Source: Amoebophrya sp. A120
Lineage: Eukaryota > Protista > Dinoflagellata
Direction: 5' to 3'
DNA length: 64,000 nt
Assembly: GCA_905178155.1 (NCBI GenBank)
Contig: CAJINV010000002.1
Span: 1,339,809 to 1,403,808 of the forward strand
Under the pieces are notes generated by a model. The model saw only the letters and a program-made list of their open reading frames with translations, did not search any database and was not told where the DNA came from. The position numbers and the translations under genes were made by a program. Positions 1 to 64,000 of the stretch are shown one piece after another (the first letter of the stretch is position 1; each line of letters starts with the position of its first letter).

Positions 1-247
1 GCCCTGCCGCCTCTTTTGGAGGCATGATTGCATCCCGAGAGAGACAACCAAACTCTCATCCTGCTCGTAGCCGACTACTCTACAGAGGACATGCATTTTC
101 CCAGGTGTTAACCGGATCGACGAGGATGTTCCGCCAGTGCACGAATAAATATTTTTGAGCCTGCCTGGATCATTCAATATTACGACCCCTGATGTCGTGC
201 ATACGGCTACGTGCTAAAGTTGAAAGTGTAACTGCAAGAAGCTGAAG

Positions 248-2098
248 CAGGATATTGCGCTAGTTTTTCTTTTATACATAGACGAATTCAGAGCAACTCC
301 CTCAACCAACGAGTCATCACATGTTATTCATACCCCGCTCTCACACGACCCACAGATCAATGGTGCGTCCATCATGGAAACTTAAACTAGGTTTTTGCGG
401 CGACGCTAAACAAGCAAAACGCTCTCCCTTTTTGTTTTTTATATTCATTCAATTGCGCCGAGCTAAACATAGTATGCACTTCTTCTACGAGAATCAACTG
501 CTGCACTTTTTACGTCGTAACACCATGGAAACGAAAACAAATAACCCGGCACGCAGCCTTAGTTGGTGTAAGTAGGTACATGACTAAGCCGCACGCCCAT
601 GGAGCACGAGCACGACGCAGAAGCCGCTTGCTCCTTCTGGTAGTAAGCACGAGGAAACAAAGGCTATGCAGCGGCAGCCACGGAAAGGCCCGCCCGGGAC
701 GCACCGATGGCGCCAAGTAGACACACCGCGCCCCATCCCCCTGCCGGGCCGACATTGAGTAGCGCGGCGGGCGGAGAAATCAATGCAACTGCCGGCCGCA
801 GATGAGGGGGTCGCGCCCCCATGGCCGGTGCGGAGGGGCACATCAAGGGCCGCCGAGCGGCACACAGGCCACACGGCGGGCCCCGCGCACCCCGCGCAAT
901 CGCCCCGCTAAAATCGCGGGGGGGGCGAGCGTGGCAATGGGGCGCGCACGCCGCGCGCCCCGGCGGGTGTGGGCCACGATAAGAGAGGGCGGGCAGGGAG
1001 GCGCTTCCCGAAAAGCAATCCAAGCACGCGGAAGAGCGGCCGGCCCCCATACCGCAAACGGGTCCCGGTCCAGTAGACTAAAATGCGGGAGATGTCGTCC
1101 GCGGCCAGCTTTCCGCTTGCTCGATTCTCCGCCGCGCTGTGCTTCCGGTCCAGCGCGTTCGCCCGAATCATGTGGCCCGCGAAGGTCATGGTAGAGGATT
1201 CAAACCGTCGACGCACCGGGCCCCGCGGCCGCGGGGAGGAGACTGAAGCACTCCTGGCGCCTCTTCCACCATGATGTCACGACCCCTCATTGAGTATACT
1301 GGTAAGCGATGTGCGCATTGTCAGAGGTACGGGTAAGTGCCACCACCGTTGAACATGAAAATGCCAGAAACGGAGACAGGATATCGCGCTAGTTTTATTT
1401 TACGTAGACGAACTCAGAGAAACTCCCTCAACGAATGAACAATAACAAACTGACACGACGTCACATGTTATGCTGCATATCCCGCTCTCACACGACCCAC
1501 AGATCAATGGCGTCTTCATCATTGAAACTCGTTCTTTGAATAGACATCGACGAAGCAGGACGCCCTCTTCAACCTACCGCGTTGTAGACATGTTGCTGCT
1601 CTCGTTACGAAGCATGGAAGCGAAAACAAAGAACCCGGCGTCAGGCATTTGTTGGTCTGACTGGCGTCGGCGACTAAGGCCGCACGCCCATCCCCTTCCC
1701 CATGGCTAGAGCACGGGCAGGACATAAACACATCTTCCCTCAGCAACACGAGCAACCGAACAAATCCTGCACAGCGGCAACCGCGGGGCGGATCGCTCGG
1801 CGCGCAGCGGTGGGACCAAGACGCAACGCGCCACACCATTCTGCAAGGCCGGCAATGGCCGGCGCGGGGGGCGGAGAAATGCATTCTCTCACCTGGCGCC
1901 CACCGAGGGGGCCTCGTGTTCGTGCCCGGTGAGGAACGAAGAGCACCATACGGGAGGGCCGGCGGCAAACAGGCCACGGCCCCGCCTATGCCTCAGGCAG
2001 CCTCGCGCCAAGCAACGAAAAGCCCGCGCGCGGCAATGGGGCGCGCGCCCCGCGGGGCCCACCGGGTGGGCGCCAAAGCAATAGAGGGCGGGAGGGCC
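248..2098. repeat. Diverged direct duplication (~750 bp, offset ~1.1 kb) including a GC-rich island
   Basis: CAGGATATYGCGCTAGTTTT...GACGAAYTCAGAG...CCCGCTCTCACACGACCCACAGATCAATGG occurs at 248-363 and 1377-1510. Similarity continues through the GC-rich part (GCAATGGGGCGCGC at ~934 and ~2033). Confidence 0.8.
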
Positions 2099-4688
2099 GG
2101 CCCCGGCTGGCGCGCCTGCTGGAAAAGCGGGCGGCTGGATTATTGGCCGGCCCTGACAACACCGCGACGGAAATAATGCCCGGCCCTGATGACGCCGCGC
2201 CAGCAGGAAGGATATGTGGTTGATCTGCGATGGCCCAAAACGACGGGCGCCGCCTTGGCAATAGCAACCGGACTTTGCTGCTGCGGGGCCGCTACTGCTA
2301 CGCCGGGCATGGGTACATCCATGCTGGCCAGCGGTGCGTCCGTGCTGGCCAATCCATCAAACGCGAGAAAGCATAGCTGTTCGCACGCCAGGCCGTCCTC
2401 AACCTCTTCATCACGTAGGACTATTACTAAATAATGGACTTCTACTTGATTTCGCTAGGAGGTGCTCAAAACATCCAAGAAGCGGACGCCATCCACTCTC
2501 TGATGCTCGAAAAGATCGACACCCCCTCCGCTGATCTAACTCAAACTCGAAGTAGCTTCTCAATACACTATATTACTTCAGATAGGGAATTTTCCCATCG
2601 ACGTGCAGAAGGTCAGCAAGTGCGCGATGCAAAAGCAAATCGCTCTCGCTGCTCGGCGGGGGTCGCTACCGAAGGTAAAAAACAGAACTCCGGAATACCT
2701 CCATGCCAAAATGACGCACCATGCGAAGCGAGAAAGCAAAGACAAAGCAATTGTTTGAGAGCCACTGCTATCACCCCCGCTCATGCAGGCAATAGATAGG
2801 CCCATTCTTCTACAGCTGCGCCAACGAGCCATGCTCATGCCACATTATCATGAATTTCGGCAGTGCGCTGACATGATCACGCCGCTAACGCGAGGCCAAA
2901 CGAAACACACAAGGCGCTACAGAGGCGGATGGCAAAGAGGTTAGACCAAGGTGGGCCAAAGCCACCAAACGCGCCGCCGCATCTATCGGGCAGGGAACAG
3001 ATGCGAGGCGTGCGCCGCGCATGGCCGCGTCGTGGAACGAGGAGTCCGGGGCCAAAACATACTCGGCCGCCCGGCCGGCGGGGGGCCGCCATGGCCGGCG
3101 GGGCGGGGAGGCCCCGGCTGGCAGGGTAGACGGACAGAAAGGCAAGCACGGGCGGGCCAGAGACTCGGCGGGCGCGGTTTTTTTGCCTCGCTTCTTGCAT
3201 GGGCTGCCGCGGCGCGCTTTGAGCATGTTGCAAAACATTTTTGAAACGTTGCGCAACACGCAAAAAAGCGGCGTCTTGGCGCCCGGCACTGGCGCTCCTA
3301 CGGCTTGCAATTCCTCGCCCGGGTCGCCGTGACATCTTCTTCACCGCGCCTACTGCTCCGCCGGCAAACTTACCCGACGGAGCAGTTTGGTGGCGTCGCG
3401 GCTTGAAAGCCCTGCGCAAACCATCTTGATCCGGATTTTTGCGGGCCCTGGCGACTTGCCCTACTTCTGTATGATAGACTTTTATTCTAAATATCAAATG
3501 ACCGCAACGTTGTCGTGTACTATTACTTCTCTAAATTCCCACGGCGCATAGTCGTTGTTATCTCGTCGCAGTTCCCTCTTCACCTTCAACACTCTCCCCG
3601 CTCGCTCCGTCAAGAGTAGGATTTTTTATTTTTTCCTCGCTCTTCATGCATCTCGATATGGGAGAATAAGCATAGTCACATATTACTGTGCTACCCATCG
3701 TTTATTGGTACTACTGTGGCGCGTGTCGCCCTGCCTTTCCACTGGGACACTACATCTGTCGTTTTTCATTTTCTTCGGAGTCGCCACGTGATCATGACTT
3801 GATGGCCAGGGAGACGCCGAGACCTGCTTCGGGCGGATTCCAATCATCCTCCTCTCGGTCAGGGTCCGTCGTCTGGTATGCAGAAAAAAAACCCATCCCA
3901 GTCTTCTATCGCGTCTGCAAAAACATAAAGACCGCGTATGTGTATGAATGCTGGAATTATGTTCCTTTCTGCGGAACCAGTATCACTTCTGCAGAAAGCT
4001 GACATGCACAGGAGAACTTAGGATGGGTTTTTCTCATTGGATATTCGTCGTTTGAATAAATTTTCATTTTTGTCGAATAATTTCTAAATTTTAATGGTAT
4101 CTGTGCTATTCGGCTTCTCACGTTTCGGTGCCTCCAGGTCTCGATATTCCGCGGTTTTCGCTGCACCACCTGGATTCGCACAAAAAAATTAGGAGGCTGA
4201 GTCGTCGGTGAAAAAAAGCAGCGAGAACTGGCAGCCGTAAGTTCTAGTTGTGGTTTTTCGTCTACTTGCCTGTGCAAATAAAACAAGTAGAAGTAGTACA
4301 CAGTCGAAAACTCGACTCAAACAACCAAAAGAGGAACAGGGGCAAAGCAATTTCTAAAACTAAATCTCCGGTCTTCAAGAGAGCAAGCAACTAATAGATT
4401 TTATTTCGCTTCAAAAGTGGTTTCAAAATTTAAAGTATCAAACTAAAATCAATTCAATCAATCCTGACTTCAAAGAGCAGTAAATTGCAAACGATCATCA
4501 ACAAAAGGGAAAGACACGACATTTCTAGTAAGGAAAGGCTCGTTTTGATGTATTTTTTTCTTTATGTTGAAACGTTCTGAACCACAAGGGTCATTGACAA
4601 GTTCATTGTTTAATATGGAAACAAAAAAAGTTCACTATGTGTAAAAAGTTAGTGTCATTTTGTTTTTGTATTGCGAGAAAAAGAAGAT

Positions 4689-7458
4689 TTACAACGACAT
4701 CTCCCCTGTCGAGATTTCTCCCCTCTCGACGTCGGTGAGAGGGGGCCGAGACACCTCTATCGAAAGGAAAAATCCCCCCTCCCCATATCGAAAACGAAAT
4801 TTGTGATGCTGTATTTGAGGTCACAAATCGATTTGTCATGCTAGAAGGCCAAGAGCCGCAGTCGTTGCCTCGTTTGCAGACAATTTGTCATGCTGTTTCC
4901 CACTCTCAGATGCCTCCTCTCATGCTGAAGATGCAAGGCTTCGCCACGCCACCTAGCACTACAGTCCGCATCTTTTCCCGTGTAGCATGACAAAGCTGAT
5001 TTGTGACAACAAATCTGCCTTACAGATTTCCGTTTTGATATGGGGAGGGGGGATTTTTCCTTTTGATAACCTCCGACTCTTCTTCAGGCTCCTGTTCCGA
5101 CTCCTCTTCAGGCTATGCATCGCAAATATCGATCTAGGTTTCTTGGAAGACTGCGAGTTTGACATGCTAATTCTGTAGCGAGCAGAAATCTGTATTGCAG
5201 CAGTGCGAAACGCTGCCGACCCTTTTTCTACGACACGATGAATCTCGGATTTCTCATGCGTGGCTGGCATTGATAAACCTACCTCGCGGAACCTGTAATG
5301 CTCTGCGTGCATTTCGGACTACCTGATTTCTGTTCCAGGACATGCATGGCAGGCAAGTGCACTCTTCCGGACTCAGACATATTTGCATCCACCTGATAGC
5401 AAATGCATGATTTCGGTCGCCCCTGCCGCCGGCGCAGCTGCAGAGACGGAAAAAGAGGACGATGAGCTTGAGGAACCGCCGCCAATACCCAAACCGTTAC
5501 TCAAGTCGCTGTGTCCCCGCTGCCTGTAATGGATCATTGTCAAAAATTTCTTGTTTTGTAAATCAGTTTGTATCAGGTTTTGTATGAGCCCTGCGAACAA
5601 AAAATTATCATTCATGCAATCACTGGCACTCCCACTCCTACCTATTTACACCCAGTCGTCCATAATCCGCATGACAAAAACCATCGTTGTAGTTATTCTT
5701 ATTTACCTGGCCGGAAAGCCGGACTCGTGGGTTTTGTCGAAGGGTTTCCGCGGGGAGGATTTCCGGGAAGAGGAGGCGTGATTCATCCCCTTGTGGTCGA
5801 ACTTCTTGTAGTCCACCGTTTTAATCTGCTTCTGCTTCGCCCCGGCAGCCATCAGACTGGTGTTCAGCAAGATCCGCTCGCACATCTGCGAGATGGGCTT
5901 CAGGTGCTCCTTGAGCGACTCGTCGAACACCTGCTTGTTCTGCTGTGCCAGATCTTGTATGGCTTGCAAATATGCCTGGGTCTGGGAACTTGTGATGCAA
6001 GGGAGGGAATCGGGAGCGCACTGTCATGCACATGCGCTGGCAAGCATGACAAGTTTTTCCATGGTTTTCAGTTGCGTACTCTGCATAAGTAGCAGCGTTT
6101 TTGCATGACAGGCAAGAGGAGCTCAGTGCGGCCACGCAATACAGAGCTCATAGTTATGTCAGACTAGCATGACAAATTTCGCAACCTCCCAGACCCAGAC
6201 ATATTTGCATTCGATATCTTGCATCTTCTGGCTGAACACCTCGGAAAGCAGGTTCGTACTCGTCTCCTGACCCTGGGACAGGTTAGCGACGCCGCGCTCT
6301 AAGTTCGTCACAGTGTTCATGCCGGTCTGCAGCACGTTGCCCAACCGGTGCATCTCGCCCGTCAGGGAAGAGCCAGCCTGCGGTTTTTTCTTTAATATTG
6401 CAGCTGTGATTATTTCTGCATGGTCGTGAAGATACATGAACATTATGAAAAACTTTCCAAAACACCTGAAAGACGAAAGAATGTTGCCATGCATCGAAAA
6501 ATAGTCATAACATAGATACCGGTGCCGCCCCGGCATTAATGCGCATGTATCCCGTATTACCGCGGGACGCCAATTGCGCGGGGTTGTGCGCATAGGTCAC
6601 CGGTGCAGAAGCAGTAACAGTAGTAGTTGTGGTCGAAGGGGTACTAGTCGACGAGGATGTTGGTGCCGCACTAGTCGTGACAACCCGCTGGGAAGTACCA
6701 GATGTAGATGATGGCGTCGTACTAGTGGTCGGAATCGTATTAGATGAAGTCGCGCTCTTTGCGCCTGCACTCGTATAATTACCTGCCAACTGCCTGCTGG
6801 CCTGGTGGATCTGCTGTGCCAACGAGCGATTGTTCCCGGAGGTCTGCGGTCGTTCCACGGCCGGCGCGCTACGGACCACAACTTCCGCTGGCGAAGCAGC
6901 ATCGCCCATCACGGTGTCGCCTTGCGCGTCGGTACTGTTCATCGCATTTTGCTGCTGCTGCTGCTGCTGCTGCACGACGACGCGCGCAGCAGGAGCCACC
7001 GCTCCTGCCGGTGCGGGGGCCGGCGGGGTAACCGCCGGGACGATCAATTTCTTCACTTTCACCACACTTTTCCCCAGCTGCACCACCTCCTTCGAGAACG
7101 GATCATCTCCTTTTTCAACGACGGTCGGCGCCAGTTGCACGGGGTGTCGATCCTGCTGCACCACTGGGGTTTGCGCGGCCCGCGACGAGGCTTGTTGCAC
7201 CAGAGCGACCCTACCGCCAGCCGGCTGATGTACTAGTTGTCCACCCGCGACGAGATTGTTGCCGCCGAACCCGAGGAGATCGACTTGCGCGGGGCTGCGA
7301 GCGGTGGCAGTCCCGTTCGGTCTGGTACTGAAAGTCGGCGCCGCAGTCCGATTTTTGCTGAACGCCCCGTAGAAGCCGAAATTACTGCTGGTTGTGGACG
7401 CTAACGATGACGTCCGGGAGGACCACGGGTTTCCGTAGTTTGGGTTTCCGTTTTGCAT
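4689..7458 (-). CDS. Hypothetical low-complexity protein (Q/T/S-rich N-terminus), about 6 exons
   Basis: ORF 6505-7458 joins ORF 6159-6593 via GT-AG intron 6378-6519. Introner 5958-6216 gives QKMQD|LAQQNK. GT-AG intron 5524-5706 follows, then a degenerate element at 5114-~5398 (junction uncertain). Introner 4758-5068 gives EEESEV|SRPPL, with TAA at 4689. Confidence 0.65.
4758..5068. mobile_element. TIR introner, family E
   Basis: ~45-bp TIR TATC(G/A)AAAGGAAAAATCCCCCCTCCCCATATC. Perfect 5-bp TSD ACCTC at 4753-4757 and 5069-5073. Confidence 0.9.
5114..5398. mobile_element. Degenerate family A introner
   Basis: Left end TATGCATCGCAAATATC and right end CTCAGACATATTTGCA resemble family A TIRs. 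No matching TSD; the right boundary is uncertain. Confidence 0.55.
5958..6216. mobile_element. TIR introner, family A
   Basis: TIR TATnnnnTGCAAATATGYCTGGGTCTGG. TSD TCTTG at 5953-5957 and 6217-6221. Removal restores the frame. Confidence 0.92.
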
Positions 7459-8726
7459 TTTCGATGCAACCTCGTCGTCGCTGCTCAGGTAGGCAGTACT
7501 TCCTCGTTTCTTCGCGTATCAGAGGGTAGTAGTTTCACTTTTATTTCTAAAGTCTTGTTTGGGGTAGATTGTCTATTTCGCCTGGTGGGGTTGCCTTTAT
7601 TACTCTCCTGCAAGCCCTACTGTGTGGAACGATTCTTCATAGGTTTCGGTTGTAGTCAGACTTTCGACAAATTTGAAGAAAAGGAAGACGGTCACGAGTT
7701 TGCAATTTTTCCATAATTTGCCTACCCTTCTCCAAGAAACTGAAACTCTCGATTTTGAAGCAAAAAAACCACGACAGTCTGCAAGGAAGTAGTCGCTCGT
7801 CGCCCGGCCGATGATTCGTAAATTTTTGCGACAACTCCTCGAAAGTTTGGCGATGGAGGTGCTTCACTTGTACTAGATGACCTTCAGATCGAAAAAACAA
7901 ACCGATACGAAGCGTAGACCCAGTGTGTTATAGCCACTTGAAAAAAATGGTGACCGGAACGTAACAATAGACATACCTTATTTGCATTTTTCCACAGGAA
8001 GAGGTGGTGCCTGGCGCTTGGGCTACTAGAAGATTTAGTACTACTTTGCAAGATAGAATCTTTCTGCGCTGCATATTCTTGCCATAGAAGAACGCGACCT
8101 CGTCATGCAAGTGGGTGCAGCCACGTCTTTCTATTCTTGGTGCTCTCATCTTCTAGTTCTGTTGCGTAGCAGCTTCGTTAGTGGTTTGCAAAAAATTCAG
8201 TGGTCATAAACTCAAAGAGTCAGCAGCAATCTGGAGATAAGTGGTTCTATTCCAACTCCCCCACCATCGCACCGAAGCTCCCCCTTGTGCTCCAAATCCA
8301 ACACCCGCGACTCCAAACCATCTCCTCGTAGATACTTACCGCCGACTCGCGAAACCCAGGCTTCTTTCCCGGGTAGAAGTAGTTCATTCTGCTCTTGGAT
8401 GAGGTAGAAGTTCATTCTAAAGTTCGTACAGTTGGTTCAGGTCGTTTTTCCGCAAAACCAGAAACCCAAAATCGTTACCGTTCATTCATCTTCCGCAATG
8501 GTAGTATTCCGTAGTTACTACCATCGTGAACGATCAAAATTACAACGATGTAAAACTCCATTCCAAATTTCGTCAACATTCATCTTCCAGCACACTCGAT
8601 TATTCGCTGTTTTTTGGTCTCGCTTTCCGTTGACATATCAATCGCACACAAGAAAGTTCTGCTTCGAAGAAAATTTTCATCCCCTTCCGGTTAATACTGT
8701 ATCCTTGTTTATGTTTTCCCTCATGG

Positions 8727-11700
8727 TTACAAAGTGTTCATGGCTCGTTCATGCCGGGCGGTGGCCGTGGAGGTGGATCCAGCATCAGTATCACTGGCGG
8801 AAGTAGAAGTCGCAGGTCCGGCAGCTTCTCGGGCAGTAGTACTTGTGGTATTGACGGCATCTGCGGTCGTAGCTGCGTCGGTTGCAGAAGTAGATGATGT
8901 GATCGTCGGGTGATTAGTTTCTTGTTCAGTTTGCGTGCTGCCAGAGTTTGATGTGGTCTGCAGATTTTTCGATTGGGTAGTTGTTACCGTGCTTGTCCGG
9001 ATACTGCAACGACACCAAATGTTTGACGACTGCCGTACGTATTTCATGACAAACCCCACGTCTTTTGGGTGGTAAGGCGGCTTGATAGTCCCCGTTCGTT
9101 CACAGTACTTTTCTTCGTTCACCTTTTCGCACTTCCCCCTGCGGGCGATCCCCGGCTTTTCCAGAAACTCCAGCCGTTCCAACCCCTTCTTCACCAACTT
9201 CAGTCCCAAAACGTTCTGGAAATTTGCTAGCACTTCTGGTCGGACGAAAGAGCTCGCTGCCGGAGAAGTTGTTTCACTTTTGCTGATCTTGTCACCTCCT
9301 TCCGCTCCCTCACTGCTCGCTCGCGGGTACGCGAGGGCAACTCCAGCGTCCTCGTCCAGACGGTATGCGAGGTGCTGCTCCGCAAACCGCTGTACCGCGA
9401 ACAACGCCAGGTTTCTTCCGAGGACTAGGTCTACTTCGGACTTCATTTCGCCGTCATGCGTCTCTCTACTAGCAGCACCAGCAGCCTCCTTCCGGAGGAT
9501 AAAGTGGTTCAAAAACTGTCCAAAGTCGTACAGGATTTTGGAGAAATCAGCCACGACCTGTCCTTCTGCCCGGTGCTCCGCCAGACTCTGCTTGCGGTCG
9601 ATGGCGTTGACCCGCTTCATCAGCGATTTGCACACTGCGAGGTCAAACTGCTTTAGATTTTCCTCGTTGAGAAACTCCTGCATCACGAATTCCAGGAGTT
9701 GTGCCTCAATCGGCGGAAAAACGGCAATCAGGCTCTGCCAGTCCGCCACTTTCGCAAACTCCCCGAACATATCAAGTGCAAAAATGTCTGGGTCTGGAAA
9801 AGTGATGTAAACTTGTCATGCAGATTTTCGATCGCCTATGAGGTCTGGAATGCGGGACTTAGCATGACAGACTCTGCGAGGTCTCTGCCAAACAATGCCA
9901 TACCTATCCTGCATGAGAAACTCCATTCTAACTTGCTCAAAAGTGGACAGCTTTTGGTAATCTTCACGTAACACAGATTTTTACATGATTCAGATTTACC
10001 ATGACAAGTTGCCCTTGCCACCATCCAGACCCAGACATTTTTGCATTTGATAGAACATCCGCTGGATCGCCCGCCAGGCGGTGTCCGGCGTTTTGCGCTC
10101 GGAGTACCAGCGGTAGAAAACGGCCCAGAGTTGCGGCCCGAGCGTGGACAGAAGAAGATCTTCCTTCCGCAGGAGGCGCAAATGCTGCTGTAGCTCTTCG
10201 ACCGTGTAGGTCAGCTTCCCGTGGGGCGTCGTGGTCAAAACCTGCAGTGTCTTCCCGAGCAACTCGAACAAGCAGGTCAGGAAAATTTTCTGCTGCGGCA
10301 GGAGCAAGTAGAAATTCTTGTCCAGCAACGTTGTTGGTGGTTTTTCGAATGGTGTTCCGGATGATCCAGAGGACGAGGATCCCGGCCCGGCTGTTATTTC
10401 TGCGGGTTGTTCTTGGTTGTTGAAAAAATCCACCAATGTCTTGCAGACAAATGCGATCACACGGTGTGCCGGCTTGTTGACTTCTGCATTTTCCTGCTGC
10501 AAGAGCAGCGGCAGAAGCATCAAGATACAACGCGTTGGCGCTCCGGGATCGAGAGTAGAGTTTATTTCCTGATCTTGCTCCGCACCTACAACATTGCAGG
10601 CGCTTGTCAAACAGTTGAGAAGAAACTCCAATACGTTCGTGTGCTGATCAAAATCCGCCAGGATCTGCACGGCCCTCTTTTTTGCTGTCATCTCACTGCA
10701 GAAGTAGTACAGGTTATTCGCTGATTCCAAAACCCGCTCGACCAGCCGCAAAACTGGCTCGTGGGACCAGGAGGTAGTGGTAGTTTCTTCGAAGATGGAT
10801 GAAGTGCTAGCAGTACGATCTGCCCCTTCTGCCGTAGTGCTACTCGTCCTCGTCCTTGTCGTTTCACTTCCAGCAACTCGCAAGAGCGGCTTCAGCCAGG
10901 TGTAAAAGTGGTCTTTCACAAAGGCTGCGAACTCCTCTCCCCTGGAATCGTAGTCGAACTCGTGGCTGGTATACTTTGCAATCTCCTCGTGCACCCGCAC
11001 GAACGTCGGTCGCAGCCGTTTTGGTTCGCGAGTTATCTTTCCGCCGTTCACCATTACCAGACTTCTGATGCGCCCGAACAACAGGACGAGAACGACGTCG
11101 AGCACCCCGGTTTTCCCCAGCAACTCCAATGTGATGCTCTGCAGAATCGCTGCCCCGTAGGCCTTCCGGTAGAACTCGAGGTAACAAAACCCTTCTTCTG
11201 CGGTGCCACGGAGGATAAACTGCAACACCCCCATCAAACCCGAGACCGTCAATACTCCGCCGTATTGGAGGTCCGCAATTGTATGCAATGCAAAAGCATC
11301 GTACTCGTATAAATTGCATCACAAATTAGCCCAGCATTACAAATTGAATTTGTAATGCTGATTTACCTTGAGAAGGCCTAGGACATTTGTAATGCATAAA
11401 TGCAATTTTTACTACGAGTACGATACTTTTGCAGAGGATAAATTGTGATGCTCTGCAACTCGCCAACCAACAGCTCGATCAACTCGGCGTAGAAGACATT
11501 GGGCCAGCACTCGATGAGGATCTCCGCTGCGTTTTTGCTTCGTCTCCACACCAGGTTCTGCGACACGCCCTCCATTTCGTCGTAATACCGCCAAGGCAGG
11601 ACCAGGTAACGGGGGCTGTTGTTCCCCGGAGTTTTGCTTTCCACTGCTCCCTGTGGACGAACGCGTTTTTTCGCGTTCGGCTCTTCCTTCTCATCCCAAA

Positions 11701-12961
11701 ACCTGATACGCGGCAGCACGTCGTGCGGGGCGAGCGAAGTTGGAGTTGCAGAGGAAAATGTTGTACTACTTTGTGTTGTGTCCACCTCGGAGGTACTACT
11801 GCTCCTGCTCCGCGGCTTTCGCAGCACCAAATGCGGCACCAGACCGCTCAACACGCGCATGTACTTCGTGCCCATCCCCCGCTCGTCTTCCCGTACCGCG
11901 AGCGCCGTCAAGCGAGCGAACTTTTCCGTGTCATCTTGCAGCCCGCCGGTCGACGTGGAGGTGGAGTTCGACGTTGTCGTGCCAGAACTGTTCGTCGTGC
12001 TGCTCCTAAACAAGAGCGTGCACGGTTGGTACATGCCGTGCTCTTTGCAATCTTTCGTCCACTCCTTGTACCGGTCCAGGATGCGCTTCCACCGCTCGCG
12101 CACCGATGCCTGCTCCAGCTGGCGCACGGCGTGCATTTGGTCCTCGACGCCGTGGGTGGCGAACTGCTCCAACCAAGCGTCAAACTGCGTCATCGAGCAG
12201 AAGTCGTCCGGAATCATCGTTTGTTCGCCGCTTTCATCATCGTCCAGCGGAAGCACGGGATCCTCAAATTCGTCAAAAGGAATCTTTTCGTCTTCTGGCA
12301 AATCACGCTTTTGGCGAGAAGAAGATGTGGTGGAAGATTTTGATTCAGTTTCTCGCTGGTGTTTCAAAAGTCTCTCCTCCCGGAGTTGCTCTGCATCCAA
12401 CTGCCCGCTGATCAACTGTTCCTCTCCCCGCTGTACGAACTCCTTCACAGATTCACGACCCTCGCCCTCGCGGATCGCTAGTTCGCGTTCCTGTCGGCCA
12501 TGTTTCTCGTCCACCGTGGTGGGCGGTTTGGAAGTCGACAGGGAAGTGGAGCAGACCGTTGCAGAAGGTAGGCACGCGACGCCCTGCTTGTCATTCCGAG
12601 CCGCGGCTGCGGGCTGCACAACCTCCTGTTGGTTGCCAGATGCGACCTGGATTAAAGATGACGCTGGTCGTGACCCGGACTGCGTGGGCTGCGCAAGAAA
12701 ATCGTCTGCTTGCACGCAGTCAACTACAGCTGTCTTCGCAAGTCCAGCATCACTGTAAAATAGCATCGGACTTGTTTGGAGATTTTGTTTCTGATTCTGC
12801 GGATTCTGTAGTTCTCCTGCTGCCAAATGCGGCGTTGTAGCAGGGGTTATTCCCGGTATCCGTTCTTCTTGCCTCCCCGCAGCTGGTCCTGCCTCATTCA
12901 ACGATGAGTCCTCAATTTTCGTCATCTTGTTCGTGGTGGCAGAAGCGTTCTTCGTCTCCAT
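8727..12961 (-). CDS. Hypothetical protein, ~1260 aa, 3 exons
   Basis: Three long ORFs fuse in frame when introners 11282-11440 (QSITI|ADLQ) and 9770-10052 (QRMF|GEFA) plus one TSD each are removed. Exons 1521+1224+1038 = 3783 nt, divisible by 3. No family recognised. Confidence 0.85.
9770..10052. mobile_element. TIR introner, family A
   Basis: TIR TATCAA(G/A)TGCAAAAATGTCTGGGTCTGGA. TSD GAACA at 9765-9769 and 10053-10057. Confidence 0.95.
11282..11440. mobile_element. TIR introner, family B
   Basis: TIR TATnCnnTGCAAAAG(C/T)ATCGTACTCGTA. TSD AATTG at 11277-11281 and 11441-11445. Confidence 0.95.
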
Positions 12962-13534
12962 TCCACAGGTAGTAGAAGCCTAAGATGAGTCACAATGGCC
13001 TCGAAAACGTTTTTCCGACTGAAACAGTGCTGCGTGCTGAATGCCTTCCGTTAAATCCAGTCAATGTTCGCAGGGACGACTCGATGGTGTCATGCGGCGA
13101 TACGTCTTGGTCTCCTGGTAGTAAAAGTAGTCAAGGTACGAAATACCGGCGGGAAGATGTTGATGAAAAAATTGTCACTTCGAGCTTTGCTTGTATTTCT
13201 TCATCATACTACACCAGCTGTTTCCGTGTTCACTTAGTCTGCTAAGTCAAGCTGCTACACTACAACTCAGCAGGCCCTAAATAGATATTCCGGAAAACAA
13301 ATCAAACGCAATCGTGGTGGATGCCATGGCTCTTACGACGCTTTGTGCGGTTTTGAAGCCGTGCATGCATGCTTTCTTTCGATTCCGATTTGGCAAGAGA
13401 CTCTACTTTGCTCCCTCTCGAATTTTTTTCCTTGCGAATTTCGAAAACTCCGAATACGATGCTTGCTCGTTCAATGCGAGGTGGAAGTTGTTTCACGACG
13501 ACCGATTCATTTTTTCTTCATCGCTGCCAGGTCA

Positions 13535-16500
13535 CCTTCCTACGGGGCTACTGTGGGTAGAAATAAATTTTGCAAAACTTCAGGGAAAGAAACTTTCGAC
13601 AGTGGGGTAGACTGAGGCAGGGGAAATTTCTAATTTCAAATTGATTGCGCACTACGGTACTGCTCGGGGAAAGGCTAAATTTTCGAAAACGGGGCACACG
13701 ATGGGGGAACCTTTGATTGGGGTAGTCAGAACTTTCAGTCGGGTAGATCGGGGTGGGGGAAATTTGAAATTTGAAGCTTCATACGGGGCCACACGGGGAA
13801 AAGACGAAATTTTAGAAGGCGGCGCACACGATGGGGGAAACTTTGATTGGGGTAGGCAGAACTTTCAGTGGGGTAAGACCGGGGTGGGAGAAATTCGGAA
13901 TTTGAAGTTTCATACGGGGCCGCACGGGGAAGAGACGAAATTTTAGAAAACGGGACACACGATGGGGGACACTTTGAAAGGGGTANNNNNNNNNNNNNNN
14001 NNNNNNNNNNNNNNNNNNNNNNNNNNNNNNNNNNNNNNNNNNNNNNNNNNNNNNNNNNNNNNNNNNNNNNNNNNNNNNNNNNNNNGATAGACTGACGTCC
14101 GAACACCCACCGCGGCTCCGTCCCGGTAAAAACACAAAAATGGAAACAAAACTTTCAAGGGGGCGGGAATAGCGAAAGGGGAATGCTGCCATTCCAGAGC
14201 GTAGACCGCGAGGGAAAATATTAAATTTTTCTGCCAGTAAGCCAGCACGGGTAATAGCGGTGAACTTGCAAAATGGGTAGCACAGCAACGGGCGCGTAGG
14301 CTTTCATCACATAGGAGCAGCAAAATCTTGAAAAATTTGCAAAATTTCTACGGGGCTACTTTCGATGGGCAACAACAAACTTTCCGAGGTCTGGAAGTAA
14401 AAATTTTCACTGGTGCAGGCTCAGGCGGGGAAAGTTTGAAAACGAAAGTGTCTACGGCGCTACTGTGGGTAGAAATGAATTTTGGGAAACTTCAGGGAAA
14501 CTTTCTTCAGCGGGGTAGACTGGGGTGGGGGAAGTTTCAAACTTCAAACCAATTTCGCACTGCGGTACTACTCGGGTAGAGACGAAGTTTTTGAAAACGG
14601 GGCACACGGACGATGGGGGAAAGCTTGAGAGGGGTAGTCAAAAATTTCAGTGGGGTAGACGGGGGTGGGAGAAATTTGGAATTTCAACAAGTTTCACACT
14701 GGTACCGGGGGAAAGACGAAATTTTAGAAAACGGGGCACACGATGGGGGAGCCTTGTGATCGGGGTAGTCAGAACTTTCAGTGGGGTAGACCGGGGTGGG
14801 GAAAGTTTGAAATTTGAAATTTCATACGGGGGTACTCGGGGACGAGACGAAATTGTAGTAAACGGGGCACACGATGGGGGAACTTCGATCGGGGTAGTCA
14901 GGGGTTGGGGAAGCTTCTTTCTCCGCGGCTTGCCACATACGCTTTATGAAAGCAAAACTTTGAGCCAGGCTGATGCTATGGCACGCTCCTTTTCGTGAAA
15001 TCACGCTGCAACAAGTTCCTACCTCGTCATGAAGTCCAAGTCCGAAAATAACAATACAAATTTTACCTCATCCTACCCAAATGATCAGAAGGCGCCACAC
15101 CTTATTCAGCCTGGCTCAAACTTTTGCTAGGATAGACTCGCGCTGCAGCAGTCGGCTTCCGCTAGAAGGCACGCCGCGATCGCTTCCCATCCCGTTTCAG
15201 GCTCTATGGAAGCAAAAACCCGAGGCAAGCCAAAGTGAGCAACACGAATATGCATATGATATCTTGCTAACAGCAACAGCTACTACCTAGAAACACCATC
15301 AGAAAGTACTACTTAAGACCTACAACATGAACACACAGCCTGCGTAGAAACTGCAATAAAATCTAGACAGCCCTGTCATGCAATTGACTGCGCTTTGGCT
15401 TGAGTCGAAATTTTTGCTTCGATAGACTGACGTCCGACCACCCACCGCGGCTCCGTCCCGGTAAAAACACAAAACTGAAAACAAAACCTTCAAGGGGGCG
15501 GGACTAGGAAAAGGGTAATGCTGCAATTCCAGAGGGTACACCGGGAGGGGAAATTTGAAATTTTTCTGCCAGCTACGGGGACGAAGAGACGAAATTTTTG
15601 AAAACGGGGCATACGATGGGGGAAACTTTAGTTGGGGTAGTCAGAACTTTCAGTGGCGTAGACCGGTGTGGGGAAAATTTGCAACTTGAAGTCTCAGGGG
15701 TACTCGGGGAAGAAACGAAATTTTAGAAAACGGGGCACACGATGGGGGAAACTTTGATCGGGGTAGTCAGAACTTTCAGTTGGGTAGACCGGGGTGGGGA
15801 AAGTTTGAAATTTGAACTTTCATGCGGGGGTCCTCGGGGAAAAGACGAAATTTTAGAAAACGGGGCACACGATGGGGGAAACATTAAAAGGGGTAGTCAG
15901 AACTTTCAGTGGGGTAGACCGGGGTGGGGCAAATTTGGAATTTGAACTTTCATGCGGGGATCCTCGGGGAAAAGACGAAATTTTAGAAAACATGGCACAC
16001 AATGGGGGAAACTTGAAAAGGGGTTGCCAGGGTCGGGGGGGGTCTTCTTTCTCCACCGTCCGCTTGCCACGTGCAACGCTTTATGAAAGCAAAACTTTGA
16101 GGCAGGCTGGTGCTATGGCACGCTCCTTTTTTCTGAAATCACGCTGCAACAAGTTCCTACCTCATCATGAAGTCGTCCGAAAGTAGCAATACAAATTCTA
16201 CATCATCCTACCCGAATGATCAGAAGGTGCAACACCTTGCTCAGCCTGGCTTAAAATTTTGCTAGGATAGACTCGCGCTGCAACAGTCGGCTTCCGCTAG
16301 ATGAAGGCACGCCGCGATCGCTTCCCATCCCGTTTCAGGCTCTATGGAAGCAAAAAAACCGAGGCAAGCCAAAGTGAGCAACACGACTATGCATATGATA
16401 TCTCGCTGTGCATATTTTCCTCAGAAAAAACAGCAACAGCTACTCAAAACACCATCAGAAAGTACTACTTAAGACATACAACATGAACACACAACCTGCG

Positions 16501-19500
16501 TAGAAACTGCAATGAAATCTAGACAGACTTGTCATGCAATTCACTGCGCTTTGGCTTGAATCAAAATTTTTGCTTTGATAGACTGACGTCCGAACACCCA
16601 CCGCGGCTCCGTCCCGGTAAAAACACAAAAATGGAAACAAAACTTTCAAGGGGGCGGGAATAGCGAAAGGGTAATGCTACAATACCAGAGGGTAGACCGG
16701 GAGGGGAAATTTGAAATTTTGATTTTTCAGCCAGTAAGCCAGCACGGGTAATGAAGTCGGACTTTCCAAATGGGTAGCACAGCAATTGGCACTTAGGCTT
16801 TCATCACTAGGAGCAGAATCTTGAAAAAATTTGCAAAATTTCTACGGGGCTACTTTCGATGGGCAACAACGAACTTTGCAAGGTCGAGAGGAAAAAATTT
16901 TCACTGGTGCAGGCTCAGGTGGGGAAAGTTTGAAAACTAAAGTGTCTACGGGGCTACTGTGGGTAGAAATGAATTTTGCAAAACTTCAGGGAAACTTTCT
17001 TCAGCGGGGTAGACTGGGGTGGGGGAAATTTCAAATTTCAAGCCAATTTCGCACTGCGGTACTACTCGGGTAGAGACGAAGCTTTTGAAAACGGGGCACA
17101 CGGACGATGGGGGAAAGTTTAAGAGGGGTAGTCAAAACTTTCAGCGGGGTAGACGGGGATGGGAAAAATTTGAAATTTCACGTTTCACACTGGTACCCGG
17201 GGAAAGACGAAATTTTTGAAAACGGGACACACGATGGGGGAAACTTGAATTGAGGTAGGCAGGACTTTCAGTGAGGTAGACCGGGGTGGTGAAAGTTTGA
17301 AACTTGAATTTTCATACAGGGGTACTCGGGAAAGAGACGAAATTTTAGAAAACGGGGCACGCGATGGGGGAAACTTGTGATCGGGGTAGTCAGAACTTTC
17401 AGTGCTGTAGACCGGGGTGGGGGGAGTTTGAAATTTGAAATTTCATACGGGGGTACTCGGGGAAGGAACGAAATTTTAGAAAACGGGGCACACGATGGGG
17501 GAAACTTGTGATCGGGGTAGTCAGAACTTTCAGTGGGGTAGACCGGGGTGGGGGAAATTTAAAATTTGAACTTTCATACGGGGGTACTCGGGGAAGGGAC
17601 GAAATTTTGGAAAACGGGGCACACGATGGGGGAAACTTTGATCGGGGTAGTCAGAACTTTCAGTGGGGTAGACCGGGGTGGGGAAAATTGGAAATTTGAA
17701 GTTTCATACGGGGACCACTTCTCGGGGAAGAGACGAAATTTTAGAAAAAGGGGCACACGATGGAGGAAACTTTGAAAGGGGTTGTCAGGGCTTGGGGAAG
17801 CTTCTTTCTCCGCTGCCGGCTTGCCACGTACGCTTTATGAAAGCAAAACTTTGAGCCAGGCTGTTGCTATGGCACTTTCCTTTTCGTGAAATCACGCTGC
17901 AACAAGTTCCTTTTCGTGAAATCACGCTGCATGAAGTCCAAGTCCGAAAGTAGCAATAGAAATTCTACCTCATCCTACCCAAATGATCAGAAGGTGCCAC
18001 GCCTTATTCAGTCTTGCTCAATTTTTTGCTAGGATAGACTCGCACTGCAACAGTCGGCTTCCGCTAGAAGGCACGCCGCGATCGCTTCCCATCCCGTATC
18101 AGGCTCTATGGAAGCAAAAACCCGAGGCAAGCCAAAGTGAGCAACACGAATATGCATATGATATCTTGCTGTGCATGATATTTTCCAGAAAAAACAGCAA
18201 CAGCTACTAGAAACACCATCAGAAAGTACTACTTAATACCTACAACATGAACACACAGCCTGCGCAGAAACTGCAATAAAATCTAGACAGACCTGTCATG
18301 CAATTCACTGCGCTTTGGCTTGAGCCAAAATTTTTGCTTCGATAGACTAACGCCCGAACACCCGCCTCAACTCCGTCCCGGTAAAAACCCAAAAATGAAA
18401 ACAAAACTTTCAAGGAGGCGGGAATAGGGAAAGGGTAATGCTGCAATTCCAGAGTGTAGCCCGGGACGGAAAATTTGAAATTTTAATTTTTCTGCCAGTA
18501 AGCCAGCACGGGTAATAAAGTCGGACTTTCAAAATGGGTAGGACAGCAACGGGCGCTTAGGCTTTCATCACTAGAAGCAGAATCTTGAAAAAAATTGCAA
18601 AATTTCTACGGGGCTACTTTCGATTGGCAACAACGAACTTTGCAAGGTCTGGGGAAAAAATTTTCACTGGTGCAGGCTCAGGTGGGGAAAGTTTGAAAAC
18701 TAAAGTGTCTACGGGGCTACTATGCTGGGTAGAAATGAATTTTGGAAAACTTCAGGGAAACTTTCTTCAGCGGGGTAGACTGGGGTGGGGGAAATTTGAA
18801 ATTTCAAAGAAATTGCGCACTGTGGTACTACTCGGGTAGAGCCAAAGTTTTTGATAACGGGGCACACGGACGATGGGGAGAAATTTAGGAGGGGTAGTCA
18901 AAACTTTCAGTGGGGTAGACGGGGCTGGGAAAAATTCGAAATTTCAAGTTTCACACTGGTACCCGGGGAAAGACAGAATTTTCGAAAACGGGACACACTA
19001 TGGGGGAAACTTTAATCGGGGTAGCCAGAACTTTCAGTGGTGTAGACCGGAGTGGGGGCAATTTGAAACTTGAAGTCTCGGGGGTACTCGGGGAAGAGAC
19101 GAAATTTTAGAAAACGGGGCACGCGATGGGGGAAACTTGTGATCGGGGTAGTCAGAACTTTCAGTGCTGTAGACCGGGGTGGGGGAAGTTTGAAATTTGA
19201 AATTTCATACGGGGGTACTCGGGGAAGGGACGAAATTTTAGAAAACGGGGCACACGATGGGGGAAACTTTGATCGGGGTAGTCAGAACTTTCAGTGGGGT
19301 AGACCGGGGTGGGGAAAATTGGAAATTTGAAGTTTCATACGGGGACCACTTCTCGGGGAAGAGACGAAATTTTAGAAAAAGGGGCACACGATGGAGGAAA
19401 CTTTGAAAGGGGTTGTCAGGGCTTGGGGAAGCTTCTTTCTCCGCTGTCGGCTTGCCACGTACGCTTTATGAAAGCAAAACTTTGAACCAGGCTGGTGCTA

Positions 19501-20560
19501 TGGCACGTTCCTTTTCGTGAAATCACGCGGCAACAAGTTCCTTTTCGTGAAATCACGCTGCATGAAGTCCAAGTCCGAAAGTAGCAATACAAATTCTACC
19601 TCATCCTACCCAAATGATCAGAAGGTGCCACGCCTTATTCAGCCTTGCTCAAAATTTTGCTAGGATATAGACTCGCTCTGCAACGGTCGGATTCCGCTAG
19701 AAGGCACGCCACGATCGCTTCCCATCCCGTTTCAGGCTCTATGGAACCAAAAACCCGAGGCAAGCCAAAGTGCACAACATCACCTATGTCTAGATGATAT
19801 TTTGCTGTGCATACGCTCCAGAAAAAACAGCAAGAGCTACTAGACACAGCCTCAGAAAGTAAAACCTACAACATGCGATCTGGGTAGAAGCTACAATAAA
19901 ACCTACAAAACTGTCAACATGGGGATTCACTGCGCTTCGGCTTGACCCAAATTTTTGCTTCGATAGACTGACACTCAAACACCCACCTCGGCTCCGTCCC
20001 GGTACAAACACAAAACCAAAAGCAAAACTAGAAACAAAACTTTCACGGGAGCGGGAATAGGGAAGGGGTAATGCAATTCTAGAGGGTAGGCCGAAGGGGA
20101 AATTTGAAATTTTTCTACCAGCAAACTACCACGGGTAATACAGTCAGGCTTTCGCAATGGGTAACACAGCAAAGGGTAGGCTTTCTCCACAAAGGAACCA
20201 GAATCTTGAAAAACTTTGCAAAATTTCTACGGGGCTACTGACCATGGGCAACAACGAGCTTTGCAACATCGGAGGGCAATTTTCACTGGTGCAGGCTCGG
20301 GTGGGGGAAGTTTGAAGTTTGAAGTTCGAAGCTTCTACGGGGCTACTGTGGGTAGGAATGAATTTTGCAAAACTTCAGGGGACGAATGTCAACTGGGGTA
20401 CTCTTGGGTTCGAAAAATTTGAAATTTTAATTTCGAATTTTCGATGGAACTACATCGGGTGAGAATGAACTTTGCAAAACTTCATGGGAACTTTGACGGG
20501 AAACTCTCAGGAAAAAGTTTGAAATTCGAATTTTCTACGAGGCTTCTACTGTACGGGGCT
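13535..20560. repeat. Higher-order satellite: ~130-bp G-rich monomers interleaved with a longer repeated block
   Basis: Monomer AAAACGGGGCACACGATGGGGGAAAC...GGGGTAGTCAGAACTTTCAGTGGGGTAGACCGGGGTGGG recurs every ~130 bp (e.g. 15727, 15857; 17348, 17480, 17611). Block marker GATAGACTGACGTCCGAACACCC...CCGTCCCGGTAAAAAC occurs at 14086, 15421, 16577, 18341 and 19962. Confidence 0.95.
13986..14085. other. Assembly gap (100 N)
   Basis: Run of N inside the satellite. Confidence 1.
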
Positions 20561-22859
20561 ACATACATGACCATGAGGAAAAATTTGGAAAAAGAAATGT
20601 TACGCGCGACCTGGAGACGAAAAATATTCTTACGTGGCTCAGTCCAGCCGCCCCACTGCCGCTGCCAAACGTTCGCGCTGCCCGTCTGACGCTTTCATTG
20701 TTTTCCCCTAGCTCCACTTGTTTAAGACGCCGCATCATCGTGTTGGGCGCGGTCATCATAAACAGGGGCGCGGTCATTCCTTGTCGCGCAACAAATTCCA
20801 ATTCGAGGCCGGGAACGTAGTATTTTAGTATGTTTCTATTGATCTTTTGCCAAGGGACCGCTTTTCCCGACGGAGCTGCGCTGTGAAGTTGAAAAGAAAG
20901 GCCTCTCCTGCGCGCACCCCGGAGGTCTGCTTGGTTCGAGTAGTGGTGGCGGTGTTCCGCCCACAGTTGTAGCACGGTCGGCGCTGAAGCAACCCAAGTA
21001 GTAAACCTCATTCTGATTCTGCAAATTTTTTTTCTAGAAAAACGGAAAGTTGTGAAAGTTAGGTATTATGTGCGGTAAATTCCTGTTGATCCGTGAAAAA
21101 GATGGAAACCGGTACTGTCATACTTCCCCATACTCATGCATCCAAATCCAATTCGGAAAAAAACGACAAAAAATTCTCAAAAAAACATGACATAGAGGCA
21201 GCTCGGCCTGAGAAAAGAAAAGTTGCGATTGGCAGGTGACGTAGAGATAGAGGTAGAGCTCACGTGATGTATATCTTCGTCATGACCTCTGAAACAAAGG
21301 TCTCAAAAACGAAAAAGCAAGGACCGACCGGTACACACGAAAAAGGCTTGAATGAGCAACATTTGCGTAGTACGACTACGACCCCTTTAGATAACCACGA
21401 TTTGAAGACCATAGCGCGACACTTCCAAATTTGAAAAGGCATACGACTTTTTCCCACGACTTTTGTTCTCGTTCACGAATCACGATTAAGTATTTGAAGA
21501 CATGCTTGCATACGGCTTTCCTTCACTTTGAATGGTGCAATTTGAATTTGTCGCAGGTAGACATGGTTTTCGATTCAGCTTAATGTACGTTTCGAGCCAA
21601 GATCAGCATCAGCTACACAGAAGTTTTTTTTCGGCTACAATGTTCACGATGAAATACAAATAAGGCAAAAAACTGCGGTTTCTAGACGACACAGAAATGT
21701 ACATGATGCCTCTAGCGCTACCATCATACAAGCACGGAGACCGAGAGGACTGGTTTTGGCCTACGAAATAGCAGCGAGAGAAGTCGCGTTGATCTTTCTT
21801 TGCTTTCAAAAGACTTTTCACTTTATTTACTTTTGCCACACTTGTTGCAGAACCGAAGAGACGTCGGCATACGCCTACAACACAACATCAGGACTAAGAT
21901 CTTTCGTTGCTGCCAGGAACAGCACACTTCGCCACAGCTCTTCCAGGCAACAAGCAGGAGTACTATATCTGCGGGCACACCTACAGTGCAGACACTGGCA
22001 GAAGTTCATGTTGTAAAACAACAAAACGGAAATTCATTTCGCTTCCACTCTCTTCGGAAATCCGGGCACAGAAATTCGAAGTTCATTTTTGGGCAAGCGT
22101 TGCAATTGCTTGCAAACACGGTAGACAAGTAAAACGAGTTCGTGTTAGTACGACCGGTCCAAAATTTAGCTCAGGATGAGCAGTAAAACTACCCGCACAA
22201 GTCAAAATCTGTCTGTCTCTTAAACCCATTCAATCGTGCAGTTGCAGAACGTTTCGTAGATGAAGTTCATTACACTTTCTTAAGTACTTGGATTCCATAC
22301 CAGTTCTGCAGTCGGTTTAAGCTTGATTTAGCAGAATCAGGATCTTCTTCTTCAGATACCGTATCGTACACAATACAAAACAACTCTTTGCTAACCAAAC
22401 TTCAACCACATCCCAAATTGGCCCCACCTTCAACCAGGCACCCAGGACCCAGATTAGTCGTAGGTCTAGCGAAACAGTCCGCGCTGGTTTGCGTCCTCCT
22501 CTTCCATCGCTGCTCTAGTCTCTGGGCTGGGGCAGTCGAGTATCACGAGGAAAAAACGACCCATGATAAGTACCCAAGAGCGCCCTTGTGCTGTGCCTGG
22601 ATTTGTTTGCCAGGGTCACTCCGGCGTGGCCTGAACCTCCGACGACCTACTATGCCAGACGCCTGCTCGGCGGTAGGCTTCTCACAAGACAACGGAAGAC
22701 AAATTAGTGTGCTATATGCAAAGATCATGCTCCGTGTTCTGTTGGTTTGTGGTGCCGTTGGAGAAACTTCAGCAACACAAACTTGCTTTTGGGGACACGG
22801 GAAAGAAAGGTAGGCTTTTTCCTTCGATAAAGTATCCGTCCTTGTCGCGCTGCAACTCC

Positions 22860-23121
22860 TATGCATTGCAAATATGTCTGGGTCTGGACAGTTGTGATGC
22901 GAATCTGTGAAAAGTGGGCGCACTGCAATACGAGCCAAGCATGACAAGTTTTTGAGCTGCGATGTTTATTTCCGCGGCATGGCGAACTGCGTTTTTGCAT
23001 GACAGGCAAGAGGCCTTGCTCCTGCTCATCCTCATGCATCACAGATTCAACACTCATGCCAGACAAGCATGACAAACTTGCATTCTTCGTCTTCCAGACC
23101 CAGACATATTTGCAACGCATA
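22860..23121. mobile_element. TIR introner, family A
   Basis: TIR TATGC(A/G)TTGCAAATATGTCTGGGTCTGGA. TSD ACTCC at 22855-22859 and 23122-23126. Removal gives the minus-strand reading ETLLDEIIAMIVPAEE|LQRDKDGYFIEG. Confidence 0.93.
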
Positions 23122-23523
23122 ACTCCTCGGCCGGTACGATCATCGCTATGATTTCGTCGAGCAGGGTCTCCCTGTCGTGAAGTTTGCGGCAATGCTTATG
23201 CCATTATGCATCACAATCATTCCGCTCCTGTGGCTGTGCGCATGACAGACGAAAAAGTCGAGACAGTGACACGCTTATTTTGAGTTTTCAAGCAAGCGCC
23301 TCAAAAAAAAAGTATTTCGAGAAATACTTATCTGGCAACTGCTCTCGTCCAGCAGAAATCTCGCGTCGCACCGACCGGCCTGCGAGTTCGGCTTCTAGTT
23401 CTTCTTTCCACCTCAGAAAATATTTTTTCATGAATTGTCATGCAGAGTTTTAAGTACATTGAGATTGAAATGACATTCGTTCATTGGATTTTCATTCACA
23501 TTCGCACCTGTTGATCCTATTTG

Positions 23524-23916
23524 TCATACTCTCCAAACACATGCCGGATCCCACGTCGTCTCATGAGAGACTACAAAAGAGCAACAATACCGGAACAGCG
23601 CCTCCTGGTCCATCGTCTGCATGAAGATATATCGGCATTCGTAACCAAACGGAGCTGAGATGTTGGCTTCCTTTTCCCAATCAAGTTCAGCTTGATAGTC
23701 GGGATGCCTGATGTCGTAGTCGAAATGCAATTCGTTGTCCTCTCGCGCGTCCGCGTACTCGTCGTCGTTCACAATGCGGCGGTAGAAAAAATCGCCGTAT
23801 TTGTTCACGTGGTAGTTGCCAGTAGTTCCACGACGACCCGCATGATGCCCTTTATCGTCGATCCCATTTTGCTCATGCTCCTTTGACCTGAGTGGTAAAT
23901 ATTGTTGCTCGTACAA
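23524..23916 (-). CDS. Probable exon of a hypothetical protein, likely linked to 23970-24308 and to the exons flanking 22860-23121
   Basis: 130-codon ORF with protein-like composition (GDFFYRRIVNDDEY...APFGYECRYIFMQ). The full exon structure is not resolved. Confidence 0.5.
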   Translation of the reverse strand: MYEQQYLPLRSKEHEQNGIDDKGHHAGRRGTTGNYHVNKYGDFFYRRIVNDDEYADAREDNELHFDYDIRHPDYQAELDWEKEANISAPFGYECRYIFMQTMDQEALFRYCCSFVVSHETTWDPACVWRV

Positions 23917-25260
23917 GTCTTACTGCCGAACGAAAACTTTTTGGCAGCAGGAAATCTTTTTGACTGAGTCTAGTTTTGGAGTTGATGCAAGATGAAACGA
24001 GCATGCACTACAAAAATGTAGTACTTGATTTCGCCCACTCGTATCCCCGGAAACGCGTTACCCACAACCGCAACCGGCAGATGCGGTAAATCAGCGGCGG
24101 CCTGGGCCACACGGTTCGTCAGCTGTGCGGATCTGGAAACGTGGGCGTGGCGATTCTGCCGCACCGCCGTTTTCACCAGGTCAGAAAGAGACACGTGTGG
24201 GAGTTGCTGTTGCAGCTGTGTGGTCGCCGTTGGAAGGATGGAGGGCCACGAGGGCGGCAGAATGATCTGGGGCTGGAACATCTTGACGTTGACTTCTGAA
24301 GACGACACAACAATAAAATGCCTCTATTATACAGTTCTCAAGATGAATTATGCTGCAAGCTCCTGATAGATTCAAATTGGTTATGACATAAGCTCAACAC
24401 AACTGCGTATGAGTCCGTTCTTGCTGGAATGCTTTCACAAAATCCGGCGCACCTGATTCGTATTGGTGGACCAGCTATCAGAATGAAGCTTTTTTATTTT
24501 TTCCTGTCACGTCAAAAAGAGCTCAATGGAATAGCGCTCGCAGCTTCTCACGACGACTCAAATCAACACGCTTGCATTTCCTAGAGGAGACGCTCGAACT
24601 ACGCAGGCTCTATTACGCTCGTCGACGAGAAATCTGTCCTGTCTACTCCCAAGGGCAAGGTGGAGCCGCGGTCAATATAGTTCCAAGACCCCCCACCGCC
24701 AAAAGAACACCCAGGCATCGACAAACATGTGGGAGGTTAAGCGCCCGGAAATACTCGGTCGGCGACTTCTTCGCCCCTTTCTTTGTGGTTGTGCAACTAC
24801 AACGACACACACTAAACAGTCAGGGAGCCGGCCACCGACAGGCAACGAGCTCACACACACGCCTTGATGCCACGCGCCCTGACCTGAAGCTGGCTCAACA
24901 CCACCCAACCACGCACAAATAATGCGCGGGGGCGGGGGCCTTCAGAGGCGGCAACCTTCACATGGGCGCGCCCAGACGTAACGTTTGGGCCCGCTCGGTG
25001 GGCACAAATTGATGCATGGGGCCCGTCCAACACGCCCAAGGGGCAGGGCGCGCCACACACTCCAGGAGCTATGCATACATACGCAGCGGCGCGCGCGGGG
25101 GCAGCAGCCAAAGGGCGGGGCCCCCGCTGGCACGGGGCGCCGGCATGGCCCGCGCGCCCACAGACTAGCGCGGGCGGCGCGCTGGTCTCCTTCCCGCGCA
25201 CCCGCCGCCGGAGCCGGCGGGCGGGGCGCCGCCGGAGCCTTCTCAAATGGCAACACTTAC

Positions 25261-25628
25261 CGCATGAGCGCCGGGCGGAAGTCTTTGGGCCCAAAGCCGC
25301 GCACTTTATTCTGCCCCCCCTTAGCCGGTGACTTCACGCTGGGCGCGAGTCCTACTTTCACATCCGGAACGATCAACGCCTTGCGTGGACGCTTCAGCTC
25401 CGGAATACTGAGCGGCCTGGAAGGGTTCTCCTGGGCGAAAAGCCCGAGCTTGTTCTTGAAGTGCTTCTTCTGCGCCTCATTCTTCGCCACTGCCTTGGCG
25501 GCTATTTCCGGAGTTGTCGCTCCGCCAATCAGCATCCGGGAGCGGGGAGCGCTGAAGGCAGCGTAGGGAGATGGACCTGCTCCGCTGTTCATAATTTTGT
25601 TGGACTGGATACTCTCTCTAAAGACCAA
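25261..25628 (-). CDS. Exon of a small basic (Lys/Pro-rich) hypothetical protein
   Basis: 123-codon ORF ending at a strong donor CG|GTAAGT at 25260. A probable next exon near 24797-24643 reads CTTTKKGAKKSPTEYF. Confidence 0.45.
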
Positions 25629-27253
25629 CCTTGGTTATACTTTCTGCGAGTTGTGGTGAGTAGGCGGTCCCTTCAGACACAAGAACAGGTGGGGTGGTCT
25701 CTCTCCTCTCTGGGGCTGCTAAGGCGACAAGTTGCCACGTGGTGGAGGTGGTGTTTATTTTTTATTGCATCCTAATATTTAGAAAAAATATTTTTACAAC
25801 TCACTGTTATTAATTAGCATGATCTTGCTCTCGTGCAGCACTTCTACTTGCTTTTGCTTTTTGAAACTACTCAAAGGGTTATTGAGGCTGCGCTCTCGCG
25901 AAACTAACATCAACGAAGACAACAGCCGCGCTTTTACATTCAGGAGTCGCGTCATGGTGCATTAAAGTGCCGATGTCAAAAATGCTCGCCAGAAAAAGGC
26001 TCGGCGCGCAGGGGCCGCGGCCATCTATGTCTGAATACACAAACCAATGGCAACAGGGCACTACTTTGCCATCGCGCCCAAAGAAAGGCACCCATCCACC
26101 CAGAGGAGAAAAAGGGCTGGCTACGGTCGGAAGACGCGCGCCCGCGAGGCACAACCCTTCACCACGCCCCTGCCTCTTCCGGAAAATCCGGCCTGCGCTT
26201 CCGGAAACTCCGGCCTTAGCCTCACCCACGCGGGCGCGGGCCGGCAACGAAGGGCGAAGGAAGAGGGGACACCAGCGGCGCGCAAGGGCCTCGCTAGGTG
26301 GGGGGCGCTCACGCGCCCGGCCGGCCGGGGCGGACCGACGGACGAAGAAGCCGGACGGCCGGGCGGGGGTGGGGAGGGGCCCGGGCCACATCCCCAATGC
26401 CCGCGCGCTTGCCAAAAGCTCGGCGAGGGAAAACAAAAACACGCAGCGCGGCACGCTCCGCCCCCAAGACTTGTGGGCCATGTTCCTTCGTGCGGGATGG
26501 GCCACGCGGTCTCGGTTTTGCTCTTGCCAGTGGCATCCCAATCGAGGCGAGGGCCCCACGCCCACTCAATGCGCCCCATGCTTCGCACTGTAGCCCCAGA
26601 CCGGCTGAACCTGGGCCCGGGGGGTGGGGGGGCGGCCGCTTGATACTGCTAGGGCCGAGGCCGCCGCCGGGCTAACTATCCGCCCACCGCGCGCGCAAAG
26701 AAACAAAACCCCCCGGTCCTGGCCGCGCGCCCCATCTCGTCCATCTCATCTATCTCTATCAGCTACAGCAATAGTTTTCGCGCTGACTTACTTTTGGCAA
26801 ACCAGAGGCGCCGGGGGCTCGCCCTCGCCCTCGCTCCGCTTCCTGCACTCTCATCCGCCCTTTTTGCGTTCGCTCGGTCGCAGTGCATTTAGTAGGCCAA
26901 ATAAACTGCTTCTGTCTCCCTCTCCATTTCGTTGCGAAAAAAAAACACACCGACAAGCCCAGCAATAAAGAAAGAACAAATCGCTTAGCATCATCAACAC
27001 CATGAAGTAGCAAGACGACGTGAGCATATGTTTTATTTGGCGTTGTCCCTCATCGCAGATTCTGGAATACTACGAAAACTCTGTTCCTACATCAGCAAAA
27101 AAATCGACAGGCTTGAGAAGACTGAGAGACTAACCATCACTACATAAGGCCACTCACGGGTATCTTTTTTATTGTGTTTATTTTCGTTTCATCATATATA
27201 AGCCGTCCTCCAAAGTTCCTGGATTTTTTTTCGGGCCTAGAGCAGCCCCCTTT

Positions 27254-27670
27254 TCAGTGTACGACCGTCTTCATACAGGCATGATACCTTCCATAGCCAG
27301 CAAGGCCAACATCGTTTTCCGCAGGGTTCAGTGCTTGGATCGCATCCCAGATTTTACTGCTGTCCCCGACAGTGTATTCCGGCGCCCACCCGATGCGCCG
27401 TTTGATGTTGCCCAGGTGCGTCTGGGTGAAGTGGTTGAACTCCGTCTTCGACAGTTTTCCGTCTGCGCAAGTGCCTTGTCTGGCAGCCGCCCAGGCGTTC
27501 TTAAATTCCGTCATGGCCTCGTCTCGGACCGCGGCGTCCTCATTGACCGCCGTCAACCTGACACGAGCCTCGTGAGGAATGCCGGCCCATTTTCTCTCCA
27601 GAAGCTGCAACACGTCTGCAAAATGATCCAGCTCCTCCGGTTTGGCTGCACTGTTGGGGGTGTTGGACAT
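27254..27670 (-). CDS. Small intronless hypothetical protein with a possible degenerate EF-hand
   Basis: 138-aa ATG-to-stop ORF with globular composition. EFKNAWAAA...ADGKLSKTEFNHF resembles an EF-hand helix-loop-helix. Confidence 0.7.
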   Translation of the reverse strand: MSNTPNSAAKPEELDHFADVLQLLERKWAGIPHEARVRLTAVNEDAAVRDEAMTEFKNAWAAARQGTCADGKLSKTEFNHFTQTHLGNIKRRIGWAPEYTVGDSSKIWDAIQALNPAENDVGLAGYGRYHACMKTVVH

Positions 27671-28502
27671 CGAGAAAGGCCGGAGGAGTCAGTGTGTTCC
27701 CTGAAAAGAAAACTTCTGGCGGCTCGGAGGATGCGGGCGGGGGGTATTTACATCTTGTACTTGTTGCTGCTACTGCTACTACTTTACGATCAAATGGACG
27801 ATATGCTTTTTCTTTCTAAGTACAACTCTGTCCCGGTGAAGATGTTGCTGATGCTGTCCGACATTGAGCGATGGATATAGCACAAGACAAAGACTCAAAG
27901 TGTTCTGCGATAGTTTCTTTGCAGAAGCCGAAGTGAGTGCTGATAAAGACAAATCACAAATGGAAACACAGCTGCATTGCGCAATGACCCACCCTGCAGA
28001 AGGCAAAAAAACGAATCCTGCCATCAGCAGTAAATGCGCAAAGGAGCGCCATACGTAACTACGGTGCACCACGGAATCGAAGCAAACTTCAAAGTCAACG
28101 CAATCAAATTCCAAAAAACTCTGGCTTCATCTGTGACAGCTGCGGCTACCATGTTGAAAATCGTTCATCATACAGGCTGTCTTCATTTTGCAATGCGCAG
28201 GTCGGAAGAAATTTGACCTTCCACGACCTCAAACCTAGAAAATATCACACAAAAGATAAAGAAAATGAAATGGATGTGATAGACAAACAAAATGGGTGAA
28301 ACATTGTGAAGAAACGACTACTCACTCCCAAAGCTTGAGTTTCCATTCTCGGAGCTAAGACGTGCTTCTGAAAATTTGCCTTTCAGCTGCTAGCGAGAAT
28401 GCGAGACAAAAAAAAACTAGAGCTGTCATGATGTTCAGCTAAAAGTACAGTTGGAAGTGGTGACATTTAGTATGCAATGATTTTAACCACGACTCAACCC
28501 CC

Positions 28503-31167
28503 CTATTCTACAACCTCCCCCATCGGATCATCCTCATCCTCCTCCACCATGCCATGCACCTCCCCATCGATCGTCACCAAGTACTTCTTGTTTTTCTTCT
28601 TTCGCCCACCTGTTGACACTGCCTGTAGTTGCTGTTGCTGTTGTCCAAGAACGCCGATCTCATTTTTCGTAGGCGACTGGTTTTTCTTCACTGGCGTGCT
28701 GGCAGCTGAAGCATTCCCCGTATTTGGATTCGCGAAGAGGTGCGGGCGGAGGAGTCGGGGATGGGGGTTGTGGTGGTGAAAGTTAATATGGTTGCTGAGC
28801 GGTACAGAGGACGTTCCACCTGCCCGTCTGGTAGTGTTCCACCCAAGCGCTGTCGCAAATCTGTTGTAGTTGTACTGCTGGCGTTGCAAGTTCATTTGCC
28901 GGTAAGGAGGTTGAAAGTTGTAATTTTGGTATTGCCATATAGAACCACCACCACCACGATGACACATTGGCTGTCCGTAATTATCCTGCCGCCAGACGGC
29001 CGGAAAAGGTGAGCCACGGGGTTGCTGCTGCGGTGGCTGCTGGTTGTGAAGATTGAGGTTGTTCCCGTGCCACGCTGGCGATGATGGGCGATTTTTTTGT
29101 GATTGCTGTTGTGCTGGAAAAAAGCTTCGTTTCTCAAGGGCGCGATCCTGCGATCTACTTGCTGATACATTTACATTCCCCTCAACATTTTTTCCCGATG
29201 TAGCTGAACCTGCACTGTACAGCCAGCTCGCGAAATCCTGCACGTCCCACTGTGTTCCAGCTGATGAACTGCTGTTCGTCGTGGCAGAGCCGTGTGCAGG
29301 GGCTGGTGGATTGTTCATCTCCGCTGGTAGTTCTTCAGATGCTCCTTCCACTGGCGAGGATGACAAGCCTAATCTTAGCCCCGGGACGCCAATCCAAGCT
29401 GGTCCAGCAGTAAAAGCCGATCCTTTTTCCGCACCAGACCCAGCCGTAAAAGAAGTTGTCAAGCCTTTCGAGGGTTGTGCCACGCGCGTTGCCGCAGCCA
29501 CCGCAGCACTGTCCGCTGTGCCCATGTTGGGACTCCTGGCCGCGCCAAAAAGCATGGAATTCCGGAAAAACAGCGCGGAAGTAGTGCGCCAGGTCGGACT
29601 GTGGACATCCGGACTACTGCAGCTCCCGGGGACGGGCGAAGGTGCGGATTGGTAGGAAACTTTGGAGGAGATCCGGACTTGCTTCTTGATATACATCGCA
29701 AAAATACTATCGTGCTCGTACTTCTAATTGCCCTCATGCATTACAAAAGTTCTGTCTGAAGATAAATCCGCATGACAAACAAGACCCACGCGTGGGGACA
29801 GGGTCCCCACGCTGGGGCCTTGTGCCCGTCCCTAGTGGCGCTAGTGGGGGAAGGGTGTTCGCCATCGGGGCGGACAGCGTCCGCCCCTCGCCTCACACCA
29901 GGCGCGCGCATAGTGACTTAGTGCGCGAAACGCTAGTGGGGGAGGGGTGTTCGCCATCGGGGCGGACAGCGTCCGCCCCTCGCCTCACACCAGGCGCGCG
30001 CATAGTGACTTAGTGCGCGAAACGCTAGTGGGGGAATGGCCCTCACCTGTCGCGGCCACCTGTCGTGCCCACCTGTGATGGTCACCTGTCGCGGTCACCT
30101 GTCGCGGTCACCTGTCGCGGTCACCTGTCGCGGTCACCTGTCGAGGTCACCTGTCGCCGGGGGTATGCGTTACCAGAACCCGGAAGTCAAGCAATGTAAA
30201 TATTAATTCCATTTTGCATTCTGACGATATTTGTCATGCCATTAGTACTAGTGTACGATAGTTTGCGATGCGTACTTAAACACGTCTAAATGCTTCTCGT
30301 GTAGTAATTCCGCCTTTTCTTGGAATAGAGCTTGTTGGCCTGCTACTGCTCGACGGAGAATTGGCTTGGGGGCTTTTGCTGGAACCTGATATCAATGTGT
30401 TCTTGTGTCGTGTACAAGATGAAAAATGGGGTAAGACATACACACTGAAATTCATGCATTTCTATTTCGTTTTATTGGCGCAGACGATTCGTTTCCGGCA
30501 GAATAAATAGCTATACTTCGTGTGCAATCATGATTGAAAGGACAAAACGCAAACCATTGATTGGATCCATGTTCAACACTTCTACCTGAACAACATCCAG
30601 ATCCACCGGAGCAGCTTTTCTTTCAAGTGCACCATCGCCACCCGGTGAGGCCGATGAAGCGGGTTGCTCGCTTGTACAACTGGCAGCAGAGCCAGATGGC
30701 GGCGCAGCAACAGCTGCATTCCGGCTTCTTTCTGAAATCGAAGCGCTCCGGCCGACCTGTTTCAACAGCCCCAAATTGTTCAACTCATCATCGTCGGGGA
30801 CGGGATAGGAGGTGGTTGAGCGTGACTGCAGAAGTGCTTGCGAAGAAGGTTCATCAGGGTTCACAACTGTCGGTGGAAAGCCTTGCTGCTGCTCGTTATT
30901 TTGCTCGTCCGAAGTGGTTGTCTCGACCGCGGCTGCTGCCGAAGATGACGAGGAAGAACAAGAACTACTGGAGCAAGCCGCGGACGGTTCGTCGTCTTGA
31001 CTGCTTTTGGTCTTTTCCGTCTGCTCATCTGGAGACGGGTGGGGGTTGTAGTGGTCTTTCGTCGTCGACGCAGCAATGTTTTCTCGGTAGCTGACGAGGT
31101 GGCCCGTGGCTAGAACCGGCGGAGAGGCAAGAGGGAATCGTGCTGCGACCGCGGGCGGACCCTCCAT
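28503..31167 (-). CDS. Hypothetical low-complexity protein, ~624 aa, 3 exons
   Basis: GT-AG intron 30386-30585 and introner 29690-30274 (LDVFK|KQVRI). Exons 582+111+1182 = 1875 nt, divisible by 3. Confidence 0.75.
29839..30035. repeat. 92-bp tandem repeat, just over 2 copies, with internal hairpins
   Basis: CGCTAGTGGGGGA at 29839, 29931 and 30023. Each full unit contains GGGGCGGAC-AGC-GTCCGCCCC. Confidence 0.92.
30044..30158. repeat. 13-bp minisatellite (CACCTGTCGCGGT), ~9 copies
   Basis: CACCTGT every 13 bp from 30044 to 30148. Confidence 0.95.
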
Positions 31168-34100
31168 TTTTACAGCAACGCAACAACTAGGGTAAGCCTA
31201 CTTGCAATGAGAAAGTACTCAGGCGCCTTCGCCTGCAAGCAATTGGCAATTCTTAGTTGCTGTTTCAGGAAAAGCGAACACTTCTTCTGACTTTTCGTTT
31301 TCCGGAATACTACACTCATTGGAAGAAGGAAAAACCCAACGAACATTCGCACCCAAGCAGACACGCCGACCTCATGCATCCACGCAATGCTCCCTGGGTG
31401 GCTGCGCATCAAAATAACACCGCAGCGAGTCTGTGACACAAGGCACATCCCTGGCATACACATATCCTTCGACCACTATAAGCCCCGCGGCAAGCAGATC
31501 GGGGAAACCTGGGGCGGGAGGCCCGGGCAATGTTTGAGGGGCGGCGGCAAGACTGGCATACCAAGCACCAGCAACCGGCAGCGCAGGCACACAGAAACGA
31601 AATACATAATTCAATGCCGAGGGGAAAGGAGGGGCCGCCAGACAGTATCCAGACCAGAACGACCATCCAGAGCGAGGCCCACAAAAAACCGCGGGGCCTC
31701 GGGAAGGTGCCCGACGCTCTCTTGCTCCCGGCCTTCTGGCTGCCCATCTTTCTTGCTTCCACCGGAGGGGCGGCGGGCCGATTCATTCATTGGCCGGCGC
31801 GCCCAACCGGCCAGGAGGGGGGGCGCGGGCGCTCCCTCGCAAGGGGGGGCGAAGGCGCCACAGCGCCCAGCCGCTCGCGCCCCGCCCGGGCGGGGGCTGC
31901 AATGGTTTGGGGCGGCGCCGCCCGGCCGTCACAGGGAGGCAGAAGGAACCGCCCCCCCTTCTATCGAGGGGAGTCGGGCGGGAGCTGGAACTTTCGCAGC
32001 CTCGGCGCACCACGCCCCGCGCAAGTAGTGCGCCACGCAATGCGCGCGCTTCGGGATCGAATTCCTTCGCCCTTTGTCGACCTGCCGCGCGGGGCGCAAG
32101 ATTCGGAACCTTGTCAGCCGCGGCCCCGCCCCCCCCTGTACCGCCGGGGCGCCGCGGTCTGCACAAACACAGAGAGGGCGGGCCGGCGTAGGCCGGGGTC
32201 GCGTCGGCCCGGCTCCCTGGCGGGCGACGCCCTTCCGCGGCGGGCCGCCCCTTTGCTTCCGCAAAACGCTGCGCGGCATGTGTCCCGCGGCTGCCCATGC
32301 CAACAATAGCGCGCAGGGCCGCAAAGAAAGGCGCGGCGCCCCGCCAAATCTTGCGGGCGCCAGCTTGTCCGCGCGCAGCACCCTGCCACCGCCGTGGAGG
32401 CCGCCCGGGCAAGCGCGCAGGCACGGAATGGAGGACGGCCCCAATGGTTGGGCGGCCGATCCTTGGCCCCCACACTGCGCGGGCGCCTCGTTACCCTTGG
32501 GCGCATTGAGATACGCAGGGCGCGCGTAGTGGAAAACGTCGAAAGCCCCCCAATCGCCAGCCTTTAATCAATCCCGAGCTTGCCCATTTCGTCAGCAGCT
32601 CGCTTCACAATTTGGTTTCGCTCGTTCTGGCACTGGTGTGTGTGGAACACTCTGATCGATGCCTCAGCATTCGAAGATGAAGATTAGTTACAGTTTCTTC
32701 ATTTCGACGACTGCAGGAGCCCCTGGTCCCTTCAAGGTTTTTCTTTTTTCGCTTTTTCGGTTCTCGATTGAAATAAAAATCAGCTGAATAGGTTCTTGAG
32801 TCAACATGTAGTTCCGGTCACAGCACGCAGCTTCTCCGGTCAAGTGTTGTGTAATAATTTGTCGTCGAAAGATAACTGAGATTGATACTGCTGTAGACAG
32901 ACAGGCGAAGCAACAATTTTATGGTCGAACTCCGAGATGGTAAAAAGACCCATACAACAAAGTAGTCAGTGTAATTAGTTATCAAAGTAAAAGTAATCAT
33001 AGAAAGAAGTAAAGTGTGAAGCAGAGTGATCGGTTTTGGTTTTTTTTTGTGGCGTGCTTTTTTGAGGTCGTCAGCCACGGTCAGACCTGTCGAGTAGATG
33101 AGAAAACAACTGAACAGGGTCACAAGGAACCGCCGTTGCTTGGATAGAATTAGAAGCAGCAGCTTATGACAAGAGAGTGATCACCTCGCTTCCGGTGTTC
33201 GAGAAGTAAAATCGTGAATTTCACCATATTACTTCCAATAACAACCTCATGCGCTAAACCGGACCATGAATAATGAAAAAAAGTAATCAAATCTTCTCGA
33301 AATAAACCTGTATCTGCCCTAGTATCATCAAAGAACGGGCTGTACCAGCAACCTGAGATATTCATAAACATCCTCATCTTCTGAAACAATCAGTACAGAA
33401 CTTGCTGTGGCCGTAAAGACCACAGGTTTGGCGGTAAAAAATTAGGTACAAGTTGCAGAGCTCCTTGCAGCTCATGCTAGATAATATCCATATCGAGTTT
33501 TGCATATAATTTCCTCGTGGATGATGAAAACATCGGTAGAAATTGTCAAGTCAATGGAAATTTAATTTTGTTCAACAAGTAGCCAGAGTATAATCAAATA
33601 GAAATTGGAATACGTGGCGCGAGCAGCTGTATCAAGCAATACATCTTTTTTCGGTATCTATTTCGGTCTTGAATACGTGAAAAATATCGAACTTGTAAAA
33701 GGGATTGGGGTTGTGCTGTGGTGGTCGCAGCAACTTGTATAATATCCGACAACGCTGCCATCTGCTCTCACACTCCATAGCAGAGCGCAATCGCAGATAA
33801 AAGTGGCCGTCGATTATGTTACAACGTGCTGTAATTTTGTCCCCGTATTAACTTGCTGTTTTCCATTCCTGAGAGGAGCAAATCACAGCAAAGCTATGGG
33901 AAATTGAACGAGGAATAGATTCCTGTTCTTAAAAACAAGTGGTGAGAAGTACACAGAGTCAGAGCGTAATAGTTGTAGTTTGGAAAGCAGAAATAAAAGC
34001 AAAAAGAGCCTCCGTAAAAACCAGCGCGCCAACCACATGGACAATGAAACCTTGTCATGCGGGGGTCTTGGCACGCTTTGGCTCAGAAGCGTCTTTACTT

Positions 34101-34420
34101 TTAGACCTACAGTCCAGATGAAAATATGAGGTTTCGTAATGCTGAGTGCTGTAGTGCGAAAGAATAAGAAACGGTTCGTTCTCAGCTTTAGGTTTAGCCT
34201 GCAGATTGTGACATAAAGTCGTCATCTTCTTCTTCAAAAAAAACCCAGTTTTTTAGATTTGCTCTTGCCCCGATTCTCGCACCACAACACCCGATGATTT
34301 TTGTTTTTCTGCGAGAGCCTCCTCGTTTTTCGTGCGACAAGGTGTTTATCCTTATCGGCTCTTGTTTCTTCAGTTCCTCTAAAATCAAAATTCTTCGAAA
34401 ATATCATCTTGAATCAATCC

Positions 34421-37400
34421 TCACATCGTGTACTCCGGATTGATTGTCGCGTACGGTTGGTGCCCCCCGTAGACCGCGTACGCCGCGTTACTGTACGCAC
34501 TAGTCCAGTCTTGCGCCGCGCCCCACTCGTCGTACCCCGCAGCAGCACCGGCTTTTGCACCGGCCGCTTCAGTACTAGTAGCTGCGGCGGCGGAGGCCGC
34601 GGCCCCACCCGGAACAAACTCGGCGGCAGCGGCGGTCATCTGATAGAGACGAGAGGGATTTTGTTAACATGCAGGAAAACATACTACAGAGACTTACATT
34701 CCAAAATTTAGAAATTTATAATGCGTCAAAGAATCGAAGTGATCGTATAGAGTAGATGCACATCAGTATATGCCTCCTCACAGTCACACCGACTAAGACC
34801 ATGGATCACCAAAATCCTATACCTTGCTTCCACTCTGCGTCTCCGCTCCCACCGCTTCCGGTGCGGGTTTTTTCCACTGCGTTTCCTTTGTCCGCACGTT
34901 CCAGTAATACGTTCTCCCCGTTTTCGGGTCCTGTGCCGCCTTCCATCCCTCCGGAATGGGGGCGTTGGGATCCAGCGATTGTTGCGAATTCTTCGACGAG
35001 TTTTCCGAGGACTTGAAGGTCGAGTGATGCCCCGCACCACCCCCGTGCGCCGGCACCGTCGGTGGCACGACCGCCGCCGCCGCAGCGGTGCTCCAGGGAT
35101 CCGCAGCTTGATCCGCCGCGCCCCAGTACTGCATCGGGTCGTGATACGGCGCGGCAGCCTCGCCTTCCGCGTGCGCCGCGTGGTGAGCCGCTGCCGCTGT
35201 GGTTCCCCAGTGGGCCGCCGCTGCCGCCGCGGCAGCCGCAGAGGTACTACTGCTGTTTCCGCCCTTCCCGGCTCCTGCGCCGTAATGAGCGGCACTAGAG
35301 GGGTAGTTGTTCCGCATCTTACTCACCCCGCTCGCCGCGTGCGCCCCGGCTGCAGCTGCGCCAAACTTGCCGCCGCCGGCCGCGTGCATGTTCGCTGCGA
35401 GCTGCTGCTGGTGCGCGGCGACCGCGTGGGCCTGGTGCGCCGCGGCAGCGGCATATTGCCCATACACTTGGGACGACTTGGCCGCGTAGTAACCACCGTG
35501 GTGCCCGTGCGCCGCGGTTGCGGCTGCTGCTGCGGCCGCGCCCCAGGGTTGCGTCGGGTCCCAGTCTTCCTCCTCCCCTGCCCCAACGTGGTCCTCCAAG
35601 CTGCCAGCATGATGGTGTTCCGCCCCGTGGTGCGCAGCCGCCGTGGCGTAGCCGTGGTGCGCAGCCGCGGCTGCGGCCGCAGCGGCAGTGTGGTGGTGGG
35701 AAGCGACAATGGGATTTCCGTAGTGGTCGTACGTGGTGTGTTCGGCACTGTGCTGGTGTTCATGTCCGTACCCCTCCAAACCCGGGGCCATCGGCGGTTG
35801 CTGCGTCGGGGGTGCGGGGGTGGCGCCGTGCTGCGCGCCGGCTGCAGCAGTTGTAGATGCGGAATTGTGGTTCTGGTTGTGCTGTTGTTGTCCTTTCTTT
35901 CCCTTCCCCTTCTTCCCCGATGAAGTAGTACCCGTTCCACCGTTCTGAGTGGCAGAGGAACTGTTTGCCGCGCCCCAGCCACCAGTTGACGCACCCCATC
36001 CGCCCGAGGCGTTGGCCGTCGCCGCGCGTTGCGCCACCGCGCCCCAGTTGTCGGAGGAAGCAGAGTATGCATTACAAAAGTATCGTATTAGTAGTGACTG
36101 CATTACAAATTTGCTCACCACAAGGAAGCAGAAGGGAATTGGTCATGCGGGTTGTGCTTAAGAAAGCAATTTGTAATGCATAAATGCAATTACTGCGAGT
36201 GCGATACTTTTGCAATGCATACGGATGTGGTGTTTTGTGCCGTCGTTTGCTTACTGCTCGGCTGACTGGGCGGTCCCATCCCCGGAGGGGCGTTGATGGA
36301 ACCCTTTTTGCTACCAGTCCCCCCGTTTTGCACAGCTCCAGACGCCGCTCCCCAGCCACCGGCAGCAGCCGTTCCCCACTGGCCCTGCCCGCCACCTTCG
36401 GACCACTGGTCCCAGTTGTGGTGCTGGCCTTGCTGTGCAGCAGCAGCAGCAGCAGCTCCACCAAGCGGAGCACCCCAGGTGGATGCGTTGTTGTTTGCAG
36501 CACCTTTCTTCCCTCCCGTCGGTGCCGTTGCCCACGGGTCCCCGCCTGCCGCTCCCTTGTTCATCCCAGCACCTCCTTTCGTCCCACCGTACGCTTGTTG
36601 CTCTCCTCCTTTCATGGAGCTCGCGCCGCTCGGCGGGGGCCCCGGGTACTGCTGGTGCACACTTGCACCAGCTCCCCACGCGTTCTTCCCCGGACCGGGT
36701 CGGGTCGACGCGTTTTTGCCCCAGGAATGGTGGCTGGTTGGGTGGCCATACGCATTCCCGTACCCCTGGTACAGCCCGCCGGTGGAAGTGTTGGCGCCCT
36801 TCATCGGGTTGTGGTTGAGAATGACGTGCGTGTCTTCTTCGTCATCCGAGGAATCGTCGTCCTCATTTGTCGTGTTCAAGACTGAGTCCGCCGGCAAAGC
36901 TGAAATTCCCGGAGGTGGGCCACCTGCAGCTACATGATGATGTTGCATATTACCACCAGCAGCAGCTCCCACCAGGTCAATTTGCTGATTCACTGCTCCC
37001 TTTGATTTCCCCGGAGCTCCAAGGACACCTGGAGCAGGTCCGCCTTTTTTCCCGGACATCAGCCCTGCTCCGCCAGCACCAGCTCCCTTACCCGCAGATG
37101 AAACAACGCCACTTCCTGCAGCTGGGGGTCCTTTTTTTCCCGCTAGAACGTTGCCACCGGAGGCAGTTGCGGTCAACCCCGGCGGTTTGTTGGGTGACGA
37201 TTGGTTCGATCCCGCACCGGTTTGACTCTGCTGCAACGAGACGTTGAGGTGATTATCCTTATCCAGATTCTGTGGCGTCGCCTCCGAATCGAAATCATTT
37301 TTTTCACTGGTGTTAGCCGGCGTTTGGTCCTCGTCGAGGTTATCCGCTAAATTATCCTCGTCCGACGCCTCATCCCAATTCTCCACGTCGATTTCCTTGA

Positions 37401-40400
37401 TCAGTCTATGGAAGCGTCAGGTTTGAAATCGACAAAGTTGAAATAGTTTGCCATGCATAAAATGGATACCAGTTGGACACGCAGTTTCTAGTCGGTGCAT
37501 GACAAATTTTGTCCGTACCGGAAGCCAGTTTTTCATGCTGTTCAGGGCAAAGGGACTCCCCTCTGTGATGCTAGTCAGCAGCCCAATTCTCGACCCTTGC
37601 CAGCACTACAATTTCCCTCCCTTGCGTCCTCTGCAATAGAGGCAATCTCTGCGTTGCATTTTATGCATCACAAACTATTTCAACTTTGACGATTTCAATC
37701 GTGACGCTTCCATACAGTCTGCCCTTCACGTAATCCTCCCCGCCCGCGTTGTCGATCTTCTTCACGAACGTTTTGTAGCACGACTGCACCTGCTGCGCGA
37801 GCGCGTTTTGCTGAATGCAGGTGGAATTCGCATTGGACTGTCCGATGTTGGCCATGTTGCCAAACCCACCTGTCTGCGTCGGATTGATGGCGGACAGAGG
37901 GTTGTTGATGTTGCCCTGATTCGATTATGCATCACAAAAGTATCGTAAGTACTAGTACAACTGGTACTAGGATATTGCAACACAAATCCGCTCTGCATGA
38001 GAAATGGAGTTTGATGTCATGCTGTTTTACCTTAACAAGAAGATTTGCAATGCATAGCCGCAATCTAGTACGAGCACGATACTTTTGCAATGCATATCGA
38101 AAGCGACATGGCTCCGTGGTTTTGTGACAGCACGTGGTTTGCGAGTCCCTGCGCGTTCTTCGGGATCGGTTTCAACCCGCCGGAGGGAGGTCCCCCGGCA
38201 CTAGCAGTAGTTCCTGGTGCGTGCCCAGTGGACGTCATTGCGGCGTACCCGCCGGGTAGAGTCGACGGTAATTGCACCGCCGGACCGCCGAGACCGGCTG
38301 CTTGCTTCGCCTTCGTGGAGATCTGGGTCGGCTCCAGGTCGAATCCGGCGATTTGTTTCCGTAAGCTGTCCGCGTACCTGGGATTCGCGGTGGAAATCTT
38401 CAGCTGGTTCGGGTTCAGCTTCGTCCCCGGCGGGCCTTTCCCGCCGTTGTCAATTAGCCCGGCGTTCGCCCCGCCACCCTTCCGCCCCATGTTATTCACT
38501 CCGCCCATCTGGTTCGCGTAGTAGTCCGCTCCGCGCTGCTCCCGCAAAACCGCAATCCGTATGTTCCGGATCGCTTCCAGGGAGACCGCGGGCTTTAATA
38601 GTCGGAAGTTATCGAGGGAGTTCTGTGGGTCGTTCACATACGTCAAATACGGATTCGCGTAGATGCTGTTCGCGCCGTAGCCCCACCAGGCGGCGTCGGG
38701 GTAATAGTCCGGATTGGGGTATTGGATGGTCTTGATCGGAAGTTTGGGACAGTTGTACAACGGGTTTTTGTGGTAGGGCTTCACGAACAGTTTCTGGAAA
38801 TATTCCGATTCAATCAGTGATTCCGCGGAAGTGGGCGGAATTTTGGACAAGGTCGGTTTCGGCTGCTTCTGCGCAACCTGGGCCACCCCGCCGAACTGGC
38901 TTGCTACGGGTTGAGTGGGCTCTGCGGCGGCCTTGCTGGAGGCGCGTTTTACCTTTTTTGTTGTGAAGTCTTCACTTCATGTTCATTCGTATTCCTGCAT
39001 TACAGATCTCGCTGCCTTTCAAATTTCGCATGAGCAAGAGCATGGCAAATCCACACCGAGACATATAATTTTGCAATGCAGACTATACCTTCGTTGGAAT
39101 ATCAAACCCATGCGTGACCCCGGTCACGATGGACGGCTGCAGATCCGCATTGTAGAGACTGAAGTCGTAGTAGTGTTTCAGGTTGTGAATATCCAGATTT
39201 TTGAAGGAAAAGTCCATTTCGTCCGGCATCTCGGGGCAATACTTGGGGCCCTGTCCGATGGAGCTTAACAACTCTTCCAACGACTTCCGGACGTTCGGGG
39301 AATCCACCAGCATGGGGACCTCCAACCCCGCAACCTCGCTGTCGTTCGACTCGGTCGGCACGACGTAGTTGTTGACACCGTAGCCTCCTTGCCCACCACC
39401 GCGTTGGTTCCCGTACGCGTCTAAATAGCCCCCCTGGTCATTCTGCTCGTTGTACGGCACTTCCTCACCGTATTGGTTCACAATTTTCTGCTTCTTTTTC
39501 TTCTTCGTCATGCCCCCAACTAAGTTGTTCAGCGCGTCCTGGTTGTTGGTGTCGCGGCCGAGAAAAGCGTCGGAGATGATTTTTCGCAACCGGTTCACCC
39601 GCTCAATGTCCTTTATGTGCAAGTGGGTGGTTTTGTCTGGGGTCGAGCAGCGGAGCGGGGCGTGGGATCCGATCTCGATCTTGGAAATACGGCCGGTATC
39701 GAAACTACCGGACACGTTCACCTGATGATTATTTGCGAGGTCATTTCTTAACTTCGGACAAAAATTTGTCATGCGGACAGCCAAATTGTGAAATACGATC
39801 AGCAAATGCGTGTACTATTTTCAGCATGACAAAACACCACCTCCCTTGTAACAAGTACTTACCGCGTAGTTGCTGGGGCAGAAGCAGAGCATCAGCACGG
39901 TCGCGTATAAAGATTCCACATTCGCTGGATTGTCGGTCGCCGACTCGTTCGGTTCCGAGTTCGACACTGACTCCCCCAGCGTTTTGTCGTAGAAATTGCA
40001 GCTCAACACCGTCACCCCGTCCAGCCACACATTCTGGATCGCGTTTTGCCCGGTCTGCGCATTCGCTCCCTGAAAATTGTCCGACGCGCCCTGCTGACTC
40101 GTGTAGCAGGCGATAATCTCGTTTGGAATCGGGGGTTGGATCGCGGGGAGCTGCCACCTGGGCCGGCGATTGGACGAGAACTGCTGCTCGTCCAAGTACT
40201 CCGTGAGTTCGGGCTCCATTTTGGTGAGGTTACACGAGGTCATGGCGCCGAGCGCGTTACGCCAGGTGCAGTTCCCCTTGATCGGCTTGATCTTCTTGCG
40301 CTGCATTTGCTCCATCAGACGAACCTGATAGATAAGATGTTGAGCGACATGGATAATGGGGTTCTTTCTCAGGGTCAGGACAAGAAGGAATCTATGCATC

Positions 40401-43400
40401 AATGAAAAAACACTTGGCTAATGGTGATTTCATGTAGAAGCGAGTACAACTTTGCATCACAACCACAAATGAAAAGCATCTTTATTCATTCACAAAAACG
40501 ATTTACAACTCCTACCACGTCCTTCTTCTTTGCCTTTTTCCCGCCTTCCTGCAGTGCGACCGCTTTTCCGTATTCCTCGCCGCGCAGCTCTTCGTAATTC
40601 TCCGTCGTCAGCATGTTTTCATTCGAGTACACGTCCCAGCAAATTTCGAACGGCGAAATCGGCTTGAAAAAGTTCAAGTAAATGTCGTTGCTGTTGTGGT
40701 GTCCCCCCATACCGCCCATGTTATTTCCCCCGTCCACCGCGCCGTCCGCTTCCCCCCAATTGTTCCGGTAATTGTAGTAATCCGGGGCCTCGTTGTAAAA
40801 TTCGTCCACCCAATTGTTGCTCGCCGTGTTCGCCTGCTCCTTGGACGCCGTTACGGCAGAAGCCGGATTCGGGCCGAGTCCGGGGGCCGCCGCGGTGGTC
40901 GGGGCGTTACCGAGGGGAATCACCGCGTTTTGCTTGTTCTCATTGTACCGGTCCTCGTACTGAAAAGTCGCTTCGACTAACTTGGCATGGAATTTAAACC
41001 TGCCGGACCCGAACATGTCGATCAATTGCGCGCCGAGCGGCAGAGTCTGGATGTCCGAAAGCTTGCCCGTCTCCATCTGGCAAATGGTCGTGAGCTGTGG
41101 AAAAATCCCATTGTCCCGAGCAGAATTCCTGATTTGGAGGAGTTAAACAATCAATAAATGGTGGTCATGTGATATGTCTGCATGACAGATTCACATAGTC
41201 AATCAGAAGCTGCACGACATCATGATGGACACCGTAACGTTCTTGTACACAATACTTGCCAGAAGTTCACGCGTGTTCAGCATCACAGATCCAAAAACCA
41301 AAGACACAAAGACATCCACATTCAATACTGTGCATAGTATCCGCCCATTGCTCCGGCGTATAAATCCCCGCCAACCCCGCCGGCCCCGGCCGCATCCCCT
41401 TCTGCAGCCATGACACTCGGGTCGCCCGCGGCCGGGGGGTAGCAATCTTCGTCTGGGGTGTTGACTTGGGAGTCCGTTTTAAACTCGATGTACAGCTTTT
41501 TCCAGTCGGGCTCCAGGTAGATGATAATGTCCCGCGGGTTGCAACTCATCATCTCGGCGAAGGTTTGCTGTAAATCCTCTTTCATCGTCTCCCGGCTCTC
41601 AATGTCCTTCGGAATCTCCATCACCATCTGAACCGCCCGGCGCGGGTCTATATCAAATGCAAATATGTCTGGGTCTGGAAGGTTCTTAGACTTGTGGTGC
41701 ACGTTTTGCATGAGCCATGATGTCTGTGATGCATGCCCTAGCATCACAGATGTTTTGAGGGCATCTTGATGCCCATTCCGCATGACAAATGCCCTTTCCG
41801 CGTAGCAAAAATCGCGTTCCCTTTGCTGCTCATGCAATGCAGATTTTTTTGGAATTCAAATGCAGCATCACAAGGTGCATTCTTCCAGACCCAGACATTT
41901 TTGCATTTGCTAGTCCAACCCCTTAAACAACATGTCCTGCAGCAACTGCTCTTTCGCGTTCAAATTTTCCGGCTGGCTGTGCGGCCCGGGCTTCTTCCTT
42001 TTTGGGTTTTCCGTGTCCCGGATCTTCGTGTTGCCGATCAGTAAGTTCGGCGAGAACGACGCGAGCAGAAGGGACTTTAAAATGTGTGATGGGGTGTTGA
42101 ACAGTTCCGAGGGCTTGGCTTCCTCGTAGTAGTACGGACTGAGAAGGCAAATCAATTTATTAATGTCGTCATGCAGCTGCGAATCGCGGTGCACGAACTT
42201 CTTGAACCGGGTGGCCGTGTCCAGCACGTTCATACACAAATGTACGCACCGCTTCGGCACCACAGCGTAATGGCGGGAAAAGTTTTGGGAGAATTTCGTG
42301 AAGCTCGCGCGGTGGTTTTCCTGCACGTACCCCCTTCTGTGGGAGAACTGCTTCTGCTTGAAGAGGTAAAAATCCGCCATCCACTGGACGAAAAGATTCC
42401 GGAGCATCAGCGGTTCCGAGTACTGGCCCGCGTCGAAGTGCTTCCGGGATAAGTAGGACCGTTTAATCGCCTGCGCGTACTCCGTTTGGTCCTTGATCAC
42501 CAAATGCGTCGGGAGCGTGAAAGGGTCTTGCGTCGATAAAGCAGAGGCGATGACAATCGCATCACCTATACACCCGAACAAAGCCCCGTACACCACCAGA
42601 CGGCAGAGGTAGATGTCCAGGGGGAGTGTGAGCATGAGATGCCCGAGGAGGGACAGCTCCGCCTCCTCGTTGTTCGAGGTCAACGCGCCCATCTCGACGA
42701 GAGTAGCAATCGACCGTTCCAGCGCGCTCGTATCTGGCGGCTGCGCCGTTAACCGGAGCAGCTCCCGGGGCTTCAGCTTCCGTGCCACCGGGATCCCGCT
42801 GGTCGGGTTGTTCGGGTCGTCCGGGATGGGGAAGGGGGGGAGTTTATTCTGGGTAAAAACGCTCCCACCAGATAGTCAAGTTGAATAATCTGCAACACAA
42901 GTCTCCAGGCTTTGGAAGTTCTGCATGACAAGTTTCCGTCTGTAGTATAGTCCTGTTTGGAAAGGACAGGCGCATCACAAAGACCTCTCCTCATCCTGTT
43001 TACAGCATTACAAATATCAGAAACCGATTACAGATTCAATTTCTCTATATGTAAATGCGCATCACAGATATTTCTGTAGATGCAATTCTGCATGGCAACT
43101 ACGGGGTGGAACCGTTTTTACATAGCATAGAGTTTCGCGGCCAGGAATTTCACGTTGACGTACAACTTCTCTAAAGGTGCGGTCTCCATCTCGGGTGCGT
43201 CAAATTCCGGCAGTTGCTCGTAGAACCCCCGTGTGTACAGCCTGATGTTCGTCCCGGCGAAGACACGCCCTGTGCGTCCCATGCGCTGCTTCACCGACGC
43301 CTGCGAGACCCAGGTGGTGGACAAACAGCTCATGTGCCGCCGGGAATCGTAAATGAGCTGGCGGCGCAACCCGAAGTCAATGACGAACCGGATATTTGGG

Positions 43401-46400
43401 ATCGTCAGCGAGGATTCGGCAATGTTACTGGCGAGAATCACGTGGCAACTGTTGCTGTCCGGGGGGGAGTATGCAGTGCAAAAGTTGTGTCAGCTAGTAA
43501 TAGCACAAAATGCAATACAAATTTTATTTTCGAGTTGTTGGTGAAGAAAAGTCGAATTGCAATTTGTAATGCTGGGAGGTCACTTATAGACGAAAGATCT
43601 CTGCTCATGCAGGATTTCAATGCCCCGGAGCACGATCCAACTTTCGCACTGGATAGGGAAAAAACAGCGGACTCCTGCTCGTCTTTCGGAATCAAGGAGT
43701 GCAGGACGAAAATGCGGTACCTGATGAAGAAGAATTTGTCATGCTAAACAGAAGTGTAGAAGAAATTTTTCATGCGTTCGCGTTGCAAGCTTTTTGAAAC
43801 AACCCAGTTGAGTATGAGTGCTCCGCGCGTAATATGTAGCTCATCTTCCAATGCAGGAAAATGGTATGGTGTCTAGTACGCAACGACTAGTACGACAGGA
43901 GTTTAAGTATCCAAAACAAAACAAACGCTATCGTGTCTAAAATCAGGAGTGTTTGATCATACCGCATCCCCGCGTTATTGTGATTGCCTCCGCCAATTTG
44001 TTCCAATGGGAGTAATTGGTCGTGCAACTCCGTAATTTCGCCTATACCCGGCAGAAACACCAAAATCCCCTCGCCGCCCTTGGCCGACTGCATGATAATC
44101 TCCTTCACAACCAACTCAAAATCCTTCGTGATCGTGGCGTGCGGCATTCTCTGCCCCCGGTGGTTGCTGAACTTGCCGAATTTTCCGAACTTGTTCAAAT
44201 TCACGCCCTGGGTCGCGTGGTTCGTCGCGTTCCCGCTCCCGGCATTCATCGCGGAAGTTTCTGCCTCGTCTTCCGTATCGCTGTTTTGGTCGAGCAGAGA
44301 CGATTCGGGTTGCTGTTGATTATTATTCCCATACCCCAGAGAGTTGTTCAACTGCGCCTGCAGGTTCGCCGAATAAGCGCTGAGCTGCTGGTTCGGATCC
44401 TGAGCGGCTGCTGCGGTGTTTTGGAGGTAATTGTTGTTGTTTCCAGCACCTCCCCCACCGCCCATAGACCGGAAGTCCTTGAACTGGTAAGTCCCGTTCC
44501 TAATCGCGTCTGTCGACTCCGGCGAGAACGTGTACCGGTCGTGCAGTTCGTCCAAGTGTACCTCCTCCACGTCAAACCGCTTGGCCCCGACCTGAATCGG
44601 GTTCACGCGTCTTCTGCCCCCGCAGAAGTAGCGGCCGAACAGGTCGCCCTGCAAGGTGGCGGACATGATAACTAACCGGAACTGCGCGGATTGCATTTGT
44701 AATTTCACGACCAGATTCACCAGGTCCGCGTCAATGTCGCGCTCGTGCACTTCGTCCAGGACGATGTGCGAGTAGTCGTTGAGCCGCTCTGGGTTGTTCA
44801 CGACTACCTGTAATAAATACCCTGTGGTGACGAAGACAATCTGGGTGTGCTTCTTCACCGCCGTGTCTCCGCTGATTTGGTACCCGACGGAGTTCCCGAG
44901 CTCCTCCCCCAGTACGGACGCCACCCGCTTCGCTAAAGAAATGCACGCAATCCGCCTGGGCTGCGTGACCAGCACTTTAAGCCGCGGGGGGACCGACATC
45001 ATGGCGTGCTTGTCCACCGTGTCGTTGATGGCCTCGTATCAAATGTAAAAATGTCTGGGTCTGGAAGAATGCAACTTGTGATGCTGCATTTGGATTCCAA
45101 AAAAATCTGTATTGCATTAGTACCAAAGGAAATGCAATTCTTGCTACGCTGAGAAGGCATCTGTCATGCGGAATACGCATCAAGAAGCCCTCAAAAAATC
45201 TGTATTGCTAGGGTATGCATCACACCAGACATCATGACTCATGCAAAACGTGCATGACAAGTCTCAGAATCTTCCAGATCCAGACATTTTTGCATTTGAT
45301 ACCTCGATGGGGTTCGCGATGCCCGGCGTGCCGGCGACTGCGGACCCAAACGTGCCGGAAGAGGAATGCATCAACGGGTCTAAATTGTCCGGGTCGGCGC
45401 TGTATGGATTGTAAAAGTGTCTGGGTCTGGAAGAATCCAACTTGTCATGGTAAATCTGAAGCATGCAAAAATCTGTGTTGCATGAGTGCCGAAAGCTGTC
45501 CACTTTTGACCAAGTTGGAGGGGAGTTTCTCATGCAGGATAGGCATGGCAGAGACCTCGCAGAGTCTGTCATGCTAAGTCCCGCATTCCAGACTTCGCGG
45601 GTCATGGAAAATCTGCATGACAAGTTTGAACTTTTCCAGACCCAGACACTTTTACATTTGATACGCTGGCGGAGTTGGGGTCCGCGGAATTCGTGTGGGC
45701 CAGCCCGGTCTGCTCTTCGTACTGGGAGAGCAACCGCGGGTTATGCATCAGTCCGGCGTCCCACATCTCCTTCAGATACACCGGGACCCGGGTGGACTTA
45801 CCGCAACCTGTCGTGTGGATTTTTTGATTCGGTTCATGTGGTTGACGGCATGCTGTGCACATTGACAATCTATTTGCGGTGAAGACCTACACCTTCACTA
45901 TCAATACCGCATAGCAAGTTTTTATACCTGTATCCCCCTGAATGCAGGTGATTCGGTGCCTTAAAAAATGGCGAACGATGCGTCTTTTGAACGCGTCGAT
46001 CGGCAGCGCCTCCCCCTCCGGAATGTGAAAATTGATTGCCGTGCCCGTTGGCGGTTTTTTCGAACCCTTCTTGCTCCCCTTGCCGCCGCCCTTTGTTGTG
46101 TTGTTGTTTTTACCGCCCGTTGCATGCGTCGGTCCCGTTCCGGAAGTAGTTTGGTCTGCTTTGCTCGCACTTGTACCACTGGTCTCCTTATTGTTGGTTG
46201 CGTTATTTGTCGCAGCAGCCGCTCCACCTCCAGTAGTTGTGCTGCTACTCGCCGCACCTGAGCTGGCACCACTTACAGGCCCCGAAGCACTGGTGCTCGT
46301 ACCGGTACCACTACTACTCGCCGCTGCCGCGGCCTGCTGTGCGGCAACCGCCGCGGCGGCAGGGCCAGAGGGGTTCATGGCCAAGCCTTGCGCGGTCGCC

Positions 46401-46603
46401 CACGCAGCCGCCTCAGAAGCCCACTGGTTATACACAGGGTCGTCCGTGGTGGATGTTGTTCCGGCAGGTGCAGCGGCACTACTACTTGATGTCCACCCCG
46501 CTGCTCCGCCACCGGCCCCGGCTTTGTTGGCCTTGCCCGAGGAGGCGGTCGTGGAAGCTGCTGCTCCTGCGCCACCGCCAGCAGCCTCGCCATACCAATC
46601 CAT
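34421..46603 (-). CDS. DEAH-box RNA helicase (Spindle-E/TDRD9-like) with WG/GW-rich tail, WW domain and PAM2-like motif; ~3020 aa, 17 exons
   Basis: Motifs GDTG|CGKST, TQPRR, DEVHER, MSAT, FLPG, LHS, SNIAESSLTIP, VIDF, QRMGRTGR and an HA2 region (LGHLMLTLPLD). Seven GT-AG introns (45808-45927, 43721-43962, 41095-41194, 40325-40515, 39722-39862, 38953-39088, 34640-34822), eight TIR introners and one intron near 41250-41322. Summed exons are 9063 nt, divisible by 3. WW domain: PIPEGWKAAQDPKTGRTYYWNVRTKETQWKKP. Confidence 0.88.
36066..36221. mobile_element. TIR introner, family B
   Basis: TATGCATT(A/G)CAAAAGTATCG TIR. TSD CAGAG/CGGAT, 2 mismatches. Joins QNTTS|ASSDNW. Confidence 0.88.
37407..37714. 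mobile_element. TIR introner, family C
   Basis: ~43-bp TIR TATGGAAGCGTCA-G-TTGAAATCG-CAAAGTTGAAATAGTTTG. TSD CAGTC at 37402-37406 and 37715-37719. Joins KGRL|IKEID. Confidence 0.95.
37926..38096. mobile_element. TIR introner, family B
   Basis: Family B TIRs. TSD TCGAT/TCGAA. Joins AMSLS|NQGN. Confidence 0.9.
41651..41912. mobile_element. TIR introner, family A
   Basis: Family A TIRs. TSD GTCTA/GTCCA. Joins FKGLD|PRRAV. Confidence 0.92.
42845..43129. mobile_element. TIR introner, family D
   Basis: TIR TAT(T/G)CTnnGTAAAAACG(C/G)T(C/T)CCACCnnnTAGT. TSD GAGTT at 42840-42844 and 43130-43134. Joins AAKL|PPFP. Confidence 0.88.
43470..43655. mobile_element. TIR introner, family B-like
   Basis: TIR TAT(G/C)CAGTGC(A/G)AAAGTTG. 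TSD GGGAG/GGGAA. Joins SAVFS|PPDSNSCHVILASN inside the helicase core. Confidence 0.88.
45037..45301. mobile_element. TIR introner, family A
   Basis: Family A TIRs. TSD CCTCG at 45032-45036 and 45302-45306. The interior is a reverse-complement homologue of 41651-41912. Confidence 0.95.
45403..45663. mobile_element. TIR introner, family A
   Basis: Family A TIRs. TSD CGCTG at 45398-45402 and 45664-45668. The interior is a reverse-complement homologue of 9770-10052. Confidence 0.95.
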
Positions 46604-48343
46604 CTTCGTTCAGCGACAGGTTCTTGTGAACGTAAATGACTTATCAGGCTTTAGTCAGATGACTCTCGGGCTACCGTAGGCTGGCGCTAATCATTCAGCT
46701 TCTCGCCGTAAAGTAGAGCCAATTATCAATTGCTACCGCCAACGGTGACCAGCACGCGTCTCGTAGTTCGGCGCGGGCGGGAGTTGTTCTGTGTTGCTGA
46801 TCGATGAAACTGAAACTGAAACTTGTGGTCGCACACAAGAATCGATACAGGCCGTTGTAATTGTAAGCCACCTGTCGCAGTTCTTTGTCCCTGCTTCTCT
46901 ACCACGAGTAGTTCGCGGTGGCTTTTTGCCAAAGCCATTGACGGATGCAGCACTGGTATCGAAGAACTTCGACCAGGCAACTACAGATGTTGAAAAATTG
47001 TTGTCCCGAGTGGTCATCAAATCAAGGGCCACCCCCGCCGAGAGTGCTATCACGCTGCTGGTGCTTGTTTTCCGCTCCTGCGGAGATTAATTCTTCCGGT
47101 TTTTTTTACCATGTGAAAATGAAGTGCTGGCGCCTGATATCAAAATTATCGTGCGAGCAACATGAGACGTGGGGCTGGCGCCAGAGTGTCTGTACAAGAA
47201 CTACTACCTATGTATACGATTCGAATATATCGACCTGTTGTTGTAACAATACCACCACTTTTTCGTAACGCTCTACGTAGTAGGGTCACAAAAAAAAACC
47301 ACACAAATGTAGATGTGAGTAACTTGCTACCCTCTAAAATGGATATCAAATTTCCAATAACTTTGAATATAAAATGGCAAAAGAATGATCATGAATGGGA
47401 TTCAAAGGAAATACCTCACGAGCACAACAACATGTTGAGGTTGCCTGTAGATGTATTTAGTGGGGATACATCAAAATCATGCGGGGCAGAGCAACGAAAT
47501 AAGGTGGCTGTGGTCTGTATGATAATGTGGCTCTGTGTCTGATGTGTTGTCTACTATACTAATACGGACCTTTATTGCTGCTGAATGCAGAGGATAAAAC
47601 TTATCGATGTTGATTCTTGATCGTTTCGCGCAGCTCGCTCAAAAATATCTAGATGCAAAATATGGTTGATGCAGCTTCGGACAACAAGCGACACAAGGCT
47701 TGAAGTAGCAGTTGCTACAGCTACTTCTAGTATTCGAGGTTCAAGGGAAGCTGCCACCAGCGTCGCTGGAAATAAAAAACGGAAGACTGAAGACACAACT
47801 AGTAGACTCGTTGACGAGAGAGCGCTGAACAAGAACTGGAATGATTGTGCCACCATCTTCCGGAGCTGCGTTGCCACGGCAACGGCTGCGAACACGAGGG
47901 CGTAGAGTCCTGAAAATGCAATTCCAATTCATCTATTGCACAGATCACAACATAGATATAAACGTCTTTCCAGAAACAAGTTGGTGCATGGTTCGATTTT
48001 TTCCATTTCTCAATCATGAACAGTTCGTCGTGCACATAGGGTCTTGGTCTTGCAGGTGATGGCTTCCGAGCCCATGAGCGTCCTTGCTCTACTGCAACAT
48101 CGATTCTGCTTCCTGTTGGTAAGTACAAACCGAAACCCTGCACCTGCAAGAAAACAATACATCTACGCGAAATACAGTGTGCATTTTGTCAATTATGCTG
48201 TCGTGAAAGATACTACGCCTACGCAGTAGACTCTACAAATTTAAATTTTCAGTTTTAGTACTATTACGCATACGCGCGACTGATACGCGGCAAAATAATA
48301 AAAGTACTTTCTGTTTCTTATACATAGTTCACAAGTGGAAATT

Positions 48344-51300
48344 TCAGTTAAACTCGTCCCCACCCCTAAGCCAGGAGAGAATTGTTTCCGTTTCCAATTG
48401 CAGCGGGTTTGGATGACCGATTTCTTTCCTCGTGGCAGCCAGAAGTGGCACAAGACTGGGATCATCTTCTCGTCGCGGCCCCCCCTTTTTTGTGTTTTTT
48501 CGCCGGGGGTGTTGAGGTGCATGGCACGAAGATCCTGGTTCTCTTGGAGCGGGTAGAAAAGCCCGATGTTCATCTCCGTGCGGGGCGAGGGACAAGACGT
48601 GACAAGAACTACGCGCGTATGGAAAAGGGGCGCAAGGAGAGGTAGATTCACAACTTCGTGCACCTCCATAAAAATGCACTGGCGCAGGGTCGTCGTGGGC
48701 AGCTTCTGGTTGCGAGCGTGGTCGGCGACAGGATGGCGCGACCCGCAGGTGATCTACTTCCGGGGAACTCCTGTTACGCACGACCTGGGCCTCCTCTAGT
48801 TGTACTGCAGCCGGACCGGTGGAAGCGCCACGTAGTTCTTGCCGCCGGGCACCGCCCCATCTCCGATCTACTTCACGAAGTGCACAAGAACCATTTCCTA
48901 CTTCGAAGCTGCCCCAATGAATGCTGGACTCGGTGAGGAGGAAAATCACCTCCGTGTTCTCATTCAGTGTCACCTTCACAAACCGCTTTTGCAGAGGAAC
49001 ACGCTTGATCTTCTTCTGTGGAGGTGCCACACGTCTCCTGTTGGTCTTCGACTTCGGGGAAGATGATGAACTATTTTTCCACTGTCTTTTTCTGTTCTTT
49101 CGTGCTAGTTTCTCAGGTGTAGCAGATTCTGGTCTTTCTTTCATTTGTTCTGTTCGACTTCTAGCACTTGCACTCCTCCTTCTACTGCTGCGGGATCGCG
49201 ATCGCGAAGTGGATTTGATCGTTCTTGCGCCAGCTGCACTGCTTGCAGTGGTCCCATCAGCGTTTATTTTCATTTTGTGCAAGTCCTGATAATCCTCGAC
49301 GTCGTCCTCCGAAGCACGGCGTGGCCCTGATAAGAACGCGACATCTTGTTCCGATGTGTAGTCCACTTCCGAGAAGACTGAAGGACGAGAGGAGTCTGCG
49401 TCGGAGCAGCTTGAGTTGGTTTTCTCGTTTTGTTGTAGTTCCACCCCTGACGATGAGCGGCCTTTCCTTCGGCGGATTTTGCTGTTTTTCACCCCAGCGA
49501 CTTCTACTTCGCGGAAGAAGTACTGCTTGAACCTGGTACTATTTTCTGCGCTTTTCTGTCGCTCTCTATCTCTTTTCAGCCGCCGCTGGCGCGACGACCA
49601 GGCGGGACATAGTACTTCATCTACAGGTTCTTCTTGATCTCGTTCGGTTCGTTGGTCTAGTGCATCTTCTTGGCGACCCATGCCAGAAAGCTCCTCGTCC
49701 CCGGAATCCATGGAGAAACTGGCGGCGTCATCAGCTGATGGAGATGATTCTCCACAACTATCTTGTTGAGAGATACTGTCTTCAGGCACCACAACCTCTT
49801 CCAGCCCCTCGTCCGAAAGGAATTCGAAATCCCCTTCATCTAGTTCCTGCGGGAAGAGACGCTGCCTATGCAACGCAAAAGCATCGCAAGTTAGTAGTCC
49901 TCGGACTGATTGCAGATATGCATGCAGCTCTTCTCATCTACTCAGTCGTTCCTCAGGTAAATCATTCAACATGACAAATTGCATTTGTCACCACGCTAAG
50001 CAAATTTGCGATGCCAAAAAATGCCAGTACTTTAGTTAACGACGTTTTTGCACTGCATACTGCCATCCCCGCACCCATTTCGTGACGGTCGCAAGGGTCA
50101 TTTGGCACGTGATCACCAGGAGCTGGAGCTTTTCCGGTGCCCGCTTTTTATTCAGCAGAGCCGTGAGGAAGTACTCCGTCAGGGCGCCATCCGGGCCCAT
50201 CATTTCCTCGATGCTATCCCAGTGATCTTCTATCATCACCCGGTGTTCTCTGAACTTTCCACTGTGGTCGACCGCTTCGTAGTTTTTACCAGCACTATTT
50301 CTACTTCCCTGTCTTTCCGCATCGTCTGCGATTCGCTCTAGCGTTTCCTGCAGCTCCCGGACCCTTGCGGCCACCCGCGCCTGCTGCTGCTGTTGAGTAG
50401 CAGGAGGTGTAATTTTTCCCCCGGCGACGTTGGACTCCTCTTCGGCACGTTGCTCGTATTTGGCTAGCTCCGCGAGAAAATTCGACCTGTAGGGGTCTCC
50501 TACAATGCCGGGGGCAGCCGCATCCGGAGTTGCATGCTGTTCTTGTGCCCTCCCGGAGCCGTCGTTCTTGACCACCACATCTACCTTCGGGATTAGCAGG
50601 CCCGCAAGCCAGGCTACGTACATCAACTCGTGCTGTATGATGTTGGTCCGTCCGCGGAAGCTGAGGTTAGAAGCAGTGCCCATCTCCATCTCGTCGTCAT
50701 CCGCGTGGAGTGCTATGGGTCGTTCGTCGTCTCGCGGCTCTCCTGTTCTTGTCCTAGCAGCGTCCGCCTCCGGAAGCAGAAGATCGCGGTCATCCCGCCT
50801 TTCATGTTGTTCCAGAGCAAAATCGTCCTCTGAACAAGAATCTGCAGGAGCTCCTGTGGAGAAAAAGTCCATAAACGTCAGCAGCAAGCGCGCCTTCAAT
50901 TCTTGCGCTCCTTCCGCATGATCTTCCCGTTCTTCGGGGGTCATGCAGGTCGACGCGGTTGCTGTTGCAGCAGTAGTACAACCCTGAGAGAACAACTCCT
51001 GGTTGTTCTGACCGCGACTAGAGACGACAGGACTAGCGGAACTTGAACTACTTGCCGCTGGAGTAGTTGTCAATGGAGTTGTTGTGCTTGATTGCTGTAC
51101 TGCACTTCTTGCTGCTTCTCTTCCAGTGTCCTTGTCTACTACTTCCAGCGAAGAACTATGAGCTCCATCGCTGCTCCCTCGCCCTCCTTCCTTCACGTAG
51201 TGCAACGCGAAGTTGTCCGGGTGGTACTCCACCAACTTCAACCGCTTCGCCGCCATATCCCGCTCACTGACCGGATTTCCGGAGTCCGCGAACAGCTTTT

Positions 51301-53168
51301 GCACCTTTCGCAGCAAATACGCCCTCAGCTGCGGCTCGCCGTTGTTGCTCAGGACGGGGAAGGAGGACGAGTTGTCGGTTGTAGCAGGTGGCGCTAATTG
51401 AGCAGGTCCTGCTGAAAAACTACTTCCTGCGCTAGGTGTGGTCAAGCTCGTTGATGATACAGACACAGAAGACGCCGGGTCGCAGCTGGAACACTCAATT
51501 GCAGCCGATGTTGGTCCTCGTCCTGTTGCTTCCGCCCTGTTGGTACCTGATCCATGATGTGATTTGGGTAGCATTTTGCTTATCATGGCGCGAACACAAA
51601 CTCCTTCCCAAATCTCCGCAGTGCTGGCGCCCCAAGGGCTCACCGCTTTCTTCCTCTGTTCGTATGTTTCACAAGGTCACACCCTTCACAGTGGCGGACT
51701 CCGGATCTGTATCAAAGTGCATCTGCGCTGCTTCGCAGCGTCCTGTGTACAACTAAATACAGTCGCGGGGCGCGCAACAGGGACCGCACCGCAACGCCCG
51801 CGCCACAGAGGTGGCTGCGGGGCGTCGCACTTGTCCGCCCACAGACGTGGGTCGAACTGTGCTCCAGCACTGCACAGAGAGGTAACAGCGCCGGGTGCAA
51901 CAGAGGCTGCAACAAGTCCCGGACCCTCCCCAACAGAGGTCGCTAGCGGGCAGTGGCGGGCCATTGCGTCGCCGGAGAGAGGGGCTACGCGCCCGCTAAA
52001 TCATATACATTCGCGTCATAGACGTCAGGATGTGCCTTGCTAGTGTGTAAACATAAAGACAGGTAGTCAGCAATAACGCGCGCGCGTTTGTCGAACAAAC
52101 ACGCACACGCGCAGTCCTCCGTTCCACATTGCGTATCGCCATCGGCGTGGGCATTGGCGTCGGTACTGGCTGTGTCCTTAGTCCGGCTCCCCCGGGTTCA
52201 CCATTTTTGTAGGCGAGGGCTGGCCACGGGAGAACAAAAATGGGGCCACAGAGGTGGTTAGCCCATTCCGGCCCTCACGAGGTTCGCGCCAAGTAATGCT
52301 GCGCGACCTAGTCCTATCTGTGATGCTTAGAATGTGATGTCTCGAGTTTGTTGTCTAGATTGGGAATGAATTAGGTACCTTGTGCAGCCGATGTTGGTCC
52401 TCGTCCTGTAGCTTCTTCGGCACTTGTTGGTGTTGCTGAAGGGGTGGTAGCGACTCCCGACGTCTTCACAGAAATCTGCCGTGACTGCAAATGGAGGACC
52501 TTGATCAAGTCCATCAGCAGAAACTTTTGTTTCTGATGAACACCAATTGAAGGAGTGGGTGTAGTAGAAGAGGACTTGTTCTTTAGCTTCGTGTTCTTCT
52601 TTCCTGTCGAAGTAGTAGAGGCGCAATCTCCAATATTTTTCCGCGGTTTCCAGTTGTTCAGCACGATGCGAAGAATTCCGTTCTCCCAAGAGTCGTAATG
52701 GCGAAAAAAGAAAATCAGCTTTGGCACCCGATATTCGTATTTCTCATTGTGAATATGATTTCTTTTCATCATGGTCGTGAAGGGGTTTTTGATTTGCTCC
52801 CCGTCGGTCCGCTGCATGGCCTTATACAGGTCAGAAGCGAAGGACGTCAGCACAAAGGAAGACCACAGTGGTCTAGTTGTATCAGGTTCTTGTGCGGCAG
52901 AAACAGGTTGTCGTGTTATTTGGTGCCTCGGCAACACATCATGACCAGCATCACCAGCCCTGCGCCCGCTCAAACAGACCATTTTCGCGTTCCTTAGGGG
53001 CACCATCACCACCGCGGCCGCAAATAATAGGTCCGTGTAAGGCTGAGCCGCCAGCGAAAGAACGAGCATCATGGCCGTGCCGGTCGCTATGGTCCAGGAG
53101 CGCCGGTCCTGGCGCAAACGCGTGCTTCTTGAGGCCGTTGCCATGTTGGAGGCGAGTTGTAGTGCCAA
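48344..53168 (-). CDS. Hypothetical protein, ~1260 aa, 3 exons, with a hydrophobic N-terminal segment
   Basis: ORF 52371-53168 joins 50036-51643 via GT-AG intron 51547-52378. Introner 49867-50059 joins RGWQ|RLFPQ. Exons total 3795 nt, divisible by 3. The true start may be the ATG at 53144, and the 3' end is uncertain. Confidence 0.7.
49867..50059. mobile_element. TIR introner, family B
   Basis: TATGCA(A/G)(C/T)GCAAAA TIR. TSD CTGCC at 49862-49866 and 50060-50064. Confidence 0.9.
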
Positions 53169-53984
53169 TGGCTTTTTCCCGTCTGTGTCGTTGCTCGTCT
53201 CCTGCTGCGCGGTTTGGAGCCCTGGCGCGACCCCCTACTTCAGCCAGCTGCTACTGCTGCTCCGCCTTTTATTTCTCAGATAGCTGGGGCGGCAGGATGT
53301 TGAAAAAATTTCAACTATTTCGGTTTTCATTTTTTCATGATTGGCACACCTGAATATCAACACTTCGCTGTACTGATCTAGCCTGGTAAAACTAAGCATG
53401 CTGCTTTCGCGAGAGAATAAATCTATCCGTGGTTCTTTCTACACTAATCAACAACATCCGGGAACGAATTACTTGACAAACTAATTTTCATTTCGTAGTA
53501 TTCAAACGGCCTTGTCTTCTGCACATCACGAAACTTCTTTTTAAGATAGCATAGTTCTTGACAAGAACTTCTTGTCCTGTGATAGCAATGAAAATAGAGA
53601 GGAACCTGAAGGAAAAATAAAAGAGCGCGATGGATATAGCAAGATGTAGTTCCTAGAGACGGATTTCGAACTGCCTTTTATTTCTGTCCATGTTGATCTT
53701 GTTCTGTTCGAAGAATTAAAATAGGAAAACCAAAACAACGCTGCAAGCTAACAAAAAAAATCGGTGATAAATGGAGATCTGCTACTGCGTAAGATTGATA
53801 TTATGGAAATTTGCATGCAAATTTGAACTTCTGTGGGCGAAATCAGATAAAGCTGAAAAAATTTGAATGTCGCTGCCGTTTGTCAGGTCGCTTGTATAGA
53901 GCACGCTTGTGATCTTCACACGGAACAACAAAACTTGGCACAGTACTTCTTGCTCTCGCAAGCATTTGTGTTCGTGAGGATACA

Positions 53985-55140
53985 ACGCGCCGCAGCGCAG
54001 AGACCGCAGGCGAAGGGCGGGACCTGCGCGGCACGGCAGCCAAGGAAGTCCTGCTGACTGGTGGCCCGGCGCGGTCGCGAACGGAAGATAGACGGGGCGG
54101 GGAGGCCCGGCAGGGCATGGACCATCTGCGCCGACCTAGCGGCAGTGCCTTCCTACCGCAATCGGGCGGCGCACGGCCGGCCCGCCCGGGACACGCCGGG
54201 CGGCAGAGCGCGCGGGGCCGCTAGCCTGGCGCGCGCTTGCGCTACCCGCGCTACCCACGTCAAAGGGCCATCGCCTTACCCGCGCCAACATGGCGGGGCT
54301 GCCTTGTGTGTCAATACCACCGCCGACGCTTCGTTGCGGCGGCGGGGCAGCGGCAGGCCGTCACGGTCGCGGTAGTCGACTGGGGGCCGCCCCGCCCGCG
54401 CGCTCCCCTTGCTTGGGTCAGTCTTTTCCGCGGCTCCGCCTAGGTGCTCGGGGTGGCACTGATACCAGTTCAGGCGCCCCCGCAACGTCTCCAGCCCGCT
54501 TGTCGGTCGATTCCGGCCGCGGCATTGTCCCACAGCCCCTCGCCCCTCATCAAAACGCTGCGCGCCTGCAGTGCGTTCTGCCCTTCTCCGGCACCCTGGG
54601 GCCGGCCCACTGCTTCAGTGGGGGGACAAGCTGCCCGGGGTCCAACTCGGTGCAAGCAACACCGCGACCCGCCGCCCCCGCCTGTGGGCTTCCACCCGCT
54701 CGCAAGCCCGGCGCCGGCCAACTGGGGCCGAACACACAGGAAGCCAGCACAGGCCTGCGCGTTTTCGCGGGCGGGCCGGGCCAGCGCGGCACACCAGGCG
54801 GGCCCTGCCTGCCCATCCTCCTCGGCGCAGAGACTTATGGGCAAGGGCGCCGGGGCCGCCGCGCTACGCCGCGAGCGTGCCTCGCCTTCGAAGGAGTGAG
54901 GCCCCTATTGGTTGGCGGGGGTCCCGTCCGCTATCATGACGCGGCTGCAATGAATGGGGGCTCCACTCCGACACACAGGCCGACCGAGTGCGCCCGGCGC
55001 GGTGCTTGTGTACCCGGTGGCACACCAGACACCCCCCGGGAGGATGTCATGGCTTCCCTGCGTCGTTATGCCATGGAAAAGGCTGCGCGCCCTAGAGCTT
55101 ACCGCTAGCCCGCATTACCTGCGCGCCTCGATGGCGCCCA
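53985..55140. other. GC-rich island, apparently non-coding
   Basis: Abrupt shift to very high GC with only overlapping Arg/Gly/Pro/Ala-rich shadow ORFs. Similar islands lie at ~590-1260, 1680-2200, 2890-3420, 24920-25250, 25990-26740, 31480-32530, 51760-52310 and 62414-63260. Confidence 0.7.
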
Positions 55141-56654
55141 GCTTTGGCAGTGTTTTAATGGCTGGGGATTTCATACAGGACTAAGAACGTTCGCCGCGCA
55201 CCATCTAGATCGGTGGCCTTCTCCTCGTTTCGTCGGTGATATATCGCCGCATTGGAAATCAAGGGCAACGATCGTAGGCGTCATCCTGCGTCAAAGATCT
55301 TTGACACGGACATAAAGCCAGTTGACAAACGAACGCACGCTTTGTGGCAAGCGACTGATCCTTCCGAACAAGGCTTCTCATCCGAGAAAGCCGAAAGCTG
55401 TCGATAATTCATCCTATATCGCCACGTGGGCGTTCCCGTTCGTAGTACTTCTATGAAGTGGTGAATCTGGATTTTTTTTGCTTTTTTTCTTTTTTTAGTG
55501 CAAAAATGGTAGAGCTTCAAGATGAATTTTCAGCGTCGCGACAAGAAGTTGTAGTTTTGGCATTAATCTTGTCCGTACTTCTGTAGCTGCAGGAGCTGCC
55601 CCTATTTGTTCCATCTTTTCCTTTTTAACAACAACAGAACCTACTTCCTGAGGTCGTGTCTACTCCGCCCCTTAAGTTGTAATTCCTGTCTATATGAAAA
55701 AAGGAGGAGCCTAGTTGTGTAAGGATTGTTGCGTGGCCAACTACAATGGACCAATGTACTGCTTCACAAGCAGAAGTGACATTCGGGGAGAAGTGTCTTC
55801 ACGCTGCAGAAAGAATCTTTCACCCCTCTACCAATAGTACTAGTACACGACCACCGTCAAACCGTGGGCGCCCCCATCGACCCCGAGCCCTCATTTGCCT
55901 GTGCAAGTTAAAAAATCGAGGAAGGTTAGCCGTGACGTCACCAGCAATAGCAAAGCTATAGTAGTAGAAGTTGAGCGAAGTGCTGCATCAGCTTGAAAAT
56001 CTTACCATTTCTGCAATTTTTGATTTATTTTAGAGTGCTGTGTGTAGTTGGAGAGATGAAGTCGGTCGCTTTTTGTTTTTCTGTTTTTCTGCGCTTGTCT
56101 TGTATAAAAGCTGTATTGTAAATCTGTAATTTCCGTAATATTCCGTGTAGTTTTAGCTTTCTTGATTGAGGTAGTACGATAATTTGTTTTCGCAAAATTA
56201 AAATTTGTTGGTGGAGAAAAAAACATTCGTAAAAATGATGTCGCTAGGTTCTTTTTTGAAAACGCAAGAAGATTTCGTGTTCTTTGCTGGATGAAATTCA
56301 AATTTAAATGTCGTGTGTAATCGCAATACATTTTACGTGAGAATGAGCTATGAGTACTATGTAGGTTTTGTCAACAACATTCTTCGCTACGTAGTCTTTG
56401 TCTTTCTGTCAGATGAAAGAATATACTTTTTTGCCTATAAAAATACAGTCGCGTTGCCGCTTGTTTAGGATACTGTAGATACAGATTTTTGTCGTGTTCC
56501 AGCTATGGCGGAAAAGAAGAAAAAGTTTATGCGACTTTCATATTTTTGTCATCTTTTAGCTTTACCTTTATCTTTTTAATACGTGAAAAAAATCATCGTC
56601 AACGTCGAAGCTGCCTGGAAGTTGTACCATAGTTCTAGTTTCCATTCATCTCCT

Positions 56655-59600
56655 TCAGGGTAAATAGTCCTTAAACATTCCTCCATAAGCCTTTTTGTAA
56701 TCGAACTCAAACACCCGGCACGCGCGGATCGGGATTTCATGATAGGGTATGTCGTCCGGCTGTTCCAAGGTGAAACCCAAATTCTTCCAGAAATTGCACA
56801 CCGAATTGACTTCCTTCTTTTCCTCAGACGCCGCACACACGGTGACAATCCGGACGTGCTTCGGCTTCCCCAATTCCCGCATCTGTCGCTGGTAAATCGC
56901 CTCCCGACGCTGGTATTCATCGGTCATCAGTTTTCGCACGAAGTTGAAGCGGCGGCGGGGGAGGTCCGACTCGTCGTCAGAATCGACATTCTCGGAGCAA
57001 TGAGTCGTGTCTTTTTTGTTCACTTTCTTGTTATTGACATCCAGCCCGGTTCTACTAGCACTACTACCTCCACCAGCGGGAGCTGCCCCGCTCAGGTTGC
57101 TGTTCTTTCCCGCTGTCGCGCGGTTGTGGTTCTTACTGTTTTCTTGCTCCTGCTCAAGGACGCAGTCGCGTCGCGGCCGCTTGCGGACCGGCTGGAGAGC
57201 GTCCTCATCTTCGTCATCGTTCTTCTGTGGTTGTACTTGTTGCGGTCGTGGATTTTCCGTGCTGTTCTTTTGGACGGTCTTCGTCGTATTCTTGGTGGTA
57301 TTTCCATCAGACAGTAGGTCCACTTGATGCCCAGTACCAAGAGCGCTTTTCAGCTGGTTGTCCTTGTTGTCCTGAACATCCTTATTTTTACCACCGTTGT
57401 CGGCTACGGCTGCATCCCGCTGCTTGTTGTCTCCACCTCCACCACCTTCTGCCGACGATAGTTGTACCGTCATCGCCGCGGCTGCTTTACTCTTTTCCTG
57501 TCGCCTCTTTTCCTTCATTTTCTTCAGTTTTTCCCCACGCTCAAATTCCATCACCCTGCGGTTAATCTCATATGCTGGGAGATTTTGGTCGATCAAGTGC
57601 GAAATGGAATGCAACCAGGTCTGGGTCTAGATGAGTGCCGACGTTTGTCATGGTGTTTTTCTTTCACGCAGACGGTCTGGCATGCAAGCGCTCGCATTAC
57701 AGGTTCTGGAAAGCATGTCGCGTTTCTATGCCCAACCCGCATGACAAATGTCCACCTCTTTCGGTGGCAAGAAGAAGAGATGAGCAACTTCATATTTTAT
57801 ATTCATTGCTCTCCATGCATGACAAACTTTTGTGTGATCTGGAATGCGCATTGCAAGTTAGCACTCATTCTTCCAGACCCAGACATACTTGCAACGCATA
57901 TGCGACTCGAGGTTCAGCCGTTTCACCAACATCTCCACCAATTTCGAGCCCGCATTGGAACTCCGGTAGTGGAACTTGGTAACGAAGAAGCAGATCATGA
58001 AGATCCGCTGCGCTGTATGCATTACAAAAGTACCGCACGTAGTAAAAATTGCATGACAAATCAATGTCCTTAGCGGTAGGAATGAAAGTTGTAATGCGGA
58101 TTTACCTTAAGAAAAATATTTGTAATGCATGACCGTAGTTGCTACGAGCACGATACTTTTGCGGTGCGTACTCAGGATCCTTCGTCGATTTCGTGTCGAT
58201 GCACACCGCCGCGGTTTGCACCCGGTCGGAGTTGTTTTATGCATTGCAAATATGTTTGGGTCCGGAGACTTGTGATGCAAATCTACGAATTGTGAACACC
58301 CTACAATATGCAGCCCAGCATGACAAGTTTTTGCGCTGCTGTGTGTTTCGTCTTTCGCATGACAAACTGCGTTTTTGCATGACAGGCAAGAGGCCCTTTC
58401 CTGCTCATGCATCACAGATTTGAGAGTCATGCAAGACAAGCATGACAAACTTGCACTCTTCCAGACCGAGACCCGGACACATTTGCATGTGATATGTTTT
58501 GTTTCAGCGCGATTAGGGAAAATTCGTCACGAAAATTCCCCTGTTGCCGGATAAATTGGTTGCAGATCAGATCGTAAGCCTGCTTCAGCAGACTGAGTCC
58601 GAAATTCGCCTGCATGGCTAACAGTTGTTCCATGGTGTACAGCTGTGAATCCAACACGTGCGAGATCCGCGCCGTCGGCTTCACCTTCTTCTGCCCCAAC
58701 TGCTCCTTCAACTGCTCCGTCGGTTGTTCCCAAAAAGCGTTCCTGTTTTGCGCGTGATTTCTCTTGCCGAAGGAGAGTTGTAAATGATTCTTCGCGTGAA
58801 AGGCACTGGCATCCAACATTGGCTTTTTTTCCAGGAGCACGGCCTGGTCGTTTGCGTGGTTCAGCGTTTGATTCATTTTCGCAGCTTCGAGAAGCAGATT
58901 CTGCTGTTGCCGCTCGGTGGTAGGAACTACAATTGGGTTAAGATTTTGCTTTTCCTTTTCACTTTTATCCGTAGTAGTACCAGTTGTACTAGATGTTGAG
59001 GCAGAACTATGGACAACCGCCGGCTCTTCTAACTTGTAGATTTTTTGCCGCAGAAAGTCCTGCGTGATGTGGTACTCCTGTTGCACGACATTCTCGTAGT
59101 TTTCCGCAATAAATTGATGCAGTTCCACGCTAGAACATCCTCCAATAATTTTCCCCCCCGAGCTAGAAAGCGTCGTGTTTCCGGAATGCAAGCCCGGAGC
59201 GAAGAACACGTCGTGGTTTTCTTGCTGAAGGAAAATTTTTCTAGCCTGGGAAGCTGAACAAGAAGACGAAGAAGCCACTTGATTTATTTCCGGAGTGCCG
59301 CTCTTTTTCTTGTTCATCTCAGACGGCGCGAGGACGTTTTGTTTCTGTTTCCCGTGTTCATCATTGTTCTGCTGCTTCCTCATCTTGTTCAGCATTCCGA
59401 AAGATGATGATGTTGAAATGAAAGAAGATGAAACTCCCGACACCTCCACAGGACCACGACGAGACACCTGGTTAGTATTTCTCGAGTTCGCCAGCGTCTG
59501 CGGATTCACTTTCACGAGCTGAAACTCGCCGTTTTCATCCTCAATGAATTGCTCAACCTTCTCGGTGGTCGATGAAGAGCTGTCGTGGGGTGTTGCTTTC

Positions 59601-62600
59601 TGAAGAGATGGCGCAGCTGCGGCGGCAGGAGCTTTGTTGTTGATGCAATCGGATGTTGTATTTGGGCCGTTCTTGGTTACGGTCGGGGTAGTTCTGGTGA
59701 TACCTACTTCCGGCTTCTTCTCAGGCGCCGGAAAAACTTCATTTGTTTCATTTTCATCTGCATTTTCTTCATTCTTTTTGACCTCCTTCATCTCTTTCGC
59801 CGCAACACCCTTCAGTACCTCTTCGCCGTTGCCGGAAGCCGTCGAAGATTCTTGAGATCGTTATGAAATGCAAAAGCATCGTACTAGTATAAATCGCATG
59901 ACAAATTTCCTCAGCATGAGAAATGAAATTTGTAATGCAGATTTGCCTTGGGAGCAAGATTTGTAATGCAAGATTCGCATTTATACGAGTACGATACTTT
60001 TGCACAGGATAATCGTTCCAACTTCGCAATAAACTCCGCCATGTCGGCTCGATCCTTGGTCGTATCGGCCTGGAACCAGATGGCGTTATCCTGTGCAAAA
60101 GTATCGTACTCGTAAAAAAAACGCATGACAAATTTCCTCAGCATGAAAAATAAAATTTGTAATGCGGATTTCCCTTAACGCCTAGATTTGTAATGCATGA
60201 ATGCAATTGCTACGAGTACGATACTTTGGCACAGGATAGGCGTTCCCGTGCTGCAAAATCCCCGCGTAGTGCCGGTTCTCCAAAAACGGAAACTGCGTGT
60301 CGCGTTTCTTCACGACCCCACCGGAATATTCTGTGCAAAAGTATCGTACTCGTAGTAATCGCATTTATGCATTACAAATCCCTTTTTCAAGGTGAAACAG
60401 CATTACAAATTTGATTTGTAGTGCTGGGCTAATTATTTGTAATGCAATTTATACTAGTACGATGCTTTTGCATTGCATACGGAATGCAGGTCAACAAAAA
60501 AAGACTCGTCGGTGAAATTCGGGGATGAAACTTTCTGTTTCAATTCTTCGGAGAGTATGTCGTTTACCCCGGGTTTGTTCTTGTTTTTCAACGTGTTATT
60601 CATCGGTTGATCGACTACCCCCGGTAGTTGCTTATGCTGTTGACTCCCAGATGACAGGAATAGACTTGTCATCTTCTGCGCACCGGTAGAACAAGTACTT
60701 CCACTTGCGGCTGCAACAGCCAAGGCCGTGTTTGTTGTTGAAGTCGCAGGTTGTCCCGTGATTGCTGGTAGGCCAAAGTTTTCCAGAAACAGCGATCCTG
60801 GAGGGTGGAGTGCTCTGTTGTAGTCCAGAATTTCATTTTTCAACAGCAAATATGTCTGGGTCTGGAAACTTGCAATGCTGCGTTGGGAATGGTGAATGCT
60901 CTGTGTAATGCACAGCCAAGCATGAGAAATATCTGCGCTTCTTTGTGTTCTTGCGTTTTTCCCATGACAAGCTGCGTTTTTGCATGACAGGCAAAGGGTT
61001 CTCTTCTTGGACATCACGCATCACAAACTTTTTGGTCGTGCCAGACCAGCATGGCAAATCGTGCATTCTTCCAGACCCAGACATTCTTGCATTTGATACG
61101 GGCACCGCCATCGCCAAATTGGTCTTCTTCTCGGCCTTTGCGTGCTTTTCCTGTTCCAGCTGGTGCTGCTTTTCCGCGTTGCTCTGCGCGGTAGCGGAAA
61201 TGAGGTATGGATGTGTCAGGATTTAAATCGACAAAGTTGAAATAATAACTTGCAATGCATAAAACGGATGAAAGTTGTATTAACCTAACCCAGTTTCCAA
61301 CTGGCGCATGACAAATTTGGGTAGACAAAAAAAAACAGTCTGTCATGCTGTTTGGGTAAGGAAGGCGCCTTTTGTCATGCTACTTTAGCAGCTCAGTTTC
61401 TACTTACCCCTCAACAGGCTTACAATCTGCCTCACTTGCCTCCTCTGCAGGAGAGGCACTCTGTGGGCTGCATTTTATGCATGACAAACTATTACAACTT
61501 TGACGATTTCAATCCCTCCTGCTTGGTATCTTTATCCGCCTCGACGTCCAGAATTGCTGGTAGGCCGAAGTTTTCCAGAAACAGCGATCCTGGAGGGTGG
61601 AGTGCTCTGTTGTAGTCCAGAATTTCATTTTTCAACAGCAAATATGTCTGGGTCTGGAAACTTGCAATGCTGCGTTGGGAATGGTGAATGCTCTGTGTAA
61701 TGCACAGCCAAGCATGAGAAATATCTGCGCTTCTTTGTGTTCTTGCGTTTTTCCCATGACAAGCTGCGTTTTTGCATGACAGGCAAAGGGTTCTCTTCTT
61801 GGACATCACGCATCACAAACTTTTTGGTCGTGCCAGACCAGCATGGCAAATCGTGCATTCTTCCAGACCCAGACATTCTTGCATTTGATACGGGCACCGC
61901 CATCGCCAAATTGGTCTTCTTCTCGGCCTTTGCGTGCTTTTCCTGTTCCAGCTGGTGCTGCTTTTCCGCGTTGCTCTGCGCGGTAGCGGAAATGAGGTAT
62001 GGATGTGTCAGGATTTAAATCGACAAAGTTGAAATAATAACTTGCAATGCATAAAACGGATGAAAGTTGTATTAACCTAACCCAGTTTCCAACTGGCGCA
62101 TGACAAATTTGGGTAGACAAAAAAAAACAGTCTGTCATGCTGTTTGGGTAAGGAAGGCGCCTTTTGTCATGCTACTTTAGCAGCTCAGTTTCTACTTACC
62201 CCTCAACAGGCTTACAATCTGCCTCACTTGCCTCCTCTGCAGGAGAGGCACTCTGTGGGCTGCATTTTATGCATGACAAACTATTACAACTTTGACGATT
62301 TCAATCCCTCCTGCTTGGTATCTTTATCCGCCTCGACGTCCAGAATTGCTGGTAGGCCGAAGTTTTCCAGAAACAGCGATCCTGGAGGGTGGAGTGCTCT
62401 GTTCTTGTATCTAGCACGGGCGGTCGCTCCGCGACCGCCGGAGAGGTATGGAGGAGACAAGGACGCGATGGGCCCGATTTCATACTAGGAAGGTTGCATT
62501 CCTCGCGGGGAAGGGGCAGGAGGCGATACGCGTACCCCAAGCGGGTTTGTCCCTGGGCGCCGGCGACCACTAGAGCCTCACGCCCGACGCCCCCTGGCCC

Positions 62601-64000
62601 ACCTCGATGGAGGGGGGGCGACGAGCCTTCTGGCCGGTTTGCACTTTGCGAGTACCCCCCAAGGTGGGCGAGCTACTATGTGCATTTTGCTGGACACCCA
62701 CGGGAAAGTGGCCGCGGCATAAGAGACCCTACTTACGCGAAGGGACGGGCCAGCCATGCGCAGCGGCCCACCCACCGCGGCGGGAGTGGGAGCCCGCGAT
62801 GCGCATGAAAGGCGAGCGGGGCTGGAGAAAAGGGGCGGCCTGCCCTTCCGAAAGGCAGGAATACCCGCACCGTCCCTTGCTGCACTCGCGCAGCCAATAT
62901 TACTCTGGCCCCCTGCCCCTGCGCCTCCGTTGGCAGCGCCAAGGGCCGCGCACGCAATTGCAATAACCCGCGCCGCGCCCCCACTGCCCCAAGGGCCAAC
63001 ATTCGCCTCTCCCGGACCTCCCTCCCTTCTGCAAAGCGCCCCACACCGTCCCCCGCACCCCGCACCGCCACCCACCCGAGAGCACGGCGGCGGCCTGCCC
63101 GCTGCGAGTTTCTTCGCAAGGGGCAAGGGAAGCCGGCAACACGCACAAGCGGCGCGCCGCAGGCTCGCAGCGAGGCTTTTTTGCGGGACAACGCGCGATC
63201 TGGGTGCGCTTGTTTCAGACCACCTCGGCGCCCGCAGAGGCCTCGGCGTTCGCGCTTTGGGTTTTGCCCAGATTTCTACTAGTACGCGCTCTACTAGTAG
63301 CCCGTCCCCGTTCTACTAGTAGAATTTTTGCTTTCCTGTCCCGTTAAATTTAATAGTAACACTTCTTACTAGTAAAAATTTTCAGCTTTTCTTTACTAGT
63401 AAGATTTTTACTAGTAGAAATCGGGCCATACGCCAATCGCACTTCTTGCCGTATAGTAGATAGGGACAGCGATCCTGGAGGGTGGAGTGCTCGGTTGTAG
63501 TAGAAATTCTGCAACTGCTGCTGCCAAGATGTTGTATTTGTTGTCGGACCACCAGTACTATTAACGGGCGCCGGAAAAGCAACTGTTTTCGCCCCGGCAG
63601 CAGCCCGGGCAGCTGATGCAGCTCCAACAAGTGACAAAAGATTCTTTTGTCGTTCTGCAACTGCTAGACCATGATTTGGGTTGACGACCGGAACATGACC
63701 CTTGTTCTGCTTCGGTGGCCGACCCCGGCCTCGCTTCGGTGGAACCACGACCGGGATAATTTCCTTTGGAGAAGGAGGTGGCGCTGGTACTACTACGGCC
63801 GCTTTTGGTGCTGGTTGCGCACCTGGAGGTGCAACTCCTGTCGTTTCCTGCGCAGATTTGACCACATTGCTAGTCTTCTCTTCAACCTTCGCCACCTTCG
63901 GCGGCCGCCCACGTCGCTTCATCGGTTTTTCCAAAGTGACTGTTGGCGGATCATATTTATTGATATTCTGCGCAGGAGCTGCCCCCGTGCTGTTGCCATG
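56655..64000 (-). CDS. AT-hook protein with a C-terminal GNAT-family N-acetyltransferase domain (5' end beyond the window)
   Basis: Frame is open to the window edge. AT-hooks KRRGRPPK and KRGRGRPPK. Six introner removals (60327, 60087, 59862, 58238, 58016, 57603) keep the frame and give VQTAAVCI...RIFMICFFVTKFHYRSSNAGSKLVEMLVKRL (motif A-like) and RIVTVCA...VCNFWKNLGF (motif B-like). Structure between 60840 and 63470 is ambiguous. Confidence 0.72.
57603..57900. mobile_element. TIR introner, family A (left end degenerate)
   Basis: TSD TGCGA at 57598-57602 and 57901-57905. Joins NLESH|LIDQN. Confidence 0.88.
58016..58170. mobile_element. TIR introner, family B
   Basis: Family B TIRs. TSD CGCTG/CTCAG, 2 mismatches. 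Joins KDPE|QRIFM. Confidence 0.85.
58238..58494. mobile_element. TIR introner, family A
   Basis: TSD TGTTT at 58233-58237 and 58495-58499. Joins LKQN|NSDRV. Confidence 0.92.
59862..60011. mobile_element. TIR introner, family B
   Basis: TSD ATCGT at 59857-59861 and 60012-60016. Confidence 0.95.
60087..60238. mobile_element. TIR introner, family B
   Basis: TIR TATCCTGTGC(A/C)AAAGTATCGTACTCGTA. TSD GGCGT at 60082-60086 and 60239-60243. Confidence 0.95.
60327..60479. mobile_element. TIR introner, family B
   Basis: TSD CGGAA at 60322-60326 and 60480-60484. Confidence 0.95.
60761..62403. repeat. Near-perfect 792-bp tandem duplication, ~2.07 copies
   Basis: ATTGCTGGTAGGCC at 60761, 61553 and 62345. 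Identical ORFs appear in the track offset by 792. Confidence 0.97.
60838..61528. mobile_element. Family A (60838-61098) and family C (61206-61528) elements lacking TSDs; second copy at 61630-61890 and 61998-62320
   Basis: Clear family A and C TIR cores. Inner termini are intact, outer termini are degenerate, and the flanks do not match. Confidence 0.85.

Follow-up and report, generated by a model that had tools for sequence, protein, structure and literature searches.

Transcripts of Amoebophrya sp. A120 lose short inverted-repeat elements together with exactly 5 nt of flanking sequence, and this removal, which uses no normal splice signals, is confirmed in a 64-kb window (the whole stretch of DNA that was analysed). 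The favoured reading, given a probability of about one in two, is that the elements are short DNA transposons that code for nothing, have TAT..ATA ends and make a 5-bp target duplication, that the cuts are likely placed by distance from the hairpin, likely by an altered spliceosome, and that one integrase-like transposase likely mobilised all families. The core of this picture (TAT ends, short repeats, non-canonical removal) is already known, because the elements match the printed A120 introners (ends of TAT and repeats of 3-5 nt, with 5-bp duplications and TA/TA ends in one family). The new parts are the probable fixed-offset geometry, read from junctions with mismatched repeats, and a phased motif common to 14 families.

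Elements in the window

A scan of the window placed 21 elements between 4758 and 60479. The flanking 5-bp direct repeat is exact at 15 of them, with 4/5 identity at four and 3/5 at two, and among repeat lengths of 2 to 8 tried at all 21 only 5 bp was consistent. Read inward, the 42 ends are TAT in 38 cases, TAC in two, TAG in one (41651) and AAT in one (57603), and A occupies end positions 11-13 in 38, 40 and 40 ends, family D deviating there. GT-AG is possible in some register at two elements (4758, 45037) and GC-AG at one (49867). An earlier sequence-only reading had described TAT-type inverted-repeat ends with two altered terminal bases, a 5-bp repeat at 21 elements and no GT-AG register in most of them, all of which is borne out (the last at 19/21); it had also extended the series to 62320, but that position ends a one-ended copy without a 5-bp repeat. 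A terminus-agnostic scan returned 37 inverted-repeat matches, non-elements included, with 5 bp as the longest flanking repeat, against 1-2 in each of five shuffles. Both insertion orientations occur (45037 is opposite to 41651). Hairpin folding z ranges from -1.8 to -12.6, and the stem joins both element ends except at 49867, where the terminal pairs are absent from the best structure (1/21 folds). An Rfam search of the window with E up to 1 gave no match. The features of the window are listed below.

4758..5068 (-), 311-bp introner of family A; exact 5-bp repeat; GT-AG possible in one register
5958..6216 (-), family B introner; exact 5-bp repeat; element+5 removal keeps the frame open
9770..10052 (-), family B introner; exact 5-bp repeat; element+5 removal gives 446+345 open codons
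11282..11440 (-), family C introner; exact 5-bp repeat; element+5 removal gives 501+426 open codons
22860..23121 (-), family B introner; exact 5-bp repeat
29690..30274 (-), internal 92-bp and 13-bp tandem repeats between family C ends; repeat 4/5; transcript-5' end TAC
34823..46603 (-), host gene for a WW-domain DEAH helicase; 2939 aa after removal of 8 introners and 6 GT-AG introns
36066..36221 (-), family C introner; repeat 3/5; mRNA skips 36061-36221, upstream copy retained (runs X1 and X4, contiguous record positions)
37407..37714 (-), family D introner; exact repeat; record arithmetic, 206/206 letters with the next element
37926..38096 (-), family C introner; repeat 4/5; upstream copy retained in mRNA
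38953..39088 (-), GT-AG intron resembling family B, likely an eroded introner; G|TAT donor; 5-mer repeat 4/5
41651..41912 (-), family B introner; transcript-5' end TAG; repeat 4/5; upstream copy retained
42845..43129 (-), family E introner; exact repeat; transcript contig
43470..43655 (-), family C-like introner splitting helicase VFS|PP; repeat 4/5; record arithmetic only
45037..45301 (-), family B introner; exact repeat; GT-AG possible in one register; orientation opposite to 41651
45403..45663 (-), family B introner; exact repeat; record arithmetic only
45808..45927 (-), GT-AG intron splitting Walker A; exact 5-mer repeat, G|TAT donor, inverted repeat gone
49867..50059 (-), family C-like introner; exact repeat; mRNA lacks 49862-50059 (run X4); GC-AG possible
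57603..57900 (-), family B-like introner, transcript-3' end altered; mRNA skips 303 nt
58016..58170 (-), family C introner; repeat 3/5; mRNA skips 160 nt, 1 nt overlap; AG in downstream copy unused
58238..58494 (-), family B introner; 262 nt missing from mRNA
59862..60011 (-), family C introner; 155 nt missing from mRNA
60087..60238 (-), family C introner; 157 nt missing from mRNA
60327..60479 (-), family C introner; 158 nt missing from mRNA
60838..61098 (-), one-ended family B copy without 5-bp repeat; second copy at +792; no RNA contig across
61207..61528 (-), one-ended family D copy without 5-bp repeat; second copy 61999-62320, 792 bp on; no RNA contig across

The last two and their copies 792 bp on, four in all within a tandem duplication, break the rule because they lack the 5-bp repeat.

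Elements in the second assembly

The concentration of the duplication at 5 bp extends beyond the window, with an exact 5-bp repeat at 196/251 elements of a second assembly (199 after end correction), an exact 6-bp repeat at 1/251, and at least 3/5 identity at 243/251. Identity per repeat position is 0.91-0.92, against 0.19-0.31 outside the repeat. A 6-bp duplication, considered since eight window elements slide six bases, was rejected, the sixth flanking position (0.23-0.27) being at background. The ends are TAT in 470/502 cases and TAC in 5/502, and the 5-bp duplication shows no target sequence preference. The elements form 14 multi-copy families, nearly all copies carrying the motif GCAT(G/C/T)ACA, and have the features of MITEs, namely terminal inverted repeats, a constant duplication, many copies and no coding capacity. 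Among 130 oriented locus elements, the GT/GC..AG ends of U2 introns are possible in any register in six (3/21 in the window), and G precedes TAT in 41, about the base frequency. In a frame test on 323 locus elements, which is noisy, removal of element+5 was best in 146, +6 in 42 and +4 in 27, with 35 ties and 73 below threshold. Read depth of run X5 over element bins reached 197,000 against about 45 in the flanks, a figure that is not a copy number, and two scans of viral contigs with the family B and C end patterns gave no match.

The families had been called unrelated, which is true of their interiors, but their ends and internal motif are common. The single structural rule proposed for them is likewise supported, as a dominant rather than universal rule, because other element types exist. 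A GG..CC Mutator-like element of the second assembly has a 9-bp duplication and an open frame that would be broken by element+5 removal and kept by +3, +6 or +9. In family E the only in-exon exception has an 8-bp repeat, the frame being kept. Copies with 8-bp duplications lie in locus L066 at 10095-10374. A 523-bp TAT element in locus L015 was rejected as an intron, being nested in a family B copy.

Removal from transcripts

Spliced transcript contigs lose element+5 nt at 15/15 compared elements (8 seen directly, 7 by record arithmetic), and this comparison covered the 15 of the 21 elements that lie from 36066 to 60479. The element+5 model fits 7/7 gaps and 9552/9552 letters of an 11,622-nt contig from run X1, and in run X4 six joints of 303, 160, 262, 155, 157 and 158 nt each equal element+5. 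The same contigs also lack six GT-AG introns and are therefore spliced RNA. Continuity of the open reading frame after element+5 removal was found at four further elements (5958, 9770, 11282, 29690). The junctions predicted from the sequence are thus present in transcripts at every compared element, without GT-AG; in-frame removal, claimed for every element, was found at 15/21 by transcript contigs and 4/21 by frame continuity, but 4758 and 22860 are not among them.

The helicase reading frame reaches 2939 aa with all introns removed, against a longest frame of 1040 aa with only the GT-AG introns removed. Its nearest named homologue is a Toxoplasma helicase, and homologues align gap-free across the 43470 and 41651 junctions. 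Elements had been placed inside conserved helicase motifs; 43470 does split VFS from PP before motif V, but Walker A is split by a GT-AG intron.

A hairpin flanked by direct repeats is the textbook setting for template-switch artefacts of reverse transcriptase. All RNA evidence consists of assembled cDNA contigs, which drop rare isoforms, the RNA nature of runs X1-X4 is presumed, and 3 reads over 16 kb came from the raw RNA run X8. That the junctions are such artefacts, or that the elements were removed from DNA, is nevertheless highly improbable: the helicase frame arises only after removal and aligns with homologues across the junctions, two junctions have a 1 nt overlap, and contigs of run X5 continue into the elements and so retain them.

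Geometry of the cuts

At 4/4 elements whose repeat copies differ and whose junction is visible, mRNA keeps the upstream copy. The elements at 36066 and 58016, with 3/5 repeat identity and a 1 nt junction overlap, are still removed exactly, and no splice dinucleotide was found at the 3' cut. With the upstream copy retained and removal exact at 1 nt overlap, cutting at a fixed offset from the hairpin is favoured over excision guided by the repeats; the two strongly informative junctions behind this come from two samples of a single study, in assembled contigs. The 5' cut would fall at the first hairpin base or one base earlier, and the 3' cut would lie at a set distance of 5 (or 4) bases past the hairpin, in host-derived sequence; the machinery would therefore measure and not read.

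These two junctions weaken the earlier proposal that the target-site duplication guides excision. Were the join guided by the two repeat copies, removal would comprise the element and one duplication of any length, which would suit the 9-bp Mutator-like element and the 243 elements with at least 3/5 identity, 199 of them exact after end correction. The position adjoining the 5' cut also rarely differs (5/58 repeat mismatches, P ~0.016), a hint that some repeat identity matters. Mismatches are, however, even over the other four positions (4.2% per base vs 1.8% at TAT ends), and with the exact removal of 36066 and 58016 this makes guidance by repeats unlikely.

The catalyst of offset cutting is likely the altered, U1-less spliceosome of the host, as A120 spliceosome parts are reported present except U1. 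Instead, a nuclease and ligase outside the spliceosome, of the kind suspected in euglenid nonconventional introns, could recognise the hairpin and produce this same geometry. No donor, acceptor or branch signal was seen in any register, the end-to-end stems are strong, U1 is not detected and euglenid introns also have five free 3' bases; against this, the remaining spliceosome is present and one introner-derived intron now has GT-AG ends, which suggests a single continuum, and we regard the nuclease as possible but doubtful. That intron, 38953-39088, scores 18.9 bits against family B (best of 200 shuffles, 2.6) and, judged from this resemblance, is likely an eroded introner. A duplicated target reading NNAGG would allow an element to yield a GT-AG intron, and the hairpin would then erode.

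Internal motif and mobilisation

Despite their unrelated interiors, the 14 families have GCAT(G/C/T)ACA in common at a spacing of 31-33 nt, at a density of 11.9/kb inside elements vs 0.25/kb outside. A pair so spaced occurs in 7/14 family representatives (null mean 1.0; 0/5000 reach it). An old tandem repeat was rejected as the source of the 31-nt spacing, the spacers between paired motifs being unrelated (identity 0.22-0.46). The motif has no strand bias (184 sense, 221 antisense), and the last sense-strand copy lies 40-59 nt from the 3' cut in 61/130 elements, in a family-dependent manner, and is absent in 21/130; without strand bias or a fixed distance from the 3' cut, a branch-point role of the motif was rejected. 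It recurs in 5/6 GT-AG introns (7 seen vs 0.14 in shuffles), four of them lying 32-85 nt from the donor. The 106 motif sites outside elements showed no donor enrichment around them, and a general donor signal was rejected. An element with an 8-bp duplication has no motif, and the 9-bp element has one in 728 bp. In the available Amoebophrya literature GCATGAC occurs in one paper, within a primer, and the available main text of Farhat et al. 2021 (PMC7789003) has no 'subterminal', 'branch point' or 'periodic'.

The motif is a putative binding site for a protein, with copies phased at three DNA turns; the simplest candidate for that protein is a common transposase. A single mobiliser for all families, proposed earlier, is better supported now by the common end consensus and the phased motif, and is likely an integrase-like transposase. 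The absence of a transposase from the window is borne out by Pfam on 19 window ORFs; Pfam likewise found none in the ORF of a long TAT..ATA element (1104 bp), and a published search, in the part available, reports none in A120.

A pure transposase site explains poorly why the motif persists in 5/6 GT-AG introns that have lost both folding and mobility. The uniformity might instead be a filter, several transposases being active and only TAT-ended, motif-bearing elements with 5-bp (5+3n) duplications surviving in exons, with the motif as a splicing signal that may replace U1. The motif-bearing GT-AG introns fit this, as do the frame-keeping 8-bp exception of family E and a motif-less, TAT-ended 8-bp element nested inside another introner. 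The lack of strand bias, the 31-33 spacing, which fits DNA phasing, and the outside motifs, sparse and without upstream donor enrichment, speak against it. We hold this filter to be a tentative possibility; it concerns mobilisation and can be compatible with the offset rule. More speculative still, a protein binding the phased motif and hairpin might mark the element, cut at the stem base and five past it, and replace the missing U1 without reading splice-site sequence; insertions would then be born perfect introns, and the same signal would serve GT-AG introns.

Comparison with known systems

The available text of Farhat et al. 2021 (PMC7789003) describes A120 introners with ends of TAT, 7 variable nucleotides and AAA and repeats of 3-5 nt. 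The present elements have TAT-7-AAA ends, a 5-bp repeat within that range and non-canonical removal at 15/15. Both sets are hairpin-forming and MITE-like, with RNA-supported non-canonical junctions and no transposase, and the legend of Fig. S19 gives 5 bp. In the same text, however, splice sites vary relative to the hairpin, repeats vary in length and position, and general mobilisation by transposase is ruled out, whereas here the cut position holds to within 1 nt, the repeat is 5 bp throughout and one phased internal motif recurs across families. A120 family 38 (Gozashti et al. 2025, PMC12130899) is given as integrase-like and 808 bp long and has, as here, a 5-bp TSD and TA/TA ends. The accessible rows of Dataset S2 of that article give fam19 as 5 bp by hand, most other A120 rows as 'Unknown' and some as non-LTR, with automatic TSDs of 2-6 bp.

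IS3EU/GingerRoot elements (PMC10045372, PMC12730594, PMC6839031), in the portions available, have TA..TA ends and no target preference, as here, and their integrase-like transposase would fit family 38, but their duplications are 6 bp (GingerRoot 72/77) and TAC ends are rare here. Membership in IS3EU, whose transposons were suggested earlier, from TAY termini, as a candidate autonomous partner, fails because a 6-bp duplication is expected and 5 bp is found; no transposase was found, and the termini are TAT. Euglenid nonconventional introns, in the available text and legend of PMC11282704, share an end-pairing stem, junction repeats, absence of GT-AG, a likely MITE origin and a last paired base at -6, i.e. 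five free 3' bases. They differ in having CAG/CTG at +4..6/-8..-6, in place of TAT..ATA ends; a pyrimidine|purine junction bias and excision as circles are also described for them. Aureococcus and Micromonas introners and Fritillaria non-canonical introns are, in the sources as available, transposon-derived with constant inverted repeats and duplication, as here, but use canonical or conserved splice dinucleotides, the 3' cut here being without sequence. The preprint of Roy et al. 2023 does not mention Amoebophrya.

Implications

Non-canonical introns make up more than 60% of the total in these genomes, and their excision mechanism has, in the literature available, been open since 2021. A fixed geometry would take the place of the variable splice sites described in print and is testable on existing RNA data. 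The phased motif would be bait for a protein that mobilises or marks the elements, contrary to the view in print that they are explained by no transposase. An intron class with no need of target sequence would explain how these genomes tolerate tens of thousands of insertions into exons.

Features of the elements

A terminus-free scan combined with homology gave 21 elements of 150-585 bp in the window, all of them within minus-strand genes (every long gene examined in the window is on the minus strand). TAT is present at 38 of the 42 element ends, and the flanking repeat is 5 bp (15 exact, four matching at 4/5 positions and two at 3/5). In any register, GT-AG is possible in only 2/21 elements and GC-AG in 1/21. 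Two one-ended introners, each doubled by a 792-bp tandem duplication, are without a flanking 5-bp repeat. The structural rule proposed in the sequence-only reading (TAY...RTA ends and a 5-bp target site duplication) was correct, and has support from transcripts and some 250 additional copies. Other features observed in the window are as follows:

13500-20600, array of tandem 1.1-1.8 kb units that contain 131-bp subrepeats, interrupted by one 100-N gap; an Rfam search of the array gave zero matches, and its seven GCAT(G/C/T)AC matches are all on the same strand
29839-30157, 92-bp and 13-bp tandem repeats within a family C element, bringing its length to 585 bp
60761-62344, 792-bp tandem duplication (or assembly error), with one difference between the copies and two one-ended introners per copy
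780-1250, 1850-2200, 2950-3400 and 24900-25300, GC-rich intergenic tracts of similar character
26100-26800, 31500-32500, 54000-55100 and 62400-63250, further GC-rich intergenic tracts

Second assembly

A pattern scan gave 149 loci totalling 809 kb, every one in record set JACKZZ01 (7 redundant loci removed), among which family B is over-represented because the family B pattern selected them. Element ends were set by an internal anchor for 251 elements of four families. The duplication length is concentrated at 5 bp, with an exact 5-bp repeat in 196/251 elements, a 4-bp repeat in two and a 6-bp repeat in one, and at least 3/5 repeat positions match in 243/251 once the ends are corrected by up to 2 bases. 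Per-position repeat identity is 0.91-0.92 across the five positions vs 0.19-0.31 outside, and no target preference was found at the insertion sites of the 251 elements. In a terminus-free scan 318 of the 5-bp hits begin with TA (311 with TAT), the next commonest start having three. GT/GC-AG is permitted in 6 of the 130 elements that could be oriented by reading frame, no preferred acceptor was found in any register of these 130, and family B occurs among them in both orientations (27 and 26).

The TAT/5-bp rule is dominant, not universal. A 728-bp Mutator-like GG..CC element (locus L060, 15307-16034) with a 9-bp repeat (8/9) breaks a long reading frame, which is kept only by removing the element plus 3, 6 or 9 nt, and has GT at its second base. 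In one family E copy (locus L066, 10095-10374) the repeat is 8 bp long, and the frame stays intact with removal of either 5 or 8 additional nt; a TAT-ended 523-bp element with an 8-bp duplication and without the motif described below is nested inside a family B introner (locus L015, 1610-2132).

Removal from transcripts

Assembled contigs of sequencing runs X1 and X4 were matched to 35001-51000, and those of X1-X4 to 52001-61552, the runs being presumed to be RNA; two samples of a single study supplied the transcript evidence, which covers 15/21 window elements. X1 and X4 contigs represent spliced RNA and not empty alleles, because the GT-AG introns are absent from the same contigs. X5 contigs run into the elements. 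The gene spanned by a single X1 contig (eight listed pieces, zero differences) is:

34823-46603, 2939-aa DEAH helicase carrying a WW domain at its C-terminus as well as long low-complexity extensions

A model removing each element plus 5 nt, together with six GT-AG introns, matched the record positions at 7/7 gaps (total 9552 letters). The joined frame has 2939 codons vs 1040 with the introners kept, contains DEAD, HA2 and WW domains, and was aligned to homologues over two introner junctions. The joint is directly visible at eight elements, named by start coordinate (36066, 49867, 57603, 58016, 58238, 59862, 60087 and 60327), and removal at seven further elements follows from contig arithmetic, neither flank being listed for two of them (43470, 45403). 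Removal was unaffected where terminal bases are changed at one end of the element or the other (41651, 57603). The RNA contig ends at 60616, short of the duplication at 60761-62344.

Position of the cut

Perfect repeats hide the register of the cut and imperfect ones expose it. The transcript-upstream repeat copy is kept in the mRNA at 36066, 37926, 41651 and 58016. At 36066 and 58016 the copies are alike at only 3/5 positions and the join can slide by one base, and therefore the 5' cut falls at the first base of the element or one before, and the 3' cut 5 or 4 bases past the element end, in host sequence. An AG within the downstream repeat copy at 58016 goes unused. These two strong cases favour a cut whose position is measured from the stem, not guided by repeat identity; the excision guided by the target site duplication in the sequence-only reading is thus weakened by exact joins at 3/5-identity repeats, while the removal of the element plus 5 nt is itself borne out. 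However, the repeat position adjoining the 5' cut holds only 5/58 mismatches (P about 0.016; hand-counted from a list of all 41 imperfect elements plus six from the window), which is a counterpoint to a measured cut.

Shared phased motif

Clustering gave 14 multi-copy families, among which no interior similarity was found with ends and motif masked, except for two weak matches. GCAT(G/C/T)ACA is nevertheless present in nearly all copies (by family 162/165, 51/51, 32/35, 18/19 and 17/18, among others), on both strands, at 11.9 per kb in elements vs 0.25 outside. In 9/14 families, pairs on the same strand are spaced by 31-33 nt, with more peaks near 64, 93 and 124; such a pair is found in 7/14 family representatives vs 1.0 expected (0/5000 random placements). 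This spacing equals three helical turns, and the phasing suggests that the motif is a putative site for a DNA-binding protein. In Ac/Ds and En/Spm, the transposase is known to have subterminal sites that occur in both orientations. The motif also occurs in 5/6 RNA-confirmed GT-AG introns (7 seen vs 0.14 in shuffles), and may have a role in splicing. A predicted GA-AG intron with a dinoflagellate-type donor (23172-23332) carries a motif pair 32 nt apart.

GT-AG introns

Of the six RNA-confirmed GT-AG introns, one fits the family B profile and two combine a G|TAT donor with NNAGG-type repeats; on these sequence features, some GT-AG introns are likely to be eroded introners. G|TAT donors are present in four of the six:

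38953-39088, 5-mer repeat kept (4/5)
45808-45927, 5-mer repeat kept (5/5)
43721-43962
41129-41328

The donors and kept repeats suggest conversion of introners to canonical introns.

Mobilisation and known systems

The available text of Farhat et al. 2021 (PMC7789003) describes A120 introners as starting with TAT, with 3-5 nt repeats and variable splice positions, and reports no transposase in A120 and no U1. Some of the 5-bp pattern may already be contained in its Figures S19-S25. In the accessible dataset of Gozashti et al. 2025 (PMC12130899), one A120 family, number 38, is listed as Ginger (5-bp duplication, TA/TA ends, integrase-like ORFs), and most other A120 families among the rows of parts 15-17 are entered as unknown. 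IS3EU/GingerRoot elements, in the accessible portions of PMC10045372, PMC12730594 and PMC6839031, share the TA..TA ends but as a rule have 6-bp duplications, whereas the elements analysed here have 5 bp. Membership fails because duplication length, a defining feature, differs; the earlier proposal of an IS3EU-type partner is weakened, a 6-bp repeat being found in 1/251 elements only, and an integrase-like relative is plausible. A 1104-bp family D element with a 5-bp repeat (locus L019, 505-1608) carries a 238-codon frame, and a Pfam search of this frame gave zero matches. A uniform 5-bp rule, a fixed cut or a phased motif was stated nowhere in the literature searched, subscription papers and figures lying outside its reach. 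The elements themselves are already known; the fixed offset of the cut and the phased motif common to the families are additions worth pursuing.
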